From Pseudanabaena frigida (GTDB lineage: Bacteria; Cyanobacteriota; Cyanobacteriia; Pseudanabaenales; Pseudanabaenaceae), in the NCBI GenBank assembly GCA_003242085.1, contig QBML01000010.1, positions 41,983 through 105,982 of the forward strand: a DNA stretch of 64,000 bases. Reading direction: 5' to 3'. This document shows positions 1 to 64,000 of this stretch, piece by piece; the stretch's first letter is position 1; the number at the start of each line of letters is the position of its first letter. Below the pieces are notes generated by a model that did no database searches, was not told the DNA's origin, and saw only the letters and a list, made by a program, of their open reading frames with translations. Both the position numbers and the translations under genes were made by a program.

Positions 1-1
1 G

Positions 2-328
2 ATTAGTCAAGTAATCAATACTGTCAAAGATGGGCGATCACAGCTCTACGCTTTTCCTCAAGGAGTTGAATATCTTTGGATATTTTGTTGGTCTCTGACA
101 GGCATTTTTCTTACCTATATCTTCCGATTTTCTTGGCAAAAGGTAGCGATTTCAATTGGTGGTGAATTGTTAGTTTTAAGTTTTATCTGCCTTGGAAGTT
201 TGAGTTGGGGTAGTCTCTGGTTACCACTTATTCCATCAGTACTGGCTTTGATGTTAGCGAATGGAAGTATACTATATATTGTTTATCGACCTCACAAACT
301 GATTTCTAATTCAAGGACAAAAACATGA
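2..328 (+). CDS. CHASE2-domain membrane protein, C-terminal part (5' end outside window)
   Basis: Frame from base 2 reads ISQVINTVKDGRSQLYAFPQGVEYLWIFCWSLTG...WLPLIPSVLAL...RTKT*. This matches the CHASE2 end plus the TM helices that usually follow it. The stop overlaps the next ATG (ATGA at 325-328). Confidence 0.75.
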   Translation: MSQVINTVKDGRSQLYAFPQGVEYLWIFCWSLTGIFLTYIFRFSWQKVAISIGGELLVLSFICLGSLSWGSLWLPLIPSVLALMLANGSILYIVYRPHKLISNSRTKT

Positions 329-1224
329 ATCAAATCAAGAGCAGAAAGTATATTATTCCCTGTTTTTGTGGTGTGGTGTTAGCTGCCAATACCATTTTAG
401 CGATCGCAACTCCCCAATTTCTGTTTGCCGAAGAGCTTAGCATTTGGGAAAGACTCTACAATTTATTTGCTAGTTCGCATCCACAAGGCGAAGCTGGTAG
501 CCGTCAGGATGGCGGGGCAAGGCGCGATCGCTGTCCTACTGTGACTAATCCTCTAATGGCGATCGCACCTATCGATGTTAAAGGAAACTTATTGGTCGGT
601 AGAACTATTTCCGATCGCCCAACTTTTTGGTTTTACGTGCCTTATTCACCTGCGGCAAGAAGAAGAGCCGAATTTGTGATTATTGATGACAAAGAAGAAG
701 ATTTTTACTCAGCAACTTTCATGCTAGATCGACAACCAGGGATCGCAAGTTTACAGTTGCCTTCGACCGCACAACCATTTAAGGACGGCAAAAAATATCA
801 ATGGGTATTTTCAGTTATTTGCAACCCTATCAATCGCTCTGGCGATGCAACCGTTAATGGATGGATAGAGAAAGTTCCAGTAAGCAAATCTTTAAATATA
901 AAGCTGAAAACTGCAACCCCAAAAGATTTAATTACTATTCATACTGATTTGGGTTTGTGGAACGATACGCTAACGGCGTTGGCTAACTTTGGCAAAGAGA
1001 ATCCTGAAAACACAGATTTTCAATCTAGTTGGATCGCTTTGCAGAGTCAGTTCGGCTTAAAGAATTTTCATTCAAAAACTTGGATTACATATGCTTTACC
1101 AGAGATAGGACTTACTAATAACAATTCTGCACCACCGCAGTCTCAGCCAACAATGTTACCTGTTCAGACAATTATTGATAACCTTAGAAATATGGATCTA
1201 ACGCCAATCCCGAAAACAAAATAG
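325..1224 (+). CDS. DUF928 domain protein
   Basis: N-terminal signal-like segment; GGARRDRCP, GRTISDRPTFWFYVPY, GKKYQWVFSVICNP and GLWNDTLT are typical DUF928 motifs. Confidence 0.85.
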   Translation: MNQIKSRKYIIPCFCGVVLAANTILAIATPQFLFAEELSIWERLYNLFASSHPQGEAGSRQDGGARRDRCPTVTNPLMAIAPIDVKGNLLVGRTISDRPTFWFYVPYSPAARRRAEFVIIDDKEEDFYSATFMLDRQPGIASLQLPSTAQPFKDGKKYQWVFSVICNPINRSGDATVNGWIEKVPVSKSLNIKLKTATPKDLITIHTDLGLWNDTLTALANFGKENPENTDFQSSWIALQSQFGLKNFHSKTWITYALPEIGLTNNNSAPPQSQPTMLPVQTIIDNLRNMDLTPIPKTK

Positions 1225-1248
1225 AAAGAATTTTGTCAATCACATCGC

Positions 1249-4200
1249 TTATTTCCATTCACCCTGCAAAATAAATCCTGCCCAGTAAAATGGATTTTGC
1301 CAACGAGGATCTTTGCGAATTTCTAGTTGAGCTTTGCGGAGGGCTTGAGAGGCAGGTAATTTATCTTGAAGCATACCCTTATAAAAAAGTTTCATGAGTT
1401 CGGCAGTTGCCGCATCATCCACGCTCCACAGACTAACAACTACACTTTTGGCTCCCGCATACATAAATCCTCCAGTCAATCCAATCAGCCCTTCGCCATT
1501 AATTTCCTTGCCAAGTCCTGTACGACATCCGCTTAAGACAACTAGATCTGCCGATAACTTGAGGTTAAAAACATCGGGAGTTGATAGTAGACTACGTTGT
1601 TGGAGATCTCCACTCTCATTTAGTAGAGACAGCACCATGCCAGACCTTTCAGGGAATTTTGTATCTAGAGTGCCATGCGTTGCAAAATGAATGATGCGGT
1701 ATTGAACAACTGCTGGATCGATAGCGGCTTGCCGACTGGCGGCTGAACCAGTTAGCTGAGTAACATTGGTGGCTGGAAGGAGGCTGCTAATCTGGTCTGC
1801 TTCAATTTGCGTACTTGGTAAGCGGGGATAGAGTTGCTCGACACGAATTTCATCGAGAAGAGGTTGAGAGCCATCAGCAAGGGGAAGTTGTTTTTTAGTT
1901 GATTGTGGCTGAGAAGATTTGCTTACCATCCGATCATCTGCATAGCCAAAAACGGGATCGGCAAAGATCAGGAGCGTTTTAGATGGTGAAAGATCGCTAG
2001 GTTTGTTTTTTCTAAGTGCTGCAAATACGGATGCAGATGGGAGCATCACAATTTCATGTTGAGATATCAAAGAATCGCTTAAGGCTTGTTTATCTGGATT
2101 TAAAGTTGGACTAGGTAATGCACTGAACGGAATATATTGCAGGATGCCATCAGCAACAATTAGCAATCGCTTATTAGCTATGCGATTGGCAGCAGCCCCA
2201 AGTAACATTTGACTTAATTCCTGACCTGCTTTTGCTGCCTTTGTAGATCGCACTCGCAAACTGGGAACGGTTAAGAAGTTGTAAAAATTTCTAGCAGAAT
2301 CCTCAATGTCAGATCGTTTGGATAATTCATAGCTTTGGATATCAGTCTTGCTGACAACAAACAGATAACTGCGTTCTTCACCAAGAGAGTATTCCAATAA
2401 TACAGAATCATTATCTAGTATTTGTTGTTGGATTTCAGAAAGCTTTAAGGTACGCTCTAAACCTTTTACTCTTTTATCTGTATTACTTCTAATGGAGTTG
2501 GAATCATTGCGATTGCTACTATTAAAGAGTGCTAATAAACTTCTCCCACGCGATTGTTCGCTAACTTGTAAAGCTTGCTGTTGATGTACATTGTTAGGAT
2601 TTTGCTTGTGTAACTGCATTAACAAATCAATGTAGAAATCATAGAATTTCTTCCTCGCGGTAAAGTAAGAAGCAAGATCAACATATGACTTAAACTGCTT
2701 TCGATTGGATAGCGAAGTATCTTGTATAGGTATATCAAGAGGGAGTGGTTCAGATTCAATGATTTTGATAGCAGTCTCGATCTGTGTTATTGATCTAGCT
2801 AAATTATTCCGCGCTCTTTCTATAATTGCTATTTCAAGATGACTATCCGCTTCTTCTTTTAAATTAGCAGTCTTACGGCTAATTAATAAAGACTCGTTAA
2901 AGCTTTGAATCGATTGATTAAACTGACCTAAATCTTGTTGGATTTTACCGATTTTACCAAATATTATTGCTTTACTCTTTGGATTGTTACTAATACTTAT
3001 AGCCTTTTTATAGTACTTAATCGCTTCAAGTTTTTTATCTAAGTTTGAGAGAGCATCACCAATACCTTGTAAACTTTCCTGTAAACTTGTATTAATATTA
3101 TCGCTAGGTGATAAATTTTCTTTTGCTAACTTTTTTAAATTTGCTTCTAAGTCTTTTAATGATTGATAGAAATAGTTTAGCGATATCTCATTTTCACCAA
3201 TTTCTAAATATTGCTTGCCAAATATAGGTTTCAAACTTAAATATTTATCAGATATTTTATCTTTATCCAGAGGTTGATTTAAACTAATTTTTAAGGTTGC
3301 TTCAGAGAATCGTACAGAATTATCTAGATCCAATTTCTTGTTGGATTTAATAGTAGTAATTGAATCTTGGAACGGATCATCAATGTTGACACCAAGAAAA
3401 AAAGATGTAATTAATTGAAGTACCTCATCGACAGAAGACCTTTCTTCTCCTTTCTTTATTGAGAAATTCTCATTTGACGAATCAATTGAAGCTTGTAGAT
3501 TTTCATTTACAGAGAATATTGACTTCTGGATATTCTCACTAGATATTTGAATGTTATTTTTATTTACAGAAGGCTTTGGCTTATTGAGATTTTCTCTGGT
3601 TTTTAAAAAAAGTTCTCTAAACAAATCAATAGAAATCTGACGATTTTTATGAAATAGCTCTTTTTCACCTAAATCATAATAAAAACCAGCTTTTTGCATA
3701 TGATATAGTGCTTGAAAAAGTGCAATTTTAGATTTGTTATCATTTTGCAATAGACCAACATAGTTTTTTTTCAATGAAGATTGAACTTGGCTCAAAAGAA
3801 TTAGTGCCTGTTGATACTCTCCTAATGATTGATAAGAAGAGCTTTGTGTTGCAGGAAAAATGGAAATGTAGAATGCTAAATTATCTGATTTTCCAAAAAT
3901 CGCTAACTCATTTAGATAGGCTAGTGTGAATGCTAAATTATAAAAATCTATTGCTTTATCCAAGAAATTAAGAGACTGATAAATTCTACCAATTTTGAAT
4001 AACACATGAAATTCTATCTTTAAATCTTTTTTTGCTTTTGCCAGTATCAAGCATTCCCTATAAATTTTAAGCGCTTGCATCTTAGAATCTATGGCATCTG
4101 ATTTTGCTAGTTTTACAGCCTCATAATCTAACCTATCTAATTCATCTAAAAGTTCTATTAATTGGGGATTATTAGTATCAGCACTTTTGATTAAAGGTCT

Positions 4201-5253
4201 TTCATATTCTATTTCTGTGAAAGCTCCTGTTTTATTAGAGATTCCAACACTCCAAGATAAGAGACTGATAAATTCTTTTTCTCGAACATTAATTGTGACA
4301 ATAACTTTTCTAGGATCTGTCCCAGGAGCAAGACCTATATTCAGATCCTCCAATAGACCGAGGCTATATAGATTCTGCAAGTCTAACTGTACGGTATTTT
4401 TGTTGAAGGCTTGCCTAGGCTTAGTCTTCAGCTTTCGTACAATATACTTGTTAATAAGATTGGCTATAGTTGTACTACCGACTACTGGTGTGCCATCTTT
4501 ATTTACAGTTTTCCCTTCTTCATTGATAAAAGCATAATGAATACTTTCAATCGCACCTTCAGATATAACTAAATTAATATTGCCTTCAGGTGTGGCTTTG
4601 ATATCGATAACTTGGGCTAACACGTAGCCTTTGTCTGTATAGTACTTTTCGAGTTCTTTAACTCCAACTTGGATATTTTTAAGATTAGTAATCTTTCCAA
4701 TTTGTGATCCAAAAATGTGATTGACTACATTTTGCTCTAGTACTTGTGTACCTTGAGTTGTCACAGACTTGAGGACGGGGTTAGGCAATAAAAAGAAGGT
4801 TACACGCACACCAATATCAGTATCTTCAGGCTCAGCTTGAGCATTAGAGAAATAGCCTGTGGCAAATATGGCACTGATGTCGGCTTGTAGTTGAGTTCTC
4901 GTTACTGTTCCACCTGGTTTTGTTGCAATAATATCATAAGCTTTCTGCTCAAGGTCAGACGGTAAAGCAGGTTGACCTTTTGGAGTTTTGATTACAACTT
5001 TAGCCACTAATACTGGGACTTCAGGTTCTGCTGGGGTAGAAGTTTTTGCAGTCTCTTTCGATACTGGCTTTAGCTCACTCTTAATTTTTTCTCGAATAGC
5101 TTGAGCTTGCAAGCTAATAGATCGTGAAACATCCAATTTTTCAGCGATCGCCGATGCCCCAAACAAACCAATTACCATTTCAGATAGCGTAATGCAGAGA
5201 AAGAGAGATAGAGAATATTTAAATCTCTGAAATGGTTTGGATTGATGAAGCAT
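1249..5253 (-). CDS. Exported 3xPOTRA (Omp85-type) - TPR - CHAT (caspase-like protease) fusion protein
   Basis: Signal peptide ending ASAIA. Residues about 81-325 resemble cyanobacterial Omp85 POTRA1-3 (TRTQLQADISAIFATGYFS, GYVLAQV, DLQNLYSLGLLEDLNIGLAPGTDPRKVIV). TPR-like helices follow, then CHAT motifs IIHFATHG, LVVLSGCRTG and FYWAGFILQGEW. Confidence 0.85.
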   Translation of the reverse strand: MLHQSKPFQRFKYSLSLFLCITLSEMVIGLFGASAIAEKLDVSRSISLQAQAIREKIKSELKPVSKETAKTSTPAEPEVPVLVAKVVIKTPKGQPALPSDLEQKAYDIIATKPGGTVTRTQLQADISAIFATGYFSNAQAEPEDTDIGVRVTFFLLPNPVLKSVTTQGTQVLEQNVVNHIFGSQIGKITNLKNIQVGVKELEKYYTDKGYVLAQVIDIKATPEGNINLVISEGAIESIHYAFINEEGKTVNKDGTPVVGSTTIANLINKYIVRKLKTKPRQAFNKNTVQLDLQNLYSLGLLEDLNIGLAPGTDPRKVIVTINVREKEFISLLSWSVGISNKTGAFTEIEYERPLIKSADTNNPQLIELLDELDRLDYEAVKLAKSDAIDSKMQALKIYRECLILAKAKKDLKIEFHVLFKIGRIYQSLNFLDKAIDFYNLAFTLAYLNELAIFGKSDNLAFYISIFPATQSSSYQSLGEYQQALILLSQVQSSLKKNYVGLLQNDNKSKIALFQALYHMQKAGFYYDLGEKELFHKNRQISIDLFRELFLKTRENLNKPKPSVNKNNIQISSENIQKSIFSVNENLQASIDSSNENFSIKKGEERSSVDEVLQLITSFFLGVNIDDPFQDSITTIKSNKKLDLDNSVRFSEATLKISLNQPLDKDKISDKYLSLKPIFGKQYLEIGENEISLNYFYQSLKDLEANLKKLAKENLSPSDNINTSLQESLQGIGDALSNLDKKLEAIKYYKKAISISNNPKSKAIIFGKIGKIQQDLGQFNQSIQSFNESLLISRKTANLKEEADSHLEIAIIERARNNLARSITQIETAIKIIESEPLPLDIPIQDTSLSNRKQFKSYVDLASYFTARKKFYDFYIDLLMQLHKQNPNNVHQQQALQVSEQSRGRSLLALFNSSNRNDSNSIRSNTDKRVKGLERTLKLSEIQQQILDNDSVLLEYSLGEERSYLFVVSKTDIQSYELSKRSDIEDSARNFYNFLTVPSLRVRSTKAAKAGQELSQMLLGAAANRIANKRLLIVADGILQYIPFSALPSPTLNPDKQALSDSLISQHEIVMLPSASVFAALRKNKPSDLSPSKTLLIFADPVFGYADDRMVSKSSQPQSTKKQLPLADGSQPLLDEIRVEQLYPRLPSTQIEADQISSLLPATNVTQLTGSAASRQAAIDPAVVQYRIIHFATHGTLDTKFPERSGMVLSLLNESGDLQQRSLLSTPDVFNLKLSADLVVLSGCRTGLGKEINGEGLIGLTGGFMYAGAKSVVVSLWSVDDAATAELMKLFYKGMLQDKLPASQALRKAQLEIRKDPRWQNPFYWAGFILQGEWK

Positions 5254-5642
5254 TTTGTCAGATCGACTAGTAGCCGAGGATAAGAAAGCCGAACATCATA
5301 GCCTTAGAAATAATAACAAATAAAAAATGAAATTATTTCTAGTCACTATAATGACTCGCCAAAAACTCTACGTCAATACCCAATTTACACACAGCATTTC
5401 AGTAATCAAAAACAAGTCGATAGCTTAGATTTGCATAGTAATTTTATCTAAATATACAAGCTTATATTCCTTATTTTAAAAGGCTTTACAACTAATCTTT
5501 TAGTTTTTTTGCAGTAATCAAGTATTTACAAATTGTAATATATCTTTATTATGTAACTTTAATAAAAGTGAAATGGTCTAATAAAAGTTATAAAAAACAG
5601 AATTTATATTTATAAGCAATTTGAAGATCGATCTAAACAATC

Positions 5643-7808
5643 TCAAATCTGATTTTGAGTTAAGGGAATATCAATCGTAAATTCTGTACCTTTCCCCACT
5701 TCTGAACTAAAAGACAACTTGCCACCATGATTTTCAGTAATGATCTGATAAGAGATTGACAAACCTAAACCCGTGCCTTTACCCACAGCTTTAGTTGTGA
5801 AGAATAAGTCAAATAAGCGCGTGCGAAGTTCTTCAGGAATTCCTTTGGCATTATCAGAAATTTTAACTGTTAAGCGATCGCCGTTTTGATCTGTCTTTTG
5901 AATTTCTGTTTGGATTGAGATTGTAGAAACTTTGCCATCTTCCCTAAACCACTCTGGTTTGTCGTCAACCATTTGCCAAACTCCATTCTCCTGAGCATCC
6001 TCTTCGAGAGCGTCGATCGCATTAGTTAAAAGATTCATAAACACTTGGTTTATCTGCCCAGCAAAACACTCCACCTCAGGGATATCACCATAAATCTTCT
6101 CAACCTGAATCTCAGGACGGCTAGGAGTCACCTTAAGCCGACTTTGTAAAATCAACAAAGTGCTATCAATTCCCTCATGAATATCAACGTACTTGCATCC
6201 AGCTTCATCACTACGCGAAAACTTATTAAGAGATTGGACGATTTTCTGAATTCGTTCCGCCCCAAGCCTGATCGAACCAATTAATTTCACAAAGTCATGG
6301 GCTATGAAATCTATATCAATTGCTTCTAACTTTTCTTGGATAGTCTCATGAGCCTCGGGGTAGCAAATACGGTAGGCTTCGATAAGATTTAATAGCTCAG
6401 CTGTGTAAGTCTCAGCATAGGAAAGATTTCCATAAATAAAATTTACAGGGTTATTAATTTCATGGGCTATGCCTGCGACTAATTGTCCGAGCCCCGACAT
6501 CTTTTCTGCTTGAATTAATTGCGATTGAGCGCTTTTAAGTTCTTGTAGAGCATGTTCTAGTTTTTCGGCTTGGAGGCGATATTTCTCTTCGGAGGCACGC
6601 ACCAAAGCTTCAGCAGCAAGGCGTTCGGTAATATCACGCAAACTCCAAACTCTACCCGCACAACTATTCAAAATATTTTGCGGTTGTGAATAGCATTCCA
6701 AAGTTCTACCATCATCTAACTCCACGATTTCAAAACTATTTTGATCGCCACCTAGTCCTTTTCCGAAATTATGCAAATGTTTGGAAGAAGTAATTCGCTG
6801 AACTACATACTTGAGAATATATGAATCATCATGGGATGTAAAAATACGATCGGGAATGCGCCAGAGATCGACAAATTTTTGATTGCAAATAATAATATTG
6901 CCGACCGCATCTAGTACTAAAATGCCATCTGCTGTTGCTTCAAGGGTCGCTCCGAGTGCGGCAAAACTTTTATTGATTTCAGCTTCTGCTGATTTGCGAT
7001 CGCGGATGTTTGTGCAAATATAAGTCGTGCCAATCACTTCCCCCGATGGGCTTTTGACAGGATTTACCCTTATACAAATTGGAATTTGCTGATTATTGCG
7101 ATCGCGCATTTCTATTTCGCTCGACCAAGTACCACCATGCATGACAGCCGTATGGATAACTTGAGCAATTTTAGGATCGGCAAATAAGGACGAAAACGTT
7201 GTTGGTCTTTGCAAAGCAGACAAGCTGTAAGAGAACAGATCGTTGAATGCAATATTTATATAGATTGGATTTCCGATGCTGTCAGTAATGCAAATAGCAT
7301 CATTAGCGCTTTCAAGAGCTGTCCCAATTTTGGTAAATGCATCTTCAATATATTTTCGCTCAGCAATTTCTTCTGCTAGCTGACGCTTCAGACTTTCTGA
7401 CTGCCGATCCCCCAAGGCATAGCTAGCAACGATGATGCCACCAGCTGAGCCATCATCTGTGTACCAAGGTTGTACGACTAACTGAAAGATGTCTGATTGG
7501 TCGCCACGCGATACAATCTCAATTTCAGTGGAGTAATGCATCTGTCCACCGATCAGACAACGTTCTAATCCATGTCGATGAACGATCGCACTCGGTAATG
7601 ATTCATAAATATTTGTCCCAATCAGCTTTAGGCGCGGGATGCCCAACATTTTGACCCAAGGCTGACTCACCAATATATAGTTCAGATCGCAATCAAACAT
7701 CGCGATCGGGACAGGGCAAAACTCAACGAACCACCGCAGATACTTTTCTGCATGGTTAGCACGCGTTGCAATAGATCCCCACTGGACTTTAGGGTTGGCT
7801 TTTGCCAT
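5643..7808 (-). CDS. Multi-PAS sensor histidine kinase
   Basis: Three PAS-like segments; H-box LVAGIAHEINNP; N-box QVFMNLLTNAIDA; G-boxes FFTTKAVGKGTGLGLSIS. Confidence 0.92.
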   Translation of the reverse strand: MAKANPKVQWGSIATRANHAEKYLRWFVEFCPVPIAMFDCDLNYILVSQPWVKMLGIPRLKLIGTNIYESLPSAIVHRHGLERCLIGGQMHYSTEIEIVSRGDQSDIFQLVVQPWYTDDGSAGGIIVASYALGDRQSESLKRQLAEEIAERKYIEDAFTKIGTALESANDAICITDSIGNPIYINIAFNDLFSYSLSALQRPTTFSSLFADPKIAQVIHTAVMHGGTWSSEIEMRDRNNQQIPICIRVNPVKSPSGEVIGTTYICTNIRDRKSAEAEINKSFAALGATLEATADGILVLDAVGNIIICNQKFVDLWRIPDRIFTSHDDSYILKYVVQRITSSKHLHNFGKGLGGDQNSFEIVELDDGRTLECYSQPQNILNSCAGRVWSLRDITERLAAEALVRASEEKYRLQAEKLEHALQELKSAQSQLIQAEKMSGLGQLVAGIAHEINNPVNFIYGNLSYAETYTAELLNLIEAYRICYPEAHETIQEKLEAIDIDFIAHDFVKLIGSIRLGAERIQKIVQSLNKFSRSDEAGCKYVDIHEGIDSTLLILQSRLKVTPSRPEIQVEKIYGDIPEVECFAGQINQVFMNLLTNAIDALEEDAQENGVWQMVDDKPEWFREDGKVSTISIQTEIQKTDQNGDRLTVKISDNAKGIPEELRTRLFDLFFTTKAVGKGTGLGLSISYQIITENHGGKLSFSSEVGKGTEFTIDIPLTQNQI

Positions 7809-7941
7809 CCGAACCTTACTTTTCGAGAATTTTAGATCTTTACTATAGAGATTGTAGCGGTTTCCAAATTTTTAGAGTGTGTTGTCTGAACTATTATTTG
7901 TTTTTTCTAGAGTAAGTAGTTTAGCGTAATTAAAAAACAAC

Positions 7942-7985
7942 CCCAGAAGTATGTGTCGGTGTAGTGGGTGACACATACTTCTGGG
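7942..7985. repeat. Intergenic hairpin, 16-bp perfect stem, 12-nt loop
   Basis: CCCAGAAGTATGTGTC (7942-7957) is the reverse complement of GACACATACTTCTGGG (7970-7985). Confidence 0.85.
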
Positions 7986-8038
7986 TTTTAAGGTTATTTA
8001 TGCTAAGTCACTTACTCTTAGATAAGTTGTGGAGGTTT

Positions 8039-8072
8039 CGACTACTCTCAGCAATTAAGCTGAGAGTAGTCG
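8039..8072. repeat. REP-like palindrome, 14-bp perfect stem
   Basis: CGACTACTCTCAGC-AATTAA-GCTGAGAGTAGTCG. Confidence 0.8.
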
Positions 8073-8163
8073 CACCGCTTATAGAGGAATGAGTTGGTGA
8101 ATGAATGCTCCACTTAATAACAGTTGTTAGGATTATTAGAAAGCTTGTTATTTGATTTGATTT

Positions 8164-8994
8164 CTAGTTGACTTGCTTACTGCTAGTAATATCACGCAAG
8201 GTAACTGTAAAGCCATCCCCTAATTTGACAACAATTATTTGATACCAGCTAATCGGATCCGAGGGATAGCATATTTCAGTGTTTAGTGTAATTCCCGTTT
8301 CTACGACATTAATTAATTGCTCAAATAGAACTGGGCTAAATCGTTCTAAAAATCTCCTTAATACTAATTTGCCAATTAAATCCTCTCGATTGCGATCAAA
8401 AATTCTGGCAATCACAGGGTTTACTACAAGGCAGCGAAAGTCTTCAATGCTTCCTGTGTTCGGATCTCGAACCGCTTGTAACGCAGCAATTCCATCGGAT
8501 ACGCTATTTAAAACGCTTGTGACTAGTGCTCTAGACTGATAGAGCATTTCTTCTGTCTCTTTACGTCTCGCAATTTCATCTTGTAGAGAGCGCTTATGAC
8601 GTTGAATAGCTAGCTGATTTTCTAATCGTACTAAAACTTCTTCACTCTGAAAGGGTTTAGAAATGTAATCGACCCCACCCGACCAAAATGCTTTGACTTT
8701 GTCAAAGACATCATCAAGTGCGCTGATAAAAATTATGGGGATATCGCGTAGCTCCTCATCGGCTTTAAAAGCTTGACAAACTTGATAGCCATCCATGTCT
8801 GGCATCTTAATATCTAAGATAATCACGTCAGGGCGCTTTATCTTAGCCGTTTTAAGTGCCATACGTCCATTCGTAACGCTACGAACACTATAGCCAAGTG
8901 TGAGCAGTAAATCACTTAGTAGTTGTAAGTTTTCTGGAAGATCATCTACTAAAAGAATATTTCCTGTTAGCTCAATCGAAGGGTTATAGCTCAT
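8164..8994 (-). CDS. Response regulator (REC + PAS-like, no output domain)
   Basis: ILLVDDLPEN, PDVIILDIKMPDMDG and DYISKPF, then a PAS-like segment ending GDGFTVTLRDIT. Confidence 0.9.
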   Translation of the reverse strand: MSYNPSIELTGNILLVDDLPENLQLLSDLLLTLGYSVRSVTNGRMALKTAKIKRPDVIILDIKMPDMDGYQVCQAFKADEELRDIPIIFISALDDVFDKVKAFWSGGVDYISKPFQSEEVLVRLENQLAIQRHKRSLQDEIARRKETEEMLYQSRALVTSVLNSVSDGIAALQAVRDPNTGSIEDFRCLVVNPVIARIFDRNREDLIGKLVLRRFLERFSPVLFEQLINVVETGITLNTEICYPSDPISWYQIIVVKLGDGFTVTLRDITSSKQVN

Positions 8995-9145
8995 GAATTA
9001 ATTTGGCTGTTCTAAAACAAGTATTGTACAAATAATTTTTGACCTCCCTTTAAAATTTTCTGAGCTTAGGCTAGGCTCAGTTACCATAGACAACCGATGA
9101 CTGAACGAAGCCTATATCAAACTTTGTACAAATTTTTTTGGACTT

Positions 9146-11623
9146 TTATAGTATAGGTTCAATCAGGTCAATTAATTTCTCAAACTGAAAATTACGTGTA
9201 AGTTTAGATAGCGATCGCGCTAAAGCACTTTCTCGATCTGGGATTTCTTCAATTAGTTGCATAACGAGATTTTTATCAGCTTCTAGAGCCGATTTATACA
9301 ATTGCATGATCCATCGATCGGGCATGATTTTTAACTTTTCAGATATTAGAGACATTTCTAAATAAACGTCAATTTTTTGGTCGATTTCCTGTGTATTTTC
9401 TAAAACTTGCTCGTATACATATTTCACCCCCAGATGCTTAGCAAGGGTGTCAAAAATGATTTGTTCTCTAAATGGTTTACGGACAAAATCATCACACCCT
9501 GTTGAAAGTACGATCGCCTTTTCTTCTTCCAAGACGCTAGCTGTTAAGGCAATAACAGCCGTGGCGTTGCCTTTGGTGGTGGACTTAATGTACTGTGTCG
9601 CCTCATATCCATCCATCACAGGCATTCGCATATCCATCCAGATCAAGTGCGGCTCCCATACATCCCAAATCGCGATCGCTTCTTGCCCATTGCTAGCTTC
9701 TTTGACTTCAAAGCCCATCGGGTGGAGCAACTTTGTCAATAGTTGACAATTAACAGGCTTGTCGTCCACTACTAAGATTTTGTAGGTCGGCTGGTTGGGG
9801 GCTAGCGATAATGCACGTCTTTTATTTGTGGGATCGTTAATTGATTCCTGACCGATTTGAGCCTGAATCTGAAATTGAAAACTAGTTCCCTGTTTAAGTT
9901 CACTAGTCACGGAAATATCGCCACCCATCAATTGTACAAATTTGCGACTAATTGCTAGCCCCAAACCTGTACCTTCTTGTTTTTCTCTACCTGCCTGAGC
10001 TTGTGCAAAGGAAATAAATAAATTAGATAGCTCTTCGGGAGAAATGCCCACTCCAGTGTCACGAATTGTAAAATCTAAGATGCATTCATTAGCGTTACAG
10101 TTGGCTAATTTGCTGACATTTTTTAAATTTAAATGGACTGTCCCCACCTCCGTAAATTTAATCGCATTGCCTAATAGATTGATTAAGACTTGACGGAGCT
10201 TGACTTCATCTGTACGAATATAACGAGGTACATCATGATCGCGCTCAAATACTAAATTGATGCCACCATTAGCGGCTCGGATTTGAAACATATCCTCTAC
10301 ATCATCAAGTAAATTATAGAGATCGAAATTATGCACATTGAGTGTTGATTTGCCTGCTTCAATTTTCGATAGATCGAGTATGTTATTGATAAGTGTCAGT
10401 AGATAATCGCCGCAACGGTAAATGATGCTGGCATTTTCATAGTGTTCTGTGGGCAGATTAGTGGTTCGCAACATTAATTGTGAAAAGCCAATCACGGCAT
10501 TGAGAGGCGATCGCAGTTCATGGCTCATATTGGCGATGAAAGCACTTTTAGCTTGATTAGCCGCTTCTGCTTTTGTGGCAAGTGCTTTCGCGTTAGCTTC
10601 GCTTAGTTGTAGTTCTTGAGTGCGTTCAATTACTCGCTGTTCCAAGTCAATATTTGCTCTTTGTAAGCGCAAATTCGCTCGATCGTTTTCCGAAACAATG
10701 GCAAGTACTGACATTGTTGTAATTGCAATCACGCCCATAAAAAGCTGTAGCAATAAAACGGAGTTGCCTTCTACCGTAGATTTATAAAAAACGCCCAATT
10801 GATTGGCTGTTGCGTATGTGGCGGTCATGGAAATAAGCACGACCATGAGAGTGGTATACTTAGCCCCAAAACGAAAAGCTGACCACAGTAAGGGTGGTAG
10901 CAGTAAATATTCAATTGGTTGGTCTTTAAAAAACGAAAGATAAGAAATAACTATTAAACTGGCGATACTCGAAACTACTTCCCAATGCAGCCAAGACTTG
11001 ATCTTGTAATCCTTGGGCGATCGCAACCAAACAAAAACAAGAGGAGCAAATAGCAGAACGCTAATGGAATCACCAATCCACCAAGGAAAAAAAGCCTTGG
11101 CTAAATTGTCACTCCAAAGCTTGCTCATAAATGAGCTGTAGGAGAGTATGCCAACGATCGGCTGAAAAACAGTTCCCGTGAACATCGAACACAATGTAAA
11201 AATTACTACATGGCGAACATGGCGTAGAGGATAGTTGCTACGGGTAAAATGGAGAATTAGAGAAACTGTAATTAATGCTCCAATCGTCGAGCCAATACTT
11301 GCGCCTATGGGAGGCAATATAACTGATAATCCCCGTTTGAGATAATTGAAATAGAGTGTTCCTAAAAAAACGCCAAACCAGCGCGATCGCCCCCAACTTA
11401 ACAGCAAACCGACGACGATACCAGCCCCTGGCCAGACAGGAGAGGGAATGTTGGGGTTTTTAGGTATCGTATTGATTACTAACCAAGAGACTGAAGTATA
11501 GGCAAAAGCAATGATGAAGACTTCAATCCACCAACGAGGATTTTTGAACTCTAGACCAAATCGGGATAGAGTCCATTTTGAATCGGCAGGTATCTGGGGA
11601 AACTTTATTAGATTATTGGTCAC
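9146..11623 (-). CDS. MASE1-domain hybrid histidine kinase (MASE1-HisKA-HATPase-REC)
   Basis: Multi-TM N-terminus with SPVWPGAG, WWIGD and LLWSAFRFG; FIANMSHELRSPLN; NLLGNAIKFT; GTGLGLAIS; REC LIWMDMRMPVMDG. GTG start. Confidence 0.92.
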   Translation of the reverse strand: MTNNLIKFPQIPADSKWTLSRFGLEFKNPRWWIEVFIIAFAYTSVSWLVINTIPKNPNIPSPVWPGAGIVVGLLLSWGRSRWFGVFLGTLYFNYLKRGLSVILPPIGASIGSTIGALITVSLILHFTRSNYPLRHVRHVVIFTLCSMFTGTVFQPIVGILSYSSFMSKLWSDNLAKAFFPWWIGDSISVLLFAPLVFVWLRSPKDYKIKSWLHWEVVSSIASLIVISYLSFFKDQPIEYLLLPPLLWSAFRFGAKYTTLMVVLISMTATYATANQLGVFYKSTVEGNSVLLLQLFMGVIAITTMSVLAIVSENDRANLRLQRANIDLEQRVIERTQELQLSEANAKALATKAEAANQAKSAFIANMSHELRSPLNAVIGFSQLMLRTTNLPTEHYENASIIYRCGDYLLTLINNILDLSKIEAGKSTLNVHNFDLYNLLDDVEDMFQIRAANGGINLVFERDHDVPRYIRTDEVKLRQVLINLLGNAIKFTEVGTVHLNLKNVSKLANCNANECILDFTIRDTGVGISPEELSNLFISFAQAQAGREKQEGTGLGLAISRKFVQLMGGDISVTSELKQGTSFQFQIQAQIGQESINDPTNKRRALSLAPNQPTYKILVVDDKPVNCQLLTKLLHPMGFEVKEASNGQEAIAIWDVWEPHLIWMDMRMPVMDGYEATQYIKSTTKGNATAVIALTASVLEEEKAIVLSTGCDDFVRKPFREQIIFDTLAKHLGVKYVYEQVLENTQEIDQKIDVYLEMSLISEKLKIMPDRWIMQLYKSALEADKNLVMQLIEEIPDRESALARSLSKLTRNFQFEKLIDLIEPIL

Positions 11624-11660
11624 AACTGCCTTTCCCTAACATAAAAATAATTTAGGATTG

Positions 11661-13601
11661 CTATATACACTCCGCTAATTCTAGCCAACGCTCGGTTGAC
11701 TTATCGATCGCCTCAGTCAGTTCGGACAGACGCGCTGAAAGCTTTTGGATTTCTACGTGTCCACTGGGTGGATTGTGATAGAGCTTCTTCTCGAGTTGAG
11801 TTTTTTCCTCTTCGAGTTTTGGGATTTTTGCCTCTAGCTCCTCATATTCCCGCTTCTCTTTGTAAGAAAGTTGCGAAGGCTTTTTGGTTACAGTTTTTGG
11901 AGCTTCAGGAGGCATTGGAACTGAACTATTGGATTTCTGCTCTTTAGAGGATTTATTCGATTGTTCTTTTATATCATTAGCTTCTTTCTCAGATTCATCT
12001 TTTTTGTATTCCAAGTAGATAGAATAGTTTCCTGGATATAAGCGAACTTCTCCAGCAGCCTCGAAAGAAAATACCATCTCAACTGTTCGATCTAGAAAAT
12101 AGCGATCGTGAGAAACTACGATTACGCAGCCATTAAAGTCTTCAAGATACTCTTCTAAAACTGCTAAAGTTTGTACATCTAAATCGTTAGTCGGTTCGTC
12201 GAGGATCAATACATTCGGAGCCGCCATCAATACTTTCAAGAGGAATAAGCGCCTCTTTTCACCACCTGAGAGTTTATTGATTGGTGCATATTGTTGATTG
12301 GGAGGGAACAGAAATCGTTCTAGCATTTGTGAAGCTGTAATCACGCTGCCATCGGCAGTCTTGACTAGTTCCGATACATCCTTAAGGTAATCGATTACGC
12401 GCTGGTTACCATGCTCGGCGAGATCGTCAGAATGCTGATCGAAATAGCCAAAATGAATCGTTGTCCCAATTTCTACGGTACCTTCATCGGGTTGCAATCT
12501 TCCAGTGATGATGTTCATCAGCGTAGATTTACCAGCACCATTACTGCCGATGATGCCAATGCGATCTTCGGGAGTGAAGTTATAAGAGAAGTCTTTAATC
12601 AGGGTACGATCGCTATAGGATTTACCAACGCGATCGAGTTCGACGACTTTTTTGCCAATGCGCCGCCCTGTGGTGGTGATATCGACTTTGGCATTAGCTT
12701 GTTTAAATTCCGTTGCTTGCAAAGCATGGGCGCGATCGATGCGTGCTTTTTGTTTGGTGCTCCGCGCCTTCGGTCCTTTTTTTAGCCATTCCAACTCACG
12801 GCGCAATAGTCCCGCGTGTTTGCGCTGCGTACTTAACGCTGATTCTTCTGCCTCTGCTTTCTTTTCTAAATAATAGGAGTAGTTTCCTGAATAAGTGTAT
12901 AAATCACCGCGATCGATTTCGATAATCCGATTGGTAACTTTATCGAGAAAATAGCGATCGTGGGTAATCAGCAGCAATGCACCCCGATAACGATTGAGAT
13001 AGCTTTGTAACCATTCCACCGAGAGGGCATCAAGATGGTTAGTCGGCTCATCCATCAGCAAGACATCAGGTGCAGATAGTAAAGCCGAGGCGATCGCAAT
13101 GCGTTTACGATATCCACCAGAAAGACTACCGATTTTTGCTTCTAAATCTTCAATTCCTAATTTAGTAAGAACAATTTTGGCAGTGGTTTCTAAGTCCCAA
13201 GCGCCAGTTATATCCATGCGTTCGGATACTATTGACAATCGATCCAATAATCGTTCTTGATCGCCATGTCCGTGCGATAACTTATCAGAGATCTCTTCAT
13301 ATTCTTTTACTAGCGCCATTTGTTCGCCACTATCGGCAAATACTTGCTCTAAAACTGTAAGTTCCTCATTCAGGTCTGGCTGCTGCGGCAAATAGATAAT
13401 TTTTGCGCTGGAATTTACCCATAATTCGCCACTATCGCTAGTCTCTAACCCAGCAATCATTTTTAGCAATGTGGATTTGCCCGAACCATTTGTGCCGATC
13501 AGCCCAACTTTGTCGCCTTCATCAAGGCTAAAACTGGCGTCTTTGAGGATTTCCTTAATGCCAAAATCTTTTTTGAGCGATCGCAGTGTAAAAAGTGCCA
13601 T
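11661..13601 (-). CDS. ABC-F family ATPase (Uup-like)
   Basis: Two ABC cassettes (GTNGSGKST/LSGG/LLMDEPTN and GSNGAGKST/LSGGE/LILDEPTN), no TM segments, C-terminal coiled coil. Confidence 0.92.
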   Translation of the reverse strand: MALFTLRSLKKDFGIKEILKDASFSLDEGDKVGLIGTNGSGKSTLLKMIAGLETSDSGELWVNSSAKIIYLPQQPDLNEELTVLEQVFADSGEQMALVKEYEEISDKLSHGHGDQERLLDRLSIVSERMDITGAWDLETTAKIVLTKLGIEDLEAKIGSLSGGYRKRIAIASALLSAPDVLLMDEPTNHLDALSVEWLQSYLNRYRGALLLITHDRYFLDKVTNRIIEIDRGDLYTYSGNYSYYLEKKAEAEESALSTQRKHAGLLRRELEWLKKGPKARSTKQKARIDRAHALQATEFKQANAKVDITTTGRRIGKKVVELDRVGKSYSDRTLIKDFSYNFTPEDRIGIIGSNGAGKSTLMNIITGRLQPDEGTVEIGTTIHFGYFDQHSDDLAEHGNQRVIDYLKDVSELVKTADGSVITASQMLERFLFPPNQQYAPINKLSGGEKRRLFLLKVLMAAPNVLILDEPTNDLDVQTLAVLEEYLEDFNGCVIVVSHDRYFLDRTVEMVFSFEAAGEVRLYPGNYSIYLEYKKDESEKEANDIKEQSNKSSKEQKSNSSVPMPPEAPKTVTKKPSQLSYKEKREYEELEAKIPKLEEEKTQLEKKLYHNPPSGHVEIQKLSARLSELTEAIDKSTERWLELAECI

Positions 13602-13728
13602 GCATTATTATCTATGAACTTAAAGTCTAGTTTAGCCTGATTTCGATGACTGCCATTGTCAACGAGCTTTGCACATGGTAAACCAATAAAGCAAAGAGAG
13701 GCAGTGCGAAGCACTACCACTTTTTAAT

Positions 13729-14325
13729 TTATTGCTCTTTCAGCCGATACCAGAAAAGTGTCAGCAAAATGATTCCAGTTAGCAATCCGTAAATCGCACC
13801 GATAAAAAGTGTCAGAAAATATCCTAATTCACTCATTAATAGACTGCCAATTAGGACGCTGATATACCAACTTGCCGTGGTTCCGACAATCCACCAGTTT
13901 GACAGCTTGAAGTCTTGTCTTAAGATCGTCCACTGTGCTAATCCCATTGAAAAACCACGCAGACAAGTATACATCGCTAAAAAATCAACTGCGTCTCCAT
14001 AGGTAATCGCTAACTGAAAACTCGCCCAAGAACTCAGATACCCACCCACGGTACCGCCAATCGAAGTCGTCCATAACCATCCCCTCCCCAAAATATATTT
14101 TCTGAGCGCTAGCCACTGTGCTGCCGCGATCGCCAAGCTCATCGCTGTAAAACTCAGTAAAATGCCAAGATTGCCTTGTATGTAATATGTGACGAAAGTA
14201 CTGATTTTGCCGCCAACTGAGTAACCGATCGCGGTTGCTACAACCCAAAGCGGTAAAAAGCTCCAATGTGGTTTCCGTATGGTTAGCCTTTTTACTCTAA
14301 ACTTTATCCTAAGCTTTTCTAGCAA
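13729..14325 (-). CDS. Hypothetical multi-pass membrane protein (start uncertain)
   Basis: About six hydrophobic helices with repeated AQW.LR motifs. The TTG start lies only 17 bp from the divergent gene, so the true start may be internal. Confidence 0.65.
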   Translation of the reverse strand: MLEKLRIKFRVKRLTIRKPHWSFLPLWVVATAIGYSVGGKISTFVTYYIQGNLGILLSFTAMSLAIAAAQWLALRKYILGRGWLWTTSIGGTVGGYLSSWASFQLAITYGDAVDFLAMYTCLRGFSMGLAQWTILRQDFKLSNWWIVGTTASWYISVLIGSLLMSELGYFLTLFIGAIYGLLTGIILLTLFWYRLKEQ

Positions 14326-14342
14326 AGATTTGAGCCTAATTA

Positions 14343-15350
14343 ATGAGAAGACTATACTTTTTACTTCCAGGAACTACAAGTAAATTTGCCTGTGGTGGAT
14401 TGTGGGCAGAATTAAAAACGCTAAGACTGACGCAACAGGTTTGTTCTGCGGAAGTAGTTACTTATCGCCAACGCGAGAAAGATCATCTATGGCTCGATGA
14501 TTTGCTAAATACTGATGACACTAATCGCGCCTTAGATGATGTAATTTTTGTGATGTGTTGGGGCTTTGACGTTGCCAAACTAGCTCCTAAGTTAAAGTCA
14601 CTTAATGCGATTTATCATGCCCATAGTGTCGGTTATGGATTTAACTTGTCATCCAGTGTGCCAATTATTACAGTCAGCCGCAATACGCTAGGCTACTGGG
14701 GGCAGCGATCGCCCCATGCGCTACTTTACTATTTACCTAACGAGATTTCTGATAAGTTTCATGATTACCAAGGCGATCGCGATATTGATGTTTTAGTTCA
14801 GGCTCGGAAATCTTCTCGCTATTTGATGAAACAATTAATTCCCGCTTTGCAAGATCGCTGTAATGTAAAAATTGTTGATAGTTATGTAGAGGATTTAGAA
14901 GGATTATTTAATCGAGCGAAAGTTTATCTATATGATTCGGCAGAGTACTGGGCAGTGCAAGGTGTAACTGAAGGCTTTGGACTGCAACCAATGGAAGCTA
15001 TGGCATGTGGATGTCAAGTTTTTTCAAGTATCAATCACGGCTTATCCGATTATCTAGATCCAGCTTTTAACTGTTATAAAATTGCTGGTTATTCTCAAGA
15101 ATTCGATCTGCAACGCATTCTCAAAGTAATTCATAGTGAGAAAAAGCTAGCTTTAGCACCAAGCATTTTAGAAGAATATCGATCGGAAAATATTATTAAT
15201 CGCTTACAAGTAATATTAGATGACTTAAATGAATTTTTCGATCGCAAACAATCCTACCAAAGCGATATTCCAGATTTAAATTACTGGCAAATTATGAAGT
15301 TGCGATCGAAAAGAATATTCACAAAGTTCAGCAAAAAATTAAAGAATTAA
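14343..15350 (+). CDS. Glycosyltransferase (GT-B, GT4-like)
   Basis: C-terminal EGFGLQPMEAMACGC motif. Confidence 0.8.
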   Translation: MRRLYFLLPGTTSKFACGGLWAELKTLRLTQQVCSAEVVTYRQREKDHLWLDDLLNTDDTNRALDDVIFVMCWGFDVAKLAPKLKSLNAIYHAHSVGYGFNLSSSVPIITVSRNTLGYWGQRSPHALLYYLPNEISDKFHDYQGDRDIDVLVQARKSSRYLMKQLIPALQDRCNVKIVDSYVEDLEGLFNRAKVYLYDSAEYWAVQGVTEGFGLQPMEAMACGCQVFSSINHGLSDYLDPAFNCYKIAGYSQEFDLQRILKVIHSEKKLALAPSILEEYRSENIINRLQVILDDLNEFFDRKQSYQSDIPDLNYWQIMKLRSKRIFTKFSKKLKN

Positions 15351-15379
15351 AAGAAGTGACGCAAAACGTCACTTCTTTT
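15349..15379. terminator. Hairpin at glycosyltransferase stop, 13-bp stem, likely bidirectional terminator
   Basis: AAAAGAAGTGACG-CAAAA-CGTCACTTCTTTT between convergent genes. Confidence 0.65.
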
Positions 15380-15403
15380 TGCGTGTTTAGGCTTCATGTA
15401 GTA

Positions 15404-15482
15404 CAAGAAATTTTTTGAAAGTTTTGCTTCGCAAAACTTTCAAAAAATTTCTTGGTTTTTGAGAAAGTGCAAAGCGCTGTAA
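15404..15482. repeat. Long hairpin element, family B copy 1 (24-bp perfect stem + GTGCAAAGCGCTGTAA tail)
   Basis: CAAGAAATTTTTTGAAAGTTTTGC-TTC-GCAAAACTTTCAAAAAATTTCTTG; tail at 15467-15482. Confidence 0.9.
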
Positions 15483-15487
15483 TTCTT

Positions 15488-16342
15488 TTAGTTCTTAACC
15501 AGTCCCGTTAATGGAGAACTCGCACTTGCATAAGCTTTGATAGGAATTCTGCCCGATAAATAGGCGGTTCTTCCTGCTTCGGTTGCCATACCCATTGCTC
15601 TTCCCATAGCAACTGGATTACTAGCACAGGCGATCGCGGTATTCACCAACAAAGCTGCTGCTCCCAACTCCATCGCCGCCGCCGCTTCGCTCGGCACACC
15701 GATTCCCGCATCGACAACTACAGGTACTTTTGCCTCTTCGATGATGATCGAAATATTGGCGGCATTATTAATCCCTTGCCCTGAACCAATCGGTGATCCG
15801 AGAGGCATCACGGTGACGCAACCAATTTCTTCAAGGGTTTTGGCAAGCCTTGGATCGGCATTGATATAAGGCAGTACCGCGAAGCCTTCTTTGACCAACT
15901 GTTCGGCAGCTTTACAAGTTCCCAGCGGATCGGGTAGTAAATACTTAAGATCGGGAATTACTTCTAGCTTGACAAAATTATTATCTTCTTGACCCAAGAT
16001 TTTTGCCATCTCGCGTCCTAATCTTGCTACGCGCACCGCCTCATCGGCAGTTTGACAGCCTGCGGTATTTGGCAAGAGCCAATATTTGCTCCAGTTGATC
16101 GCTTCACCCAGTCCTTCATGTCCTGCCGCATTGGTTTGCACTCTTCGTACCGCCACGGTGACAATTTCGCAGCCACTAGCCTCGATCGCCTGACGCATCA
16201 CATCAAAATTGGCATATTTACCTGAGCCAGTCATTAGTCGCGATCGGAACTTACGACCCGCAATTTCGAGCAGATCGTCAGATAAATCCGTAGAGTCAGA
16301 TATTTGGTTACTTAGAGTGAAAAAAGGCGAAGAAGCGATCAT
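15488..16342 (-). CDS. thiG: Thiazole synthase
   Basis: [55 protein letters not shown]. Confidence 0.97.
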
Positions 16343-16375
16343 ATCAAGGGATTAAAAGGTTATTTGCAAATCTCA

Positions 16376-16407
16376 AGGATTAAATGTGCTTGCGCGCATT
16401 TAATCCT
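16376..16407. repeat. Intergenic hairpin (14-bp stem, one G.T pair)
   Basis: AGGATTAAATGTGC-TTGC-GCGCATTTAATCCT. Confidence 0.7.
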
Positions 16408-16538
16408 ATGCTAATCAATTTCAAGGATATATAACAGTTTGCGGTTTGAAGGCGCAATTTTTTATTAAGATACTCTAGTGTCTTCTGTGATATCCAAAAT
16501 TTCCATAGTATTCCCATAGCAAGTAGCAATTTAGTTTC

Positions 16539-17486
16539 ATGGCTAACCTCAAATCTATCCGCGATCGCATCGGCACTGTTAAGAATACTCGCAAGATTAC
16601 TGAAGCAATGCGTCTTGTCGCCGCCGCAAAGGTCAGACGCGCTCAGCAGCAAGTTTTAGCAACTCGTCCCTTTGCCGATCGCCTCGCTCAAGTTCTCTAT
16701 CGCCTCCAGCAGCGCATCACTTTCGAGGATGTCAGTCTACCCTTACTCGACAAGCGTCCTGTTAAAACCGTTGGTCTACTGGTAATTTCAGGCGATCGCG
16801 GTCTTTGTGGTGGCTATAACTCATCGATTATCCGTCGTGCTGAAGCTCGTGCTAAAGAACTAAAAGAACAAGGTATTAATTACACCTTTATTTTAGTTGG
16901 TCGTAAGGCTGCGCAATACTTTGCCCGTCGCGATCAACCGATCGCCGCTAAGTTTACTAACTTAAACCAAATTCCTAATGCAGCTGAAGCTAATGCGATC
17001 GGTGATGAAATTACTTCAGCATTTTTAGGAGGCGTAATCGATCGTGTCGAGCTAATCTATACCCGCTTTGTGTCTTTGATTAGCTCTCGTCCCGCCGTGC
17101 AAACTCTATTGCCCCTTGAGCCACAAGGTCTAGAGCCTCAAGACGATGAAATTTTCCGCCTAATTACTCGTGGTGGCAAGTTTCAAGTTGAGCGCGAAAA
17201 ACGTGAAATTACAGTTAAGGAATTGCCCAAAGAATTAATTTTCGAGCAAAATCCCGAGCAAATCCTCGATGCGTTGCTGCCTCTTTACCTCAGCAATCAA
17301 ATCCTTCGCGCATTGCAAGAGTCTATTGCCAGCGAACTGGCTTCTCGGATGACGGCAATGAGTAATGCAACTGAGAATGCTGGCGATCTGATCAAGTCCC
17401 TCACCTTGCAGTACAACAAAGCACGTCAAGCAGCCATTACTCAAGAAATCCTTGAAGTTGTTGGTGGCGCAGCCGCTTTAACTTAA
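16539..17486 (+). CDS. atpG: F0F1 ATP synthase subunit gamma (atpC in cyanobacterial naming)
   Basis: [11 protein letters not shown]...[63 protein letters not shown]; includes the cyanobacterial insertion. Confidence 0.98.
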
Positions 17487-17525
17487 ACAAAAAGAGCGGT
17501 GCGTAGCACCGCTCTTTTTGTTTAA
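17483..17525. terminator. 20-bp perfect hairpin with GC-GTA-GC cap at the ATP synthase gamma stop
   Basis: TTAAACAAAAAGAGCGGTGC-GTA-GCACCGCTCTTTTTGTTTAA. Confidence 0.8.
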
Positions 17526-17538
17526 AGCAATTATCGAT

Positions 17539-17622
17539 CAAACTAAGAAAGATTTTGAAAGCGTTGCTTTGCAACGCTTTCAAAATCTTTCTTAGTTTGG
17601 GTTAGCGTGCAAAGCGCTGTAA
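17539..17622. repeat. Long hairpin element, family B copy 2 (29-bp perfect stem + GTGCAAAGCGCTGTAA tail)
   Basis: CAAACTAAGAAAGATTTTGAAAGCGTTGC-TTT-GCAACGCTTTCAAAATCTTTCTTAGTTTG; tail at 17607-17622. Confidence 0.9.
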
Positions 17623-17680
17623 GTTCAAAATGTCTTAACTTACAAAACTTTTAACAGAACAAGATTCTTTCTATGACTAT

Positions 17681-17711
17681 AAAAAAGGACAGGCATCGCC
17701 TGTCCTTTTTT
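17681..17711 (-). terminator. Probable intrinsic terminator of hup
   Basis: AAAAAAGGACAGGC-ATC-GCCTGTCCTTTTTT, directly after the hup stop. Confidence 0.75.
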
Positions 17712-17713
17712 TA

Positions 17714-18013
17714 TTAGTCAGAAGGAGGGCTGACTTGTTCCTTGAAGGACTTCCCAGCCGAAAAAGCAGGTACTTTAGTGGCAGGAATTTCCATCTTTTC
17801 ACCAGTTTTAGGATTGCGACCTTCTCTGGCTTTGCGTGCTCTAGCTTCAAATGAGCCGAAGCCAACCAAAGTTACTTTGTCTCCGCCAGCTACAGTATCA
17901 ATGATTACTTCAAGCGTAGCTGAGAGGACTTCGTCGGCAGTCTTTTTGTTGACTGACAAGCCTTTCTCGGTAGCTTTTTTAGCAATAGCATCAACTAGTT
18001 CACCTTTGTTCAT
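17714..18013 (-). CDS. hup: HU histone-like DNA-binding protein
   Basis: MNKGELVDAI, GDKVTLVGFGSF, RKAREGRNPKTGE, VPAFSAGK. Confidence 0.97.
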   Translation of the reverse strand: MNKGELVDAIAKKATEKGLSVNKKTADEVLSATLEVIIDTVAGGDKVTLVGFGSFEARARKAREGRNPKTGEKMEIPATKVPAFSAGKSFKEQVSPPSD

Positions 18014-18143
18014 AGGTTTCCCCTTTATATATAGATGATTATGAGTATGAGTTTAATGTCAAAGTAATACTTGTGCGATCGCTTTTTGCAGAACCCGCAC
18101 TGCCTATGACTTCTGTTTGATCATTCTAATAGCAACTTACCAC

Positions 18144-18159
18144 TTGTGTATATACACAA
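18144..18159. promoter_or_regulatory. 16-bp perfect palindrome in the hup/EamA divergent promoter region; candidate operator
   Basis: TTGTGTATATACACAA is its own reverse complement; it lies about 130 bp upstream of the hup start. Confidence 0.4.
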
Positions 18160-18480
18160 CGGTTAATTTATATGGATTTGAGCAGTTTTTTTTAATTACT
18201 TATTACTCTAATTCTTTATTAGATCGCTGTAACCCTTTGCTGGTAACGGTTTTGGCAAATCAAAAAACAATGGGAGTAGTGTAAGGCATACAGGGCAAGC
18301 ACTTCACAAAAGTTCAAGTTTTTCCAATAAATCTCTAAAATTAATCGAATGTGCCCCACCTAATTCAAAATTATTTTTAGTTGCTTTGTTCTCAATGATT
18401 CATAACTCGGGGTTTTGATCGAGATAGTATGATTAATAATTCGCAATTAAACTTTGCAATTCCACTCACTATCCTAAAGT

Positions 18481-19554
18481 ATGCAGTCATCTACTCCAGT
18501 CGATACCTCTGGACTAACTCGTCAGTCTCCATTAGTAATTGCGCCATTTTTCCTTTGGGGGACAGCAATGGTAGTGATGAAAGCGTTATTGCCACAAACA
18601 AGTCCCATGTTTATGGCGGCTGTACGATTGATCCCTGCTGGGATATTACTGGTTATTGGTGCTGCGTATTTTGGTAGAGCGCAACCAAAGAGCTGGCGTG
18701 CTTGGCTATGGATCGGCTTATTTGCCTTGGTTGATGGCACTATGTTTCAGGGCTTTTTAGTACAAGGTTTAGTCCGCACCAATGCAGGACTTGGCTCTTT
18801 GCTAATCGACTCTCAGCCTCTAGCTGTAGCAGTTCTTGCCGCAGTCCTATATAAAGAGAAAATTGGTGTTGGCGCAACTCTCGGTCTATTGGTTGGTGTA
18901 ATTGGGATTGGACTAATCGGATTGCCATCGGAATTGATGGCGGCTTTGCTAGCAGGAGATTTTGCCACCGTTTTAGAGGCGGGAGTATTTACACTAGGCG
19001 AGTGGTTTATGCTCGGAGCCTCATTGTCGATGGCGATCGGCACAATTTTGATCCGCCCTGTGGTGCGCTATGCCGATCCTGTGATGGCAACGGGTTGGCA
19101 CATGATTATTGGAGGAATTCCTTTATTATTGCTCTCAGCACAAATTGAGCAGAATCAATGGCAAGCTGTAAGCGCTTGGGGCTGGCTGGGAATGGCATAT
19201 ATGGCAATTATGGGCAGTGCCATATCCTATGGATTGTTTTTCTTTTTTGCATCTTCAGGTAGTTTGACAACTCTTAGTGGCTTGACCTTTTCGACCCCAG
19301 TTTTTGCTCTCATGTTTAGTAGCCTGTTTTTAGGTGAAAATCTCACTCTAGTGCAATGGATTGGTGTGATTTTGACCTTAACTAGCATTTACCTTGTCAG
19401 TATGCGCGGGTCAGGACAAGATAGTAATAAAGAGGATAAATCTGCTCCAGAAATTACTACTAATACGATGCTTCCTGCATCGGAGCAAGTCGTCGTTAGC
19501 TCGGTTATACCAGTTTTGCAGCAGCCCGTAAATGAATTGAGAATTCCCGAATAA
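18481..19554 (+). CDS. DMT/EamA family transporter
   Basis: About ten TM helices in two EamA repeats (FFLWGTAMV, SQPLAVAVLA, LFLGENLT). Confidence 0.9.
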   Translation: MQSSTPVDTSGLTRQSPLVIAPFFLWGTAMVVMKALLPQTSPMFMAAVRLIPAGILLVIGAAYFGRAQPKSWRAWLWIGLFALVDGTMFQGFLVQGLVRTNAGLGSLLIDSQPLAVAVLAAVLYKEKIGVGATLGLLVGVIGIGLIGLPSELMAALLAGDFATVLEAGVFTLGEWFMLGASLSMAIGTILIRPVVRYADPVMATGWHMIIGGIPLLLLSAQIEQNQWQAVSAWGWLGMAYMAIMGSAISYGLFFFFASSGSLTTLSGLTFSTPVFALMFSSLFLGENLTLVQWIGVILTLTSIYLVSMRGSGQDSNKEDKSAPEITTNTMLPASEQVVVSSVIPVLQQPVNELRIPE

Positions 19555-19558
19555 GTCT

Positions 19559-20632
19559 ATGCCCACTTTATATGCTGCAATTACTAATCATGGTTTTGGA
19601 CATGCAACACGAACTGCTGCTGTCCTTGCAGAACTACAACAGCGATCGCCTGATATTAAACTGATTATCGCGACGACAGCTCCGCGCTGGTTATTGGAGG
19701 AGTATATCGAAGGCGATTTTGTATATCATCATCGTGTTTTTGATGTGGGCGTGATCCAAATTGATAGTTTGCAGACCGATCGCGAGGCAACTTTTGCTGC
19801 ATGGCAACAAATTCGTGCGAACCAAGCAGACTTAATCAAAGCGGAAGTCAAATTTTTGCAAGAAAATAAAGTCGATTTGATTTTTGGGGATATTCCGCCA
19901 ATGACTGCTGAGATAGCGAAAGCTGCGAATATTCCTTGTTGGATGGCGGGTAATTTTGGCTGGGATTTTATCTATCGTGATTGGGGTGGCAAGTTTATTG
20001 AACTTGCTGAGGGGCTATCAGAAACCTATAGCCATTGCGATCGCCTCTTTCGGTTGCCATTTGCTGATTCGATGAGTTGCTTTCCCAACATACAAGATGT
20101 GGGATTGACTGGGGCAAAACCCAAATATTCAGCAGAATGTTTGCGTGAAAAATTTAATTTAGATAGCGATCGCCCCACCGCCCTACTTACTTTTGGTGGA
20201 TTAAGCTTGCAGTCAATTCCTTACCAAAATTTGGCAAATTTTCCTGATTGGCAATTTGTCACTTTCGATCGAGATGCTCCTGAAGCGCCAAATCTCACTA
20301 AAGCTAATTGCGATCGCCTTCGCCCTGTCGATTTGATGGTGGTATGCGATCGGCTTATCACTAAACCCGGCTATGGCACTTTATCTGAAGCTTTGCGCGT
20401 TGGGATTCCTGTTGTGTGTCTTACCCGTGAAGGATTTTTAGAAGCAGAAACTTTGATTGCGGGTTTAAAAAGCTATGCTGAGCATCTAATTATTTCTCCA
20501 CAAGAGTTTTATGAAGGTGACTGGACATTTCTTAACTCCCCATTCCAGTCTCCAGATTTAGCAGATGCTAAGCAACTGGATATGCATGGTGAAGCTACGG
20601 TCAATCAAGCGATTTTGGATTATCTATTCTAG
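19559..20632 (+). CDS. Glycosyltransferase-like protein (GT-B fold)
   Basis: ITNHGFGHATR at the N-terminus and LITKPGYGTLSEA at the C-terminus. Confidence 0.8.
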   Translation: MPTLYAAITNHGFGHATRTAAVLAELQQRSPDIKLIIATTAPRWLLEEYIEGDFVYHHRVFDVGVIQIDSLQTDREATFAAWQQIRANQADLIKAEVKFLQENKVDLIFGDIPPMTAEIAKAANIPCWMAGNFGWDFIYRDWGGKFIELAEGLSETYSHCDRLFRLPFADSMSCFPNIQDVGLTGAKPKYSAECLREKFNLDSDRPTALLTFGGLSLQSIPYQNLANFPDWQFVTFDRDAPEAPNLTKANCDRLRPVDLMVVCDRLITKPGYGTLSEALRVGIPVVCLTREGFLEAETLIAGLKSYAEHLIISPQEFYEGDWTFLNSPFQSPDLADAKQLDMHGEATVNQAILDYLF

Positions 20633-20767
20633 ATGTAGCACCTCGGTGCGATTAAAACCTGTACCGCACGCATAGAGTGCAGTGCAGATTTTGGATTTAG
20701 TTTTTAGTCATCATTATGTAACCGCCTAGAGTATTTTCCTTAGCAAAGGTAGTTTTGCTTAGGGCAT

Positions 20768-20822
20768 AAAACCCAAATAAGTAGAGGTGGTGCGAAGCGC
20801 CGCCTCTACTTATTTGGGTTTT
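20768..20822. repeat. Long hairpin element, family A copy 1 (26-bp stem, GC-GAA-GC cap)
   Basis: AAAACCCAAATAAGTAGAGGTGGTGC-GAA-GCGCCGCCTCTACTTATTTGGGTTTT, with two G.T pairs. Confidence 0.9.
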
Positions 20823-20985
20823 GATTTGTCAAAGATATCTCTTGCATCGCTATAAATCTAGAGAGAGAGGTATTTGTGAGCTTGTCTCTATCAAATTAAT
20901 TAAATTTACAAAGCAAACTTTGACTTGGTTGTTTTGATACACTTGGGATCGATTGTCAGCGTAAACTAAAAATCTCTCTGTCGCT

Positions 20986-21861
20986 GTGGAATCGACAAAT
21001 ATGGAAATCGATAAATGCTATCAACTTCTAGGACTAACATCCAATGCGACTTTAGAAGATGTCAATAAAGCTTATAAAGCTCTAGCGCTGCAATGGCATC
21101 CAGACCGCATTCCTAGAGAGAATGTGCAGCAACAACTACAAGCTCAAGAAAAGCTTAAAGAAATTAACCATGCAAGGGATAGCGTGCGAAAGGCTACCGA
21201 GCAGAAACAATCGACGGTGCAAGCTAGATATTCTCACCAGAATTCCAATCAAAGTAATCGACAATATCACCATCATCAAACTAGGTATCAAGGTAAATAT
21301 CAGAGCACTTATCAGGGAACATATCAGTCGCAGCACCAAACTTCAGAGCGTGCTTCAGAACGTTATTACCAAAATCAATCACAGTCCTATCAGCCTTATC
21401 AATCGCGCCAGCAAAACTATAAACAGTCAAATTCTCAGGCTGAATCATATAGTGCGTCTCAAACACCGCCTCAAGCTTCCCAAAAAACACAAAAGCCAGA
21501 CCATCTGACTGGGGCTGATTTAAGTGGAGCGAATTTGCGAGAAAAATACCTTGAAGGTCGAAATCTAAGCTACGCCAATCTGAGTAATGCTGATTTAACT
21601 GATGCTTTTTTGCATCGTGTCAATTTTCAAGGAGCAAATCTTCGAGGGGCAAATTTGTTCCGTGCCAATCTATTTCAAGCTAATTTGCAAAACGCCGATT
21701 TGCGTGAAGCTAATTTAATCGGTGCAGATTTGAGTGGTGCAGATTTGAGTGGTGCAAACTTGACTGGTGCCAAGATTGGCTTTGGCGAAAAAATTATGGT
21801 CAAACTAACGAGTGTTAACCTCAAAGGCGCGACCATGCCTAATGGGTCTATACATTTATAG
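20986..21861 (+). CDS. J-domain protein with Q/Y/S-rich linker and pentapeptide repeats
   Basis: J-domain with intact HPD (LQWHPD); low-complexity middle; A(D/N)L(S/X)XX repeats. Start is GTG 20986 or ATG 21001. Confidence 0.9.
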   Translation: MESTNMEIDKCYQLLGLTSNATLEDVNKAYKALALQWHPDRIPRENVQQQLQAQEKLKEINHARDSVRKATEQKQSTVQARYSHQNSNQSNRQYHHHQTRYQGKYQSTYQGTYQSQHQTSERASERYYQNQSQSYQPYQSRQQNYKQSNSQAESYSASQTPPQASQKTQKPDHLTGADLSGANLREKYLEGRNLSYANLSNADLTDAFLHRVNFQGANLRGANLFRANLFQANLQNADLREANLIGADLSGADLSGANLTGAKIGFGEKIMVKLTSVNLKGATMPNGSIHL

Positions 21862-21867
21862 ACACAC

Positions 21868-21908
21868 CAAAAAAGGATGGTAGTGCTTTGCACTACCATC
21901 CTTTTTTG
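21868..21908. terminator. 19-bp perfect hairpin with GC-TTT-GC cap after the J-domain gene
   Basis: CAAAAAAGGATGGTAGTGC-TTT-GCACTACCATCCTTTTTTG. Confidence 0.8.
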
Positions 21909-22489
21909 TGTTCAACAAAAATAGCGGGCATTGCCAATTATTAGTTAGCAATCCACGCTATAGAGGAATTATCCGAGACATTTCATTACATTAGCGACAA
22001 AAAAATGACTAAACATCAGCAAAATTGCTTGACTTAAATGTGCAGTCATTCATGTTTATAGATGCGATCGCTGTGCAGTTATGAAGTTAATGGGGAATTC
22101 GATCACAAGAAATCAATTTAGATATCCCTGTCAGATTATGGCGATACGACTCATTGAATTAGGGATTTAAATCTGGTAAGTGGTGATCTTGAAAATAATC
22201 AGAAATTGCTCAGATCTACCCAAAGAGCGATAGTACTGAAAATTTTAACTGAATTTTTCTGTCAAATTGGATACTTAATATACTTATCTCTTTCTCAAGG
22301 GTGATTTATGATCCCCATTAATATCGTAGTTTAAAAACTGGTCACTATCGTTTAAAATTTTTAGTCTTTGTATATGAGTCTAAAAAAGTTTAAAAACTAT
22401 TGATTTAATATTTGATTTTTAGCTATTTAAATTAACTTTTTTTTATTTATTTCCTAACAAACATCTCTGTTGCTTAACACCTAAAAAAT

Positions 22490-23329
22490 ATGTCTACATT
22501 GTCTACGTTGTGGGCGATCTCATTGAGTTCGCTTATTTCTAGTGCGTCTTCACCAATACTTTTATCTGAGATTGTTAATCAAAGCAACAATTACGATCTT
22601 CAGTTAATCTACCAAAAAAATACTGTTGTTGGTAATGATTCATCAATATCTAAAAAACGTCGATATGAGATCGAGTTTCATGCAAATTCGGCTAAAGAGT
22701 GGATGATAACAGTGAATCGTCAACCAACATTTTGGGTTAAAGATTTACCAGATGCAGCGATCGCTACGACAAAACTGGCTATGATCATGAGCGCTCAAGA
22801 CTTTGATTTTAATCTTATTGAGCCGATAGTAATAAATGGTGAATATATCGGTAAATATAAAAATGTAGTTTTATTTAAAATTCCTAAATCTGAGGTTGTA
22901 AACCCTTCATTAAACTTGACCCAATGGATTAATAATTTGCGAGTTGCTTCTGGGGCAGAGCCCTTGACCTTAGTCGAAGCTCAAAAGCGCATGTATCAAT
23001 TAGCGGTCACAAGCGAACAAATTGATGGGGTTGCTTCTTGGTATGGCCCCTATTTTCAGGGCAGACAGACAGCATCAGGAGAGCAGTTTGAACAGCAGGA
23101 TTTCACGGCTGCCCATCCTAGCTTGCCTTTTGATACTTATCTCAAAGTTACTAACCAGCAAAATGGTAGGTCAGTGGTAGTAAGAATTAACGATCGAGGT
23201 CCCTATGTGGGCGATCGCAATTTGGATTTATCTCATGCAGCTGCTATCGCCCTCAATAGTGACGAGGTTGGGGTTGTGCCAATTACTGCAACTGTGCTCG
23301 TGCCATCTGGTGCTAATCCTTTACATTAG
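22490..23329 (+). CDS. rlpA: Septal ring lytic transglycosylase RlpA family protein
   Basis: C-terminal DPBB motifs GVASWYG, TASGE, TAAHPSLPF, VVVRINDRGPY and LDLS. Confidence 0.88.
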   Translation: MSTLSTLWAISLSSLISSASSPILLSEIVNQSNNYDLQLIYQKNTVVGNDSSISKKRRYEIEFHANSAKEWMITVNRQPTFWVKDLPDAAIATTKLAMIMSAQDFDFNLIEPIVINGEYIGKYKNVVLFKIPKSEVVNPSLNLTQWINNLRVASGAEPLTLVEAQKRMYQLAVTSEQIDGVASWYGPYFQGRQTASGEQFEQQDFTAAHPSLPFDTYLKVTNQQNGRSVVVRINDRGPYVGDRNLDLSHAAAIALNSDEVGVVPITATVLVPSGANPLH

Positions 23330-23364
23330 AGAAAAGGTGCTGCTTAGCAGCGCCTTTTCTCTAA
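23326..23364. terminator. 18-bp hairpin spanning the whole gap between two convergent stop codons
   Basis: TTAGAGAAAAGGTGCTGC-TTA-GCAGCGCCTTTTCTCTAA, with one G.T pair. Confidence 0.8.
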
Positions 23365-24251
23365 CGTAAGTTTTCAGTACGAGTACCAATATCAAGAAAT
23401 TGGATCAACTTGACAGGATCGGCATTAAACATGAAAGCTCTAGAATCAGGTGTAATTTTATAACCTTCTTTTTCGGCAGCTTTTTGAGCGGCATAGGGCA
23501 GAGGACTGGATAGTTCAAACATCAAACGAGCATAAGGATCGTTCAATACTTCTGCGGTGTTGGGAAAAGAAACAGGCTGTGTATATTCGGCAGAAAGATG
23601 GATGTTATACAGCAGCACGGAACCATCAGAAGTACTCAGTTTTTTGAGGTTAAGCGCTTCCTCGGTCGGATCGCCATCCGTTGATTCACCATCAGTAATA
23701 TTGATAATTGTTGGTGGATAGCTGTTTGGATGTTTTTCAATCCAATCCTCTAGCAGGATACGCGCCAATGCAAATACGCTGCACATAGCTGTGCCACCAC
23801 TTGCCACAGGTTTAAACCAAATTGGAAAGTCGTTATAGACTTCGACAAGTCCTCCCATTCCATCAGGTAATTTTTGGGCGCGTTTTTCTAATTCGGTTGG
23901 ATTTTCGTAGATCTTCCCGATCGGGGCGATCGCATGGTTGCCAGCAACACCATTGAGTGCTGAGGCAACTTCGCTGTTGTAACCAATTACCCCAACATCA
24001 AAGTAATCATAAATTTCGTTACCTTTAACGCAACGTTGACCGAGTGAATCAAGTAAACGATTTACAGCATCAGCTACAGCCTGTGCTTTTTGGATGGGTT
24101 CACTGGTCTTATGCAAGCTTTCATTTGCACCTTTGGCTGTTCCTTTACTAGCACTTTCTCTGGAAAATGCATCTGCCATCGATCCCGATTGATCGATGAG
24201 AAATAGGAAGCAACTTGGTTGACGACGACTGATCTCTGCTGAGTAAGGCAT
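23361..24251 (-). CDS. vWA domain protein (TerY-like)
   Basis: MIDAS-type motifs FLIDQSGSM, GGTAM and NITDG. Confidence 0.82.
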   Translation of the reverse strand: MPYSAEISRRQPSCFLFLIDQSGSMADAFSRESASKGTAKGANESLHKTSEPIQKAQAVADAVNRLLDSLGQRCVKGNEIYDYFDVGVIGYNSEVASALNGVAGNHAIAPIGKIYENPTELEKRAQKLPDGMGGLVEVYNDFPIWFKPVASGGTAMCSVFALARILLEDWIEKHPNSYPPTIINITDGESTDGDPTEEALNLKKLSTSDGSVLLYNIHLSAEYTQPVSFPNTAEVLNDPYARLMFELSSPLPYAAQKAAEKEGYKITPDSRAFMFNADPVKLIQFLDIGTRTENLR

Positions 24252-24515
24252 ATTAAACTTACCCGATTCCTTATGTAGTATGTCTCAAGACTTAACCTCA
24301 GTCTAGCAAAGGTAAGCTCAATAAAAAGTCCCGCGATTAAAATTCAGCTATTTATAGTAAGCGTATGACGATCTAAACTATGATGCGTTCTTCCTCGAAG
24401 AGTCTGCTTTCTAAGCATTATGGCGTTTGCTTCTATTTTGTTAGTTATTATGATGTTAAGATATACAGCTTTTTAGCTGTCAATTTTTAGACCATCATTA
24501 AATACTCCTGAAATT

Positions 24516-25994
24516 ATGCTGTCTGTCAGTCTCAAAAAGATACTTCTAAAAGGAGAAGTACTGTCCTTATTGAGAGGATTAGTTAACACCATCACTTCTC
24601 CAATCGTAATTCAAGATCGAGATGGGAAGATTTTGGTTGCAGATCTGGGCACAGAAGCAATAGACAGAAAAAATTCAGACTTGAACAAAGCAGGTACAGA
24701 TCGGATTGAATTGGATACAGAAGCCAAAAAAATTCCTATTGTGCTGGATGAAGAAGTTTTAGGATGGGTTATTGGAGCAGAGATGGTTGAGCAGGTTGCT
24801 AATTTTATTAACTACTTGGTCAATCGTGAATTTGAGCGCAAAACGCTGGCGGCTGATGCTTTGGATAAATATCGAGAAATTAGCCTCCTGTATACGATCT
24901 CTAGTAAATTATCTAACTGCTTAGATGTTAAGGAAATTGGTGCACTGGTAATTGAGGAAGCTAGTCGTCTCATTAAATCTACTAGTGCCTCTGTGATGTT
25001 ACAGAATGAGCAAAATAATTGTCTTGAAATAATTTCAGCGAAGGGGACAGCCGAACAGATCAGTAGGTTAAAAATCCATAACAACGAAGGAATTGCGGGG
25101 CATGTATTTGTAACTGGTAAACCAGAGCTAGTAAATAATGCAACTCAAGACCCAAGGTATATCGCCATTGAGAATGAATCCTATGCGCTTATTTGCGTGC
25201 CAATTCTGACTAAAGATCGAATTTTAGGCGTTGTCAATATCAGTAATTCCGAACCAGTCAACTATACATCTCAAGATTTAAAGCTATTTACAGCGCTAGT
25301 TACACAGGCTTCTGGCGCAATTGAGAATGCGATTCTCCATGAGAGTAAATTGCGAGAAGAGAGAATCAAGAACAATTTGGAACGATATCTATCACCACAG
25401 GTAGCTCACGCGGTAATTAGTGCCAAAGGTGAAGTTTCTTTAACTACGAGTAAACGCAAAATTGCGATGCTGTTTTCCGATATTCGTAATTTCACAACTA
25501 AATGTGAAGAGCTTGAACCAGAGCAACTTGTCTCTTATCTCAATGAGTATTTTACGCAAATGGTTGATGTAATATTTAGCCATAAGGGAACTGTGAATAA
25601 ATTTGTGGGCGATATGATCGTGGCGATGTTTGGTGCACCTTCTGACATTCTAGATCGAGAAGAATGTGCGATCGCGGCAGCAATTAATATGCAAAAGCGA
25701 ATCAAAAATTTGCCAATTGATTGGATTCGCGACAACTTCATCACAGGCATTGGTATCAGCTCAGGCGATGTGATTGTCGGTAATATTGGTTCACCTCAGC
25801 ATATGGACTACACAGCGATCGGTGATGAGATGAATATTGCCTCACGATTACAAGGATTAGCTGAGGGTGGACAAATTCTAGTGACTCGAAGTGTATACGA
25901 GGCAACGCAGACAAAATTTCAATTTAGAGAGTTTGGAACTTTGCCTGTAAAAGGGAAAAAGAACTTAGTGGAAATTTTTGAAGTGATTTACTAA
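24516..25994 (+). CDS. GAF-domain class III adenylate/guanylate cyclase
   Basis: GAF (LICVPIL, LGVVNI); cyclase motifs MLFSDIRNFT, NKFVGDMIVAMFG, DYTAIGDEMNIASRLQ. Confidence 0.92.
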   Translation: MLSVSLKKILLKGEVLSLLRGLVNTITSPIVIQDRDGKILVADLGTEAIDRKNSDLNKAGTDRIELDTEAKKIPIVLDEEVLGWVIGAEMVEQVANFINYLVNREFERKTLAADALDKYREISLLYTISSKLSNCLDVKEIGALVIEEASRLIKSTSASVMLQNEQNNCLEIISAKGTAEQISRLKIHNNEGIAGHVFVTGKPELVNNATQDPRYIAIENESYALICVPILTKDRILGVVNISNSEPVNYTSQDLKLFTALVTQASGAIENAILHESKLREERIKNNLERYLSPQVAHAVISAKGEVSLTTSKRKIAMLFSDIRNFTTKCEELEPEQLVSYLNEYFTQMVDVIFSHKGTVNKFVGDMIVAMFGAPSDILDREECAIAAAINMQKRIKNLPIDWIRDNFITGIGISSGDVIVGNIGSPQHMDYTAIGDEMNIASRLQGLAEGGQILVTRSVYEATQTKFQFREFGTLPVKGKKNLVEIFEVIY

Positions 25995-26089
25995 AAAAGG
26001 TGGCGTTTAGTACCACCTTTATAGATTAATTTTGAATGCAAAGCGCTGTAAGTGATACATTAGTTTTGAGTAACCTCAAAGGCTTTAAA

Positions 26090-26473
26090 ATGAGCAAAAA
26101 GCTATTAATCGTTGATGATGAGCCTCACATCCGTTTGCTACTAGAGCAAACCTTAGAAGAGCTAGAAGATTATGATGTAGAGCTATTGACAGCAACTAAT
26201 GGGTTAGAAGCGCTTGAAACTATTCAGCGTGAAAAACCTAATTTAGTTTTTTTAGACGTAATGATGCCAAAAATGAATGGCTACGATGTATGTCAAAAAG
26301 TTAAAGGAGAATTAGGTCTGAGCGATGTATACATCATTATGCTGACCGCTAAGGGGCAAGAATTCGATCGCAGTCGTGGCAAAGATGTCGGGGCGGATAT
26401 TTATATGACTAAACCCTTCGATCCTGATGAAATCTTAGAAAAATCATTTGAAATCCTAGGGATAGAAGCTTAA
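26090..26473 (+). CDS. Single-domain response regulator
   Basis: LLIVDDE, LVFLDVMMP, LTAKG, MTKPF. ATG 26090 preferred over the ORF-track start at 26036. Confidence 0.92.
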   Translation: MSKKLLIVDDEPHIRLLLEQTLEELEDYDVELLTATNGLEALETIQREKPNLVFLDVMMPKMNGYDVCQKVKGELGLSDVYIIMLTAKGQEFDRSRGKDVGADIYMTKPFDPDEILEKSFEILGIEA

Positions 26474-27748
26474 ATGGGTGTAAACCTGACTTGTAAGTTA
26501 AGCGATCGCTTTCTAGATAGTAACCAAGGCAGCAGTCAGCGCCAATTGGCGATCTCTGTTTCGGCTAGTGCTGCTGTCGATGGTGGTAATGCCCCTCTTA
26601 ATCTGTGTCTAGTCTTAGATCACAGTGGCTCTATGGGAGGGCAGCCCCTTGATACTGTCAAACGTGCTGCTCGCGATTTAGTGGATCGCATGTATCCGCA
26701 AGATCGAATTAGTGTAGTTGGATTTGACCATAAAGCTAAAGTCGTTGTCGAAAATCAACTGGTAGATAGGGTTGAATCGATTAAAGAAAAGATTCAATCA
26801 CTCAAGGCTTCGGGTGGTACTTGTATCGATGATGGGATCAAACTTGGCTTGCAGGAAACTAGTAAGGGTAAGGATGGAACAGTTAGCCAGATTTTTGTGC
26901 TAACTGATGGGGAAAATGAGCATGGTGATAATGAGCGTTGCTTTCAGTTTTCGCGCTTGGCGACTGAATATAACATGACCTTACATAGTCTTGGTTTTGG
27001 TGATAGCTGGAATCAAGATGTGTTAGAACGCATTGCTGACGCAGGTGGTGGTGCGATGGCATACATTCCATCTCCTGCGGCTGCGGGTGAAGAATTTCAA
27101 AAGTTGTTACGGCGAGTTCAAGCGATCGGGCTGACCAATGCCCATTTGATCCTACAGCTAGCTCCTCACGTAAGACTTGCCGAATTAAAACCGATCGCCC
27201 AAGTTGCGCCTGATACGATCGAGTTACCTTATCAAACCGAAGGTGATGCAATTATTGTCAGGCTCGGCGATCTGATGACAGATGTAGAACGAGTAGTGTT
27301 GTTTAATCTTTATATCAGCCCTGCGAGCTACATTGCTCAGTATCCAGATCGTTCTGAAATTCCGATTTTGACAGCTCAAGTCCGCTTTGATATTCCCTCA
27401 CTAGCTCAAATTAATTCGCTATCATCATCAGTGGCGATCGCTGCGGACTTAGTCCAAGATTTTACGCCGCAGGTCGATCCACAAGTCCAAAACCATTTAT
27501 TAGCTTTAGCTAAATATCGTCAAACACAGCTTGCCGAACAAAAACTTCAACAGGGCGATCGTGCTGGTGCTGCGACAATGTTACAATCTGCAGCAAAAAC
27601 TGCTTTGCAAATGGGTGATCGAAATGCTTCAACGATTCTGCAAAATAATGCAACACGGTTGCAATCAGGTACAGAACTGAGTGAATCCGATCGTAAAAAA
27701 ACACGAATTGCATCCAAAACTGTCCTGCAACCGCCTACGAATTCCTAA
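26474..27748 (+). CDS. vWA domain protein
   Basis: LVLDHSGSMGG, ASGGT and VLTDGENEHG MIDAS motifs; begins directly after the response regulator stop. Confidence 0.9.
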   Translation: MGVNLTCKLSDRFLDSNQGSSQRQLAISVSASAAVDGGNAPLNLCLVLDHSGSMGGQPLDTVKRAARDLVDRMYPQDRISVVGFDHKAKVVVENQLVDRVESIKEKIQSLKASGGTCIDDGIKLGLQETSKGKDGTVSQIFVLTDGENEHGDNERCFQFSRLATEYNMTLHSLGFGDSWNQDVLERIADAGGGAMAYIPSPAAAGEEFQKLLRRVQAIGLTNAHLILQLAPHVRLAELKPIAQVAPDTIELPYQTEGDAIIVRLGDLMTDVERVVLFNLYISPASYIAQYPDRSEIPILTAQVRFDIPSLAQINSLSSSVAIAADLVQDFTPQVDPQVQNHLLALAKYRQTQLAEQKLQQGDRAGAATMLQSAAKTALQMGDRNASTILQNNATRLQSGTELSESDRKKTRIASKTVLQPPTNS

Positions 27749-27818
27749 CTATAATAAGTAGTCGGCGCTATGCGCCAAACATTCTCACATCTTTAAGTTG
27801 CCCCAAAAAGTTGCTTTT

Positions 27819-28616
27819 ATGATTACCTGTCCTAATTGCGCTCATCTTAATCCTGACGGAGCCGTAAACTGCGAAGCCTGTTTTACACCGTTGCCTATCG
27901 TCAAAAGCATTCAATGCCCTAGTTGCAATGCGACAGTGTTATCAGATGCAAAGTTTTGTGGGCATTGTGGATTTAACCTTAATTCTGCGACTGCCATCAA
28001 TCCTCATCAAGAGGTTAAGGTTGAGAGTAAATCGATTGAACGGTCAGTCGATCCATCAACTGAAGTTTTTCCCGTACTACCCATTTCAAGTGCTATGTCA
28101 AATTCTTTACCTGATGAGACTACAGAAGGAAATAACGTCCCAGACTTTTCTACAAGTTCTAGCTCCGCAATTCCAACCATTCCAATGGCATTCGAGGCAG
28201 ATCCTCTACTTGCATCTCAGTCAAGTAACTTAGGCGCGAACGTAGCTGCTGCTCCTACAGGCAGTGTTAAGACTCAGTTACAACAATTTTCGGCATCTTT
28301 ACTGCACGTGCAGACTAATCTCACGATTGAAATTCCTGCTCATTTACCAGTTGTACATATTGGGAAGCCAAATACTGTAATTCCGCCTGATATCGATGTT
28401 TCTGGTTTCCCTGATTCTGATATCGTTTCTCGCATTCATGCTGATATTCGAGCTGAGGGAGGTGCTTTTTATTTTGAGGATACTGGCAGCTCTAATGGTA
28501 CTTATATCAACAATTTACCCTTACCTGCGGGCAATCGTCATAAGCTCAGGGCAGGCGATCGCATTTCACTTGGCAAAGGTGACAAGGTAAGTTTTGTATT
28601 TCAACTTAGCTCTTAG
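27819..28616 (+). CDS. Double zinc ribbon - FHA domain protein
   Basis: Four CxxC pairs (CPNC, CEAC, CPSC, CGHC); FHA motifs IGK, VSRIHA and SSNGTYIN. ATG 27819 preferred. Confidence 0.9.
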   Translation: MITCPNCAHLNPDGAVNCEACFTPLPIVKSIQCPSCNATVLSDAKFCGHCGFNLNSATAINPHQEVKVESKSIERSVDPSTEVFPVLPISSAMSNSLPDETTEGNNVPDFSTSSSSAIPTIPMAFEADPLLASQSSNLGANVAAAPTGSVKTQLQQFSASLLHVQTNLTIEIPAHLPVVHIGKPNTVIPPDIDVSGFPDSDIVSRIHADIRAEGGAFYFEDTGSSNGTYINNLPLPAGNRHKLRAGDRISLGKGDKVSFVFQLSS

Positions 28617-28622
28617 CAATTC

Positions 28623-28661
28623 AAAACAGAGAGGCGGTGCAATGCGCCGCCTCTCTGTTTT
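28623..28661. terminator. 18-bp hairpin with GC-AAT-GC cap between convergent genes
   Basis: AAAACAGAGAGGCGGTGC-AAT-GCGCCGCCTCTCTGTTTT, with one G.T pair. Confidence 0.8.
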
Positions 28662-28674
28662 TTGGTTTTAGTCG

Positions 28675-29973
28675 CTATATTTGCAAAACAAGACGAACTT
28701 TTCCTGTTGTAGAATGGGGCGATCGCCACTTGAGAATTAGATCTTCGAGAGCTGAGATTGCTTTGCTGTCTTGTAATGTCGAACTTGGCATATCGACTGA
28801 TAGATTGCTAATGCGATCGCCTGAAATCTCCAGATTAAGGGCGATGATTCCCGTTGAGGATGTATTAATCCGCTGATTTTGGATATAACGCACTAAATCT
28901 GTGGTTATATCACTCGGCAATTCAGATTTGACCTGTAGGACTTTGATAGTAGTTACGACATCAGCATTATCATTACGCGAGATGGCAGATGGCATAGCAA
29001 TTTTGGCAGATGATGGAGTTGAAGGTGATGGTTTAGCAGCCTCTGATATGACTGTTGCAGGTGCGGAAGCATCTTTACTATCTTTACTTGGAGCTTCTAA
29101 ACGTCTTGATTGAGTTGATGAAGTGCTACCTGCAGTGATGCCATCAGACATCGAAGGCTTATTTTCGGTGGCACGTTGGCGATCGCCACTTAAATTGCCA
29201 AAAGAATTAGAAGTTTGAGGCTCAGGCGCTGCGGCTACTTTGTCCATTCTCTCTCGAACTTTGGCTTCGCGATCTGCCATTGCAGGGGATTGCGATGGGG
29301 CAGTGGCGATCGCGCTATTAGGTAATTGATTGTTAGGTGATTGATTTGTGGATTTTGATGCAGCAATTTTTGAGGTGCTTTCTGGCTTACTGTCTGGCTT
29401 TTTGTCGGCGCTAGCCGACGGTGATGCAGCATCTTTTTCAGGAGCCGTGGAGGAAGGAGTGGAGGCGATTTGATAGCTGGGTTGTTCGCTGAAGGGTGGA
29501 GAAATTAGTCGCAACGTGCCAATGCTGACACCGACAATGGCGATCGTGCCTGCGACAATTTTTAGCCAATTGGGGCTGAGGCGGCGCACTTCTAAAACTA
29601 CATTAGGCAAAATTACAAATTCATTGGCGCAGAGTTCGAGACTTTCGTAAAGATCGAATAGTTGTAATGTTGAGAGCTGCAGTTGTGGTAGTTTTGGAAT
29701 TTTAATGACATGATCGAGGCTCTCAAAATCATCTTGAGCTAGCCAGCGATCGCAGTAACTAGTCACAGATTCGATCAGACTTGTGATTTGTTGTTGATTA
29801 CCTTTGATGGCGCGTTGGCTTTGCTCTAATTGCAGTCGAAAGCGCAAATTTTGGGCGACGATTTGCGACTGCCAATCGGATAAAGGCGATCGCTCAGTCC
29901 AGACCTCTAATAAACAGGTTGGCAGCTCATAGCGTCGGCTCACGGTATTTGATTCTGAAGAGGAGTAACGCAT
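28675..29973 (-). CDS. DUF4335 domain protein
   Basis: RYELPTCLLEV..SPLSDW N-terminus, one TM helix, S/P/A-rich tail; adjacent to DUF3038 as usual. Confidence 0.7.
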   Translation of the reverse strand: MRYSSSESNTVSRRYELPTCLLEVWTERSPLSDWQSQIVAQNLRFRLQLEQSQRAIKGNQQQITSLIESVTSYCDRWLAQDDFESLDHVIKIPKLPQLQLSTLQLFDLYESLELCANEFVILPNVVLEVRRLSPNWLKIVAGTIAIVGVSIGTLRLISPPFSEQPSYQIASTPSSTAPEKDAASPSASADKKPDSKPESTSKIAASKSTNQSPNNQLPNSAIATAPSQSPAMADREAKVRERMDKVAAAPEPQTSNSFGNLSGDRQRATENKPSMSDGITAGSTSSTQSRRLEAPSKDSKDASAPATVISEAAKPSPSTPSSAKIAMPSAISRNDNADVVTTIKVLQVKSELPSDITTDLVRYIQNQRINTSSTGIIALNLEISGDRISNLSVDMPSSTLQDSKAISALEDLILKWRSPHSTTGKVRLVLQI

Positions 29974-30016
29974 GGTTTTTTATGTTTTCAAATTATGCAA
30001 AGCATAATTTGAAAGT

Positions 30017-30568
30017 TTATTGGCTACGCTCGAACAGGGCAACCCAAAGGCGGCGCGATCCGATCTGTGAACTATAGAATAGTAAATCTATTAATAATTT
30101 TAACGCTAATCTCTGGATTGCGTCGGGTTTTGCTTGTTCTTCTTCCGCCATCCGCTCTTGATAGAGCGTATTAAAGCGATCGAGATAATCACCGAGAATT
30201 GGTTCGCGGTAGGGAGGGCGCTTCAAGGCGGTGCATTTCTCTAACTGAGCCACAGCGTTACGAATCGCGAATTGTTGCTGTGAGGCTAAAGTACAACTGA
30301 TCAGGGTCATTGCTCTAGCTTCATCAACATCTAGCTTTTTGCGCCCCTTGCCCTTGCGTAATGGACTAGCCTGACGCAATCGCCAGAGTGTAATGCGATC
30401 GCTCAAAATTTCTTCTAAACCCAACTTCTCGGCAACTGCAAGCATTTCATCAGAACCCAGCCCTGTCAAAGCCTCTAGTGCCAAAAGCACTAAATCCAAA
30501 TGAGCCTTGATTGCCTGCAATTGGGGCAAATCAGGATTTTCAAAGGAAGGAGCAGGATGGGAAGTCAT
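30017..30568 (-). CDS. DUF3038 domain protein
   Basis: HLDLVLLALEAL, LWRLRQASPLR, KLLIDLLFYSS..G.RRLW. Confidence 0.8.
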   Translation of the reverse strand: MTSHPAPSFENPDLPQLQAIKAHLDLVLLALEALTGLGSDEMLAVAEKLGLEEILSDRITLWRLRQASPLRKGKGRKKLDVDEARAMTLISCTLASQQQFAIRNAVAQLEKCTALKRPPYREPILGDYLDRFNTLYQERMAEEEQAKPDAIQRLALKLLIDLLFYSSQIGSRRLWVALFERSQ

Positions 30569-32202
30569 GAGTCAGAACTAGATTTGATTTGGGGTAACGG
30601 TGGTAAAGGTAAAGGACGATGCTTGATTCTTGACTTTTCGATCAATGTTTTAGTTGCTTGTTCGATTACACTAATATCACTTAATTTAGCGCCCAATTCA
30701 TCGCTTAATTCGACCCGTGATGCACTTCGCGCTCGACCCTGAGTCGCCCATGCCTGCATAAAACTAATTTGTTCGCGAGCGGTGCTGGCTAATGGATAGG
30801 TTTCTCCGATCGCGGCCAATATATCCTCGGTGATCACATCTCTTTGCTCGTGGAAGGCGCGATACATACCTTCTACGATCGCCTGTTCGATTTCAGCGCC
30901 ACTAAATTCTTTGGTGATCGAAGCCATTTTATCAATATCAAAATTGCGTAATTCATTTGGACGAAATCGTTTGAGATGTAGCAAAAATATTTCTTTGCGT
31001 TCTTCATAGGTTGGCAGATTGATAAAAAACAATTCATCAAAGCGTCCTTTTCTTAATAACTCAGGCGGGAGTGCGTGGATGTTATTTGCCGTAGCGACTA
31101 CAAAAACTGGGCTGGATTTTTCTTGCATCCATGTTAGTAGTGTTCCTAATACGCGCTGACTGGTACCTGAGTCTCCAGTACTATTCGCAATTCCCCCAAA
31201 AGCCTTATCAATTTCATCAATCCAGAGAATACAAGGGGCAAGAGCTTCTGCTAACTGAATTGTCTGGCGGGTGCGACTTTCAGACTGACCGACCAAGCTA
31301 CCAAATAAACGACCAACATCCAAACGTAAAAGTGGCAAGCGCCAGAGATTGGCGATCGCCTTCGCGCATAGGCTTTTGCCTGTGCCTTGAATGCCCAACA
31401 GTAATACTCCGCGGGGATTTGGCAACCCAAAAGCCCGCGCTTCGTCTGAAAATGCTTGTTGGCGCTGCATTAGCCAGAGCTTAAAATTATCTAACCCCCC
31501 AATACTATCTAAGGTTTCATTTGGTGTAAAAAACTCTAAAAACTCAGTTTGGCGAATCCGTTTTTGTTTTTCAATCAACACGCGATCGATATCTGATTCG
31601 TTAATATAGTGCTTCTGTACAATCGATTTGGAAAGTGTATGACAAATGCGATCGCGAGTCATGCCCATACAAGCTTTGACCAGTTGTTCGAGGCTATTCC
31701 CTTCCATTCTCAATTGTTCTGATGGAACCATTTGCTCGATAATATTTCGGATTTCCGTCGTTTCAGGTAACGGGAAATAGAGAACTGCTACCTGTTCTTC
31801 GAGTTCAGTTGGTAGTTCTAAGAGCGGACTCAACAAAATTAATGTCTTGCGCGAATTGCGAAAACTGCGATAGAGATTGCGAAGCTGGCGTACCAAAACT
31901 TCATCAAGTCGCTGGGTGGCTAACCGCCGATGCAGATCCCGAAATACATAAATAGATGCTGTCTGGCGATCGGCATTCTCGACAATTTGCAGCGCTTGCA
32001 GCAAATTGTTTTTACCATCTTGATTGTGATCGAAACCCCGCACTAGATCGTAATAGAGCATTTGACGCGGTGGTCCACATTCCTGCGCTACTTGGGCGAT
32101 CGCCTTTTCAGCACGTTCTTCTTCCCATGTCACGACATAAATAATCGGACATTTAGAGCGAATTAGCAGGCTAAGTTCTTCTTGAAAATTAGGAGGTTTC
32201 AT
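30565..32202 (-). CDS. ycf46: Ycf46-family AAA+ ATPase
   Basis: TWEEERAE N-terminus, Walker A GIQGTGKS, Walker B LWIDEIDK, PPELLRKGRFDE. Confidence 0.88.
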   Translation of the reverse strand: MKPPNFQEELSLLIRSKCPIIYVVTWEEERAEKAIAQVAQECGPPRQMLYYDLVRGFDHNQDGKNNLLQALQIVENADRQTASIYVFRDLHRRLATQRLDEVLVRQLRNLYRSFRNSRKTLILLSPLLELPTELEEQVAVLYFPLPETTEIRNIIEQMVPSEQLRMEGNSLEQLVKACMGMTRDRICHTLSKSIVQKHYINESDIDRVLIEKQKRIRQTEFLEFFTPNETLDSIGGLDNFKLWLMQRQQAFSDEARAFGLPNPRGVLLLGIQGTGKSLCAKAIANLWRLPLLRLDVGRLFGSLVGQSESRTRQTIQLAEALAPCILWIDEIDKAFGGIANSTGDSGTSQRVLGTLLTWMQEKSSPVFVVATANNIHALPPELLRKGRFDELFFINLPTYEERKEIFLLHLKRFRPNELRNFDIDKMASITKEFSGAEIEQAIVEGMYRAFHEQRDVITEDILAAIGETYPLASTAREQISFMQAWATQGRARSASRVELSDELGAKLSDISVIEQATKTLIEKSRIKHRPLPLPPLPQIKSSSDS

Positions 32203-32265
32203 TATTGGGGAATACGAAAGAATGCCTTGGATTTATAAAAATATGCATAGCATGTTTTTATAGCA

Positions 32266-33018
32266 CTAGAAGAAATCATCGCTTGCTGATTGTCTATGGG
32301 GAGTTGGTAGAGATTTTAAATGGCTGAGAAATTGCAATAACTCATCATTCGTTAATTGCTGACGGGATTTTTTATCAAAAGTCCGCACCAAATAATCGCG
32401 TCCTTGAGTTTTTGTCCATCTGAGACGTTCCATCTCCACATCAATTTTAGAAATCGCATCCGATAGATCGACAGGTTCGGGCGTAATTTGTGGTGTTGAG
32501 GACTTGATCGGTGCAGCGGTGGTCTCTGCCTGACGAGGTTTTGCGGCTATCTCTTCATTGGACGCATAGTGAAAATTGGTTTCTGGCGTATACTCATTTG
32601 CTCCATATTCACTGGCGTAGTCTGAAGCAGGTTCAGATTGAATTGTATGCGTAGTATGCATTACCTGATGCAAATCGCTACGACTTTCAAGGCTGCCTAA
32701 TGTATTTAAGTTGGCTGATGGTAGCGAATTTACAGTTGACGGTTCGCGTGAAACTTGTGTCAACATTGGAGATCGCCCATTGTAGCCTCCAAAGCTATTA
32801 TCAAATGCATTGTCAAAGGAAATTCCCGCGATCGTCAGCGCACGTTTAACCGCACGATCCTCTGCTATTTCTAGGTCACTATCAACAGCCGTTGCCGTCC
32901 CCATGATGGCATCTCCTTCAGACACGATCGCCCTAAAAGCATGAAGACCATCGATTTTTGGGAGCATCTCAGTTTGGATGCGCCCCTGTGGATATTGAGA
33001 GCGAAACTGGGCAAACAT
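32266..33018 (-). CDS. Conserved hypothetical protein with possible Rad52-like N-terminal fold
   Basis: ATG 33018 preferred (MFAQFRSQYPQGRIQTE...AEDRAVKRALTIAGI); disordered linker; C-terminal helical domain. Confidence 0.75.
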   Translation of the reverse strand: MFAQFRSQYPQGRIQTEMLPKIDGLHAFRAIVSEGDAIMGTATAVDSDLEIAEDRAVKRALTIAGISFDNAFDNSFGGYNGRSPMLTQVSREPSTVNSLPSANLNTLGSLESRSDLHQVMHTTHTIQSEPASDYASEYGANEYTPETNFHYASNEEIAAKPRQAETTAAPIKSSTPQITPEPVDLSDAISKIDVEMERLRWTKTQGRDYLVRTFDKKSRQQLTNDELLQFLSHLKSLPTPHRQSASDDFF

Positions 33019-33122
33019 AAATAAGTACGAAATCAATTTTTTGTGGTTGAAAAGCTGGAAGTTGGAGATCGCGAGGTAACTGGTTGCAATATGAGGATCG
33101 GTCTCCAAATCTTTATTAGTGC

Positions 33123-34787
33123 TCACACCGAAGTCTTAACTTTAGGGGAGATTGGGGTATATCCTGGAATCTCATTTTCATCAACTTCATCGATCTGTTC
33201 TGGATCGAGATACTCATTGGCGTAGCGCAAATATACTTTTTCGCTAACAAATAAATCAAATAGATCGGGATCGATGTGATTTCCTAATTTCATCTTACCG
33301 AGAATCTGAAGGCATTCGGTCAAAGTTTTACCTTTCTTATAGGGGCGATCTTTAGCACTGAGGGCTTCAAATATATCAGCAATTCCCATCATTCGCGCAG
33401 GTAAGGACATTTGATCGCGAGTTAAACCTTTGGGATAGCCTTTACCATCCATGCGTTCGTGGTGTCCGCCTGCATATTCAGGCACGCGGCGAAGATTGCG
33501 TGGATAGGGCAACTGTTCGAGCATTTCGATGGTCACTACAATGTGATCGTTGATGATCTTGCGTTCTTCATCGGTAAGTGTCCCTCTAGCAATATTCAGG
33601 TTATATACTTCGTTTTCAGTCAAGAAGTTGGTTTCTACACCTTGGGGATCGATCCAACGATATTTGGTAATTAGTTGCAGGCGCTCTTTATATTCTTCGC
33701 TCATGAATTCGCCGCCGATATTGCAAATGCGTAAAAATTGTTGATCGCTAGAATATTGGGCGAGTTTCTGTTGCAAGGCGGCTTCGAGGTCAGACACGAT
33801 ACTAAGGTTGCCAGACTCGATCGCAGCTATCTTTTGGTTGAGAAAACTAATTTCGGCATCGCGTTTTAGTACTTCAAAGCGCGTATTTACTAAATGAATG
33901 CGATCGAAAATGGTTTCTAGTTTTGTAGCTTTATCAATGACATGTACTGGTGTAGTGACTTTGCCGCAATCGTGAAGTAGCCCTGCGATCTTCAGCTCGT
34001 AACGTTCTTCTTCATCCATTATAAAATCTTTGAAGATGCCATAATTAGCTTTGCAAGCTGCATCCGCAATCATCATTGTTAAAGTGGGGACACGGCGACA
34101 ATGTGCGCCATTGTAGGGCGATTTTTTATCGATCGCCTCAGACATGAGGTTAATAAATGACTCAAATAGTCCGCGAAATTGGCTGACAAGTTTATTGTTG
34201 GTTAGAGCGATCGCTGCCTGCGAAGCTAAAGATTCGGCAATACGCTGAGAAATTACGGAAAACTCGACGATCTCATTGCTGTGCGGAGACTTAGCATTAA
34301 TTAACTGCAAAACACCAATCAATTCATTCTCGTGATTGAGCATTGGCAAAGTCAAAAAAGACTGCGATCGATAGCCCGTTTTCGTATCAAAGGCTCTGGT
34401 TCCAGCAAAATCAAACCCTTCGGCTATGTATGCATCGGGAATATTGATGGTTTTTTTGTATAACGCTGCATGGGCTGCCACCATTGTGTTATTAGGATTG
34501 CCCAACTCGTCATATAGAGGTAGAGGAGGAAAGGGAATTGGATCGCCTTGCTTTGCACCCATTAGAGTCCCTAGCGAGTCGTTCATGATAATTTCAAACT
34601 GTAGGTACTTTTTATCCTCACTTGCTAGATATAACGTCCCAGCATCAGCATTTAAAATAGTCTTTGCCCCCTGTAAAATCATCTCTAACAATTTAGGCGT
34701 ATTTTTTTCCGCTGATAGCGCAATACCAATCTCATTTAGCTTTTCAATTAGCTCAAAGGATTCTGATTTAGTGTCGCCAATTTCCAT
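33123..34787 (-). CDS. GAF - HD-GYP phosphodiesterase
   Basis: GAF (FLTLPML, IGVLQLIN); LLHDCGK, HHERMDGKGYP, ADIFEAL. Confidence 0.92.
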   Translation of the reverse strand: MEIGDTKSESFELIEKLNEIGIALSAEKNTPKLLEMILQGAKTILNADAGTLYLASEDKKYLQFEIIMNDSLGTLMGAKQGDPIPFPPLPLYDELGNPNNTMVAAHAALYKKTINIPDAYIAEGFDFAGTRAFDTKTGYRSQSFLTLPMLNHENELIGVLQLINAKSPHSNEIVEFSVISQRIAESLASQAAIALTNNKLVSQFRGLFESFINLMSEAIDKKSPYNGAHCRRVPTLTMMIADAACKANYGIFKDFIMDEEERYELKIAGLLHDCGKVTTPVHVIDKATKLETIFDRIHLVNTRFEVLKRDAEISFLNQKIAAIESGNLSIVSDLEAALQQKLAQYSSDQQFLRICNIGGEFMSEEYKERLQLITKYRWIDPQGVETNFLTENEVYNLNIARGTLTDEERKIINDHIVVTIEMLEQLPYPRNLRRVPEYAGGHHERMDGKGYPKGLTRDQMSLPARMMGIADIFEALSAKDRPYKKGKTLTECLQILGKMKLGNHIDPDLFDLFVSEKVYLRYANEYLDPEQIDEVDENEIPGYTPISPKVKTSV

Positions 34788-34848
34788 AGTTTGCGTCCCT
34801 ATTTGTCAACAGGATCTTTTTGGTGAATGTTAGGAGAGAATCTGTTTC

Positions 34849-35655
34849 TCAAGGTTTCTTAGGTTGACTGGGGTCAATTAATATTTTGGGTAAAGGTGGT
34901 AAACCAGTTTTTTTCCAGAATTGCTGAAATTGTTGGGGCTGAACTAGTCGCCATCCAAACAATAAAATCGTAACCAAAAATGTTGTAATTATTCCAAATT
35001 TCATAAGACTTATAGAGATATGTCTCAAATTTGGATTGGATTTTTGATTAGATGAGTGGCTAGATTTATCTAAAGTGGTGGATATATCTAAAGATTTAGA
35101 GTTTAGGACTTTATTGTCTGACTGATGAAAGGATTGAAGAGTTGTTTGATCTGTTGGGATTGGTAATTGTTTAATTAACAGTTGAACAATTGGTGGCGCT
35201 TGATTGGTTCTAGACCATTGTCGAGCGATCGCTGAGGGAATGGCGCATAGATTCTTGCAATTTAGTTTCGCAATGCGATCGCGTAATGAGATCTCATCAG
35301 AAACTAAGACAACACATTTTTGCGGGTGAGCATTGGCAACACCAATTGAGCTTTGAGCAACATTTAGAATTAATTTTGCCTTACGACTAAGATTTTGGCT
35401 AGTGTTTAGAACTAGATCGGGATGATTGGCTGTTAGGGACGTAATTTGCCAATCTAGTTGAGACATAGAATTTTGAAATGATTTTGCAACTGTCTCATTG
35501 CCATCAGCTTTACCATTAGCGATATTTTTAATTTCTAGGGCAACCACCTCTGGTAAAAAACATTCACCTAATTTTGCGATCGCCTGCCAAGTATGGAGAT
35601 CGGTTTGAATAATCGTACTAGTTTCTAGTAGTAATAAATAAGAGGAAGCGGTCAT
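34849..35655 (-). CDS. Hypothetical protein with C-terminal TM helix
   Basis: Long ORF. ATG 35655 preferred because the ORF-track GTG start lies inside a palindrome. Confidence 0.65.
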   Translation of the reverse strand: MTASSYLLLLETSTIIQTDLHTWQAIAKLGECFLPEVVALEIKNIANGKADGNETVAKSFQNSMSQLDWQITSLTANHPDLVLNTSQNLSRKAKLILNVAQSSIGVANAHPQKCVVLVSDEISLRDRIAKLNCKNLCAIPSAIARQWSRTNQAPPIVQLLIKQLPIPTDQTTLQSFHQSDNKVLNSKSLDISTTLDKSSHSSNQKSNPNLRHISISLMKFGIITTFLVTILLFGWRLVQPQQFQQFWKKTGLPPLPKILIDPSQPKKP

Positions 35656-35680
35656 ATCGGCACGAATTGCAGTTTTTATT

Positions 35681-35733
35681 AATCTAAGAAGATAGTGTGT
35701 GGTGCTTTGCGCCACACACTATCTTCTTAGATT
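35681..35733. repeat. 25-bp hairpin with GC-TTT-GC cap
   Basis: AATCTAAGAAGATAGTGTGTGGTGC-TTT-GCGCCACACACTATCTTCTTAGATT, with one G.T pair. Confidence 0.85.
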
Positions 35734-35741
35734 TTTTGATT

Positions 35742-36398
35742 TTATTTAGGAATGCGAGAACCTTGCCAATTACCAAAATTACTGGTGCTGTCAGCAGTAC
35801 CATAGCTGCCATAAAATTCCTTACACCCTTCAGCAAAAATTAAAATCCCCTTTCCTTGTTGTTTCGGTTGCTGTTTGGGTGTTTCTTGCCAATCAAAGGT
35901 AACGACGTTGTTACTCAACTTACCAGTTAACTCACCGACAATCTTGCCGCGTTCAAAGTTGGCGTATTCATATTTACCTGAGATCAGGTTTTCACTTTCT
36001 TCTTGCAATGTTACTTTCCCAAACGGCGTTTGCCAGTCTCCACTTATCTGGGATTTGCAGGCAAGGTTACTATCAGGAGTAGCTTCTGGTGCAGTCAGAT
36101 ACTGCAACCCTAACATGGTCACTACGGCGATACCGCCCAATCCTAATATTAGAATTAACCATGCAGAAGAGATTTGCCAAGCAAAGGGTCTTTGGAGAAA
36201 TTTTGGGAAATATTTCACGGAACCTTTTGTTTCTGCGGTTGTAGGAGTCGCAACTTCCTGAGTTGATTCCCCTATTGCCGAAGAAGAGCCAGTCTGTTCT
36301 TCTTCGGGTGGCAATGACTGCGATCGCTTGCTTTTAAACCAAAGTTTTTGCATAGTTAGGCAAAGTTTTGCTGCCGACACTGAACCAATTATAATCAT
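35742..36398 (-). CDS. Hypothetical single-pass membrane protein with small beta-rich C-terminal domain
   Basis: One TM helix (WLILILGLGGIAVVTMLGL), then SGDWQTPFG...GNWQGSR. Confidence 0.7.
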   Translation of the reverse strand: MIIIGSVSAAKLCLTMQKLWFKSKRSQSLPPEEEQTGSSSAIGESTQEVATPTTAETKGSVKYFPKFLQRPFAWQISSAWLILILGLGGIAVVTMLGLQYLTAPEATPDSNLACKSQISGDWQTPFGKVTLQEESENLISGKYEYANFERGKIVGELTGKLSNNVVTFDWQETPKQQPKQQGKGILIFAEGCKEFYGSYGTADSTSNFGNWQGSRIPK

Positions 36399-36469
36399 TG
36401 TCGCATGACGACAAAACTAACGCCTATTTATTCACTCAGCGATTGTGCTGAGATGTGGCAAATCAAAGG

Positions 36470-37189
36470 CTAAGAGATGAACTTCTCGCCGACTTTAGTA
36501 ATTGGTTTGGCGATCGCCATAAATTTTTCGACTTTATACAAATCTTTATCACCTGCGGCTAGCTCTACACCACTGGATACGTCTAGACCATCGGGGCAGA
36601 CTTGGGCGATCGCCTTGTCAACATTTTCTGGTGTTAGTCCTCCCGCTAACCACCAAGGACAAGATGGACGAAAATCGCGCAGCATTTGCCAGTCTATAGT
36701 TTTGCCAGTACCGCCTGCCATTTGCGGATCGTAGGCATCGAGTAAGATCGCATCAACCACGGCACTAAAAAGTTTCGCTTGTTCTAAACCTGCTTGATTT
36801 TTCACTCGTAGGGCTTTAATTAGCTTGATGTCTGGATTGATTTTGTCTAGCAGCGATCGCGCTTCACGACAGAAATCTGGAGATTCATCGCCATGGAGTT
36901 GCACCGCAGTGAGTCCGCCTTGCTTAACTGTTTGGCAAATTTCAAGCACACTAGCGTTGAGAAATACGCCGATCAAATCTAGCTGACGAACATCTAGACG
37001 ATCTAAGCGATCGCCTAGATGTTCGTCAGAATTTGTTAGTTTAGAGGTGATGTGGTTAATCGTCGATGTATTCACATAGCGTGGTGAAGAAGGTACGCAA
37101 ATAAAACCAAGGGCATCGGCTCCCATTTGAGCGATCGCTTGAGCTTGATCGAGTTTCGTAATGCCACAAATTTTGATATACATACACAA
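36470..37189 (-). CDS. trpF: Phosphoribosylanthranilate isomerase
   Basis: IKICGIT, AVQLHGDE, ILLDAY, GGTGKTIDW, WLAGGLTPENV, DVSSGVE. Confidence 0.97.
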   Translation of the reverse strand: MCMYIKICGITKLDQAQAIAQMGADALGFICVPSSPRYVNTSTINHITSKLTNSDEHLGDRLDRLDVRQLDLIGVFLNASVLEICQTVKQGGLTAVQLHGDESPDFCREARSLLDKINPDIKLIKALRVKNQAGLEQAKLFSAVVDAILLDAYDPQMAGGTGKTIDWQMLRDFRPSCPWWLAGGLTPENVDKAIAQVCPDGLDVSSGVELAAGDKDLYKVEKFMAIAKPITKVGEKFIS

Positions 37190-37207
37190 GAACCATCACC
37201 ACATTTC

Positions 37208-37906
37208 ATGACCAAGTATTCATCCTATCCAACTACTGCGACTACTCCCATGCATTTCCCCCAGAAATTAGTTACTAAATTCATTACGAAATTTTCCGCT
37301 GGTTCTGCCGTTGTCGCGGCGATCGCGATCGCTTGCTGCACTCCTACTATGCCAGCCCGCGCCGCTCTCTTTGATGGCCCCGTCGATCGCTTACCATCGG
37401 TTGAGCGTGATTCCTTACGCAAGGGGCAAACTGTAGTAACGGGGGATAAGGGTAAATATGTGGCGCGGGTTCTAGTCACTGCTTCCCCTGATGCTGTTTG
37501 GCGAGTTCTCACTGATTATGCCAATCTCTATAAGTTTATTCCCAATATGACCTCTAGCAAGGTTCTTGAGAGTTATGGCAATCGCAAGGTGATTGAGCAG
37601 GTAGATACACGCCAAGTCTTTGTAGTTTCCATCGTTTCTCGTACTAAGCTTGCGATCGAAGAGACCGATCGCAAACAGATTGATTTTCGTCTGATCGATG
37701 GCGATCTTTCCAAAATGGAAGGATATTGGAAAATTGAACCTGTTTCCGCTGTGCCAAATCGTCCCGCCAATCAAATTTTGATTACCTACACTGTCAATGC
37801 TCAGCCGAATGATGGTACGCCTACTGATGCTTTTTATGGAATTTTCAAAGATGCTTTAAATGATACTTTGCAGGCGATCAAAAACGAAATCAAAAGCAGA
37901 GGCTAG
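37208..37906 (+). CDS. SRPBCC/START (polyketide cyclase-like) family protein
   Basis: VWRVLTDYANLYKFIPNM and GDLSKMEGYWKIEP. The ORF-track start overlaps trpF head-on, so ATG 37208 or 37250 is preferred. Confidence 0.85.
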   Translation: MTKYSSYPTTATTPMHFPQKLVTKFITKFSAGSAVVAAIAIACCTPTMPARAALFDGPVDRLPSVERDSLRKGQTVVTGDKGKYVARVLVTASPDAVWRVLTDYANLYKFIPNMTSSKVLESYGNRKVIEQVDTRQVFVVSIVSRTKLAIEETDRKQIDFRLIDGDLSKMEGYWKIEPVSAVPNRPANQILITYTVNAQPNDGTPTDAFYGIFKDALNDTLQAIKNEIKSRG

Positions 37907-37941
37907 TGAACCTATAACAACTCACTGTAAGTCTCTTGCCC

Positions 37942-40311
37942 TCATAGCTGTAGAATCTTTCGCAACCCATCGGCGATCGCCTGTACAGGACTAAGTAATT
38001 TCGCAGCTTTGCTGACGACATTAAGAATACCGTCGATCGCCATGCTAATCATGTCGCGATCGGCTTCTTTGTCGTTGGCAAGTTGACCAATCTTATCGAG
38101 ATATTTCAGAGCTTTTTCTTTGTCTGGTTCTGCTAATTCGGTAGATTCACTAATTGCTTTTTGTAAGTCAGTAAGGAGATCGGCGAGTTTTGGTGCTTCA
38201 GGAATGTTGCTATCGAGGAGTTCTTGAATTGTGATAGTAACTTGTCCGCTAATATCTCTACCTGCAACTCCTTTTAAGTCTTTACCTGCAACACCTGAGA
38301 TGTTTCCATCTGCAATACCTGAAACATCTCCACCTGCTTTAATATCAGTCTTTTTCCCAAACATAGAGTCCTGCACAATTACGCTAATTAGGCTGAAATT
38401 ATTCCCCACTTTAGCATTATCTGATGGAGAGTACTTTGTCTTTACTAAACTGCTTTCTAATTGTCTATCTTTATCCGCTAGGTCTTTCTTAAGTTGCTTG
38501 ATTTCACTTTCTAGTTTTTGCAAGTTTTGATTTGAGTCTTGTAAGAAAAATGATTGAGCAATTTTTTTAGTCTCAGTAAAAAAGGAGTGCAATTTTGATT
38601 TGGGAACTTTTGAGTTGCCAACTGTGAGACGTAGAATTATATCTCCATCGCCCAAATTTTGCAAACCACCAAATTGAAGTTGAGCCTCTTCATATTCATT
38701 CATTAGTTTCTGCAAAGCAAAAGCAAAAGCTTTGGGGTCATCACCATTACGAAAAATTAAATCTAGGCTGTCTTGATACTGACGCATTAGTTTAGCAAAA
38801 TCTCCTTGCCGAAAAGTCCCAATTGATGGCTTGCGACTTTCAGGATCAGGTGTCAAATTTCCTCTGTCATCACGTTTTTGACTTAAGAAAATATAATCAC
38901 AAATTACACCATCAAGCTTAGTACTAGGAGTCATCCACCAATCTTCAATACAAGCACCTGTAAAATCTGCTTCAAAAAAGTCAGTTCCACGAACTTGAGT
39001 ATTACTTAAATTTGCGTTGACAAGTGAGGCATTTCGGAAATCACTTCTATTTAAAATTGCATCTTGTAGATTTGCATAATCTAGATTTGCATCATGCAAA
39101 CTTGCTTCTATCAAACTTGCATTTTGCAGGTTGGTATTTATGAGTTTTGCATTACATAAATCTGCTGTATTAAATTTAGCATTTTGTAAGTTTGCATCAA
39201 CCAGATCAACATTTTGTAAAAAGTATTCACTCAGGTCAACAGATGTAAAGTCCTCTGCTCTATTCTTATTAGGTTCACAACTTAGACCAAAAGCTTTTTT
39301 ATCCTTAAGTGTTTCAGGCAAATAGCAAAACCAAAAATGAGCGCCCTGCCAGTTAGTTAATTTACACTTGGTATTTTTAAAACTAGTAGATTGTAAGTTA
39401 GTATTTGCAAATTTTGCCATAGTTAGATCTGCCCCTTGAAAATATGTGCCTGTCCAGCCTTTGATGATGCTAATTAATCCCTGTAGTAAGTACCAGTACA
39501 AAACGATAAAATAGAATGTACATAAACCAAGCCAAGTTCCATCAACAATTTTTCCACTAAGAAATGCATTATAAGATTGAAATGAAGATTCCCCCACCAA
39601 TAAACACATGTAGGCACAGACTAATTCACCTATCCCCACTACAAATAGTCCCATAAATTTTGTCTCGCTCAAGCTCTCATCCGAAGGCTCAAATAACATT
39701 AAAACAAAATTTGCTAACCTATCTGCCTTTGCAATCTCAAGATGAAGTTTTTTTAATCTTGAAATAGTAGTATCAATCCCAAGAAACCTATACCGATCAT
39801 TAGTGTCATCGTACACAAATGCAACCAGAAATAGCATAAACAACACAATCCCATTCAGAATTGCACCCAGAGTCGCATTCCCCATAGCCCACTCCACTGC
39901 ACCCTGAATTACACCTACCAGTGCACCCTGAATTACACCTACCAGTGCACCCTGAATTGTACTCTCCATTACATCCTGAGTCGCACCCTCCATAGGAACA
40001 AGCGCACCCACAAGCGCACCTACAAGCGCACCTACAATCGTAAACACATATATACTGTTACCAGTAATTGCAAATGCAACTATAATTGTAATTGAAACTG
40101 CAAGCGAAATCGCAAGCGAAACCGCAATAAGAATAATTAATTGCTTGCGACTCTTACCAGTTTTTACACCTGTAAAGTTGGCATTGGCTAAATTTGCTCC
40201 TCGAAAATCACAACCTCGTATATCTGCACCTGTAAAATCTGCACCTGCTAAGTCTTCTCGTCTACAAAAGGACTGATTACGCAAGTCTTGACCGACAAAG
40301 GATAGAGCCAT
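37942..40311 (-). CDS. Pentapeptide-repeat membrane protein
   Basis: N-terminal and central A(D/N)(L/F)XX repeats flank a multi-TM region; ends in a coiled coil and helical tail. Confidence 0.88.
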   Translation of the reverse strand: MALSFVGQDLRNQSFCRREDLAGADFTGADIRGCDFRGANLANANFTGVKTGKSRKQLIILIAVSLAISLAVSITIIVAFAITGNSIYVFTIVGALVGALVGALVPMEGATQDVMESTIQGALVGVIQGALVGVIQGAVEWAMGNATLGAILNGIVLFMLFLVAFVYDDTNDRYRFLGIDTTISRLKKLHLEIAKADRLANFVLMLFEPSDESLSETKFMGLFVVGIGELVCAYMCLLVGESSFQSYNAFLSGKIVDGTWLGLCTFYFIVLYWYLLQGLISIIKGWTGTYFQGADLTMAKFANTNLQSTSFKNTKCKLTNWQGAHFWFCYLPETLKDKKAFGLSCEPNKNRAEDFTSVDLSEYFLQNVDLVDANLQNAKFNTADLCNAKLINTNLQNASLIEASLHDANLDYANLQDAILNRSDFRNASLVNANLSNTQVRGTDFFEADFTGACIEDWWMTPSTKLDGVICDYIFLSQKRDDRGNLTPDPESRKPSIGTFRQGDFAKLMRQYQDSLDLIFRNGDDPKAFAFALQKLMNEYEEAQLQFGGLQNLGDGDIILRLTVGNSKVPKSKLHSFFTETKKIAQSFFLQDSNQNLQKLESEIKQLKKDLADKDRQLESSLVKTKYSPSDNAKVGNNFSLISVIVQDSMFGKKTDIKAGGDVSGIADGNISGVAGKDLKGVAGRDISGQVTITIQELLDSNIPEAPKLADLLTDLQKAISESTELAEPDKEKALKYLDKIGQLANDKEADRDMISMAIDGILNVVSKAAKLLSPVQAIADGLRKILQL
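39898..39958. repeat. 24-bp tandem repeat (2.5 copies) encoding GALVGVIQ-type units
   Basis: TGCACCCTGAATTACACCTACCAG twice plus 13 bp. Confidence 0.9.
39998..40036. repeat. 12-bp tandem repeat (3 copies) encoding VGAL
   Basis: ACAAGCGCACC(C/T) three times. Confidence 0.9.
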
Positions 40312-40419
40312 GAAATTTGGGTTAACTGACTGAAGTTAAAGCTGTGCTTTACAAGCATTGCGATTTCAGTAAATATATCAGAATTGCTCAATTCCTGATA
40401 TATATCCAAAATTTATCCT

Positions 40420-40742
40420 TTAGCCAACAGCAAACTCTGTAAACTGCCGCATATAACTTGAGTGAAAGCCATTAACAATATCTTGCTTAGGAACTCCCAT
40501 CTCAGCAAGCCTAATCGCAATATCAAACTCCGTTCCATTATGCTGCACCCAAATTTTGTCATCTTTAATATCGAGATGCACGACACAGCCATATATCCGT
40601 CGTTTATTGCGCCAACCAACATGGGCTAATTGGTAATGATCGCGTTCAGTATCAAAAATCAACTGTGACTCAACCTCACGATCCGAAGAACCATAATTTG
40701 CAAGTTCCGTCAGTAAATCTTGAATTTTCTCACGATACTCAG

Positions 40743-40755
<13 letters not shown>
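40420..40755 (-). CDS. xisI: XisI family protein
   Basis: QLIFDTERDHYQL..VGW, HLDIKDDKIWVQHNGTE, GVPKQDIV.GF. Confidence 0.92.
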
Positions 40756-42925
<2,170 letters not shown>

Positions 42926-42926
42926 T

Positions 42927-43014
42927 TATAGCTATAGCCAAAAAACCAGAAGAGAGTTGCGGCGCGAAGCGCCGCAACTCTCTTCTGGTGCTAACATAAC
43001 TGGCTACTGCTATA
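42927..43014. mobile_element. Putative 88-bp MITE-like element (imperfect 14-bp terminal repeats, TA at both ends) with an internal 21-bp perfect hairpin
   Basis: Left end TATAGCTATAGCCA; right end TGGCTACTGCTATA (reverse complement TATAGCAGTAGCCA). Inner hairpin ACCAGAAGAGAGTTGCGGCGC-GAA-GCGCCGCAACTCTCTTCTGGT at 42945-42989. Confidence 0.55.
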
Positions 43015-43026
43015 TTGTCCATAAGC

Positions 43027-43626
43027 TTATCTCATGGCATTTCGGAAAGTATTTGCTGCTTCTAATCGCGAAGTTTGAGCTATCAAGACACAACGAGTAA
43101 GTAATTCGATATCTAAGTCTACTAGCTCTGGAATTTCACTGCGGGTAATTTTTTGATAATCTCCTTGGCGAAGATGATAAAGGCTAAACACACCATCCTG
43201 CCAAAACCATACTTCTGGGATACCTAAAACCTGATATCTTTGCAATTTTTTTGGACTACCGCTACTAAATACAACTTCAACTACCAAATCAGGAATTGGC
43301 TTGGATGCTCCAAAACAGTAGGACTCGTCTGGTTCAACAGAGACTTCACCTTCTCGCTCTTGGGTCATGGAACCTGTGGGTTCAAATTCGATATTTTTCT
43401 CTACACAAAACAGTTCAATCAGAAACCCAATAATAGTTTTAAAGAATTCGTGAGCGCGACCTGGCATGAGAATTTCAATGGTGTTGTTATAATAATAAAT
43501 CCTTACACCGATGGAATCAGAAAAACCTGTTTGAATCAGTTTAAACTGTTCCCAAGTTATACCCGAATAGATGAGGTGTTGATCTTGATCGGAAGTTGTG
43601 GAAGTAAGTAGTGAAGTTTTGGACAT
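43027..43626 (-). CDS. Uma2 family (DUF820) endonuclease-like protein
   Basis: GITWEQF, EPDESYC, PDLVVEVV, LGIPEVWFW. Confidence 0.9.
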   Translation of the reverse strand: MSKTSLLTSTTSDQDQHLIYSGITWEQFKLIQTGFSDSIGVRIYYYNNTIEILMPGRAHEFFKTIIGFLIELFCVEKNIEFEPTGSMTQEREGEVSVEPDESYCFGASKPIPDLVVEVVFSSGSPKKLQRYQVLGIPEVWFWQDGVFSLYHLRQGDYQKITRSEIPELVDLDIELLTRCVLIAQTSRLEAANTFRNAMR

Positions 43627-43825
43627 GACGACAACTCATTACTAGGAGAAAATAGGTTTAAGCAAAGCTTAGTCATATTTTGTCAATGCTTTGGGCTAAT
43701 AACTGTAGTATGACATATAAAAAGATCGTCTTAATGGTTCTGATAAAAGAGAGTCGCTTTGCACCTCTTTTTGTTTCTGTTATATAATCTTAAAAGCTTT
43801 ATAAATAGATAGTTCGCAATAATTT

Positions 43826-45790
43826 ATGTCTGTCGCTCCCTACGGTTCTTGGAAATCGCCTATTAGTTCCGATTTGATTGTTTCTAGCAGCATTCGCCTT
43901 GGCACGATCGCTATTGATGACGGTAATGTCTATTGGAATGAAGGCAGACCAACGGAAGGGGGGCGTAATGTAATTATGCGCTATAGCAGTGATGGCAACT
44001 ATCGCGAAATGACTTCTGCATCGCTCAACGTGCGATCGCTAGTCCATGAATATGGCGGTGGCGAATATCTTGTAGAAGATGGACGGATTTATTTTTCTAA
44101 CTTTAGCGATCGCTGCATTTATCGCAAAGTTGGCGGCGGCTCTTGTAAACCCTTGACCACTGAAAATGCCTATCGCTACGCCGACTTTATTTGGCATCGG
44201 ATGTATGGCAAGTTGATTTGTGTACGCGAAGATCATACTGGTGAAGGCGAACCGATTAATACTCTGGTGGCTGTAAGTACTACCAATGGTGAAGATATTC
44301 AGGTACTGGTAACGGGTGCAGATTTCTACGCCTCGCCTTGTCTTAATCCTACTGGAGATAAACTCGCTTGGATTAGTTGGCAACATCCAAATATGCCTTG
44401 GGATGGAACGGAACTATGGGTTGCCGATCTCATAGAATCAGACGTGGGCGTACTTGCCATTCAAAATCCCCAACTGGTGGCAGGTGGAGCCAATGAGTCG
44501 ATTTTTCAGCCTGAGTGGTCACCCGATGGCAAACTCTATTTTGTTAGCGATCGCACGGGTTGGTGGAACTTATATAGTACGGAAGCTTCTAGCAAAAATA
44601 TTCAACCACTCTGTCCAATGGAAGCCGAGTTTGGCTTACCTCAATGGGTATTTGGAATGTCTACCTATGACTTTACTGGTGCTGGCAAAATTGTCTGCTC
44701 CTATAGCCAGTATGGTAAATTCCATTTAGCGATTCTCGATCCTGCAAATTTGGCTACGGGATTACAAGAAATCCCTCTGCCATTTACTTCCATTTCAGGA
44801 CTACATTGTGAAGGCGAGCGCGTAGTGTTTCATGGTGGTTCGGCTACTGAACCAACGGCGATCGTCTTGCTTGATTTGACAACTGGAACTTGGCAAAAAG
44901 TGCGTGTTGCTTCGGATTTACAGATCGATCCTGATTATATTTCCGCCGCTCAATCTATAGAATTTCCGACAGAAGATGGAAAGAGTGCCTATGGACTTTT
45001 CTATCCGCCCAAAAACAAAGATTTCCAAGCAGAGGATTCTGAAAAACCACCTTTGCTTGTTAAAAGTCATGGGGGACCTACAGCATCTACTTCAGGAAGT
45101 CTAAGCCTAGGCATTCAATATTGGACGAGTCGTGGTTTTGCTGTGCTTGATGTCAACTATGGCGGTAGTACGGGCTATGGCAGAGAGTATCGCGATCGCC
45201 TCAAAGGTAATTGGGGCATTGTTGATGTCGATGACTGCGCTAATGGAGCCAAGTTTTTAGCTGACAAAGGTTTAGTCGATGGCGATCGCCTCGCGATTTC
45301 AGGTGGTAGTGCTGGCGGCTATACGACCCTTTGCGCTCTGACTTTTCGTAATGAGTTCAAAGCTGGTGCAAGTCATTATGGAATTTGCGATCTGGAAGCT
45401 TTAGCTACAGATACCCATAAGTTTGAGTCGCGCTATCTGGATACTCTGATCGGTAAATATCCCGAACAAAAAGAACTTTATATCCAGCGATCGCCAATTC
45501 ATTTCACGGAGAAGCTGTCCTGTGCGATCGCCTTTTTCCAAGGATTAGAAGATAAAGTCGTGCCCCCCAATCAAGCCGAGATGATGGTAAATGCTTTACG
45601 CGAGAATGGTTTGCCCGTTGCCTATGTTCCCTTTGAAGGCGAACAGCATGGCTTCCGTAAAGCCGAAAATATCAAACGCGCCCTTGATGGCGAGTTTTAT
45701 TTTTATTCCCAGATTTTTGGCTTTAAACCTGCGGATGAGATTGAGGCGATCGCGATCGAATATGGCAACCACGCAAAAATCTCTACTTAA
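43826..45790 (+). CDS. S9 family (prolyl oligopeptidase-like) peptidase
   Basis: APYGSWKSPI, HGGPT, nucleophile GGSAGG, GLEDKVV, EQHGF. Confidence 0.93.
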   Translation: MSVAPYGSWKSPISSDLIVSSSIRLGTIAIDDGNVYWNEGRPTEGGRNVIMRYSSDGNYREMTSASLNVRSLVHEYGGGEYLVEDGRIYFSNFSDRCIYRKVGGGSCKPLTTENAYRYADFIWHRMYGKLICVREDHTGEGEPINTLVAVSTTNGEDIQVLVTGADFYASPCLNPTGDKLAWISWQHPNMPWDGTELWVADLIESDVGVLAIQNPQLVAGGANESIFQPEWSPDGKLYFVSDRTGWWNLYSTEASSKNIQPLCPMEAEFGLPQWVFGMSTYDFTGAGKIVCSYSQYGKFHLAILDPANLATGLQEIPLPFTSISGLHCEGERVVFHGGSATEPTAIVLLDLTTGTWQKVRVASDLQIDPDYISAAQSIEFPTEDGKSAYGLFYPPKNKDFQAEDSEKPPLLVKSHGGPTASTSGSLSLGIQYWTSRGFAVLDVNYGGSTGYGREYRDRLKGNWGIVDVDDCANGAKFLADKGLVDGDRLAISGGSAGGYTTLCALTFRNEFKAGASHYGICDLEALATDTHKFESRYLDTLIGKYPEQKELYIQRSPIHFTEKLSCAIAFFQGLEDKVVPPNQAEMMVNALRENGLPVAYVPFEGEQHGFRKAENIKRALDGEFYFYSQIFGFKPADEIEAIAIEYGNHAKIST

Positions 45791-46968
45791 CCCTTAACAC
45801 AAATAATCTGCTTCAAAGTGGCGACTACCTCGACTAGATCGGATTGCTGGTGCATCACTTGCTCAATCGGTTTGTAAGCCGCAGGAATTTCATCAATGAT
45901 ACCTGTATCCTTACGACACTCAATGCCTTGAGTCTGCTGAATTAGGTCATCTAAGGTGAATTGATCCTTCGCCTTACTCCGAGACAGCAAGCGACCAGCC
46001 CCGTGAGAACAAGAGCAATAACTTTCGGTATTTCCTTTGCCTTTGACGATAAAGGACTTCGCTCCCATTGAGCCAGGAATAATGCCATAGTCCTCAGTTC
46101 TTGCCCTTACCGCACCTTTGCGGGTGACATACACATCCTCGCCGAAATGAGTTTCTTTTTCGGCATAGTTGTGATGACAATTTACGGTCAGTAACGGTTT
46201 AACAGGTTTACCACCACTAGCATACTTCTCGATAATCTTCTTAAATCTTGCCATCATGACATCACGATTAGAACGCGCATATTCCTGTGCCCATTGCAAA
46301 TCGCGCCAGTAAGCGGCAAATTCAGAAGTACCAGCAACGAAATAGGCAAGATCCTTATCGGGTAGAGAAGTTCCTGCTAGTCGGGCTAGATCCTTTGCTG
46401 TCTCGATATGTCTCTGTGCAAGCATATTGCCAATATTTCGAGAACCAGAATGCAGCATTAGCCACACCTGATTATCTGTATCTATGCAGACTTCGATAAA
46501 GTGATTGCCACCACCAAGGGAACCCATTTGCTTCATGGCTTTACCTTCAAGATGTTGAACTCCAGAATGCAACTCACGGAATTCCCTCCATCCTAGCCAA
46601 TTGAGGACAGGCTTTTCGACCTCTTTATTATCATTAAAGCCAACTGGAATCGCGGCTTCGATTTCTAAACGAATTTGCTTAAGCTTTCCTTCTAATTGGT
46701 CATAGTGAAATGGAGTTTTGATCGCAGCCATGCCACAACCAATATCCACTCCCACCGCCGCAGGGATGATCGCTTCTTTAGTTGCCACTACAGAGCCGAC
46801 GAGTGCACCTTTGCCAAGATGCACATCAGGCATTAATGCCACATGCTTAAACACAAAGGGCAAGGATGCAACATTTTTAGCCATTTTCGTTTCTTCATGT
46901 CCAAGGTCATGATCTGCCCAAGACAAGACTGGCTTGGGTGTTGCGATATTTAATTGTTGGTAAGGCAT
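45787..46968 (-). CDS. rtcB: RNA ligase RtcB
   Basis: MPDVHLGKG, GVDIGCGM, GGGNHF, HSGSR, HHNY, HGAGR. ATG 46968 preferred. Confidence 0.95.
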   Translation of the reverse strand: MPYQQLNIATPKPVLSWADHDLGHEETKMAKNVASLPFVFKHVALMPDVHLGKGALVGSVVATKEAIIPAAVGVDIGCGMAAIKTPFHYDQLEGKLKQIRLEIEAAIPVGFNDNKEVEKPVLNWLGWREFRELHSGVQHLEGKAMKQMGSLGGGNHFIEVCIDTDNQVWLMLHSGSRNIGNMLAQRHIETAKDLARLAGTSLPDKDLAYFVAGTSEFAAYWRDLQWAQEYARSNRDVMMARFKKIIEKYASGGKPVKPLLTVNCHHNYAEKETHFGEDVYVTRKGAVRARTEDYGIIPGSMGAKSFIVKGKGNTESYCSCSHGAGRLLSRSKAKDQFTLDDLIQQTQGIECRKDTGIIDEIPAAYKPIEQVMHQQSDLVEVVATLKQIICVKG

Positions 46969-47085
46969 GGTCTTAATCTCGTTATGTAGTACGTATGCTA
47001 CAATATGAAACACGATCGCGCAATAGATTCAAAAATTAGGCAAAAGAGATCGGTGGCGCTTTGAGCCGCTCCTCTCTTTTGGGTT

Positions 47086-47880
47086 TTATAAAGTGGGAAC
47101 AGCTATATCTGTAAGTAGGAATGATAATGGGTAACTGGGATTAGCGGCAAAGCCTAAAATTCCGCGATCGCGATGTTCGTAAACCAATTGATTTTGAGCA
47201 TCGAATAGAAATGTCCCACCACGTTGGGTCATGTGGGAAGCATCAGGAACATAGGCTTTCCAATTACCCAAAACCTCTGCCATATTCCGCAATCGCAAAG
47301 TTGCTAGTTCAAAGGAGCGCTGAAATCCACTGCCGCCAGCCCATTTAAAGAAGGACCCTTTTAATGGTGGTAACGGTGCAGCCTTAATGACTTCTTCATC
47401 GCCGATTAACTGTGGTGCGTTGCGATCGCCACGATAGCCTCGGAAAACTTCGGCTAATGTTCCCTTACTACCAATGCCAGCACACATCAGCATCAGATTT
47501 ACCCAAGCACTTTGTCCTGATGATAGTAATGGAAATTTAGTCGTTAAGCCAGAATAGAGCTGTAATTGGCGATGTAGCTCACCTGTAGTATCGACAAACA
47601 TCCAATTAGGATCGAAGCCAGTAAATTTGCAAAAATATTCTCCCGACTGGCGATCGCCGATGCCAATTGCTCTAACGGCAATTCCTTCTGATTTAATGCG
47701 ATCGATTTCTCTCTGTATCCACCAAATATATTCAAGGCTATCAAAATCGCCTAGTTGAGGTAATACTAAAATTAATTTGCGCTGTTCTGGTGGGCAATTA
47801 TCAAGAATCGGGGCGATCGCGCCATCACTAACACGCTGCCTTTGGGTTTGACTGAGAATCTCGTAAGTATTTTGATTCAT
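47086..47880 (-). CDS. Peroxiredoxin-like (AhpC/TSA-2) family protein
   Basis: PQLGDFDSLEY, ELATLRLRNM, QRGGTFLF. Confidence 0.75.
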   Translation of the reverse strand: MNQNTYEILSQTQRQRVSDGAIAPILDNCPPEQRKLILVLPQLGDFDSLEYIWWIQREIDRIKSEGIAVRAIGIGDRQSGEYFCKFTGFDPNWMFVDTTGELHRQLQLYSGLTTKFPLLSSGQSAWVNLMLMCAGIGSKGTLAEVFRGYRGDRNAPQLIGDEEVIKAAPLPPLKGSFFKWAGGSGFQRSFELATLRLRNMAEVLGNWKAYVPDASHMTQRGGTFLFDAQNQLVYEHRDRGILGFAANPSYPLSFLLTDIAVPTL

Positions 47881-47958
47881 GCTGTAATTAACTTACCTAA
47901 AGAAATTATATAATTAGATTTAACTGCTTGGCGATCGCTAACTTTTCGATCAAAAACT

Positions 47959-48630
47959 ATGACCAATACAATCCCCAGAATAGAGACTATCTATCCTAGT
48001 AGCGATGGACAACCGATGGCAGAAAGTACAGAGCATTATCAATGGATTGTGACAATCGCGGGAGGATTGGAAAATCTATTTAAAGATAACAATAATGTAT
48101 TTGTGGCAGGAGATTTGCTCTGGTATCCTGTCGAAGGTCAGTCGGAAATCCGTCGCGCTCCTGATGTGCTGGTGGTATTTGGTAGGCCGAAGGGAGCAAG
48201 GGGTTCTTACATCCAACACCTAGAAGATGGAATTGCTCCACAGGTAGTGTTTGAGATTTTGTCTAGGGGAAATCGAATTTCTGAGATGGCTCGAAAATTT
48301 GAGTTTTATCAAACCTACGGGGTGGAAGAATATTACGTTTACGATCACCTTGCGAATGATTTGGCTGGTTGGCTAAGAAACCCAGACGATCGTCATCTAA
48401 AGCCGATTGCTAATATCGAAAACTGGACAAGTCCACGTTTAGGTATTCGTTTTGAACTTACTGATGAAACTTTCAAGATTTTACAACCTGATGGAACTAG
48501 ATTCTTAACTTATCTCGAACAAGCTGAACAGGTTAAAGCGGAACGAGTTGCTAAAGAACAGGCGCTTGACACGATGGCAAAGCTTGCTACTAAGCTCCGT
48601 GAGATGGGAGTCGATCCAGATAATTTTTAA
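47959..48630 (+). CDS. Uma2 family (DUF820) endonuclease-like protein
   Basis: YPSSDGQPMAE, VAGDLLWYP, APDVLVVFGRPKG, PQVVFEILS, YGVEEYYVYD. Confidence 0.9.
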   Translation: MTNTIPRIETIYPSSDGQPMAESTEHYQWIVTIAGGLENLFKDNNNVFVAGDLLWYPVEGQSEIRRAPDVLVVFGRPKGARGSYIQHLEDGIAPQVVFEILSRGNRISEMARKFEFYQTYGVEEYYVYDHLANDLAGWLRNPDDRHLKPIANIENWTSPRLGIRFELTDETFKILQPDGTRFLTYLEQAEQVKAERVAKEQALDTMAKLATKLREMGVDPDNF

Positions 48631-48776
48631 GCGATCGCTGAATGTTTGGGAAAAGCCAATCTATGACAAGAATCTTTTTGGCAAGGGCTGAGGAGCAGAA
48701 GAAATTTCGTGATGTGTTGCGATTGCTTAGCAAAAATAGATTTCACGATAGCAAAAAATAATGGAAGCGATCGCAT

Positions 48777-48872
48777 TCAATCGGCGAGAGGAACTGAGTA
48801 ATGTACGGCTGTTGCAAGTGATGTTTTGTTGTAAAAGTTTTGAGCTTCGGGAGATAGACTGATCTCATCCAT
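48777..48872 (-). pseudogene. Truncated RelE/ParE-like toxin (31 codons)
   Basis: ATG overlaps the end of the antitoxin-like gene; reads MDEISLSPEAQNFYNKTSLATAVHYSVPLAD*. The first about 20 residues resemble cyanobacterial RelE N-termini. Confidence 0.5.
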
Positions 48873-49095
48873 CTCTGCGAAATTCTCTCCAGTTATGATA
48901 GACTCCAGTAGAAACTTTAGCTTCTGCTTTTTCTAATGAGTCCATAAATTTAGGAATCCTCAATAATTCTTCTGTTGCTTCTTTACTCTCGCGTTCTGCT
49001 AGATATGCCAAAAAATCGACAGCCACTCTTAGTCGTTCGGGAGATAGACAATCGCTGTATTCATCAATTTGATGGCGAAGTTCTGCTGTGGTCAT
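48865..49095 (-). CDS. Putative type II antitoxin (DUF2281-like)
   Basis: 76 aa; ELRHQIDEY...LSPERLRVAVDFLAYL...EATEELL.IP.F...WR pattern seen in cyanobacterial antitoxins. Confidence 0.65.
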   Translation of the reverse strand: MTTAELRHQIDEYSDCLSPERLRVAVDFLAYLAERESKEATEELLRIPKFMDSLEKAEAKVSTGVYHNWREFRRDG

Positions 49096-49351
49096 AAGCT
49101 TGATGGTTATTCAAAATTTATAACTTCCTAATAACGCTATTGTAGGCGATCGCCTAACTAATCACCCTCAATTTAGTTGTCATACTAATTTAAAACCATA
49201 AACATCTCAAAATCTTGTCTTTAAGCTGAACGATCGCTAAATTAAAAAAGTTGCTGATTTTCTATACATTTTGGGAAAATCAAAGCCATGAAGATTGTGA
49301 GAATAAAGCGATATAATCGATCGCAATAACTTTCAAGAATTAGAAAAACTC

Positions 49352-49684
49352 ATGACTGATTTGCCAGAAGATGATCGCGAAATTATTTTGGTGGATTTTA
49401 AGGGAAGTGGCGGATCTGTAGGGCAAGTTAGCCTTTCGCCTGTAGAGCTTACTAAGCAGTTAGAGGAACCGTCGAAGCACGCAGTGAATACGGCGATGGC
49501 GACAATTCGGTTGATGGCAAATCGCACGATCGCTACTCTTGACACGATGGCAAATAAGCCGTCACAGGTGGAGGTGGAGTTTGCGATCAAGTTAGATGCT
49601 AAGGCGGGTGCTTTGTTGGCGAGTGCTGGGGCTGAGGGTAGCCTCAAGGTGAAGTTGGTCTGGCATCGGGACAAGGATAAATAG
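49352..49684 (+). CDS. Trypco1 (CU044_2847-family, trypsin co-occurring) protein
   Basis: PSQVEVEFAIKLDAKAGALLASAGAEGSLKVKLVW signature; directly upstream of a trypsin-domain gene. Confidence 0.85.
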   Translation: MTDLPEDDREIILVDFKGSGGSVGQVSLSPVELTKQLEEPSKHAVNTAMATIRLMANRTIATLDTMANKPSQVEVEFAIKLDAKAGALLASAGAEGSLKVKLVWHRDKDK

Positions 49685-49698
49685 GATATTTTACAATC

Positions 49699-52600
49699 AT
49701 GGCAAAAGTTCAGATCCAGAAACTGCTTGACTTTACATTGCAAATTCGTCATGCCACTAATGGAGATGATGAAATCGTAGGGACTGGGTTTATTGTGTCG
49801 GACAGTGGGTTAGTAGTGACGTGCGCTCATGTTGTAAAAGCTGCTGCTGGGAGTGTTTACCAAGGTGTCGAAGTAGGAGCCTATTTCACACCAGCACGTC
49901 AAAAATGGCAAGCAAGGGTGATCGGATGTTTTAAAGACTGCGATGATGATGTCGTGATGCTACAACTTGAGGATGAGAATAGCTCATTTATATTGCCTAG
50001 TAATATGCATCCTGCGCGAATTGCAGGAGCGGATGAGTCAGAAGGGAATCCCTTTCTTAGCTATGGCTATAAAAGGTTAGAGAAATATAGAGCAGGGAGG
50101 GCTGAGGGTAAGATTTTAGGTGAAGTTGAATCACCTGATAACGTTGTTTTGCAACACAATCCGATTCAGTTAAAGTCGAGTGAAATCAATGGTGGGATGA
50201 GTGGTGCGGCGGTACTAGATGTAGAGCGCGATCGCGTGGTGGGAATTATCTCGGAAACTTGGTTCCCAGATGAGACGGGGAAAGATCGGGATACGGCTTG
50301 GGCGGTGAATGTGCGGGTGTTGGCTTTGCCACCGATCGCATTGTCGATAAGTAATGAGAATGGGGTAACGGAGACAGATATAGTACCGATGGAGACAGCA
50401 CCAATGACGGATAATATTGCGATGTCTACCCTCAAGCAAAAACTGGTAAATGCGCCGCCGATCTTTGATGAATGGGTCGGACGGGTGGAATTGTTGCAAG
50501 CTTTGGATGAGGATTGGGGCGATCCTGCGCGGCGGATTGTGGAATTGATTGGGTTTGGGGGTGAGGGTAAGAGTAGTGTGGCGCGGCGGTGGGTGGCGAA
50601 TGTGTTGTCATCAAATCGCAAACCGCTTGCGGCTTTCTGGTGGGGATTTTATGAGAATGGCGGTATTGATGAGTTTTTCGAGGCGTTGGCTGAGTTTCTG
50701 GTTGGGGATGTGATTGATATCAGCGAATACAAGTCAGCGAGTGAAAAGATTCGGTTGATTAATTCGGTTTTGCGGAAGGGTGGGCGCTATCTGTTTGTGT
50801 TGGATGGTTTGGAGGTGTTGCAGCATGAGAGCGGTGATGATTATGGCTTGCTCAAAAGTCCCGATCTGCGGGAGTGGTTGCGAACTTTGGCAAAGGGAGA
50901 GAATGAGGCATTTTGTGTGGTGACGAGTCGTGCGCCGTTGTTCGATCTGATCGATCTGACGACGTTTGTGCATCGGGATGTGGAACGGTTGACGGATGGG
51001 GAGGGGTGTGAGTTATTGCAAAAGTTGGGTGTGCGGGGTGAGGTGGCGGCGCTAAGGCAGGTGGTGCGCGATTGGGATGGTTATGCGTTGGTGTTGAGTT
51101 TGTTGGGAACTTATCTGGTGGAGAGGTATGCGGGGGATGTAGCGAAGATTGAAGAGATTGAGGCTCCATTGGTGCAGGAGGCGAGGTATGACCGTGTGCG
51201 GCGAGTGCTAAGGCGCTATGATGAGCATTTGTCTGAGGCGGAACGGGAGGTGATGGAATGTTTTAGTGCGTTCCGTTTGCCAGTGAAGGAGGCGGCGTTG
51301 GCGGATTTAGGGGGATCAAGTGGGATTTTGAATCAGTTAGTGAACTATCGGATGTTGCGCTACGATAACCGATTGCAACACTATACGACGCATCCGTTGA
51401 TTAGGGCGCATTATTTAGAACGGCTGAAAGAGAAGCCCATTGAGGTAGTGCAGGCACTCCATAATCGGATTAAGAGTTGGTATCTCGACATTGCGGGAGA
51501 AATGCCCGAAGTGCCAACCCTCGAACAACTTGCGCCGTTGATTGAAGCGGTACATCATGCTTGTCAGGCGGGTGAGTATGATGAGGCGAATGATATTCGC
51601 AGGGAGCGGATTTATCAGGGAAATCAACGTGTCCTTCCCAATAAACTCGGTGCTTGGGAAACGAATCTTGCCATCATGCAAGAGTTTTTCCCACAGGGCG
51701 ACACATCCCAAAATCCGCAGGTAAGCCAACCGAGAACTAAAGGTTTTGTTCTGAATGAGATCGCCCTCTGCCTCATGTGTTTGGGACGCTTGCACGAAAC
51801 ACCTCCCTTTTACGAACGCGGCACAAAAATCGATCTCGCTCAATCCGACTGGCGCAATGCCAGTGTTGGCTACCGAAACCTAGCAGATTTGTATGCCAAT
51901 CTCGGAGATCTGGCGGCGAGTGCTAAGTCGGCGCGTGAGGCGATCGCCCTAAGCGATCGCGCCGAGGATAAAAATTACAAACGTAATTCACTTGCCTATC
52001 TCGCTTATGCAGAATTTTTGCAAGGAGATAGAACTACTGCGGGTGAGGCATTTCGGCAAGCTGAGATATTGGAATGTAAGATTTATCCTTCTAGTCAATA
52101 TCTGAACAGCATCGGAGGAATTTTTCATGCGGAATACTTGCTAAGGTATGGTGAAGTGGACTATGGGCGGCGAGTCACAGAGGTAAATCTCAAAGTTTGC
52201 GAAGAGAATCACTTTGTAAAATCTGTTAGCCAGTGTCATCGCGTTCTCGGAGATCTTGGCATCGATCCGCAAGTTCATTATGCCGAAGCCCTCAAAATTG
52301 CCCGTAGTATTTCCTTCCGTCCCGCTCTCATTGAAGCCTTACTAGGCTATGGTCGCTGGTTGGTTGGTCTAGGACTAATCCCAATTTCGCAAGACGTGGA
52401 GCAAGCAATTTCCTATTCCCCAACAGAGCAATGCTATATGCTTTCCCTCCGCACCAATGAGCATCCTATCGATGAGAACGATCTGGCACTAGCCCGACAA
52501 TATCTTGACGAAGCCCTGACCTATGCCACTACCAGCGGTTATCGCATTTATGAAACCGATCTTCGCATTGCCCTAGCATGGCTCCATTGGCGCGAAGGCG

Positions 52601-52728
52601 ATCTCATTACCGCCAGACGTGAAGCCGACAGAGCCAAACGCGCTAGTGAGGAGATGGGATATTTCTGGGGTCAAGTTGATGCGAGCAACTTAATTACGAA
52701 TTACGAATTACGAATTACGAGGTGTTGA
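49699..52728 (+). CDS. Trypsin-like protease - STAND (NB-ARC-like) NTPase - TPR protein
   Basis: Triad motifs VTCAHVV, DDDVVML and GGMSGAAV; Walker A GFGGEGKS; Walker B LFVLDGLE; HPLIR winged helix; TPR-like C-terminus. Confidence 0.9.
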   Translation: MAKVQIQKLLDFTLQIRHATNGDDEIVGTGFIVSDSGLVVTCAHVVKAAAGSVYQGVEVGAYFTPARQKWQARVIGCFKDCDDDVVMLQLEDENSSFILPSNMHPARIAGADESEGNPFLSYGYKRLEKYRAGRAEGKILGEVESPDNVVLQHNPIQLKSSEINGGMSGAAVLDVERDRVVGIISETWFPDETGKDRDTAWAVNVRVLALPPIALSISNENGVTETDIVPMETAPMTDNIAMSTLKQKLVNAPPIFDEWVGRVELLQALDEDWGDPARRIVELIGFGGEGKSSVARRWVANVLSSNRKPLAAFWWGFYENGGIDEFFEALAEFLVGDVIDISEYKSASEKIRLINSVLRKGGRYLFVLDGLEVLQHESGDDYGLLKSPDLREWLRTLAKGENEAFCVVTSRAPLFDLIDLTTFVHRDVERLTDGEGCELLQKLGVRGEVAALRQVVRDWDGYALVLSLLGTYLVERYAGDVAKIEEIEAPLVQEARYDRVRRVLRRYDEHLSEAEREVMECFSAFRLPVKEAALADLGGSSGILNQLVNYRMLRYDNRLQHYTTHPLIRAHYLERLKEKPIEVVQALHNRIKSWYLDIAGEMPEVPTLEQLAPLIEAVHHACQAGEYDEANDIRRERIYQGNQRVLPNKLGAWETNLAIMQEFFPQGDTSQNPQVSQPRTKGFVLNEIALCLMCLGRLHETPPFYERGTKIDLAQSDWRNASVGYRNLADLYANLGDLAASAKSAREAIALSDRAEDKNYKRNSLAYLAYAEFLQGDRTTAGEAFRQAEILECKIYPSSQYLNSIGGIFHAEYLLRYGEVDYGRRVTEVNLKVCEENHFVKSVSQCHRVLGDLGIDPQVHYAEALKIARSISFRPALIEALLGYGRWLVGLGLIPISQDVEQAISYSPTEQCYMLSLRTNEHPIDENDLALARQYLDEALTYATTSGYRIYETDLRIALAWLHWREGDLITARREADRAKRASEEMGYFWGQVDASNLITNYELRITRC
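52692..52720 (+). repeat. Heptamer tandem array (AATTACG)x4 + A
   Basis: Four exact copies at 52692, 52699, 52706 and 52713. Confidence 0.97.
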
Positions 52729-52733
52729 TTGCA

Positions 52734-53090
52734 ATGAAAGAAGAAAACATTATCCAGACTAAAAGTTATGCATTTGCTGTGCGTATAGTTAGACTTCATC
52801 AACATCTCGTAAACACAAAAAAAGAATATGTTCTGTCTAAACAAATATTGCGATCGGGAACCAGTATCGGCGCAAATGTTGAAGAGGCGATCAGTGGGCA
52901 GTCAAAAGCTGACTTTATCTCCAAACTATCCATAGCCTACAAAGAAGCCCGTGAAACAAGCTACTGGCTAAGACTATTAAAAGATACCGATTACCTGACC
53001 GAAAAAGAATTTGAAAGCATACATCCCGATGTAGAAGAACTATGTCGGATTATTGGGAGCATACAGAAAAGTGCGAAGGGGAATGAATAA
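52734..53090 (+). CDS. Four helix bundle protein (TIGR02436 / 23S rRNA-IVP / Avd-like family)
   Basis: KSYAFAVRIVRL, LSKQILRSGTSIGANVEEA, SKADFISKLSIAYKEARETSYWLRLL. ATG 52734 preferred. Confidence 0.93.
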   Translation: MKEENIIQTKSYAFAVRIVRLHQHLVNTKKEYVLSKQILRSGTSIGANVEEAISGQSKADFISKLSIAYKEARETSYWLRLLKDTDYLTEKEFESIHPDVEELCRIIGSIQKSAKGNE

Positions 53091-53148
53091 TTACGAATTA
53101 TCAATTACGATTTAAAATTTCGTAATTCGTAATTCGTAATTCGTAATT
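53089..53148. repeat. Heptamer arrays: three forward copies (one variant), then T + (CGTAATT)x4 inverted
   Basis: AATTACG-AATTATC-AATTACG at 53089-53109; inverted copies at 53121, 53128, 53135 and 53142. Confidence 0.95.
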
Positions 53149-53536
53149 TAGATCCCCTCTGAAACTTGAAAACGCAGTTCAAACAAAAAGATAGAGCGAT
53201 TAATGTGTGTTAATGCGTCGTTACGAGTAGATAGTCTTTTGCTGATGCTTATTTGGTTAGTATGTCTGAGGTAATACCATACTTCGCAGTTTTAATATAA
53301 GCTCCTCTCAAGTCCTTTGAAATTGCGGAATTCAAGCGAATTCTCAAATAAATTTTGAGCACCTATGAAAGGACTAAATTGTATATTCTGTTTGATTTCG
53401 TCACAAATATTTACGTTAAAAATCAGCTTTCTTCCTTCTATTTACATACGTATTGTTACTACTATCTGTACATGTATTTCTTTCTGCCGTCTCTATAGAC
53501 TTGAAAAGTTCGTGATTCACATGGGAGGGCTTAATT

Positions 53537-55672
53537 ATGGCAAAGCGATCTTTAAAAGCATCAACATCAGGTGCTAGATTAGCTAAGCAGCAATTTACCT
53601 TTAAAGGTTGGACACAAGAGTATCTAGCGAGTGAAGTAGGTATCAAAACGCGGCAACCGATTTGGCGGTTTTTTGCAGGGCAACCAATTGAACGATATAC
53701 ATTTTTTGAGATTTGTACGGCTTTAGATTTGGAATGGAGAGAGGTTGCCTCCAATGCACCAGCAGAATATATCGATCGCACAGTCGATCGCATTACCAAT
53801 AACACTGAGTTAGAACCAACATCTCTAAAATTAGATGATGTAGTGCAAATGGTGCGATCGCAACGCAAGGATAAAGTTAATCATCAATGTGGCATCTTGC
53901 AACTATTAGATATTGGTCGTCCCGTCGAGCTTGACAAGATCTACATCGATGTAAATGCGATCGAACAAATCCCCAGTCAGCAAGGGATCGAAATCTCCGA
54001 TCTCGATAGTCTAGCGCCCGAAGATATCGATCGCTTCGACCTAGACAAAATCACCGCCAGACAAATCCTCGGTACAGAAGCAGTAGAGAAATATGGCAAC
54101 CTACGAGTACTGGGTAAGACAGGCTCTGGTAAGTCTATATTTCTCAAACATCTGGCAATGCAATGCAATGCTGGAAGGTTTGCTGCAAACCAAGTTCCAA
54201 TGTTTATGACGTTGCGAGATTTTGCCGAAAGTTATAAGTACAACCAGCAGTTACGCTTATTAGAGTTTATCCATCAAGAATTTCTTGAATCAGATATTTC
54301 TCACCCAGAAACCCTTAAGAAACTGCTTCACGAAGGAAGAATATTGTTCTTAATTGATGGCATTGATGAAATTTGCCAAGATGTAAAACTAGAACATAGG
54401 GTTTTAAATGAAGTTCGCCGATTTTGTGAGCGATACCACAAGAATACTTTTGTAACAACCTGTCGGACTGCCTTGCAAAAACTCACCCTGAAAGGCTTTA
54501 CCGATGTCCAAATCACTCCACTTAACGAAGACCAAATCAGCGCGGGAGCCCGAAAATGGTTTGGAGAATTTAGCAAGGCTGATGGCACTAATGGACTAAA
54601 AATTTCATCTCAATTTATGCAAGAGTTGAAATTACCAGAAAATTGGCAATTTCAGTCATTGATGACTACCCCGCTATTTTTGCATCTTGCCTGTTCCATA
54701 TTTCATCGTCAAAAGAAGTTTCCGATTAAAGCGGATTTTTATAAGCAAGGTATGGATTTGCTGGTATGGAAATGGGATGAAGCAAGAGGAATGGATCGGA
54801 ATCAATCATACCCAGGATTTGCATTACCGCAAAAGCTACAGTTGTGGAGTGAAATTGCCTCATTCACCTTTGAAAAAGGGCAATACTTTTTTGAGCAACG
54901 GGTAATTGAGGAACATATCGCTAACTCCGTACAAAATCTTACCGATACTAACTCTGAGCCAGAAGAACTTTACCAAGCGATCGAAGCCGTGTTACGCATG
55001 GTCAAGTCTCAACATCACGGACTTTTAGCTGAGCGGGCAAGGGGTATATTTTCCTTCTCCTATTCCGCCATGCAACAGTATTGTATTGCCCGTAAGATTG
55101 TTGCTGGTCAACATCTCCAACCATCAGGGCAATCTTTGCAGGAACTTGTAACTCATCTTACCGATCCTCGTTGGCATGAAATCTTTTTGCTCACGGCAAG
55201 TATGCTTCACAGTTCCGATGATTTGGTGCAGTTAATGAAACAAGAAATTAATCGCCTCGTTGCTGAATCTCCTTATTTAGAGAACTTTTTGGCTTGGGCA
55301 TACCAAAAATCCCAAAACAATCTAGAAACAAGCCCAGACTCAGGGGAGCGGAAAACTTTACATTCCTGCGATCGATTATCAAATAAAAATCACATGGAAC
55401 CCAACCTTGAGAATTGGAGCAACAATAACTGTATGACTCGGTTATGGCAGTTGCAACAAGCGATCGCCAATCGTGAAAATGTTGATGCCTCCAAACAACA
55501 AGTGTTACAAAGCTTCTATGACGCTAATCAATTGCTGCTTGACTGTCTCAATAGTAGTTGCGAAGTTACATCCAGCATCAGAGAAGAAATAGAAGCAAAC
55601 TTACTGTGTTATAGCTATTGCCGCTCTAGTTACAGCAAATTAAGTTCAAACATGTTACCAATGGAAGTATAA
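53537..55672 (+). CDS. HTH - NACHT NTPase with C-terminal helical domain
   Basis: N-terminal XRE-like HTH (GWTQEYLASEVG..RQPIWRFF); Walker A GKTGSGKS; Walker B FLIDGIDE; TPLFLHLAC; C-terminal FYDANQLLLDCLNS. Confidence 0.88.
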   Translation: MAKRSLKASTSGARLAKQQFTFKGWTQEYLASEVGIKTRQPIWRFFAGQPIERYTFFEICTALDLEWREVASNAPAEYIDRTVDRITNNTELEPTSLKLDDVVQMVRSQRKDKVNHQCGILQLLDIGRPVELDKIYIDVNAIEQIPSQQGIEISDLDSLAPEDIDRFDLDKITARQILGTEAVEKYGNLRVLGKTGSGKSIFLKHLAMQCNAGRFAANQVPMFMTLRDFAESYKYNQQLRLLEFIHQEFLESDISHPETLKKLLHEGRILFLIDGIDEICQDVKLEHRVLNEVRRFCERYHKNTFVTTCRTALQKLTLKGFTDVQITPLNEDQISAGARKWFGEFSKADGTNGLKISSQFMQELKLPENWQFQSLMTTPLFLHLACSIFHRQKKFPIKADFYKQGMDLLVWKWDEARGMDRNQSYPGFALPQKLQLWSEIASFTFEKGQYFFEQRVIEEHIANSVQNLTDTNSEPEELYQAIEAVLRMVKSQHHGLLAERARGIFSFSYSAMQQYCIARKIVAGQHLQPSGQSLQELVTHLTDPRWHEIFLLTASMLHSSDDLVQLMKQEINRLVAESPYLENFLAWAYQKSQNNLETSPDSGERKTLHSCDRLSNKNHMEPNLENWSNNNCMTRLWQLQQAIANRENVDASKQQVLQSFYDANQLLLDCLNSSCEVTSSIREEIEANLLCYSYCRSSYSKLSSNMLPMEV

Positions 55673-55784
55673 AACAATTTACTCCCTTCCCAGTAAAGAA
55701 TAAGTGGTGCGCGGCTTTGCCGCGCACCACTTATTCTTTACTTTACAGCACCTATTCTTTCGGTGCTAAGGGAGTAAATTGTTT
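55672..55784. mobile_element. Nested palindromes: 58-bp hairpin element inserted into the left arm of a 23-bp-arm palindrome
   Basis: Outer arms AAACAATTTACTCCCTT|AGCACC and GGTGCTAAGGGAGTAAATTGTTT. The insert at 55689-55746 contains a 24-bp perfect stem with a GC-TTT-GC cap (55692-55742). Confidence 0.75.
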
Positions 55785-55799
55785 GCTCAATTTAGCGCT

Positions 55800-57977
55800 T
55801 TAAGCAGCAACAGCCACAGGACTATCGAGCTTCTTCAACTGCTGCACTAGCAAGCTAAGGAATAGACCTACATCGGTAACTACACCAACTGACTCAACAG
55901 AACCGCGATCGGAGAGCTTGGTTACAACTGCTGGATTGATATCCACGCAAACCATCTTCACACCTGCGGGAGTCATGTTACCCACACCGATGGAATGCAG
56001 CATTGACGACAACATCAAAATCATGTCCGCACCGCGAATTTGTTCGCTATACAAGCGTTGTGCTTCTAGCAAATCCATTACAGTGTCAGGCAAAGGTCCA
56101 TCATCACGAATGGAGCCAGCAAGTACAAAGGGAATATCGTTCTTAACGCATTCGTACATTACGCCAGTCTTCACAAAACCAGCCTCAACTGCCTTGTGGA
56201 TGCTGCCATAGCGACGGACGGAGTTAATTACTTTCAGGTGATGGCGATGTCCGCCTTTGACGCTCACGCCACGCTTAAGATCGACACCGAGGGAAGTTCC
56301 CATTGAGGACTGTTCCATGTCGTGAACGGCGATTGCATTACCACCAAGCATCGACTGCACATAGCCTTCACGAATCAAGTAAGCCAAGTGAGGAGCTCCG
56401 CCAGTATGTACGACTACGGGGCCGCAGGAGACAACTAACTTACCACCGCGATCGCGAATTTGGCGAAGTTCCCATGCGATTTGCTCGACCACGAGTTCGA
56501 CGCGACGTTCGCTAGATACACCCGCACCCATGAAGGAAAATTCTTCTTTCTTGGCGGTATCTCTAGCTTCAGGCTTACGCACAGTCCGCACGCCATCGTA
56601 ACCAACCACCACGCGATCGCCTACGATGAGATCGCGCAGCAGCTTGCAAGTAGCAGTTTTACCATCGGGACTAATGGCGATCGCGGCATCCATACGCTGA
56701 TTCGTACAACGAATCCACTCGCCATCCACACAAGCCTCAGTGGGATAAATTGTGGATACATAGAAGTCATCGGGAGCGACTCCATCTTGCAAGACTGGTT
56801 CTAAATTGGCAGCACATGTCTCGCGATCTTGTAATACTGCACCGATCTCGATCAGTTCGCCCATGATTGTTTCCATGAGGTCATGGGATGGTGCAGAAAT
56901 TCGGATTCTGGCTAAAGAAGTGCTTTGTCTTTGTTCGCCAAGATTAAATTCTAATACTTGGAAACTACCACCGTTATCGGTTACTAGATCGAGAGCGCGA
57001 TTGATGATTCCAGAATCAAGCAAATGTCCTGTTAATTCGACAATTCTTGCTTCTACTCCACCTTGCTCAATAGCTCCTTGTTCGCTTTCTGCGGCAATGG
57101 GAACTTCAATAGTTCTCAAAGTTAGACATTTAGCGGCTCCACCAGCTTTGAGAAACTCAGTGAGAGGAGTTTCAATGACAGTAAAACCAGCGTCAGTAAT
57201 GCGTTGTTTTAAGCGATCGCTAATTTTATTCATCACCACATTGCGATCAACGTTGACTGCATTACAAGCAAAATTCACCGCATCCGCTTCTTCAATCGCA
57301 ATTCTCTTATCCGCAGGAACCCGCATTTCAATCAAACGATTGGAATAGGAATCAAAAGCAGGTGGGTAATACAGCAAATATCCGCCTGTTAAAGGACAGA
57401 AGCAGGTATCGAGATGATAGAAGCGATTGTCAATTAAACGAAGGGAGAGAACTTCGACATCTAACCATTTCGCCAAATAGGGATGAGCATCTAGTTCCGA
57501 ACGGAAGCCATAGCCAGCCCATAGCCAGCCACCACTGCGATCGAATAAGGCATCACCAGCACCTTCAAAGGGTAAATCCTTGGGTAGTTCATACACTGTA
57601 AAGCCCTTAGACTCAAACCATGCTTTGAAATAGGGTTCTTCACCTTGGCGTTCTTTATGTAAAAAACGGCTTAATACAGCTTTGTCACCTAATACCAGTC
57701 CAGCATTAGCAGTAAATACCATATCTGGCCAGCCCTTGGCGGGTGTCACTAGCTCAACATTGACTAAACCCTTGAGGACTCCATATAGTTTTTGCCATTG
57801 CTCCACAGCGCGATCGCGGCTAGATTTGTGAACGTTGCCCTCCATCCAAGGATTGATCACATAATCTACGTCGTAGTGATCGGGGGCACACATCAGATAA
57901 TTCAGTGGGGAAGTCATAGATAAGATAAATAATTTGGGAGAAGTTGCCGAATTCGGCACATTAGTATTTGACATCAT
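55800..57977 (-). CDS. argZ: Bifunctional arginine dihydrolase / ornithine cyclodeaminase (ArgZ/AgrE)
   Basis: Amidinotransferase-fold N-terminus (YLMCAP, DMVFTANAG, FEGAGD, FYHLDTCF, GGAAKC) plus LOR/SDH-type C-terminus (GGNAIAVHD, GSIRDDGPLP). The start may be about 20 codons internal. Confidence 0.93.
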   Translation of the reverse strand: MMSNTNVPNSATSPKLFILSMTSPLNYLMCAPDHYDVDYVINPWMEGNVHKSSRDRAVEQWQKLYGVLKGLVNVELVTPAKGWPDMVFTANAGLVLGDKAVLSRFLHKERQGEEPYFKAWFESKGFTVYELPKDLPFEGAGDALFDRSGGWLWAGYGFRSELDAHPYLAKWLDVEVLSLRLIDNRFYHLDTCFCPLTGGYLLYYPPAFDSYSNRLIEMRVPADKRIAIEEADAVNFACNAVNVDRNVVMNKISDRLKQRITDAGFTVIETPLTEFLKAGGAAKCLTLRTIEVPIAAESEQGAIEQGGVEARIVELTGHLLDSGIINRALDLVTDNGGSFQVLEFNLGEQRQSTSLARIRISAPSHDLMETIMGELIEIGAVLQDRETCAANLEPVLQDGVAPDDFYVSTIYPTEACVDGEWIRCTNQRMDAAIAISPDGKTATCKLLRDLIVGDRVVVGYDGVRTVRKPEARDTAKKEEFSFMGAGVSSERRVELVVEQIAWELRQIRDRGGKLVVSCGPVVVHTGGAPHLAYLIREGYVQSMLGGNAIAVHDMEQSSMGTSLGVDLKRGVSVKGGHRHHLKVINSVRRYGSIHKAVEAGFVKTGVMYECVKNDIPFVLAGSIRDDGPLPDTVMDLLEAQRLYSEQIRGADMILMLSSMLHSIGVGNMTPAGVKMVCVDINPAVVTKLSDRGSVESVGVVTDVGLFLSLLVQQLKKLDSPVAVAA

Positions 57978-57985
57978 GGCCGATC

Positions 57986-58039
57986 TGTCAAAAGCGCAAA
58001 TATGTCAATCTACAAATATGTCAGTTTATGAGATGTCAA
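57986..58039 (-). promoter_or_regulatory. Four tandem (T/C)TGACA boxes just upstream of argZ; candidate operator or promoter array
   Basis: Plus-strand TGTCA at 57986, 58003, 58019 and 58034 (spacing 17, 16, 15 bp); two share AAATATGTCA. Confidence 0.45.
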
Positions 58040-58167
58040 TCTTTAATCATACTCAATTTACATAGTTATAGACGATCGAAAAAGTTATCATCTCTTGATA
58101 ATTGCGGTATTAATACGGCATGTTAGTACATATGACCTAAGTTGCTAGGTGCAATAAATATAAAATC

Positions 58168-58210
58168 CAAGAACCTGTAGCGCTTGCTGTGATGGCACTA
58201 TAGGTTCTTG
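58168..58210. repeat. Imperfect 16-bp hairpin
   Basis: CAAGAACCTGTAGCGC ... GCACTATAGGTTCTTG, two mismatches, 11-nt loop. Confidence 0.6.
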
Positions 58211-58273
58211 ATTCTGTTTTTTTAATGATATCTAGCCGCCTATATAACAATGCAAGTTTTTTGTTTAGGACAT

Positions 58274-58328
58274 AAAACCCAAATAAATAGAGGTGGCGCG
58301 AAGCGCCACCCCTATTTATTTGGGTTTT
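58274..58328. repeat. Long hairpin element, family A copy 2 (26-bp stem, GC-GAA-GC cap)
   Basis: AAAACCCAAATAAATAGAGGTGGCGC-GAA-GCGCCACCCCTATTTATTTGGGTTTT, one mismatch. Confidence 0.9.
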
Positions 58329-58337
58329 CAAAATTTG

Positions 58338-59702
58338 CTATGACTTTTTGAGAAAGGCGATCGCCTCGACGTGGGAGGTTTGTGGGAAGAAATCGATCGG
58401 TTGAATGCGGGTGATTTGATAGCGATCGCCTTCGCATAATAGTTTGAGATCTCGCGCTTGGGTGGCGGGATTGCAACTGACATAGACAATGCGCTCGGGA
58501 GCATTTTCGCGGAGAAAGGCAATTACTTCAGGTTCGCAACCTTTGCGGGGAGGATCGAGGATGACGATATCGGGTTTTAGGTTGAGAGTACCGATCAGCT
58601 CTTCAACTTTGCCCGTGTGGAACACGACATTATCGATGCCATTGAGTTCGGCGTTGAGCTTGCCTTGGGCTGTGGCTTGAGGCTGGATTTCGATCGCGAT
58701 CGCCTGTTTGACTTGTTCGGCTAAAGGCAAAGCGATCGTGCCAATTCCTGCATAGGCATCTAAGAGAACTTCCGTTCCATCTAGCTCGAGTTCTGCTTCA
58801 ATGATGTTCAGCATCTTTTCCGCTTGCTCAGTATAGATCTGAAAGAAAGTATCACCACGCAAACGGAAAGTTAAACCAGCAAATTTTTCTAAGAGATAAT
58901 CTTTGCCAGCAATACAACGGCTATCACGACCAAAAATCGCATTGGTTTTATCAGGATTACAATTGAGAATTACGCCTACTACTTTGGGATATCGCTCCAA
59001 CCAAGTTTGAGCAAACACTCCTAAGTTTGGTACATCCCAATCTCGCGTTACCAATGTAATTAGAATTTCACCTGTATTGCGACCAATCCGCAACCCTAAA
59101 TGGCGCAATAGCCCAGTATGAGCATTTTCATCATAAATTTCCCAACATTGGTTATGAATATCTCGTTTGAGTTCTTCCAACATCGGATCGAGGCGAATAT
59201 CTTGGGCAGGACATTGATTGAGATTGACAATTTTGTGGGTTCCCTTTTGATAATATCCCGCCTTAAGATTGCCATCTCGTCCCGTAGCTAAAGGATAAGT
59301 AACCTTGTTGCGATAGTGTAAACTTTCCTTCGCGCCAACAATCGGTGAAATTAGCTCCGTTAACATCTCAGACTCAAAGCCACCGATTCTCTGTAATGCT
59401 TGCAGAACAATATTTTGCTTGGTTCGCAACTGAGCAGGATAGCTAACCGTTTGCCATTGACAACCACCACATTTATCAGCAACGATACATTTGGGATGGA
59501 CGCGATCGCTTGATGGTAAGAGAATTTTTTCAATACTGGCGTTAGCAAAGTTCTTTTTTACAAATTCCAACTTTGCCGTAATGCGATCGCCAGGGACGGT
59601 ATTGGGAACGAAGATGGCGATATTTTCATAACGTCCCACCCCATCGCCACTATCAGCGAGATCGTCAATGGTGAGCGTAATTTTTTGTCCCTGTAGTAGC
59701 AT
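58338..59702 (-). CDS. rlmD: 23S rRNA (uracil-1939-C5)-methyltransferase
   Basis: TRAM domain; C...CGGCQWQ and C for the Fe-S cluster; YRNK; TFFQIY; LDAYAGIGT; LDPPRKG; YVSCNP; DFFPQTSHVE. Confidence 0.95.
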   Translation of the reverse strand: MLLQGQKITLTIDDLADSGDGVGRYENIAIFVPNTVPGDRITAKLEFVKKNFANASIEKILLPSSDRVHPKCIVADKCGGCQWQTVSYPAQLRTKQNIVLQALQRIGGFESEMLTELISPIVGAKESLHYRNKVTYPLATGRDGNLKAGYYQKGTHKIVNLNQCPAQDIRLDPMLEELKRDIHNQCWEIYDENAHTGLLRHLGLRIGRNTGEILITLVTRDWDVPNLGVFAQTWLERYPKVVGVILNCNPDKTNAIFGRDSRCIAGKDYLLEKFAGLTFRLRGDTFFQIYTEQAEKMLNIIEAELELDGTEVLLDAYAGIGTIALPLAEQVKQAIAIEIQPQATAQGKLNAELNGIDNVVFHTGKVEELIGTLNLKPDIVILDPPRKGCEPEVIAFLRENAPERIVYVSCNPATQARDLKLLCEGDRYQITRIQPIDFFPQTSHVEAIAFLKKS

Positions 59703-59813
59703 AGTTTCCTAAATTTATTGACTAAAGGCAACGCAAAGCATTGCCTGTTTTATAACCCTTGAAGAGCATTTAAATTGTTTGGTTTTGATCTAAGCGTTAA
59801 GCGCTGAATACAA

Positions 59814-60320
59814 TCAATCTGTACCTCCCCACGACCAAATGGGATTACCATCTCTTACGTCTTGTTTAAGAATAGTAGGCATATAACCATTAGGATCATA
59901 CATCGCTGTCATGTCCAAAATCAGATAGACATTGCCTTCAGTAAACTGCATTCGCAAAAATGAATGCCGTTGCGTCCCACTCCGATCGGGGCTACTAAGT
60001 CCTGCGGCAGCTCGACAGTTTTGATATTTAGGTTGGAGTTTAGCAACCCACACAACGCTAAATTCATCACTTGTGACAATTTTAAATTTATCTGCTAACC
60101 AACTTAATTTTGCTGTGCCATCAAGTATGTATGCAGCCTGAATATTAGGGCGTGCTTTTTGATCGACAACAACTTCATCAGGACAAATCGAGCCATCAGG
60201 ATTGCGAGCATTAGGATATACTCTGAGCTTCAAAGTGTCAGATGAAGCATAGCTAGGTATTTGGGAAATAGCAGCTTGAGCGATCGCCAAAGTAATTAGA
60301 AACGCTTTATTTTTAAACAT
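59814..60320 (-). CDS. Hypothetical secreted protein
   Basis: Signal-like N-terminus; two Cys; ends PIWSWGGTD. Confidence 0.7.
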   Translation of the reverse strand: MFKNKAFLITLAIAQAAISQIPSYASSDTLKLRVYPNARNPDGSICPDEVVVDQKARPNIQAAYILDGTAKLSWLADKFKIVTSDEFSVVWVAKLQPKYQNCRAAAGLSSPDRSGTQRHSFLRMQFTEGNVYLILDMTAMYDPNGYMPTILKQDVRDGNPIWSWGGTD

Positions 60321-60414
60321 GATTTAGATTCATGGGGTTTCGTAAATTGACGAAATTTGCGAAGATTATCTTCCGCCAAAGAGGTTTGCTCAAGCGCTTA
60401 GCGCTGTATGATTT

Positions 60415-61617
60415 ATGGCTGTACGATCTATGACTATGCAAATTCGATTATTTCAAACACAAGATAGCGATCGCATCGCCCAGTTATTCCATGATACTGT
60501 GCGCGAGGTGAATATTCGCGACTATTCACCTGAACAGGTCAAGGCTTGGGCACCTGATGACTTGTATTTCACCAACTGGACAGAAGATTGTAGTAACAAC
60601 TTCACCTATGTTGCGGAAGAAGAGGGCGAAATTATTGGCTTTGCGCAACTAGAAACCAATGGTCATATCGATTGTTTCTTTTGTCATAAGGACTATCAGC
60701 GCTGTGGTGTGGGAACGCGGCTATATCGAGCTATCGAAGCCAAGGCTCTGGAATTAAAAATCGATCGCTTATTTGTAGAAGTGAGTATTACCGCGAGGGC
60801 ATTTTTTAAAAGTCGTGGCTTTAAGGTTGTTAAGGAGCAACAAGTTGCTTGTCGGGGTGAAAAGCTCACCAACTTTGTGATGGAGAAGTCTCTAGTAAAA
60901 TATCTAGAGAACCCCGATCGGTTTGTGGTGACAACTTTTTACCATTTTGCCGATTTGACTAATTACCGAGAGATGCGATCGCCCATTACGGAATTTTGCA
61001 ATTGCCATGAACTCAAGGGTGTAATTTTACTAGCACCAGAGGGAATTAATTCCACAATTGCTGGTAGTCGCGAAGGTATTGATGCGCTATTAAGTTATCT
61101 TCGTTCCGATCCGCGTTTACAAAATTTGGAACATAAGGAAACTACTTCTGATGTCATTCCTTACAACAAACTTCGGGTAAGGCTTAAAAAGGAATTAGTG
61201 AAGTTTGGAGTGTCGGGTATCGATCCTAGTAAAGAAGTGGGAACCTATGTCGATCCTAAGGATTGGAATGCGTTAATTTCCGATCCAGAAGTAATCGTTA
61301 TTGATACGCGCAATATTTACGAAGTGGAGTTTGGTACTTTTAAAGGCGCGATCGATCCGAATTTAGATTTTTTCTATGAGTTTCCCAAATATGTCGAGGA
61401 GAATTTAAGCGATCGCAAGCAGCAAAAAATCGCTATGTTCTGCACGGGTGGCATACGTTGCGAGAAAGCAAGTGCTTATATGTTGGCTCAAGGCTTTGAT
61501 GAGGTTTACCATCTCAAGGGTGGTATTCTCAAATATTTAGCAGAAATTCCTCCCGAAGAAAGTCTCTGGGAAGGTGAATGTTTTGTTTTTGACGATCGCA
61601 TTGCGACTAAGGGATAA
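60415..61617 (+). CDS. trhO: GNAT acetyltransferase fused to TrhO-like (YceA) rhodanese tRNA hydroxylase
   Basis: Residues about 8-158 are GNAT (HKDYQRCGVG, TARAFFKSRGF, NFVMEK). Residues about 170-400 carry GVILLAPEGINSTIAG, IDTRNIYE...GTFKGA, MFCTGGIRCEKAS, YHLKGGILKY and GECFVFDDR. Confidence 0.85.
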   Translation: MAVRSMTMQIRLFQTQDSDRIAQLFHDTVREVNIRDYSPEQVKAWAPDDLYFTNWTEDCSNNFTYVAEEEGEIIGFAQLETNGHIDCFFCHKDYQRCGVGTRLYRAIEAKALELKIDRLFVEVSITARAFFKSRGFKVVKEQQVACRGEKLTNFVMEKSLVKYLENPDRFVVTTFYHFADLTNYREMRSPITEFCNCHELKGVILLAPEGINSTIAGSREGIDALLSYLRSDPRLQNLEHKETTSDVIPYNKLRVRLKKELVKFGVSGIDPSKEVGTYVDPKDWNALISDPEVIVIDTRNIYEVEFGTFKGAIDPNLDFFYEFPKYVEENLSDRKQQKIAMFCTGGIRCEKASAYMLAQGFDEVYHLKGGILKYLAEIPPEESLWEGECFVFDDRIATKG

Positions 61618-62419
61618 ATGGTTTCGTTATTTCCTGCGCCATTAACAAGAGTTCGGTATGGCTCACTACTAGGGTGGGAAAACTGCGGCTACTATAATCC
61701 TTACCCATTTCTAAGGGAAAGATATTTTGACAATCCTCTAATGGAATCCAGATCGCGCCGATCGCTTTCAGAATTACCCATACAGCCGCAATATCCCAAA
61801 TCTTGGGAGTAGCTTCCACTGCGCCAATGGTGGAACCGATCGCGACGGTTAAAATGTTATAGCTTGCTACACCTAACATCCGCAATTTGAAAGGGAACTT
61901 GGATCTGCCCATTTTTTCGAGACTGCGGGAACAGGCACTAAAGAAGTAATTACTGAGAGCATCAGGATCGGGTGAAGTTTCAGGTAAATGGATTGGCGTG
62001 TCGTTGAAAAATGCTGCTGAGCCATGCTCATCTGACCAACCATAAATATTTTGGCGCAATGGCGGTATAGCAACGTAGCCAAATACAGGCGTACCATGAT
62101 GCAATAAACCTAGAGAAATTCCCCAAATTGGAATCCCGCGTGCAAAGTTAGTTGTGCCATCGAGAGGATCGACTACCCAAGCCCATTCGCGATCGGGTAA
62201 AACTTGCGTCGATTCTTCAGTTAAAACGCCATATTCAGGAAATTTTTTTTCGAGGGCAGCTTTGATATAAGCATCAGCCCAGCGATCGCTTTTGGTGACA
62301 AGGCTACCATCGTCCTTAGCGATCGCCACTCGCGCCTGTTCAAAATCGGCTAGCAGGCGATCGCCGACCTGCTTAGTTAGCTCTTGGATAAAGGGAAGAA
62401 TTGATGGCAAGTTATTCAT
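61607..62419 (-). CDS. Inositol monophosphatase family protein
   Basis: VTKSD, VLTEE, WVVDPLDGTTNF, KIWDIAA. Confidence 0.92.
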   Translation of the reverse strand: MNNLPSILPFIQELTKQVGDRLLADFEQARVAIAKDDGSLVTKSDRWADAYIKAALEKKFPEYGVLTEESTQVLPDREWAWVVDPLDGTTNFARGIPIWGISLGLLHHGTPVFGYVAIPPLRQNIYGWSDEHGSAAFFNDTPIHLPETSPDPDALSNYFFSACSRSLEKMGRSKFPFKLRMLGVASYNILTVAIGSTIGAVEATPKIWDIAAVWVILKAIGAIWIPLEDCQNIFPLEMGKDYSSRSFPTLVVSHTELLLMAQEITKPFIP

Positions 62420-62520
62420 AGATTGTTAGCATAACTCAGAATTCATGAGGCTAGAAGCGTCCCCTCTAATTGTGCGGTAAAATGCAATCATGTTAGGAAG
62501 TATGAGGATTTTGTAGACCT

Positions 62521-63318
62521 ATGAACTTGAGCTTAAACCTGAGTCTAAGTTTAGGTCGCGTTTGGGCGATCGCCACCAATGTATTTCGCGAAACCGTGCG
62601 CGAGCAGGTACTTTATTTATCTTTGCTATACACCCTGATCTTGATATCAGCAATGATGTTGCTGCCAGAATTTTCCTACGACTCATCGGCAAAGATGATC
62701 GTTGATACGGGGATCGCGGCGATCGAGGTAGTGAGCTTGATTGTGGCTGTATTAGTCGGTACTAATCTGATCAATAAAGAGATTGACAAACGCACAATTT
62801 TTATTCTGATTGCCAAACCAATGCACCGCGCTGAGTTTGTGCTTGGTAAACATCTAGGATTGACGGCAGTAATTGCGGCATTAGTGTCGATAATGTCTGG
62901 AATTTTTATAATTCTGATGACAATTAAGCAAATTCCAATTCCGATTCCTGCGATTCTCACGGCCAACTTTTTTATCTTTTGGCAAATCATGTTGCTAGGG
63001 GCGATCGCGATTTTCTTTGGCTCCTTTACAGGTTCGCTAATTGCTTCTCTGCTAACACTTGCTGCTTATTTAATTGGTAACTTTAGCCGCGATTTGTTGC
63101 TGCTAGGTGAAATTTCTAAAAATCCTAGCTTGCAGACAATCACGCGCACTCTGTATATGATTTTGCCCGACTTGTCCCGTGCTAATCTCAAAAATGAGGC
63201 AGTTTACAACATCTTACCGAGCCTGCTCGATATGTTTAATAACAGCATCTATATTTTGAGCTATGCGTTGTTGACTCTAGCGATCGCCATTCTCATCTTT
63301 GCCCGTCGCCAATTTTAA
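62521..63318 (+). CDS. ABC-2 type transporter permease
   Basis: ATNVFRETVR, LINKEIDKRTI..LIAKP..RAEFVLGK; six TM helices; ends FARRQF. Confidence 0.88.
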   Translation: MNLSLNLSLSLGRVWAIATNVFRETVREQVLYLSLLYTLILISAMMLLPEFSYDSSAKMIVDTGIAAIEVVSLIVAVLVGTNLINKEIDKRTIFILIAKPMHRAEFVLGKHLGLTAVIAALVSIMSGIFIILMTIKQIPIPIPAILTANFFIFWQIMLLGAIAIFFGSFTGSLIASLLTLAAYLIGNFSRDLLLLGEISKNPSLQTITRTLYMILPDLSRANLKNEAVYNILPSLLDMFNNSIYILSYALLTLAIAILIFARRQF

Positions 63319-63342
63319 ATAAAGAAGTACTGCTTTGCTGAT

Positions 63343-63369
63343 GAAGGGTGGCGCTTTGCGCCGCCCTTC
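63343..63369 (+). terminator. 12-bp hairpin with GC-TTT-GC cap after the permease
   Basis: GAAGGGTGGCGC-TTT-GCGCCGCCCTTC, with one G.T pair. Confidence 0.65.
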
Positions 63370-63411
63370 TAGTTTTGTCGATTAAAATTAAGTATATTTA
63401 GTGAATTAACT

Positions 63412-64000
63412 ATGCACTACCGTCGTTTTGGCAAAACTGAGATGCTCCTGTCAGTCTTTTCATTAGGAGCGATGCGCTATTTAGAATCGGCGGAGAATGC
63501 TCACAAAACAATTTTGCGAGCATTAGAAGTTGGGATAAATCATATTGAAACTGCTCAAGGCTATGGCAAGAGCGAAGAATTTATCGGTAGAGCAATGCGA
63601 AATGGCTTGAGCAAACAACGCGATCGCTTTTATCTGACTACTAAAATCTCACCAACTAAAGATGCAGACTCCATGCGTCGCCAAATCGAGCAGTCTCTCA
63701 AAAAACTGAATGTAGACTATATCGACAACTTCGATATTCACGGGATTAATCTATACGAACATCTGGACTTAGTAAAAAATCCCAATGGATGTATGAAAGC
63801 AGTTAGAGAAGCGATCGATCAAAAAATGATTGGTCATGTTGGCTTCTCTACCCATGCCCCGCTTAACGTCATGCTTGACACAATTCGTACAGATTTATTT
63901 GAATCAATAAATTTACATTATTACTACTTCAATCAGCGCAATGCTTCTGCTGTGCAGCTTGCCCATGAAAAAGATATGGGAGTATTTATCATTTCGCCAT
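63412..64000 (+). CDS. Aldo/keto reductase (3' end outside window)
   Basis: ATG 63412: MHYRRFGKTEMLLSVFSLGAMR...GINHIETAQGYGKSEE...YLTTKI...IHGIN...IGHVGFSTH; open to the window end. Confidence 0.9.
   Translation, partial: MHYRRFGKTEMLLSVFSLGAMRYLESAENAHKTILRALEVGINHIETAQGYGKSEEFIGRAMRNGLSKQRDRFYLTTKISPTKDADSMRRQIEQSLKKLNVDYIDNFDIHGINLYEHLDLVKNPNGCMKAVREAIDQKMIGHVGFSTHAPLNVMLDTIRTDLFESINLHYYYFNQRNASAVQLAHEKDMGVFIISP

Follow-up and report, generated by a model that had tools for sequence, protein, structure and literature searches.

A single unbroken open reading frame at positions 1249-5253 on the minus strand of the window (the whole stretch of 64,000 nucleotides from Pseudanabaena frigida that was analysed) encodes a 1334-amino-acid protein in which a complete BamA-type POTRA arm is carried on a caspase-like CHAT protease. 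The protease part of this protein family has a single origin, the POTRA arm has been taken repeatedly from the local bamA, and the gene belongs to a conserved set of four, the others encoding a DUF928 protein, a CHASE2-CHAT receptor and a Trypco2/Pepco protein. Tentatively, and with slightly less than even confidence, the protein is proposed to act in the periplasm as the input protease of a module that signals cell death across the envelope, with the arm copied from BamA targeting the protease or acting as its sensor. The gene module, the close kinship of the arm to the BamA of the same genome and the repeated re-acquisition of the arm go beyond the first-pass annotation of this DNA.

ORF calling and translation, together with Pfam and NCBIfam matches, give a protein, predicted to be exported, that consists of a Sec-type leader, three Omp85/BamA POTRA domains, a β1-β2 relic, TPR-like helices (about 650 residues) and the CHAT protease. 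The predicted Sec signal peptide (residues 1-37, MLHQSKPFQRFKYSLSLFLCITLSEMVIGLFGASAIA, followed by EK; positions 5143-5253, on the minus strand like all features of this gene) shows an n-region with three K/R residues, a hydrophobic window (Kyte-Doolittle 2.2) and then AIA, with E after the boundary. The long start of the protein is kept in the L001 ortholog, and a leader-like N-terminus appears in all family members; for the whole family, export is a call made by a hydrophobicity heuristic only. At this predictive level, the leader speaks against a lack of export, which the first-pass annotation had named as an objection. The leader is followed by a linker specific to the family (residues 38-77; positions 5023-5142), modelled at low pLDDT, which is 82% identical to that of the ortholog P0003 versus only 29% to the genome's own BamA. 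A scan for promoters and terminators was uninformative, its site count not exceeding that of shuffled sequence.

The three POTRA domains span residues 78-160 (positions 4774-5022), 161-235 (4549-4773) and 236-325 (4279-4548). Pfam identifies three POTRA matches in the protein (E 4e-18), the best stretch being residues 160-233, and a POTRA_2 match is overlapped by a stronger match of the BamA type. The NCBIfam models for Toc75/IAP75 (E 1.3e-33) and BamA (E 7e-19) cover only residues ~99-329, and their scores fall far under the cut-offs because the match is limited to the arm. In a PDB sequence search, residues 78-352 match the POTRA1-3 structure of Anabaena Omp85 (3MC8, E 1.4e-65) and that of Thermosynechococcus Omp85 (2X8X, E 1.9e-57). 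Residues 60-560 as modelled by AlphaFold2 (pLDDT 82.9, about 90 in POTRA3) superpose on both structures, with TM scores of 0.83 and 0.90, respectively. According to these data, the first-pass annotation was right to read the N-terminus as POTRA.

This genome also encodes its own complete bamA elsewhere (C1:131808-133829), to which the arm as a whole is 75-77% identical in amino acids and 79% in nucleotides; by domain, the identity is 80% for POTRA1, 84% for POTRA2 and 68% for POTRA3. Selection on the arm is purifying (dN/dS 0.22), and many of its residues are invariant across 11 family members. The short segment that follows (residues 326-352; positions 4198-4278) is a decayed relic of the first two strands of an Omp85 barrel. 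It aligns with β1-β2 of BamA at only 24% identity, versus 82% among true BamAs, is modelled as a hairpin with a pLDDT of ~62-66, and shows a dN/dS of 0.64 against the ortholog. The barrel model PF01103 has no Pfam match anywhere in the protein. Therefore, of the features that define the Omp85/BamA/Toc75 proteins, the POTRA repeats are present and the C-terminal 16-stranded barrel is absent, and since the C-terminal 980 residues are TPR and CHAT, the prediction is a soluble periplasmic protein that stands outside the Omp85 family.

From residue ~353 onwards, the modelled part of the protein is all-helical. This TPR-like region (residues 353-1007; positions 2233-4197; dN/dS 0.33) is matched by several Pfam TPR families at residues 726-833, and it includes a poorly conserved N/S/K-rich stretch (~555-660) and a drop in GC content to 0.28. 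The CHAT domain (residues 1008-1331; positions 1261-2232) matches PF12770 with an E value of 1e-66 over profile positions 2-288 of 289, and no match to the CHAT half was obtained by the PDB sequence search. As already noted in the first-pass annotation, which had recognised the TPRs and both catalytic residues, the dyad is intact: His1193 in FATHG (codon 1675-1677) and Cys1243 in LSGC (codon 1525-1527) are invariant in the 11 members and nearly invariant in 33 further ones. The dN/dS of the CHAT domain is 0.135.

The two halves of the protein have different histories. In a tree of the CHAT part, 14 of 14 fusions fall into one clade with a support of 100; the clade holds one further sequence, the relative L010, which is cut off at its N-terminus by the end of its contig. 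In the POTRA tree, at least 4-5 origins of the arm are required; a single clade of all fusions is rejected (p-AU 1e-193), as is one of the six fusions grouped by their CHAT domain (p-AU 1e-34). The arms of P0001, P0003 and P0004 are sister to the genome's own BamA (support 100/99), and that of P0182 is 79% identical to the BamA P0120 over 292 aligned residues, being near-identical across the POTRA domains. That the arm tracks the host BamA universally was ruled out, given that the arms of Calothrix, Tildeniella and Cyano1709 (a Cyanophyceae MAG) are only 42-50% identical to the BamA arms of their hosts. In a survey, the architecture turned up in no fewer than 36 clusters at 50% identity. It is found in none of 36 same-genus species, and one copy is carried on a plasmid of Calothrix brevissima NIES-22, so the gene is accessory, with a patchy, defence-like distribution.

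At lower coordinates in the window, a gene for a secreted DUF928 protein of 299 amino acids (positions 325-1224, plus strand; PF06051, E 5e-51) runs towards the POTRA-CHAT gene, and 24 bp separate their stop codons. Its model shows an Ig-like sandwich and a helical bundle after a disordered N-terminal part of low confidence, where a conserved GGxRR..C motif is located; a fold search gave weak Ig-like, CBM and fn3 matches only, with no functional lead. The start of this gene is overlapped by the stop of the partner receptor gene, identified from the ORFs of the genome and Pfam, whose 3' end occupies positions 2-328 (plus strand) and whose full length (G000:C1:39737-42310) encodes 857 amino acids arranged as a cytoplasmic CHAT domain, a TM segment, a periplasmic CHASE2 domain and further TM segments (CHASE2 E 4.8e-53; CHAT E 3.4e-21). 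The His/Cys dyad of the receptor is conserved in its orthologs. Outside the window, 22 bp upstream of the receptor gene, lies a Trypco2/Pepco gene (C1:39338-39715; 125 amino acids; Trypco2 E 3.3e-18), in whose product the Trypco2 domain is followed by a charged C-terminal tail. The POTRA-CHAT gene stands outside the operon of the other three because it is convergent to them. Two-component genes are also found in the neighbourhood.

These partners recur in other genomes. DUF928, CHAT-CHASE2 and Trypco2 genes are also found beside the fusion in L001/L002, L003 and L005/L006, with Trypco2 and the receptor as an adjacent pair in L001, L003 and L005, while L004 has a DUF928 neighbour and L008 and L009 have both DUF928 and CHASE2. 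Within 9 kb of the fusion loci, DUF928 is present in 8/10, CHASE2 in 7/10 and Trypco2 in 5/10; among the POTRA-less relatives, DUF928 and CHASE2 lie within the same distance in 13/77, always as a pair. The family member L018 has no partner genes within 9 kb, and the receptor beside the Calothrix copy no longer has its CHAT part; like the place of the POTRA-CHAT gene outside the operon, both count against the module. The retention of the set across unrelated flanks favours a joint function, although the adjacency of the genes gives neither the order of events nor the substrates.

According to the mechanism tentatively favoured here, the POTRA arm would bind clients that form β-strands, or the Omp85 machinery itself, as the arm of BamA does. 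POTRA arms are the client-handling part of Omp85 barrels, and FtsQ carries a single POTRA. For the arm studied here, the ligand could be an unfolded β-barrel client, a secretion substrate, a foreign protein or BamA itself. By such binding, the arm may position the protease at the pathway of outer-membrane biogenesis, or activate it there. The CHAT domain would then process a periplasmic partner, most likely DUF928; cleavage near the conserved basic GGxRR..C motif is a guess, prompted by the conservation of that motif, which lies in a part modelled with low confidence. The CHASE2 domain may read the product, whereupon the cytoplasmic CHAT domain of the receptor would trim the tail of Pepco, and the membrane pore thus released would arrest or kill the cell. 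The whole chain would amount to an alarm for envelope damage or invasion with a suicide output, which fits the patchy, accessory and defence-like distribution of the gene. Apart from trivial TPR and SAVED_CHAT matches (~E 1e-4), none of the four proteins is covered by a PADLOC model, and hence the only pointers to a defence role are Pepco and this distribution. The first-pass annotation had pictured a periplasmic protease for envelope surveillance or cell-contact signalling: the general idea fits the DUF928, CHASE2-CHAT and Pepco neighbours, and no finding of the analysis favours cell-contact signalling specifically. Pepco (Trypco1/2) has recently been shown to be a latent pore-forming toxin that is switched on by the protease next to it (Evans et al., bioRxiv 10.1101/2025.11.14.688446), caspase-CHASE2 receptors had been noted earlier (PMC8195603, PMC2853523), and in the sole characterised CHASE2 pathway, as summarised in PMC13001267, a protein signal is relayed by an outer-membrane β-barrel protein.

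The same genes can be read in other ways. It seems unlikely, for instance, that the arm is an integrated decoy, a guarded bait resembling the essential BamA arm, whose fidelity would be maintained by gene conversion, again and again, from the resident bamA. Here, a periplasm-acting factor of an attacker (phage, predator or competitor) aimed at BamA would bind the bait, and the activated CHAT domain would signal through DUF928, CHASE2 and the cytoplasmic CHAT to a Pepco suicide pore. Repeated replacement by resident bamA sequence, as in P0001/3/4 and P0182, would preserve such a mimic, and POTRA1-2 are held at 80-89% BamA identity, in contrast to the diverging linker and relic; the proposed death effector output and the accessory, partly plasmid-borne distribution also agree with it. 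However, the match to the host is not universal, as the arms of Calothrix, Tildeniella and Cyano1709 attest, and we know of no attacker that targets the periplasmic POTRAs of BamA, which counts against a decoy. Known BamA-directed agents act on the surface loops or the lateral gate. Also improbable is a housekeeping role in quality control, in which the arm docks on the Omp85 complex or traps stalled β-barrel precursors for degradation by CHAT, in the manner of DegP and without a signalling role, the adjacency of DUF928 and CHASE2 being at most regulatory. The POTRA fold, its closeness to the own BamA and the separate transcription of the gene from the other three would suit this role, and homotypic or partner contacts would favour a host-identical arm; nevertheless, it fits poorly with the absence from 36 of 36 same-genus species and the plasmid carriage, and the close inheritance of the gene with DUF928, CHASE2-CHAT and Pepco amid unrelated flanks favours a joint function instead.

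It is very improbable that the arm is a passenger, i.e., a truncated bamA duplicate fused by chance to an exported TPR-CHAT protease to which it adds nothing. The decay of the barrel relic (24% identity, dN/dS 0.64) and the existence of protease relatives without POTRA domains point in that direction, but the arm itself is under purifying selection, has many residues invariant across the 11 members, is retained in the 36 or more clusters and has been renewed several times from bamA. An assembly chimera joining bamA to a CHAT gene, an objection raised beforehand, can practically be dismissed, because the same junction is found in orthologs on independent contigs of different metagenome samples and in three named genomes, and the complete bamA of this genome lies elsewhere and is only 79% identical at the DNA level.

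In the literature searched, no description of the POTRA-CHAT architecture was found, nor any work joining DUF928 with CHAT, CHASE2 with "CHAT domain" or POTRA with "CHAT domain"; a broader POTRA/caspase query gave no POTRA-containing paper among the matches listed. An entire BamA arm is here detached from any barrel, and the fact that its pairing with the protease has been rebuilt several times from host bamA argues strongly that BamA-like binding by the arm matters. The conserved partners suggest a full pathway of four genes from the compartment of outer-membrane biogenesis to a pore-forming death effector, which could give DUF928 a function and CHASE2 sensors an input, and could show by what route envelope damage or invasion leads to programmed cell death in filamentous cyanobacteria. 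A decoy, if that reading were true, would be a bacterial counterpart of the integrated decoys of plant NLRs and of the Toll/Spaetzle protease cascade.

Among known proteins, the cyanobacterial Omp85/BamA (Anabaena Alr2269, 3MC8/3MC9; Thermosynechococcus Tlr1789, 2X8X) share with the fusion the three POTRAs of the same fold and an N-terminal export signal before a periplasmic arm, export being predicted for the fusion; they continue into the 16-stranded β-barrel, whereas the fusion has the 27-residue relic followed by TPR and CHAT. E. coli DegS/RseA (sigma-E) and DegP offer a functional parallel, as a non-catalytic domain recognises unassembled outer-membrane proteins to send a signal across the inner membrane. 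These are serine proteases with PDZ domains and a transcriptional output, in contrast to CHAT with POTRA/TPR and the proposed death effector. Csx29 of type III-E CRISPR (Craspase), which is cytoplasmic and bound to gRAMP, has the same order of TPR then CHAT, with an activity expected to be gated by the ligand of the non-catalytic part; it lacks the signal peptide, the POTRA arm, DUF928 and CHASE2. No CRISPR genes occur near the POTRA-CHAT locus, and identity with Craspase was rejected given the export leader and the lack of a gRAMP/Cas7-11 association.

Pepco-protease death modules resemble this locus in having Trypco2/Pepco, with a charged C-terminal tail, directly upstream of the gene for a sensor-bearing protease. 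In the characterised module, a cytoplasmic Avs4 serine protease senses a phage portal protein, and protease-dependent cleavage of the Pepco tail with toxicity is established only for this Streptomyces example (bioRxiv 10.1101/2025.11.14.688446); here, that place would be taken by a CHASE2 receptor bearing a CHAT cysteine protease, together with two further periplasmic partner proteins. In Sinorhizobium meliloti NsrA - CyaD1/CyaD2/CyaK, a CHASE2 receptor is likewise fed by a protein signal via the outer membrane and periplasm; as summarised in the source, the relay is the β-barrel NsrA and the output is cAMP, and no protease, DUF928 or POTRA protein takes part (PMC13001267).

The POTRA arm was also considered as a stand-in for a TpsA/TpsB pair, which was unsupported: the protein has no PF05860 or barrel match, and a TPS gene lies near 1/10 fusion loci and 1/77 of the closest POTRA-less relatives. 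The genome itself contains three paralogous copies (C5, C22 and C35) of envelope modules with TPR-CHAT, DUF928 and CHASE2, often accompanied by TpsA/TpsB. They share a signal-peptide-bearing TPR-CHAT protease next to a secreted DUF928 protein and a CHASE2 receptor; they differ in that the protease here bears the POTRA arm, the present locus has neither a TPS exoprotein nor TpsB, and the receptor output is a cytoplasmic CHAT with Pepco instead of a cyclase, a GGDEF domain or a kinase. The association with TPS is a feature of CHAT paralogs that are more distantly related.

The POTRA-CHAT gene (window positions 1249-5253, minus strand) is one open frame of 1334 codons. The first-pass annotation had described its product as a signal peptide followed by POTRA repeats, TPRs, and a CHAT domain with its His and Cys residues, and this description proved right in every particular, the leader being assessed by heuristic prediction only. 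By Pfam, the POTRA repeat occurs three times (E 4e-18), TPR families match at residues 726-833, and residues 1008-1331 form a full-length CHAT domain (E 1e-66); the Omp85 barrel model matches nowhere in the protein. Matches to the Toc75/IAP75 and BamA models of NCBIfam are confined to residues ~99-329 and score far under the thresholds set for whole proteins, which is what an arm (POTRA1-3) lacking its barrel should give. When compared with the sequences of crystal structures, residues 78-352 resemble POTRA1-3 of Omp85 from Anabaena (3MC8, E 1.4e-65) and Thermosynechococcus (2X8X, E 1.9e-57). In the CHAT domain, none of 11 aligned members deviates at His1193 (FATHG) or Cys1243 (LSGC). At the N-terminus, three basic residues lead into a hydrophobic segment, which is followed by AIA|E; by the same heuristic, the extended start is kept in the ortholog at L001, a contig of a relative, and comparable leaders are found in all relatives. 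The protein is a bona fide CHAT protein and, because the barrel test fails, not a member of the Omp85 family.

Residues 60-560, modelled with AlphaFold2 from an 11-sequence alignment (mean pLDDT 82.9), are predicted to form three beta-alpha-alpha-beta-beta domains, a beta-hairpin of lower confidence, and thereafter helices only. Foldseek ranks 3MC8 (TM on target 0.83) and 2X8X (0.90) first, so that the possibility of an N-terminus other than POTRA is discarded. The helical region also includes an N/S/K-rich low-complexity stretch (window ~3270-3590, residues ~555-660; GC down to 0.28), weakly conserved across orthologs, which may be a flexible spacer.

An assembly chimera, raised from the outset as an explanation for this domain order, is scarcely credible, given that the same order is found on independent contigs (P0003/P0004, 57% identity; P0014/P0015, 40%; P0077-P0080, 31-34%; and also P0159 and P0182) and in three named genomes, those of Calothrix brevissima NIES-22 (plasmid 4), Tildeniella nuda, and a Cyanophyceae MAG. 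When 1.84 billion cluster representatives were searched exhaustively with residues 60-560, numerous long proteins matching POTRA at the N-terminus were retrieved; among 33 of them scanned, all hold POTRA and 32 both POTRA and CHAT. With the four clusters known beforehand, this gives a minimum of 36 clusters (50% identity) with the architecture.

A complete bamA is located elsewhere in the source genome (C1:131808-133829); the POTRA region shows 75-77% protein and 79% DNA identity to it, in an alignment extending into barrel strands beta1-beta2. By segment, the identity to this BamA is 29% in the linker (residues 38-77), 80% in POTRA1, 84% in POTRA2, 68% in POTRA3, and 24% in the barrel relic (residues 326-352), a segment 82% identical among true BamAs. 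In the POTRA tree, the arms of P0001/P0003/P0004 are sister to the own BamA within a Pseudanabaena-type BamA clade (support 100/99), while that of P0182 is sister to the BamA P0120 (100/98), with 79% identity over 292 aligned residues and near-identity across the POTRA domains. The arms of P0014/P0015 fall among Leptolyngbyaceae-type BamAs, and they have in common with these (P0093 among them) a POTRA3 insertion of ~30 residues with two Cys (P0014 ~255-300), a derived character that is an independent mark of the source of the arm. Two other fusion groups sit on long, old branches. This tree requires at least 4-5 label changes, and the POTRA data reject the grouping of all fusions into one clade (p-AU 1e-193).

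The C-terminal 450 residues place all 14 fusions in one clade (SH-aLRT 100), whose sole non-fusion row is L010, a relative with its N-terminus cut by a contig end. P0001/3/4, P0014/15, and P0159 group together inside it, and the beta1-beta2 relic is confined to this six-member sub-clade; on the POTRA data, these six are rejected as one clade (p-AU 1e-34), the group having been named after seeing the trees. The junction type tracks the protease tree and the arm sequence tracks the local BamA, from which we infer that the arm has been replaced from the resident bamA by gene conversion or homologous replacement, and not by fresh fusions. Such host matching is not universal, as fusion arm and host BamA are only 42-50% identical in three genomes for which the host BamA was fetched. 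The arms of Calothrix and Tildeniella are 67% identical, as expected for whole-gene transfer.

Of the segments compared with the L001 ortholog, CHAT has the lowest dN/dS (0.135), followed by POTRA1-3 (0.22) and the TPR part (0.33), and the relic has the highest (0.64). Between the arm and the own bamA, dN/dS is 0.13, with a dS of ~1.3, and the copy is therefore not recent. These values, together with the finding of orthologs in none of 36 same-genus species representatives and of one plasmid-borne copy (that of Calothrix), indicate at the sequence level that the fusion is a functional accessory gene with a constrained arm and a decaying barrel relic.

The window opens inside a neighbouring gene, and the upstream genome sequence was consequently read as well. 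The gene convergent with POTRA-CHAT (window 325-1224; 24 bp between the stop codons) encodes a secreted protein with a DUF928 domain (PF06051, E 5e-51). Its start is overlapped by the stop of a gene for an 857-aa receptor (C1:39737-42310; CHAT E 3.4e-21, CHASE2 E 4.8e-53), which consists of an N-terminal cytoplasmic CHAT, a transmembrane segment, a periplasmic CHASE2, and more membrane segments. The gene for a 125-aa Trypco2 protein (E 3.3e-18) precedes the receptor gene by 22 bp. This gene set is also present where the contigs of family members reach far enough: in full at L001/L002, with flanks common to the source genome, and at L003 and L005/L006, with flanks quite unlike them; the short contig L004 holds DUF928 alone, and the Calothrix and Tildeniella loci DUF928 and CHASE2. 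According to home-made profiles applied within 9 kb, DUF928 accompanies 8, CHASE2 7, and Trypco2 5 of 10 fusion loci, and these 10 loci represent 8 distinct genes; of the 77 TPR-CHAT relatives that lack POTRA and are nearest to the fusions, 13 have DUF928 and CHASE2, always as a pair.

The His/Cys dyad of the receptor is conserved in intact orthologs. The receptor frame on the Calothrix plasmid has only 433 aa, having lost the cytoplasmic CHAT part, and Trypco2 was not detected at this locus (L008 8935-16585), which adjoins transposase-like fragments and suggests a module that is decaying or has been rewired. In the sub-clade of P0078, Calothrix, and Tildeniella, the POTRA-CHAT gene is followed by two small ORFs of ~125-210 aa (L005:11963-13210, L008:13045-14387, L009:7075-8349) with leader-like N-termini and no Pfam match, missing from the locus in the window. 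Upstream of the POTRA-CHAT gene, on the same strand, are genes for a multi-PAS histidine kinase, a receiver-PAS protein, and a MASE1 hybrid kinase (window 5643-7808, 8164-8994, and 9146-11623, all minus); the PAS kinase is syntenic in L001/L002 and probably lies outside the module, since it is absent beside it in L003 and L005. Upstream of the window, three overlapping ORFs ~4 kb from the Trypco2 gene (C1:32971-35345, minus), of 407 aa (weak ATPase_2 match), 200 aa, and 195 aa (both without annotation), may form a further cassette of defence-like character.

Trypco1/2, now called Pepco, has been demonstrated by experiment to be a pre-assembled pore toxin of the beta-barrel type, which becomes active once a neighbouring protease removes its charged C-terminal tail; the sensors on such proteases are diverse (bioRxiv 10.1101/2025.11.14.688446). 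At this locus, the adjacent protease is the cytoplasmic CHAT of the receptor, an architecture noted without study (PMC8195603, PMC2853523). The sole characterised CHASE2 pathway is that of the S. meliloti cyclases, where the input is a protein signal via an outer-membrane beta-barrel protein (PMC13001267). The DUF928 model (pLDDT 73.6) shows a leader, a disordered N-part with the conserved GGxRR..C motif of the family, an Ig-like sandwich, and a four-helix bundle, and no informative structural relative was found for it.

The architecture, the partners, the selection pattern, and the re-sampling of the arm are shown; from these, it is hypothesized that the BamA-like arm of the exported protein would engage the targets of the BamA arm, either beta-strand clients during their transit or the Omp85 machinery itself, and would gate the CHAT protease through the TPR region. 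The protease could then process a periplasmic partner, most plausibly DUF928, and CHASE2 would read the product; the cytoplasmic CHAT of the receptor would trim Pepco, whose pore would kill or arrest the cell. We regard this whole cascade as a serious but tentative proposal, slightly less probable than an even chance. The rival explanations differ mainly in what the arm binds. Re-sampling of the arm would favour an integrated decoy for an attacker of BamA, but we know of no attacker directed at POTRAs, and the non-matching arms in three genomes also argue against this unlikely reading. A housekeeping quality-control protease docked at Omp85 is equally doubtful, as both the accessory distribution and the conservation of the partner set speak against it, and that the arm is a functionless passenger is very improbable under the purifying selection it experiences.

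Beyond the proposed cascade, the POTRA-CHAT protein belongs to an uncharacterised class of exported TPR-CHAT/DUF928/CHASE2 modules. In the source genome, CHAT domains occur in 34 frames and DUF928 is encoded by 8 genes; three paralogous envelope modules (C35:17686-28448, C22:212301-222750, and C5:193519-202944) each combine an exported TPR-CHAT with DUF928 and a TPS exoprotein. Those on C35 and C22 include a CHASE2 receptor with cyclase or GGDEF output, in place of which C5 has a receiver-histidine kinase; C35 also encodes TpsB. Unlike other modules of this class, the one described here has a fused and repeatedly renewed BamA arm, and its receptor output is a putative protease-Pepco death pair. 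The literature search found no paper combining POTRA with CHAT, DUF928 with CHAT, or CHASE2 with CHAT, and PADLOC has no model for a POTRA-CHAT system. POTRA-less relatives of the same TPR-CHAT clade also occur in Blastocatellia/Acidobacteriota MAGs (L052, L072). Within their N-terminal 200 residues, POTRA-less relatives show a leader followed directly by TPRs or, in Acidobacteria, by a beta-rich domain of ~100 residues reminiscent, on visual inspection, of a pre-peptidase C-terminal (PPC) domain. This would be consistent with an N-terminal module that varies while the TPR-CHAT body stays constant.

Follow-up and report, generated by a model that had tools for sequence, protein, structure and literature searches.

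In Escherichia coli and Pseudomonas, REPs occur together with RAYT transposases and carry the tags GTAG or CGTC (PMC3116915, PMC3733652). Among cyanobacteria, the SDRs of Nostocaceae (Elhai et al. 2008, Genome Res 18:1484) are presented, in the summaries given by PMC5861425 and PMC4390886, as very short hairpin-forming modules that are mobile and precisely inserted; the former summary also reports them as absent outside Nostocaceae (PMC5861425). Template switching homogenises the arms of inverted repeats and inverts their spacers (PMC8794818, PMC8604942), and small hairpin-loop inversions are known from plastid DNA (PMC6005162). In a model cyanobacterial strain, canonical terminators account for a minority of operon ends (PMC12642595).

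The window considered here is a stretch of 64,000 nucleotides from Pseudanabaena frigida (GCA_003242085.1, QBML01000010.1:41983-105982). It was scanned for hairpins with a 3-nt loop and a score of at least 9, with 30 dinucleotide-preserving shuffles as controls. Eighteen hairpins were detected, 17 of which are closed by GC-NNN-GC (capped), versus a mean of 0.5 hairpins and zero capped ones in the shuffled window (n=30), which confirms the cap bias noticed in the initial annotation. All 14 hairpins listed there are present with the loops described, although those at 13708 and 59735 are weak, and four capped hairpins can be added, at 17681, 29986, 32234 and 41580 (Table 1). A scan of the window against Rfam gave no match.

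Table 1. Capped hairpins, the repeats carrying them and adjoining features, in positions of the window.
Position	Strand	Feature	Context	Orthologous site in relatives
13684..13734	.	Degenerate capped hairpin, GC-GAA-GC, 24-nt arms, 5 mismatches in 24 pairs		
15381..15483	.	Family B2 repeat, ~100 nt	Repeat copies ~90% identical	
15404-15454		B2 core: perfect 24-bp hairpin, GC-TTC-GC	GTAG 2 nt ahead of stem	
16539-17486		atpG gene		
17483..17525	.	Solitary perfect 20-bp hairpin, GC-GTA-GC	Begins at atpG stop codon	G015: compensated arm change and other loop
17522..17623	.	Family B1 repeat; core perfect 29-bp hairpin 17539-17599, GC-TTT-GC		G015: no B1 hairpin found in the matching, much longer interval
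17681..17711	.	Solitary perfect 14-bp hairpin, GC-ATC-GC	Directly 3' of minus-strand gene 17714-18013	G015: loop TAA
20741..20853	.	Family A1 MITE-like repeat; core 26-bp hairpin 20768-20822, GC-GAA-GC, 2 T.G mismatches		
21868..21908	.	Solitary perfect 19-bp hairpin, GC-TTT-GC	7 nt past stop of 20986-21861	Capped hairpins of unrelated sequence
23321..23369	.	Solitary 23-bp hairpin, GC-TTA-GC, 2 mismatches	Occupies convergent-gene gap, overlaps both stop codons	G018: no hairpin
28623..28661	.	Solitary 18-bp hairpin, GC-AAT-GC, 1 T.G mismatch	Between convergent genes	G015: perfect
29986..30014	.	Solitary perfect AT-rich 13-bp hairpin, still closed by GC-AAA-GC		G006: two compensated changes; G015: no hairpin
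32234..32262	.	Solitary AT-rich 13-bp hairpin, GC-ATA-GC, 1 mismatch		
35681..35733	.	Solitary 25-bp hairpin, GC-TTT-GC, 1 mismatch (C.A, not G.U, in the transcript of 35742-36398)	9 nt past stop of minus-strand gene 35742-36398	
41580..41614	+	Perfect 16-bp GC-GAA-GC palindrome	Within ligA, adenylation domain	See text
42929..43015	.	Family A2 MITE-like repeat; core perfect 21-bp hairpin 42945-42989, GC-GAA-GC	Immediately 3' of ligA stop	
55672..55784	.	Composite hairpin: outer 23-bp hairpin, 9-nt loop	Outer arms: 55672-55688 and 55747-55752 pair with 55762-55784	
55692-55742		Composite interior: family-C-like perfect 24-bp hairpin, GC-TTT-GC	Splits outer arm	
58241..58334	.	Family A1 repeat, non-standard right flank; core 26-bp hairpin 58274-58328, GC-GAA-GC, 1 mismatch		
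59724..59748	.	Weak capped hairpin, GC-AAA-GC, ~9 pairs including a C.A mismatch	Below score threshold	
63343..63369	.	Solitary 12-bp hairpin, GC-TTT-GC, 1 T.G mismatch	After 62521-63318	

Genome-wide, 1,122 capped hairpins are found when mismatches are allowed, with arms of up to 36 bp, and 776 of them are perfect. Among the 922 perfect hairpins with a stem of at least 13 and a 3-nt loop, 773 (84%) show the GC..GC closure, the position next to the loop being C in 95% and the second one G in 85%; once arms are de-replicated, the cap is present in 50 of 79 representatives. This inverted-repeat search bears out the shared cap, which is a discrete, non-random feature common to hairpins with differing arms and flanks, the same 7-8-nt tip recurring in hundreds of hairpins that are otherwise unlike. 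Its commonest form, GCGGCGC-N3-GCGCCGC, is abundant in this genus only, among 134 cyanobacterial genera sampled. Two congeners (G003 and G012, both 99% complete) hold 165 and 403 copies of it, respectively; in the former, a 400-kb portion has 87 perfect hairpins with a 3-nt loop, 78 of them GC-capped. Across species, one intergenic site may hold unrelated capped hairpins, and some relatives hold none. Variation in presence at orthologous sites is seen in part, with hairpins kept at some sites and missing at others (29986 in G015, 23321 in G018).

About one third to one half of the capped hairpins are the cores of MITE-like repeats of ~100 nt (families A1, A2, B1, B2, C, D and E), recognised by shared non-palindromic flanks and terminal inverted repeats, for instance TATAGCAATG...CATTGCTATA. 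The remaining ones are solitary and lie just 3' of stop codons; no shared flank was found in 700 of 1,095 hairpins. Families A1, A2, B1 and B2 have lengths of ~100-120 nt, several copies and terminal inverted repeats, with ends TATAGCAATG...CATTGCTATA or TACAGC...GCTGTA, and can be classed as MITEs (<300 nt), a class that covers just the one third to one half of the capped hairpins mentioned above. These families number 15-39 copies each when conserved flanks on both sides are considered, and form groups of up to 87 with looser clustering; 53 hairpins lie at contig ends. The description of the arms as unrelated holds in part: the hairpins at 20794 and 58300 are copies of one repeat (A1), and those at 15428 (B2), 17568 (B1), 42966 (A2) and 55716 (C-like) are assigned to families as well. 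The ~100-nt repeats disperse the hairpins they carry.

No autonomous partner with the same ends was evident at 400-3,000 nt. Unoccupied target sites were sought in the genome with the two flanks of each hairpin fused, which gave 24 candidates. The copies inspected, of A1 and B2 type, are deletion derivatives of the repeat, arising for instance by slippage between CAAAAC repeats, and an empty site with clean boundaries was not found. The hairpin is not an independent insert in the A1 repeat either, since 33 of 36 copies hold a hairpin of exactly 55 nt, whose variation consists of substitutions only. A clean 58-bp insertion at 55689-55746 could be upheld in part only. The orthologue in Pseudanabaena sp. 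SR411 shares the first six bases (cccagt) and holds other nested hairpins, so that the gain in this genome amounts to ~52 nt at a site that was complex beforehand.

The genome contains three Y1_Tnp-type genes, and the 1.5 kb on either side of each is free of capped hairpins, contrary to the expected RAYT or TnpA gene flanked by such hairpins. The sole gene passing the RAYT model (186 bits, on C33) has its own REPs on both sides, and their GTAG tag, 6-8-nt loops and ~24-35 copies mark them as a family distinct from the capped hairpins. The one IS200-like TnpA (C29) has no hairpins nearby. Regarding PATE-like elements, each element here has a single central hairpin rather than two subterminal ones, and clean empty sites were not found.

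Placement is strongly intergenic, with only one of the 1,122 hairpins (that of ligA) within a clearly real gene. Hairpin density per kb is highest in convergent spacers (3.1), followed by tandem (1.17) and divergent ones (0.57). A hairpin is present in 39% of convergent spacers and in 16% of divergent spacers, the latter figure counting against a terminator role. Hairpins of tandem spacers lie closer to the stop codon (median 29 nt) than to the following start (median 114 nt). Adenine makes up 52% of the distal 5' arm and thymine 17%, with A exceeding T in 89% of hairpins; whichever strand is read, solitary and repeat-core hairpins alike are A-rich in the 5' arm and T-rich in the 3' arm. Together with the GC-rich tip, this is the anatomy of bidirectional intrinsic terminators. 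Composition, placement, polarity and a simple terminator scan, which flags many capped hairpins, all agree with a GC-rich hairpin and a T-tract after a stop codon. Judging from anatomy and placement, the capped hairpins most likely act as such two-way terminators. The stems had been considered longer than termination needs, and so they are, but most of the excess is A-tract/T-tract pairing, as in bidirectional terminators. To our knowledge, cyanobacteria lack Rho. With perfect capped two-way hairpins in 39% of its convergent spacers, the genus supplies a naturally occurring collection of putative strong terminators, on which the requirements of its RNA polymerase could be tested.

The arms diverge from their family consensus by 4-13%, with an arm-arm mismatch of 1.3-3% within one copy. 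Departures from the consensus are mirrored in the partner arm in 141 of 179 cases, 41 of the 68 distinct mirrored variants are private to a single copy, and orthologous hairpins show mirrored differences with both members still perfect. In A1 copies with flanks oriented alike, the loops are GAA (13), TTC (10), AAA (6) and TTT (9); identical A1 arms occur with both loop orientations, the loop being flipped ~50:50 against fixed flanks. Read in transcript sense, GAA (79 vs 103 UUC) and AAA (87 vs 86 UUU) reveal a loop orientation independent of the direction of transcription. The G.T-compatible mismatches to which the initial annotation drew attention are merely transitions, evenly split four ways over the genome (T.G 109, G.T 97, A.C 108, C.A 103). 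Replication-strand asymmetry of mismatch type across contigs was not significant (heterogeneity p=0.30), and the run of T.G mismatches in the window is thus local chance. Strand-symmetric mismatches, transcription-independent loop orientation and loop flips indicate behaviour at the DNA rather than the RNA level. This fits the idea of a single-stranded DNA mini-hairpin, d(GC-GNA-GC) or d(GCGAAGC) being a very stable one, with C.G-closed triloops likewise cited for the stability of the cap.

The palindrome of ligA was checked in frame among 12 species, where its capped loop reads GAA, TTC, AAA, TTT or CTC and an arm change is mirrored; in two of the species (G042 and G008) it is imperfect. Inversion of the loop would account for a Lys/Ser/Leu polymorphism in the coding sequence.

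The explanation judged probable, with some reserve, is that of a genus-wide population of almost perfect palindromes whose 3-nt spacer is closed by C.G and then G.C, and which likely serve as terminators, are dispersed by repeats and are maintained by template switching, with no need for a Y1/HUH enzyme. A strand-symmetric DNA process would keep the palindromes perfect, which is the pattern observed. Template switching inside the palindrome during replication would be the mechanism that fits best, as it would copy one arm from the other, reduce the spacer to its smallest size of 3 nt and now and then invert it; homogenised arms and inverted spacers are both found, in copies and in orthologues. 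GC-N3-GC would be the most stable closure of a 3-nt loop in single-stranded DNA, and palindromes bearing it would fold best and hence be homogenised most efficiently. Mirrored arms and flipped loops at over 1,000 sites per genome, one of them in an essential gene, would represent an unusually large natural record of template switching, usable to quantify this process and the contribution of the loop-closing sequence.

Template switching is universal and the commonest tip is limited to one genus, so that a lineage-specific factor is missing from this account. Moreover, a single 7-8-nt tip in hundreds of unlike hairpins suggests spread or conversion between loci, beyond local maintenance. A bolder proposal, tentative and on balance unlikely, is that a lineage-specific activity reads GC-N3-GC in single-stranded DNA and writes, spreads and homogenises the palindromes, which would then form a self-propagating class of mini-palindrome co-opted as terminators. 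Behind this activity might stand either a structure-specific enzyme not yet recognised or some particularity of replication or repair, and, if real, it would at times rewrite coding sequence, as in ligA. Loss of a hairpin nuclease was rejected as the lineage-specific cause because the ExoVII and SbcD_C patterns do not discriminate: all congeners and 15 of 16 outgroups have the ExoVII large subunit, and none of the 41 cyanobacterial genomes sampled has the SbcD_C domain.

Ordinary intrinsic terminators or RNA-stabilising hairpins, kept perfect by compensatory substitution under selection on the RNA and without any DNA process, would account for the placement after stop codons, the enrichment between convergent genes, the A/T polarity of the arms and the hits of the terminator scan. 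This explanation is unlikely because transcripts contain G.U-type and A.C mismatches in about equal number (115 and 111, respectively), and selection for G.U wobble was rejected, mismatches being unbiased whether read along the plus strand or along the transcript. Besides, loop orientation is unconnected with transcription, loops flip against fixed flanks, and 20-30 perfect pairs exceed what termination requires. Within the coding part of ligA, a place where termination could serve no purpose, both GAA and TTC recur even though passing from one to the other needs three simultaneous substitutions, which counts against RNA selection.

Tiny self-propagating palindromic modules, comparable to SDRs and inserted or copied by an enzyme that is peculiar to the genus and specific for the structure of the GC-N3-GC tip, have a similarly low probability. 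Such modules would suit the confinement to one genus, the tip common to hundreds of differing hairpins, the unrelated capped hairpins at one intergenic site among species (with none in some relatives) and the hairpin nested in the arm of another. Nevertheless, empty sites with clean boundaries were not found, the hairpin-less copies of repeats being deletion derivatives; the A1 hairpin keeps a constant length of 55 nt and varies by substitution only; the ligA palindrome, imperfect in two species, belongs to a stretch of coding sequence that the whole genus conserves, making insertion there less likely; and no candidate enzyme was identified.

The proposal of the initial annotation, REP/REPIN-like or IS200/IS605-derived elements propagated as single-stranded DNA hairpins by one Y1 (HUH) transposase, RAYT or TnpA, is very improbable and largely refuted: the hairpins are extragenic, palindromic and numerous, one of the three Y1 genes is a clear RAYT and GTAG precedes the B2 stem, but the gene neighbourhood and the RAYT's own REPs speak against it, the flank consensus holds no conserved tetranucleotide tag (B2 excepted), G003 and G012 carry their many main-tip copies with no Y1_Tnp match, and outgroups with up to 22 Y1 matches have zero such hairpins.

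Compared with known systems, the capped hairpins resemble REPs and REPINs in being many extragenic palindromes at gene 3' ends, with several families per genome and mirrored changes that conserve the hairpin. They differ in their far longer, perfect stems (often 17-30 bp), the fixed 3-nt loop with GC/GC closure and the A/T terminator polarity of the arms. None of the three REP-RAYT hallmarks (a RAYT flanked by the repeats, co-occurrence of repeat and RAYT, and a GTAG or CGTC foot tag conserved beyond B2) is seen, the RAYT of this genome having its separate GTAG-REP family; for annotation, this means that palindromes called "REP-like" may exist independently of a RAYT. Families A1, A2, B1 and B2 are like the bacterial MITEs with hairpins or terminators (Correia/NEMIS, ERIC, RUP and the cyanobacterial Nezha) in their ~100 nt, terminal inverted repeats, end-to-end folding and tens of intergenic copies. 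In contrast, ~2/3 of the capped hairpins lack flanks recognisable as part of a repeat, the same cap occurs in unrelated families, and neither a target-site duplication nor an autonomous partner was identified for the hairpin repeats. SDRs, as described in the summaries cited above, are likewise very short hairpin-forming cyanobacterial repeats, but fixed 21-27-mers, whereas the arms of the capped hairpins vary, a comparison made by description. Bidirectional intrinsic terminators share the GC-rich stem, the 5' A-tract and 3' T-tract readable on either strand, the convergent-gene enrichment and a position that begins only tens of nt away from stop codons; the capped hairpins, whose termination is predicted, differ by a loop that is nearly always a trinucleotide and by much longer, perfect stems. 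Template-switch (quasipalindrome) mutations show the same mirrored multi-base changes, perfected stems and both loop orientations at orthologous sites, including inside a gene. The scale and genus restriction seen here, for which no description was found in the literature searched, set these palindromes apart from them, with more than 1,000 sites per genome and one preferred cap in a single genus.

The window corresponds to C1:41983-105982 of the source genome (5.39 Mb, 41.8% GC, 67 contigs). In this genome the cyanobacterial palindrome GCGATCGC occurs 8,602 times, and its nearest named relative is Pseudanabaena sp. SR411 (88% amino-acid identity in the one protein compared). The 14 hairpins with a GC-NNN-GC cap listed in the initial annotation were all recovered with the loops assigned to them, those at 13708 and 59735 being weak. 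A rescan of the window returned 18 hairpins with a three-nucleotide loop, 17 of them closed by GC on either side, against 0.5 hairpins and no capped one in dinucleotide shuffles, so the shared cap goes beyond chance. Genome-wide, 922 perfect hairpins (no arm mismatch) with a three-nucleotide loop and stems of 13-36 bp were found, where less than one is expected by chance. The GC..GC closure is present in 84% of them, the base adjacent to the loop being C in 95% and the second base G in 85%. With mismatches allowed, the capped hairpins of the genome number 1,122, including 776 perfect ones, 230 with a single mismatch, and 91 with two; most apparent loops of 5, 7, or 9 nt turn out to be this three-nucleotide structure mismatched close to the tip. 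The cap is kept in 50 of 79 representatives once related arms are removed. The original observation is confirmed and extended by these data.

Besides the capped hairpins, about 100 perfect palindromes of the genome (stem of at least 13) are centred on a self-complementary tetranucleotide (CATG, TTAA, TGCA, GATC) and have zero spacer. They show no preference for the GC cap and seem to be a class apart. A perfect 14-bp hairpin at window positions 8039-8072 (GC-AATTAA-GC) has the GC/GC closure of the capped ones around a 6-nt AT-rich centre.

The arms had been described as unrelated, which is correct only in part: several dispersed families have conserved non-palindromic flanks. Families A1, A2, B1, and B2 are repeats of about 100 nt with terminal inverted repeats, found again in other species of the genus. 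A1 is laid out as TATAGCAATGCAAGTTTTGCTTAGGACAT-(55-nt hairpin)-GATTTGTCCTAGCTATCTCTTTCATTGCTATA, and the others end in TATAGC/GCTATA or TACAGC/GCTGTA. The repeat-borne share varies with the criterion: loose flank similarity links 519 hairpins and leaves 557 solitary, and under strict flank modules abutting the stem a shared flank is absent from 700 of 1,095. Cap, loops, and arm composition are alike in solitary and repeat-borne hairpins, and the inspected repeat copies without a hairpin (A1 and B2 types) are deletion derivatives. Across the genome, 53 capped hairpins sit at contig ends, so these repeats are probably behind many of the assembly breaks.

Repeat-borne capped hairpins of the window and the palindrome within ligA (window coordinates)
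Feature	Position	Stem	Location
A1 member	20794		
A1 member	58300		
A2 member	42966		
B2 member	15428		
B1 member	17568		
C-like member	55716		
GC-GAA-GC palindrome	41580-41614	perfect, 16 bp	ligA (40817-42925), adenylation domain

Only one of the 1,122 capped hairpins, that of ligA, lies within a clearly real gene, the remaining "genic" cases being gene ends or short doubtful ORFs. Their density is 3.1 per kb in convergent spacers, 1.17 in tandem ones, and 0.57 in divergent ones, and one or more occur in 39% of convergent spacers. Between tandem genes, the median distance from the stop codon to the stem is 29 nt, compared with 114 nt to the next start. Beyond the tip, the 5' arm is almost free of C and averages 52% A against 17% T, and 89% of hairpins have more A than T there; the palindromic structure gives both strands this excess. 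Composition and placement together are those of an intrinsic terminator built to work in both directions, termination being the predicted function. The remark that many stems are longer than termination needs is correct, but such a design, with its A-rich 5' arm on both strands, accounts for much of the excess length. At 15349-15379, a 13-bp stem free of mismatches closes a 5-nt loop (CG-CAAAA-CG); this hairpin overlaps the stop codon of the gene at 14343-15350 and directly precedes the B2 repeat, which places two stacked terminator-like hairpins behind one gene.

The same intergenic site often carries unrelated capped hairpins in different species, and some species have none. For example, the hairpin at 23321 is absent from the relative G018 and that at 29986 from the relative G015. 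The equivalent interval of G015, which is much longer, yielded no counterpart of the B1 repeat hairpin at 17539. At 55672-55784 the arm of an older hairpin is split by the C-like hairpin. The SR411 orthologue already has the six leading bases of the presumed insert, along with other nested hairpins, which makes the site a hot spot and speaks against one clean insertion. The G018 orthologue of 23321-23369 (locus L022) has a bare GC-AAT-GC where other species have a capped hairpin; this may be what is left of a decayed one, or a seed.

The process that keeps these hairpins perfect appears to work on DNA and is strand-symmetric. Transitions make up 85% of arm mismatches genome-wide and are evenly spread over T.G, G.T, A.C, and C.A, so the G.T-compatible mismatches singled out earlier are not special. 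When each hairpin is read in the direction of the gene upstream of it, there are 115 G.U-type and 111 A.C mismatches, and loops are likewise balanced (GAA 79 versus UUC 103, AAA 87 versus UUU 86). With A1 flanks in one orientation, the loops are GAA in 13 copies, TTC in 10, AAA in 6, and TTT in 9, and both loop orientations are found on identical arms. The even mismatch types, the independence of the loops from the upstream gene's sense, and the flips against oriented flanks all support the earlier reading of the cap at the DNA level. The 39 A1 copies have 29 distinct arms and 29 are perfect, the hairpin measuring 55 nt in 33 of 36. Over four families, arms diverge from their consensus by 4-13% per site, compared with 1.3-3% between both arms of one copy, and for 141 of 179 departures from consensus the opposite arm carries the mirrored change. 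As many as 41 of 68 distinct mirrored variants are private to one copy and therefore arose in place. Two orthologue pairs, at 17483 (with G015) and 29986 (with the relative G006), also differ by mirrored changes, both members being perfect.

The ligA palindrome was compared across the genus with its reading frame checked. Three species have the loop GC-GAA-GC (Ala-Lys-Gln), five have GC-TTC-GC (Ala-Ser-Gln), two have TTT (Ala-Leu-Gln), one has CTC, and one has AAA; going from GAA to TTC requires three adjacent substitutions. The change from Ala-Lys-Gln to Ala-Ser-Gln or Ala-Leu-Gln in LigA is a protein polymorphism produced by a three-base loop flip. The arms show a mirrored change among species (GGCAG/CTGCC versus GGAAG/CTTCC), and in G042 and G008 the palindrome is imperfect, GAAGATTTTGCC(A/C)AAAA(A/G)AATCTACC. 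As the gene is essential, neither termination nor transposition can be the cause there. In five other ligA orthologues (L080, L081, L083, L090, and L095, from G009, G021, G043, G019, and G006) a palindromic repeat with G/C runs, such as CCCCTCGCCCTCTGGGAGAGGGGCTGGGGGTGAGGG, is inserted at this position. Hairpins with C/G runs of this kind are also present between genes in G002 and G015 (L026, L019), and these repeats appear to form a second family of hairpin repeats in the genus.

The commonest tip, GCGGCGC-N3-GCGCCGC, has 12-595 copies per genome in 24 congeners versus 0-1 in 16 further families of its class, and no other genome exceeds 10 copies in a sample of 300 that covers 134 genera of the phylum; in genomes with a few copies, a reversed control pattern tends to be roughly as frequent. 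Perfect stems of at least 10 bp number 36-99 per 100 kb in congeners versus 3.6-11 in three outgroups. This genus restriction is the main thing that an explanation by template switching leaves uncovered. A lineage-specific activity creating or dispersing the hairpins is a conceivable but rather unlikely alternative. Loss of ExoVII (present almost throughout) or of SbcD_C (its domain absent from all sampled cyanobacteria) was rejected as the cause of the restriction, as neither discriminates.

Propagation by one HUH (Y1) enzyme, proposed in the initial annotation, was rejected: no capped hairpin lies within 1.5 kb of any of the three Y1-type genes, the RAYT (REP-associated tyrosine transposase) has REPs of its own, and the hairpins persist in congeners that lack Y1. 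Only the gene on contig C33 (C33:33200-33960, locus L003) passes the RAYT model (186 bits, cut-off 80), and it has GTAG-tagged REPs on both sides, GTAGGGTGCGTTA-N8-TAACGCACC, with 6-8-nt loops and about 24-35 copies genome-wide. It constitutes, with these REPs/REPINs, a small classical REP system living alongside the capped hairpins. No Y1_Tnp match was found in G003 or G012 (both 99% complete), which carry 165 and 403 copies of the commonest tip, and in 400 kb of G003 the GC cap closes 78 of 87 perfect three-nucleotide-loop hairpins.

With moderate confidence, we favour terminator-type palindromes, part of them carried on MITE-like repeats, whose arms would be kept perfect by template switching and for which GC-N3-GC would be the favoured closure of a three-nucleotide loop. 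Template switching is described as homogenising the arms of inverted repeats, making stems perfect, and inverting spacers (PMC8794818, PMC8604942), and small loop inversions are well known in plastid DNA (PMC6005162).

Follow-up and report, generated by a model that had tools for sequence, protein, structure and literature searches.

Insertion sequences of the IS630/Tc1 type are reported to insert only at the dinucleotide TA, to duplicate this TA and to move with no hairpin intermediate (PMC2170065). For palindromes, template switching is reported to act between imperfect inverted repeats, where it homogenises the two arms and inverts the spacer between them (PMC8604942, PMC7202029). Here we describe short hairpin-bearing elements of Pseudanabaena, named family B, which are quite probably explained best by both together: a non-coding IS630/Tc1-type MITE whose arms are kept complementary by arm-to-arm copying. 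Two copies lie in the window, which is the whole analysed stretch of 64,000 nucleotides, and coordinates without a contig name refer to it. A first-pass annotation of the window had read them as non-autonomous elements of the IS200/IS605 kind.

The Pseudanabaena genome carrying the window is 5.39 Mb, and the genome scan proposed in that annotation, made as an nhmmer profile search, gave about 211 family B loci on most contigs, 120 of them near full length. The layout is TA-CAGC…GCTG-TA. On the left stands the inverted repeat TACAGCAATTACCGATCAAACGAACCACAAG or, in a second type, TACAGCCTGTTTAGGC…; the central palindrome of 24 bp has GC-NNN-GC as its closure, and the right-hand inverted repeat reads …GAGCGCAAAGCGCTGTA. 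The modal length is 105 nt from TA to TA, with about 101 nt between the two TAs, and the element contains no ORF. The elements are almost wholly intergenic: the midpoints of 12 out of 211 fall in open frames of at least 150 codons, and such frames make up 82% of the genome. Median identity is 86% between nearest neighbours and 79% over all pairs of copies. Family B was found only in Pseudanabaena/Pseudanabaenales assemblies, and it is a high-copy, genus-specific MITE family in Pseudanabaena.

Copy 1 belongs to subfamily 1 and occupies 15377..15481 on the plus strand (nhmmer match 15375-15485, 86.4 bits); the consensus of this subfamily, built from at least 9 copies, is TACAGCCTGTTTAGGCTTTATGTAGTAC…GGGTTTTGAGAAAGCGCAAAGCGCTGTA. 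Its left tip is degenerate, with TTTTGC instead of TACAGC, and directly adjoins the terminator T-run of the gene upstream. The central palindrome (15404..15454) has arms at 15404-15427 and 15431-15454 which form a perfect stem of 24 bp, with the 3-nt loop TTC between GC…GC. The right terminal inverted repeat (15455..15479, plus strand) was placed by alignment with IS630 inverted repeats and by the end logo; it contains the mini-hairpin AGTGC-AAA-GCGCT at 15466-15478 and closes with GCTG, then TA. By analogy with three empty/filled pairs elsewhere, this TA (15480..15481) would be the target duplication of copy 1. No exact empty allele of the copy 1 site was found, the orthologous DNA in six species being too diverged. 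Copy 1 is absent from the orthologous intergenic region in six other species, where a plain terminator or a different hairpin is present instead.

Copy 2, from subfamily 2, was delimited with the subfamily consensus and extends from TA to TA at 17523..17621 on the plus strand (nhmmer match 17519-17625, 92.2 bits). Its left end is TAAAGCAATTATCGATC, with C to A at the third base, and a deletion in the left arm lengthens the pairing. The central palindrome (17539..17599) thus consists of arms 17539-17567 and 17571-17599, a perfect 29 bp around the loop TTT, followed by the right terminal inverted repeat (17600..17619, plus strand, GGTTAGCGTGCAAAGCGCTG). The earlier claim of two perfect hairpins with 24-nt arms is therefore right as to perfection, and the second arm is 29 bp, not 24. 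DNA folding compared with shuffled sequences gave -27 kcal/mol (z = -7.0) for copy 1 and -36.7 kcal/mol (z = -10.7) for copy 2. The identical tail noticed behind both hairpins is real: GTGCAAAGCGCTGTAA directly follows each of them, and it corresponds to the right terminal inverted repeat plus the putatively duplicated TA.

A tail match beside a weaker hairpin had also been annotated near 26038. Only TGCAAAGCGCTGTAA is present there (26037-26051), with no family hairpin, and the stem at about 25987-26016 is a terminator-like stem of the upstream gene. The locus, which nhmmer did not call a family B member, is a remnant with a right-end fragment and without the central hairpin (26020..26050, plus strand, TA-TAGATTAATTTTGAATGCAAAGCGCTG-TA). 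Solo or internally deleted tails of this sort occur elsewhere too, for example at C33:40096 and C65:84921. A scan of positions 14000-27000 with Rfam (E ≤ 1) gave sub-threshold generic hairpin matches to miRNA/sRNA models, and none reached the gathering score.

The end logo shows TACAGC/GCTGTA conserved at about 95%, and about 95% of copies have a TA at each end. Instead of a distinct left and a distinct right end, the element has symmetric inverted repeats, TACAGC…GCTGTA. Just beyond them there is a symmetric T/A preference: the base after GCTGTA is A in 51/90 copies, and the mirror T on the left is found in 53/90. Three precise empty sites, from three species pairs, contain one TA when empty and two when filled. 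The filled alleles are in this genome (C4:7260, empty in G015:C727), in P. minima (L064, empty in this genome at C23) and in SR411 (L081, empty in this genome at C56), and the empty sites read …AGT-TA-ATA…, …TTT-TA-AAT… and …CTC-TA-AAA…. So family B insertion duplicates TA, usually within T-TA-A. TTAC, at which the first-pass annotation had set the boundaries, occurs in 0 of the three empty sites; its C belongs to the element, and its first T reflects target preference only. Concatenated-flank matches for blocks 1, 15 and 18 were rejected as exact empty sites, the relatives having another hairpin or diverged DNA there. The presence/absence polymorphism between species records past mobility of family B. 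The annotated status as non-autonomous mobile elements is borne out.

Congeneric genomes have insertion sequences of 1064 bp whose inverted repeat is nearly that of family B. Those in G055 (L164), G044 and G013 (the set L164, L156, L165) have TA on each flank and the inverted repeat TACAGCAAATACCGATCAAACCCGCCACAAG, which is identical to the left end of family B at 27/31 positions; the L155 element of G023 has the inner part of this repeat in common. The right end of family B shares TACAGC and TCAAACCC with the repeat and differs from it at positions 7-15. The 1064-bp elements have two ORFs (HTH, DDE_3) with an A-run between them, and the ORFs of L164 match the NCBIfam model 'IS630 family transposase' (NF033545) and the Pfam models DDE_3 (PF13358) and HTH_Tnp_IS630 (PF01710). 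Based on the TA duplication and the 27/31 match to an IS630 inverted repeat, family B is an IS630/Tc1-type MITE, not a relative of IS200/IS605 or REP/RAYT. An IS630-family DDE transposase acting in trans would have mobilised it; this enzyme is predicted to bind the ends of about 30 bp and to cut and paste double-stranded DNA with no hairpin intermediate. Transposition of this type does not require the central palindrome.

No transposase with ends matching family B was found in this assembly. It has no contigs <5.4 kb, and may for that reason lack an insertion sequence that had collapsed. The two IS630 genes of this genome were rejected as partners: their inverted repeats are different (TATAGCAAATTTC…, TATAGTAAATTC…), and a frameshift and a stop codon interrupt one of the two genes. 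Their transposases gave no tblastn match among 118 retrieved loci, and when the G055 insertion sequence was compared with this genome by blastn, the sole match was one of 56 nt to the C17 IS630 copy. A search of this genome for a longer element between family B ends gave only neighbouring MITEs 2.6-4.6 kb apart. Because the copies are old, as shown by the median nearest-neighbour identity of 86%, and no matching insertion sequence is present in the draft assembly, family B is probably immobile now.

Two other origins have to be weighed against the IS630-type MITE. In a non-autonomous IS200/IS605-type (PATE-like) element, a Y1 HUH transposase would cut the minus strand at TTAC, a little 5' of a subterminal hairpin. 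On the minus strand the two window copies do show TTAC and then a small hairpin, AGCGC-TTT-GCGCT, but conservation stops at GCTGTA and TTAC has its first T in only about 58% of copies. The terminal inverted repeats are symmetric and match those of IS630, including at the left end, and the three empty sites with duplicated TA and without TTAC refute the IS200/IS605 identity, to which we give next to no credence. The genome does encode an IS200-type TnpA as well as two RAYT-like Y1 proteins, but these three Y1_Tnp matches (C29, C17, C33) are each flanked by other, unrelated repeats and were rejected as partners. The RAYT-like genes could also suggest REPIN-like doublets of REP sequences, spread by RAYT (REP-associated tyrosine transposase), and an imperfect palindrome of about 105 nt with symmetric ends, high copy number and intergenic position would suit such doublets. 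However, each RAYT-like gene (C17:9791-10324, C33:33359-33889) has GTAG-tagged REPs of its own on the flanks (GTAGGGTGCGTTA…, GCGTAGAAGGGGCGAGC…) and not family B, which has no GTAG or CGTC tag. As the duplicated TA and the match to the IS630 inverted repeat also argue against it, a REPIN origin is extremely improbable.

The stem was studied in copies with at least 18/24 paired positions (176/211 loci), with the hairpin centre set by best-of-24 pairing; 169 of these have the AAAG arm signature. In stem positions 7-21, counted from the loop, 98.0% of pairs are Watson-Crick in 167 distinct copies, a fraction slightly inflated by this selection of copies, compared with 69.1 ± 0.5% (maximum 71%) after column shuffling. 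When the partners were slid by 1-3 positions, the Watson-Crick fraction dropped to 25-56%. Thus the mirrored arm differences, first noticed between the two window copies, hold throughout the genome. The same positions 7-21 diverge between copies at 30.9% of sites. Double-sided changes number 698, and the 169 copies have 153 distinct 24-nt arms. The mismatch profile along the stem is U-shaped, with 11% at positions 1-6 beside the loop, 2% at positions 7-21 and 19% at positions 22-24. Among the mismatches, G·T (89) shows no wobble excess over A·C (86). Positions 7-10 are nearly invariant, and conservation is also seen at some positions (GAAAG) and in the NAA/TTN loop. In copies strictly oriented by their asymmetric ends, the loop is NAA in 30 and TTN in 26. 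Extended pairing of 27-39 bp was found in 29 copies, where 3-15 nt of one arm's end sequence is the exact complement of the other arm, and the end sequences are overwritten in both directions. Between orthologous copies in the nearest species the differences are compensated pairs, with loops GAA vs TAA, GAA vs TTA and AAA vs TTC. One orthologous copy that has lost both ends and lies beside another terminator hairpin still has a compensated stem.

The annotation had left two ways to keep the arms identical, selection or arm-to-arm copying; the identity is indeed maintained, and the evidence favours copying. Selection would act on the folded hairpin of the same IS630-type MITE and restore the pairing by ordinary compensatory point mutations; the hairpin might terminate transcription, stabilise RNA or be a structure required for mobilisation. 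Selection is attractive in that many copies, the two in the window among them, are found immediately downstream of genes with a T-rich run after the stem on one strand, that the family is almost wholly intergenic, that mismatches are rarest in mid-stem, and that the loop is limited to NAA/TTN and positions 7-10 hardly vary. But selection at the RNA level predicts that G·T is commoner than A·C, which is not the case, and a separate canonical GC-rich terminator stands directly before both window copies, so that a second terminator would be redundant. Point mutation and selection could not produce the 3-15 nt blocks which are exact complements of the other arm; the spacer occurs in both orientations; and compensation persists in the copy that lost both ends and lies next to another terminator hairpin. 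In addition, the stem diverges at 31% per site, at least at the whole-element rate (79% median identity, all pairs), and not slowly as under strong purifying selection. We therefore regard selection on the hairpin as unlikely, though it keeps some weight.

The lack of G·T excess, both loop orientations, the outward extension and the compensated orthologues and decayed copies together point to templated copying rather than RNA-level selection. It is rather likely that the arms are held as exact complements in place by DNA-level copying of one arm onto the other. During replication, the nascent strand would fold back or cross to the other template, primed by the 4-6 bp nearest the loop, and stem positions 1-6 are presumed to be this primer segment. 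After copying the opposite arm outward, the primed strand would go back to its own template. Any mutation of a single arm would then be either erased or written into both arms, which should give fast divergence between copies and near-zero mismatch within a copy. The 3-nt spacer would be flipped in the process, and the palindrome would sometimes grow into the end sequences. On the other side, selection for a stable hairpin would likewise leave few mid-stem mismatches, and the conserved GAAAG positions and NAA/TTN loop hint at constraint.

The hairpin core may also be an exchangeable module and not a passive part of the MITE, although we think this quite unlikely. The same end sequences surround unrelated cores: the AT-rich core of family B and the GC-rich core of family A (CCCAAATAAATAGAGGCGGCGC-GAA-GCGCCGCC…) have a right end in common. 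At one orthologous site this genome has the B core and the nearest species has the A core, with the same end and the same flank, and a GC-NAA-GC cap is common to all cores. If core exchange is true, the creation, swapping or insertion of capped hairpins inside IS630-type ends throughout Pseudanabaena would be a new kind of small-element dynamics, and its route could be hairpin-targeted insertion or MITE recombination at extruded cruciforms.

These results mean that TTAC with a hairpin is insufficient for an IS608-type assignment; empty sites and end symmetry separate the two types from sequence alone. Family B and its IS630 parent are now defined in Pseudanabaena, a genus that forms blooms and odours, and the family is of use in annotation, assembly and strain typing. 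The approximately 170 copies are a natural replicate experiment on palindrome evolution, at a scale beyond reporter assays. They are an unusually clear natural record of palindrome homogenisation, in which arm homogenisation, spacer inversion and outward growth are the signatures of template switching. They also give a caution for RNA-structure prediction: DNA-level copying can yield perfect compensatory covariation without a selected RNA structure.

Among known systems, IS200/IS605 elements and PATEs (IS608: TTAC target, subterminal hairpins) resemble family B in TTAC beside a small hairpin on one strand and in being hairpin-rich and non-coding; family B differs by target duplication, symmetric inverted repeats, empty sites without TTAC and the lack of a Y1 gene with matching ends. 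The REP/REPIN-RAYT system (GTAG/CGTC-tagged palindromes, PMC3733652) shares dispersed intergenic palindromic doublets, whereas family B has no tag and no RAYT association and duplicates TA. Correia, ERIC and RUP MITEs (PMC3184786, PMC10969869) are also about 100-150 nt, with one long hairpin, are gene-adjacent and can act on transcripts, but their parent insertion-sequence family and host are different; in the literature searched, we found no description of a copy-specific perfect core with spacer flipping for these three kinds of MITE and their like.

Family B is closest to the IS630 insertion sequences and MITEs of the Tc1/mariner superfamily, such as ISY100 of Synechocystis PCC 6803 (PMC2170065), with which it has the TA duplication and ends starting TA-CAG in common. 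Its ends of about 30 bp are as in the 1064-bp elements of the congeners, and it is likewise small, non-coding, multi-copy and intergenic. It differs in that its two ends are unlike, the mini-hairpin standing in place of positions 7-15 at the right end (in subfamily 1, at the left end too), in its long, nearly perfect palindrome core that varies from copy to copy, and in the lack of a matching transposase in the genome. Quasipalindrome template-switch mutagenesis in E. coli and yeast (PMC7202029, PMC8604942) provides the parallel for this core: arm homogenisation, spacer inversion and multi-nucleotide changes which lengthen the palindrome are all found in family B. That process is known from reporter hotspots, whereas our inference for family B draws on about 170 copies of a mobile element in nature.

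The two window hairpins described in the first-pass annotation are real. The copy 1 hairpin (15404-15454) has perfect 24-bp arms and a TTC loop, and that of copy 2 (17539-17599) is perfect even across 29 bp, with a TTT loop; GTGCAAAGCGCTGTAA follows 12 nt and 7 nt downstream, respectively. Folded as single-stranded DNA they gave -27 and -36.7 kcal/mol (z-scores of -7.0 and -10.7), with none of the shuffles folding equally well, and the Rfam search here gave no match at the gathering score. A third site had been proposed near 26038. Its tail match stands, but the tail is present alone (26037-26051), the adjoining stem is a terminator-like one belonging to the upstream gene, and the profile search did not call a family member there. 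Elsewhere in the window (53081-53148), the heptamer AATTACG occurs in inverted arrays.

The host genome (5.39 Mb, 67 contigs, 41.8% G+C) had 8641 copies of GCGATCGC, which marks it as cyanobacterial, and 54 of the 12-mer AAAGCGCTGTAA, the latter mostly joined to a non-coding unit of about 105 nt, family B. The profile built from the copies found via this 12-mer identified 211 distinct loci, of which 120 hold a nearly full-length copy. Only 12 of the 211 midpoints lay inside stop-to-stop frames of at least 150 codons, which make up 82% of the genome. Two subfamilies have the core and right end in common and differ in the left end, TACAGCCTGTTTAGGCTTTATGTAGTAC… in window copy 1 and TACAGCAATTACCGATCAAACGAACCAC… in copy 2. 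The host copies are old, with a median nearest-neighbour identity of 85.8% and a maximum of 96.2%. Family B was present in all 24 congeneric genomes searched. An exact 20-mer of its tail matched over 118 stretches in public genomes. These come from Pseudanabaena/Pseudanabaenales, except for loosely named or likely mislabelled records (Phormidium tenue FACHB-1050, 'Oscillatoriales', 'uncultured cyanobacterium') and a single 1.7-kb contig of an alphaproteobacterial MAG.

In 90 copies anchored at their ends, TACAGC (left) and GCTGTA (right) were about 95% conserved, at a modal distance of 105 nt. Immediately outside, the left flank had T in 53/90 copies and G in just 4, and the right flank had A in 51/90 and C in just 3; beyond this base the flanks were random. 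These counts mean that the GTAA/TTAC noted earlier is TA plus a weak symmetric flank preference. We searched relatives with the joined flanks of 27 host copies and, reciprocally, the host genome with the flanks of 75 copies that belong to other species, and found three exact empty sites. The host copy at C4:7260-7365 (…CTAAGT-TA-CAGC…GCTG-TA-ATAAAG…) corresponded to …CTAAGT-TA-ATAAAG… on contig C727 of G015, the nearest species, with flanks 94% identical. A P. minima copy (L064, …GCTTTT-TA-CAGC…GCTG-TA-AAG…) corresponded to host C23 (…GCTTTT-TA-AAT…), and a copy of strain SR411 (L081) to host C56 (…GCTC-TA-AAA…). All three pairs had one TA when empty and two when filled, and TTAC was in none of the three empty sites, so the proposed TTAC boundary is replaced by a duplicated TA. 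The target T-TA-A is common at A/T runs flanking terminators, and therefore both window copies follow a terminator. At the MITE ends, small palindromes lie directly after TAC (for example window 15466-15478 and 17606-17618) and replace positions 7-15 of the insertion-sequence repeat. The right end has AGCGC-AAA-GCGCT, and the left end of subfamily 1 has AGCCT-GTTT-AGGCT.

DDE_3 genes were present in 40 of 41 genomes of the genus. The host had only two, both IS630-like with other inverted repeats, and one of them broken. Among loci fetched from relatives, 1064-bp elements in three genomes (G055, G044, G013) were bounded by TACAGCAAAT(A/T)CCGATCAAACCCGCCACAAG in inverted orientation, and the G023 element had the inner part of this repeat in common. 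The G055 element (L164) is flanked by TA…TA and codes for two proteins, one HTH (118 aa) and one DDE (191 aa), with an A-run between them, matching NCBIfam NF033545 (IS630 family transposase), Pfam DDE_3 and HTH_Tnp_IS630. The MITE left end matches the repeat at 27 of 31 positions, and the right end has TACAGC, TCAAACCC and CCAAG in common with it. IS630/Tc1 elements insert solely at TA, which is duplicated, with no hairpin intermediate (PMC2170065). The TA duplication and the shared IS630 inverted repeat thus identify family B as an IS630-type MITE. The first-pass annotation was right that the elements are non-autonomous and wrong in the transposon family, IS200/IS605. No copy of the parent insertion sequence was found in the host assembly; this assembly has no contig below 5.4 kb, so a collapsed copy could have been dropped.

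IS200/IS605 and REP/RAYT identities were both rejected on their defining tests. The resident Y1 transposases were rejected as partners as well, since the TnpA gene (C29) and both RAYT-like genes (C17, C33) have repeats of their own on either side that differ from family B. The IS200-type TnpA (C29:50255-50677; Y1_Tnp, 98.9 bits) is bracketed by a direct repeat of about 130 nt, present in two copies, …CCAAGAA…TTCTTGGCTAAAAGCTAAAGTCAGTTAAAAC…CCCGTTTCAACGGG…. The RAYT-like genes (C33:33359-33889 and C17:9791-10324) each have a flanking GTAG-tagged REP family (GTAGGGTGCGTTAATG…; GCGTAGAAGGGGCGAGCACGGGGGCATCGCCCCTAC…), and thus the host also has classical REP/RAYT systems unrelated to family B.

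Different cores were found between the same ends. At one orthologous site, host C60:10664 has the family B core and G015 (L179, C20) the GC-rich core of family A, with the same end and flank, and four chimeras (C55:165008, C11:116193, C2:67824, C8:73125) carry the family B right end on a family A core. These could reflect an exchange of cores, MITEs recombining with each other, or more than one insertion at the same TA. Family A hairpins (window 20725-20866 and 58243-58343) read CCCAAATAA(A/G)TAGAGGTGG(C/T)GC-GAA-… and lie between IS630-like ends TATA(A/G)C(A/G)ATGCAAG… and …AAATTTGCTAT, the latter resembling TATAGCAAATTTC, the inverted repeat that bounds the broken IS630 copy (C17:21276); this is probably a sister MITE family. 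At window 55689-55760, a 58-nt hairpin described as an insertion in the arm of another hairpin is followed by TTTACAGCACC-TATTCTTTC-GGTGCT, the TACAGC tip and mini-hairpin also seen at the ends of family B; the hairpin that received the insertion may be a MITE end in its own right. Between two tRNA genes (C11:17100-17480; orthologous loci L145 and L146), the host and G015 have a family B MITE, while the corresponding spot in G009 and G013 has an unrelated hairpin, TTAGATTCATCGTGC-AAA-GCACGATGAATCTAA; past the second tRNA gene there is one more hairpin, in which the species differ by compensated changes. At C31:55939, a solo end, TACAGCAATGTTCGATCAAACCCGCCACAAG, has an inverted repeat whose inner half is still of the insertion-sequence type, and is joined to another core, GGGTCGCAGGGCGAAGCCCCGCAATGGG; this insertion sequence may thus have given rise to a third MITE lineage.

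The mirrored arm differences seen at the window copies hold over 167 distinct copies. With copies centred on the loop and k counted outward from k = 1 next to it, 2455 of 2505 cells at k = 7-21 (98.0%) were Watson-Crick, against 69.1 ± 0.5% (maximum 71%) after column shuffling and 25-56% with the partner slid 1-3 positions. All 15 of these positions had two to four pair types, 698 cells over k = 1-24 differed on both sides from the commonest pair, and arms of different copies diverged at 30.9% of sites. Since 153 of 169 copies have a distinct 24-nt arm, the covariation is not inheritance of a few subfamily haplotypes.

We consider it probable that the arms are kept complementary by copying at the DNA level, with one arm as template for the other, as had been suggested; mismatch classes, spacer flips, templated blocks and compensated orthologues all favour it. 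Selection for the hairpin could also keep the arms complementary, but we regard this as rather unlikely. RNA-level selection would favour G·U, whereas G·T mismatches were not in excess over A·C (89 vs 86 over k = 1-24, 14 vs 19 at k = 7-21). Furthermore, a separate canonical GC-rich terminator lies directly upstream of both window copies, after which a second, selected one would be redundant. Among copies whose asymmetric ends gave a strict orientation, the 3-nt loop was NAA in 30 and TTN in 26, so the spacer flips freely. In 29 copies pairing was uninterrupted over 27-39 bp, 3-15 nt of end sequence of one arm being swapped for the exact complement of the other (for example C6:76811, C11:147249 and C3:58547; in the reverse direction C22:198822); such blocks are templated events, not point mutations. 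The orthologous G015 copies differ from those of the host by compensated pairs: host AAATTTTTT/AAAAAATTT between the two tRNA genes corresponds to AAAATTTTT/AAAAATTTT, and C67:61647 differs by several, among them an A-to-G change paired with T-to-C, from an orthologue that has lost both ends. It means that upkeep of the stem takes place at the site itself once the element has inserted, and goes on even where the element is dead.

Mismatch frequency was U-shaped, at 11.3% (k = 1-6), 2.0% (k = 7-21) and 18.8% (k = 22-24). This fits fold-back primed by loop-proximal bases, the primer bases themselves escaping correction; the profile is weak support on its own, as selection could also produce it. 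Copying and hairpin selection are not mutually exclusive. The conserved GAAAG stem positions and NAA/TTN loop suggest that the ability to fold may be important in its own right; read on the NAA strand, the loop motif is GC-NAA-GC, as in d(GCGAAGC), a very stable mini-hairpin.

Covariation among repeat copies thus need not imply a selected RNA structure, and family B adds an extensive natural record of how palindromes are homogenised. When a polymerase switches template between imperfect inverted repeats, two products are recognised, arm homogenisation and spacer inversion (PMC8604942, PMC7202029), and both are present in family B.

Follow-up and report, generated by a model that had tools for sequence, protein, structure and literature searches.

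Trypco1 proteins were defined by their co-occurrence with trypsin-like peptidases in a study that also noted their AP-ATPase/STAND partners and their enrichment in multicellular prokaryotes (Kaur, Burroughs, Iyer and Aravind 2020, eLife, PMC7159879). The pairing was described there mainly within the ternary vWA-MoxR (VMAP) systems, whereas the locus analysed here stands on its own as two genes, with neither MoxR nor vWA. The closest system studied by experiment is SsPepco (WP_069919158.1) with the trypsin-STAND protein SsAvs4 of Streptomyces subrutilus, which was reconstituted in 2025 (Evans et al., bioRxiv 10.1101/2025.11.14.688446). The toxicity of SsPepco and trypsin-Avs4 needs the phage portal, the intact catalytic serine and Pepco, and deletion of the small protein abolishes it. 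SsPepco is cleaved in vitro and is a pre-assembled, membrane-permeabilising beta-barrel pore (9- to 10-mer) that is licensed by C-terminal cleavage (10.1101/2025.11.14.688446).

A second relative is Avs2-trypsin (VcAvs2) with its MBL nuclease, which has the same trypsin-STAND-TPR build as the protein described below. Its oligomerisation is induced by the trigger and switches on the fused protease, which cuts a separately encoded pro-effector; the trypsin domain of Avs2 becomes active on tetramerisation (Evans et al. 2025; Guo et al., bioRxiv 10.64898/2026.08.25.746987). The Avs2 effector is an MBL-fold DNase zymogen and the trigger is the phage terminase, whereas the candidate effector of our locus is a small Trypco protein. 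The Apaf-1/CED-4 apoptosome shares the logic of a nucleotide-switch oligomeriser that activates a protease. Apaf-1/CED-4 recruits a caspase via a CARD and has a WD40 sensor, whereas our protein has a fused serine protease and a TPR-like sensor.

The sequence-only reading of this DNA knew of no experimental test of the two-gene form. This no longer holds for Pepco with its trypsin-STAND (Avs4) partner, but it does for the Trypco1 form: in the literature searched, we found neither a test of Trypco1 nor a paper on alr0304 of Nostoc PCC 7120, a member of the same protease-STAND-TPR family, and only the Trypco2 branch had been tested there.

The protease-STAND-TPR protein

The window, a stretch of 64,000 nucleotides from Pseudanabaena frigida, contains a Trypco1 gene at 49352-49684 (+ strand, 110 residues, P0001 in the ORF list) and, 14 bp downstream on the same strand, a gene for a protein of 1009 residues (49699-52728). 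These coordinates and a match to Pfam PF19493 confirm the arrangement first read from the letters. SsPepco/SsAvs4 is built alike: the gene for a protein of about 110 residues immediately precedes that of SsAvs4, in which a trypsin-like protease at the N-terminus is joined to a STAND NTPase and a helical sensor. SsAvs4, however, has 1638 residues, and the window protein has no Avs4 model match.

Residues 1-215 (49699..50343) form an HtrA-like serine protease domain (S1, Trypsin_2). Trypsin_2 matched over its Pfam cut-off at residues 28-183 (E 4.5e-13), and Foldseek aligned the domain with HtrA/DegP/DegS, MucD and Deg1, with an rmsd of 3-4 Å to MucD, DegP and DegS. The triad that had been called intact, H44 (49828-49830), D83/D84 (49945-49950) and S168 (50200-50202), is invariant in 81 homologues, and the domain thus has the His/Asp/Ser triad in a chymotrypsin fold by which S1 (HtrA-like) proteases are recognised.

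Residues 246-600 (50434..51498) form a STAND NTPase with nucleotide-binding, helical and winged-helix domains. In the 81 homologues the Walker A motif GFGGEGKSS (50551-50577) is invariant from G285 to K291 and nearly so at S292 and S293 (at least 90%), and the Walker B residues D369-G-L-E372 (D369 at 50803-50805) are invariant; both motifs had been noted before. G261-R262 of the hhGRExE-type motif is invariant as well, and the module contains both the hhGRExE-like W259-V-G-R262 and an MHD-like H565-P-L567. Walker A, Walker B, the upstream hhGRExE-type arginine and the NBD-helical-WHD fold by which a STAND NTPase is defined are all present. The C-terminal part (residues 608-1009, 51520..52728) is a TPR-like alpha-solenoid and the presumed sensor. 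Matches to NACHT, NB-ARC and TPR_MalT all stayed under the Pfam cut-offs, so the NTPase and TPR assignments rest instead on the AF2 model (pLDDT 85) and on fold matches. The best matches of the NTPase/helical part were the archaeal STAND-TPR protein 6mfv, Apaf-1 (1z6t, 3sfz), MalT (8bob), CED-4 and NRC2, with E-values of 1e-14 to 1e-8 for 6mfv, Apaf-1, MalT and CED-4; of the solved structures, 6mfv and the Apaf-1/CED-4 apoptosome come nearest to the NTPase and helical modules in fold. The solenoid helices (608-1008) were modelled with a pLDDT mostly above 90, apart from a low-confidence insertion at about residues 894-923 that occurs in the Pseudanabaena clade only. The C-terminal TPRs of the sequence-only reading were thereby recovered as a modelled TPR-like solenoid, with Pfam TPR_MalT sub-threshold.

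The assignment to the Avs class held in part. The tripartite Avs build of N-terminal effector, STAND NTPase and C-terminal TPR-like sensor is present, but no named Avs family could be assigned. The PADLOC v2 run proposed earlier matched only residues 13-196 (Avs1b N-terminus, RT-Protease, LmuA), bar one marginal match to Cyclase PDLC00812 (E 0.005, residues 484-515). The Avs1b match (E 3e-6) falls on the protease part, and no named Avs family model matched over the NTPase and sensor. The folds are of the Apaf-1/MalT type, and no solved Avs structure was among the best 50 Foldseek matches. The STAND family of the window was not found among the entries listed in the supplement of a 90-family survey.

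The 3' end of the gene carries an (AATTACG)4 heptamer array (52692..52720, + strand) that encodes the last ~9 residues (NYELRIT...), and the stop codon is directly adjoined by a gene for a four-helix bundle. Both features would fit a decaying or inactive remnant whose C-terminus was overwritten by the repeat array and the neighbouring insertion. We regard this as very improbable, since both frames are open and every catalytic and invariant residue is present through D994, the last invariant one. The array lies past D994 and hence does not truncate the conserved sequence. The homologues in L002, L003 and L103 carry it at their 3' end too, and the peptide that it encodes is common to several full-length homologues (P0007, P0011 and P0021).

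Conservation of the pair and its genomic setting

In 57 of the 73 homologue loci with upstream sequence, a Trypco1 gene immediately precedes the homologue on its strand, a pairing far beyond chance. The sequence-only reading had named missing linkage in homologues as one observation that would speak against it; the linkage is there. The paired loci come from Cyanobacteria, Chloroflexota, Actinomycetota, Zixibacteria, Bacteroidota and Methanothrix, that is from at least six phyla including archaea. Judged by gene order, Trypco1 and the protease-STAND-TPR protein are a conserved unit. In 4 of the 73 loci the Trypco1 position is held by a small protein of 141-173 residues with 2-3 TM-like segments, and this exchange for a membrane protein suggests that the membrane is the target. 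No adjacent small partner was found in 12 loci, where the protease-STAND-TPR protein is intact.

The module is present in 7 of the 48 genomes of the genus Pseudanabaena. Its GC content is 0.49-0.50 (genome 0.418) and its third-position G 0.41-0.44 (genome 0.18). The module is compositionally foreign, and accessory and mosaic in its distribution. A Pfam scan of all ten ORFs that deviate most in G3-C3 within the genome showed integrase, restriction-modification, NACHT or CHAT-STAND genes. Three further ORFs of the top 25 adjoin other Trypco1 copies: a MoxR ATPase gene, the gene next to it, which is of unknown family, and an nSTAND1-FGE gene. The annotation thus covers 13 of the top 25.

Defence genes are not densely clustered immediately around the module, and the flanking genes are housekeeping genes. 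An empty site was sought in four related genomes, and no clean insertion boundary could be drawn since the synteny ends at ArgZ. A tblastn search of PLSDB found no plasmid homologue of the STAND protein, and a promoter/terminator scan gave counts equal to the shuffle expectation. Upstream, a small divergent ORF of 76 residues (P0147, 48865..49095, - strand) had no family match. With phmmer it was found again in two Pseudanabaena homologue loci (L004, E 1e-41; L024, E 1e-40), placed upstream of Trypco1 just as here, and by this recurrence it may be associated with the module. The downstream four-helix gene belongs to TIGR02436/23S_rRNA_IVP with a weak Avd-like score, and no reverse transcriptase adjoins it within the window. 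This gene and a NACHT gene were considered as parts of the module and rejected, as they are not conserved beside the homologues.

Trypco1 is a large family (4367 cluster representatives at 50% identity) that is present in 45 of 251 sampled cyanobacterial genomes. This genome has six Trypco1 genes and one Trypco2 gene. Five of the Trypco1 genes, that of the window included, and the Trypco2 gene adjoin trypsin, caspase/CHAT, MoxR, nSTAND1-FGE or CHASE2 genes, and the MoxR-linked Trypco1 copy resembles the NTP-dependent conflict systems of PMC7159879. The sixth Trypco1 gene is without such a partner; its neighbour was read as uvrA from the N-terminal sequence. Trypco1 accordingly accompanies both serine and cysteine proteases in this genome.

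Such a module might serve mainly in programmed death, filament fragmentation or kin/stress surveillance of multicellular prokaryotes, with the TPR part sensing an endogenous signal. The great majority of the homologues belong to filamentous or multicellular lineages (Pseudanabaena, Nostoc, Anaerolineae, Herpetosiphonaceae, Streptomyces, Frankia, Methanothrix), a bias that agrees with Kaur et al. 2020 (PMC7159879). The housekeeping surroundings and the sensor, which is unusually conserved at about 50% identity across phyla, would also suit a function of this kind. However, every tested protease-STAND relative responds to phage proteins, and Avs proteins that recognise conserved phage folds generally have conserved sensors. 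The sporadic presence, the apparent domain-level recombination and a codon signature that restriction-modification and integrase genes share are traits of mobile defence genes, not of developmental ones. We consider a mainly non-antiviral role quite unlikely. The conservation, the linkage, the accessory distribution and the literature support the NLR-like, protease-armed conflict module proposed from the letters, with Trypco1 as the partner of the protease.

Trypco1 compared with the Trypco2 pore

P0001 matched PF19493 with E 6e-19 (68.8 bits, cut-off 24.6) and NCBIfam CU044_2847_fam with 55.2 bits (cut-off 23). It has both marks of the Trypco1 family, a score over the curated cut-off and an adjoining trypsin-like peptidase gene, and the Pfam scan gave no Trypco2 match. 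A tblastn search against phages revealed no phage homologue of Trypco1, and a sequence search of PDB chains with both proteins gave nothing meaningful.

The AF2 monomer of P0001, which is of low confidence (pLDDT 55), predicts a conserved N-terminal strand (I12-F16), a long helix at about 30-65 and two amphipathic beta-strands (72-82 and 97-104) that end at the invariant W104. In an alignment of 38 homologues, aliphatic and charged residues alternate strictly, column by column, in both strands, and F77 and W104 are invariant. The same alternation was reported for the SsPepco barrel. When single sequences were analysed, the helical and strand hydrophobic moments did not exceed those of shuffles for P0001 and SsPepco alike, and the argument for amphipathicity is hence drawn from the alignment columns only.

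SsPepco resembles Trypco1 in having an amphipathic helix followed by amphipathic beta-strands. However, the tested SsPepco belongs to Pfam Trypco2 (PF19631) and matched no other family, and profile comparison detected no homology between the two families (hhalign probability <1% for Trypco1 against SsPepco and against an 11-sequence Trypco2 alignment). An additional N-terminal strand and a helix of 36 residues set Trypco1 apart from SsPepco, whose unstructured C-terminal tail of 32 residues, with the conserved cut site Ile97, is missing from Trypco1. The charged tail after W104 has 6 residues in P0001. In 150 diverse family members the tail after the last strand is charged, with a median length of 7.5 residues and no conserved aliphatic residue, and the Ile97 tail-cleavage logic is therefore not simply transferable.

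The sequence-only reading had left open whether Trypco1 is a substrate, inhibitor or adaptor. The sister system favours a substrate (a pro-toxin), though only by analogy, as the tail cut in Trypco2 is missing from Trypco1. Were Trypco1 instead a regulator of the protease (inhibitor, chaperone or adaptor), the activated HtrA-like protease itself would kill or arrest the cell by cutting host or phage proteins. The lack of detectable homology to the tested Trypco2 pore, the missing long cleavable tail and the 12 homologues that are intact without an adjacent small partner agree with such a role, and other authors call Trypco1 an 'adapter' domain (PMC10907252). We nevertheless hold it to be unlikely. 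With its conserved amphipathic beta-hairpin and helix, Trypco1 looks like a membrane-active oligomer, a multi-TM protein occupies the Trypco1 position in 4 loci, and the toxicity of the sister system is lost with its small protein. Since Trypco1 is found beside both serine and cysteine proteases, a portable effector fits better than a protease-specific inhibitor.

Proposed mechanism and its meaning

We propose that the pair is probably a two-gene protease-gated cell-death module of the abortive-infection type, in which Trypco1 would act as a membrane-active effector processed by the protease. The TPR-like solenoid would bind the trigger, most likely a conserved phage protein, and thereby free the ADP-locked STAND NTPase for ATP binding and oligomerisation. 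By analogy to Avs2-trypsin, the oligomer would gather and activate the N-terminal HtrA-like protease domains, and these would process the co-encoded Trypco1. With its amphipathic helix and amphipathic beta-hairpin, Trypco1 would be a small oligomeric effector that, once processed, permeabilises the membrane, so that the cell dies or arrests before the invader spreads along the filament. Pore formation licensed by cleavage is carried over here from Trypco2/SsPepco by analogy, because Trypco1 has neither profile homology to Trypco2 nor the long cleavable tail.

It is conceivable, on a tentative view, that Trypco1 evolved independently as a second class of small, protease-gated membrane effectors and is licensed differently from Trypco2. 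In place of a trimmed C-terminal tail, the licensing step may, for example, be the loss of the N-terminal strand and linker, which are conserved (I12-F16 ... G21, V23, V26), or cleavage within the last strand at its conserved aliphatic residues. Among the six copies of this genome, the last strand ends in 'xWxx' in the two trypsin-adjacent copies and the MoxR/CHAT-linked copy, and in 'KCxFP' in the copies beside the Peptidase_C14 STAND gene and the nSTAND1-FGE gene, where a caspase domain is suspected without a Pfam match, and in the partnerless copy. That the strand end varies with the type of the neighbouring protease (n=6) hints at recognition at this site.

Taken together, the locus is a real conflict module that is ordinary for its class, and this class is widespread and already catalogued. 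The result for the window itself is modest, namely a correct annotation within a known class. Modules of a protease and a small effector are among the most abundant predicted immune or cell-death devices of multicellular prokaryotes. The family that contains alr0304 combines compactness with about 50% conservation across bacteria and archaea and a sensor that could be modelled with confidence, which makes it a practical entry point to two questions: how Trypco1 is licensed and what the target of so conserved a sensor is.

The gene pair and its classification

The Trypco1 gene (49352-49684, + strand, 110 aa) is followed after 14 bp by the gene of the 1009-aa protease-STAND-TPR protein (49699-52728, + strand), exactly in the placement and sizes given by a sequence-only reading. 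The identity of the 110-aa protein was borne out by Pfam Trypco1 (PF19493, E 6e-19) and by membership in NCBIfam CU044_2847. In the 1009-aa protein only Trypsin_2 passed the curated Pfam cut-off (residues 28-183), and the matches to NACHT, NB-ARC and TPR_MalT were all sub-threshold. The claims of an NTPase and of TPRs were therefore tested by homologue alignments and a structure model. In the alignments of 15 and 81 homologues, the protease triad H44, D83/D84 and S168 was invariant, as were Walker A (G285-K291; S292 and S293 only nearly so), Walker B (D369-G-L-E372) and an upstream G261-R262 of the hhGRExE type. The MHD-like H565-P-L567 was invariant or nearly so. The AF2 model, built from 81 sequences, was confident (pLDDT 85). 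It begins with a domain of chymotrypsin fold (1-210), which a disordered linker (220-243) joins to an NBD with helical domains (246-600); a solenoid made only of helices (608-1008) completes it. When searched against the PDB with Foldseek, the NTPase fold matched the archaeal STAND-TPR protein 6mfv, Apaf-1, MalT, CED-4 and plant NRC2, and the protease fold matched the HtrA-like enzymes MucD, DegP, DegS and Deg1. The intact triad and Walker motifs as well as the STAND NTPase with a C-terminal TPR-like solenoid were thus confirmed, and the original observation on the pair holds in all particulars. An insertion of about 35 aa in the solenoid (aa 894-923, 52378-52467) was seen in the Pseudanabaena clade only; it had low confidence in the model and was missing from all other lineages.

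The module had been linked to the Avs class. It is probably Avs-like in its working, yet it was placed in no named Avs family. The PADLOC models matched the protease part only, save one marginal cyclase match (E 0.005) in the NTPase region, and no Avs structure was among the best 50 fold matches of the 1009-aa protein in the PDB. The family was not found in the searched part of the supplement of a 90-family survey, which was seeded with Trypco2, not Trypco1. Trypco1 was defined, and such a system predicted, by Kaur et al. 2020 (PMC7159879). No paper with a test of Trypco1 or of the homologue alr0304 was found in the searched literature. Within that literature, the statement that no experimental test of this two-gene form is known holds for the Trypco1 form, but not for its sister, the Trypco2 + trypsin-Avs4 system of Streptomyces subrutilus, which has been tested.

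Homologues and neighbouring genes

The genome was recognised as that of a Pseudanabaena from its HIP1 sites, from ArgZ and from the best named homologues. More than 500 homologues of the 1009-aa protein, with 45-50% identity across the full length, were found in Cyanobacteria (among them alr0304 of Nostoc PCC 7120), Chloroflexota, Zixibacteria, Bacteroidota, Actinomycetota, Methanothrix/Methanosarcinales and one Asgard MAG. The linkage was followed in 80 loci of species-representative genomes, of which 73 had sequence upstream of the gene start. In 57 of these 73 loci (78%), the next ORF upstream, on the same strand, is a Trypco1, and therefore the homologues do not lack the linkage on which the sequence-only reading had made its proposal depend. 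In 4 of the 73 loci, the Trypco1 position upstream of the protease-STAND-TPR gene was held by a 141-173-aa protein ('MSAPFRI...') with 2-3 TM-like segments (L009:3472-3930, L011:3506-3931, L022:3443-3916 and L045:3441-3962), which has no family in Pfam or NCBIfam. No adjacent partner was recognisable in the other 12.

A 76-aa helical ORF (48865-49095, - strand) is divergently oriented upstream of Trypco1. It had no family match, recurs in the same arrangement in P. biceps (L004) and Pseudanabaena sp. lw0831 (L024), and may be associated with the module. Two downstream genes were considered as module parts and rejected, since neither is conserved beside the homologues: a four-helix-bundle gene (52736-53090, TIGR02436) and, 0.8 kb downstream of the module, a NACHT-NCH2 STAND gene (53537-55672, + strand, 711 aa) without a match among the PADLOC or NCBIfam models.

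The four-helix-bundle gene is bracketed by two inverted AATTACG arrays (52692-52720 and 53120-53148), the first of which codes for the C-terminal end of the STAND protein. In three other loci (L002, L003 and L103) the homologues carry this array at their 3' ends too, and there the four-helix gene was not found; the array is therefore no sign of gene damage. In the genome as a whole, arrays with at least 3 perfect units were counted at 8 places, on C1, C3, C5, C41, C44, C54 and C55.

Distribution and composition of the module

A module homologue was present in 7 of the 48 genomes of the genus, whereas the flanking ArgZ was present in 48 of 48; the synteny with four close relatives ends at ArgZ. 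The GC content of the module is 0.49-0.50 compared to 0.418 in the genome, where only 0.1% of the 2-kb windows reach 0.506. At the third codon position, Trypco1 and the STAND codons 1-600 have 41-44% G and 10% C, whereas the genome has 18% G and 19% C. From about codon 600, the NTPase/sensor boundary, the composition is normal again. The switch in synonymous codons inside the STAND gene is sharp (49352-51500 versus 51500-52728).

A set of 3127 ORFs of the genome was ranked by G3-C3; the top 10 were all Pfam-scanned, and the annotation covered 13 of the top 25. Every one of the top 10 belongs to the mobile or defence class, so that the codon signature is one shared by the genome's 'defence mobilome': two integrases, two NACHT proteins, an MmeI-like restriction gene, two HsdM and one HsdR (type I), a type ISP restriction gene and a CHAT-NB-ARC-TPR protein. 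Three further outliers of the top 25, a MoxR ATPase, its neighbour without a Pfam match and an nSTAND1-FGE gene, all lie beside other Trypco1 copies.

Two Pseudanabaena homologues, in L003 and L004, share 57-91% identity with the window protein over the protease and the sensor. Over residues 331-600 (50690-51500) the identity is only 47-56%, and they have no G3 excess there. This domain-level mosaicism shows that the NTPase segment was evidently swapped by within-gene recombination. In the closest clade, identity is 90-99% for the NTPase, whereas the protease (49-80%) and sensor (67-80%) diverge faster.

Trypco proteins and the putative mechanism

The genome contains six Trypco1 genes and one Trypco2 gene. 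In a sample of 251 cyanobacterial genomes, Trypco1 was found in 45 and Trypco2 in 10, and the other genomes among those listed had at most 4 Trypco1 matches each. Besides the copy in the module, Trypco1 copies are partnered with a MoxR ATPase + CHAT + LRR-Roc-COR, a caspase-STAND-TPR protein (Peptidase_C14), an nSTAND1-FGE-sulfatase protein, in which Pfam detected no caspase domain, and a trypsin-TPR protein. The sixth copy is without such a partner and adjoins a gene that was taken for uvrA on its N-terminal sequence. Trypco2 (125 aa) immediately precedes the gene of an 857-aa CHAT-CHASE2 protein in a second Pepco-type module (C1:39338-42310), which spans the left edge of the window and ends at bases 1-328. 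These partners match the published view of a protease-effector pair that is portable and joined to many sensors.

In the sister system, which is the closest one tested, the SsPepco gene is directly upstream of trypsin-Avs4, and the protein assembles into beta-barrels of 9 to 10 subunits that resist SDS. Once activated, the protease cuts SsPepco after Ile97, the 2-kDa tail is lost and E. coli is then killed; the toxicity requires Pepco as well as the phage portal and the catalytic Ser (Evans et al., 10.1101/2025.11.14.688446). In Avs2, STAND tetramerisation switches on the fused trypsin domain (Guo et al., 10.64898/2026.08.25.746987). Based on these results, we favour with moderate confidence, as the most likely course, that the sensor domain would bind a trigger, leading to an NTP-dependent oligomerisation of the STAND protein and activation of the protease, which would process Trypco1, with membrane damage as the last step.

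The transfer is by analogy, because the tested protein is a Trypco2 barrel, as named in the supplement of Evans et al. and in agreement with our Pfam search, and because the Trypco1-Trypco2 homology had a probability of <1% when a 38-sequence alignment of Trypco1 was compared, profile against profile, with SsPepco or with an 11-sequence alignment of Trypco2. The predicted topology also differs, with a conserved strand at the N-terminus (I12-F16), then a helix of 36 residues and two strands, and the tail is short. Only 6 aa follow the invariant W104, unlike the cleavable tail of SsPepco; among 150 diverse representatives the tail has a median of 7.5 aa and is charged, with no conserved aliphatic residue. 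Trypco1 does resemble Trypco2 in its physical signature, since aliphatic positions alternate with charged ones along almost the whole of strands 72-82 and 97-104 in the alignment of 38 homologues. That a multi-TM protein stands in for Trypco1 at some loci is a pointer in the same direction.

Candidate cut sites in Trypco1 are the conserved linker after the N-terminal strand (G21, V23 and V26) or the aliphatic residues 98, 100 and 102 of the last strand. When the six paralogues (C64:161605-161964 and others) were compared, the end of this strand was of two types. It read 'xWxx' in the MoxR/CHAT-linked copy and in both copies that neighbour a trypsin-like protease, and 'KCxFP' in the partnerless copy and in those that neighbour the Peptidase_C14 STAND protein or the nSTAND1-FGE gene. 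This difference is only a hint as to the cut site of the protease. In conclusion, the Trypco1 + protease-STAND-TPR module is real, intact and horizontally mobile, and its sensor is very conserved.
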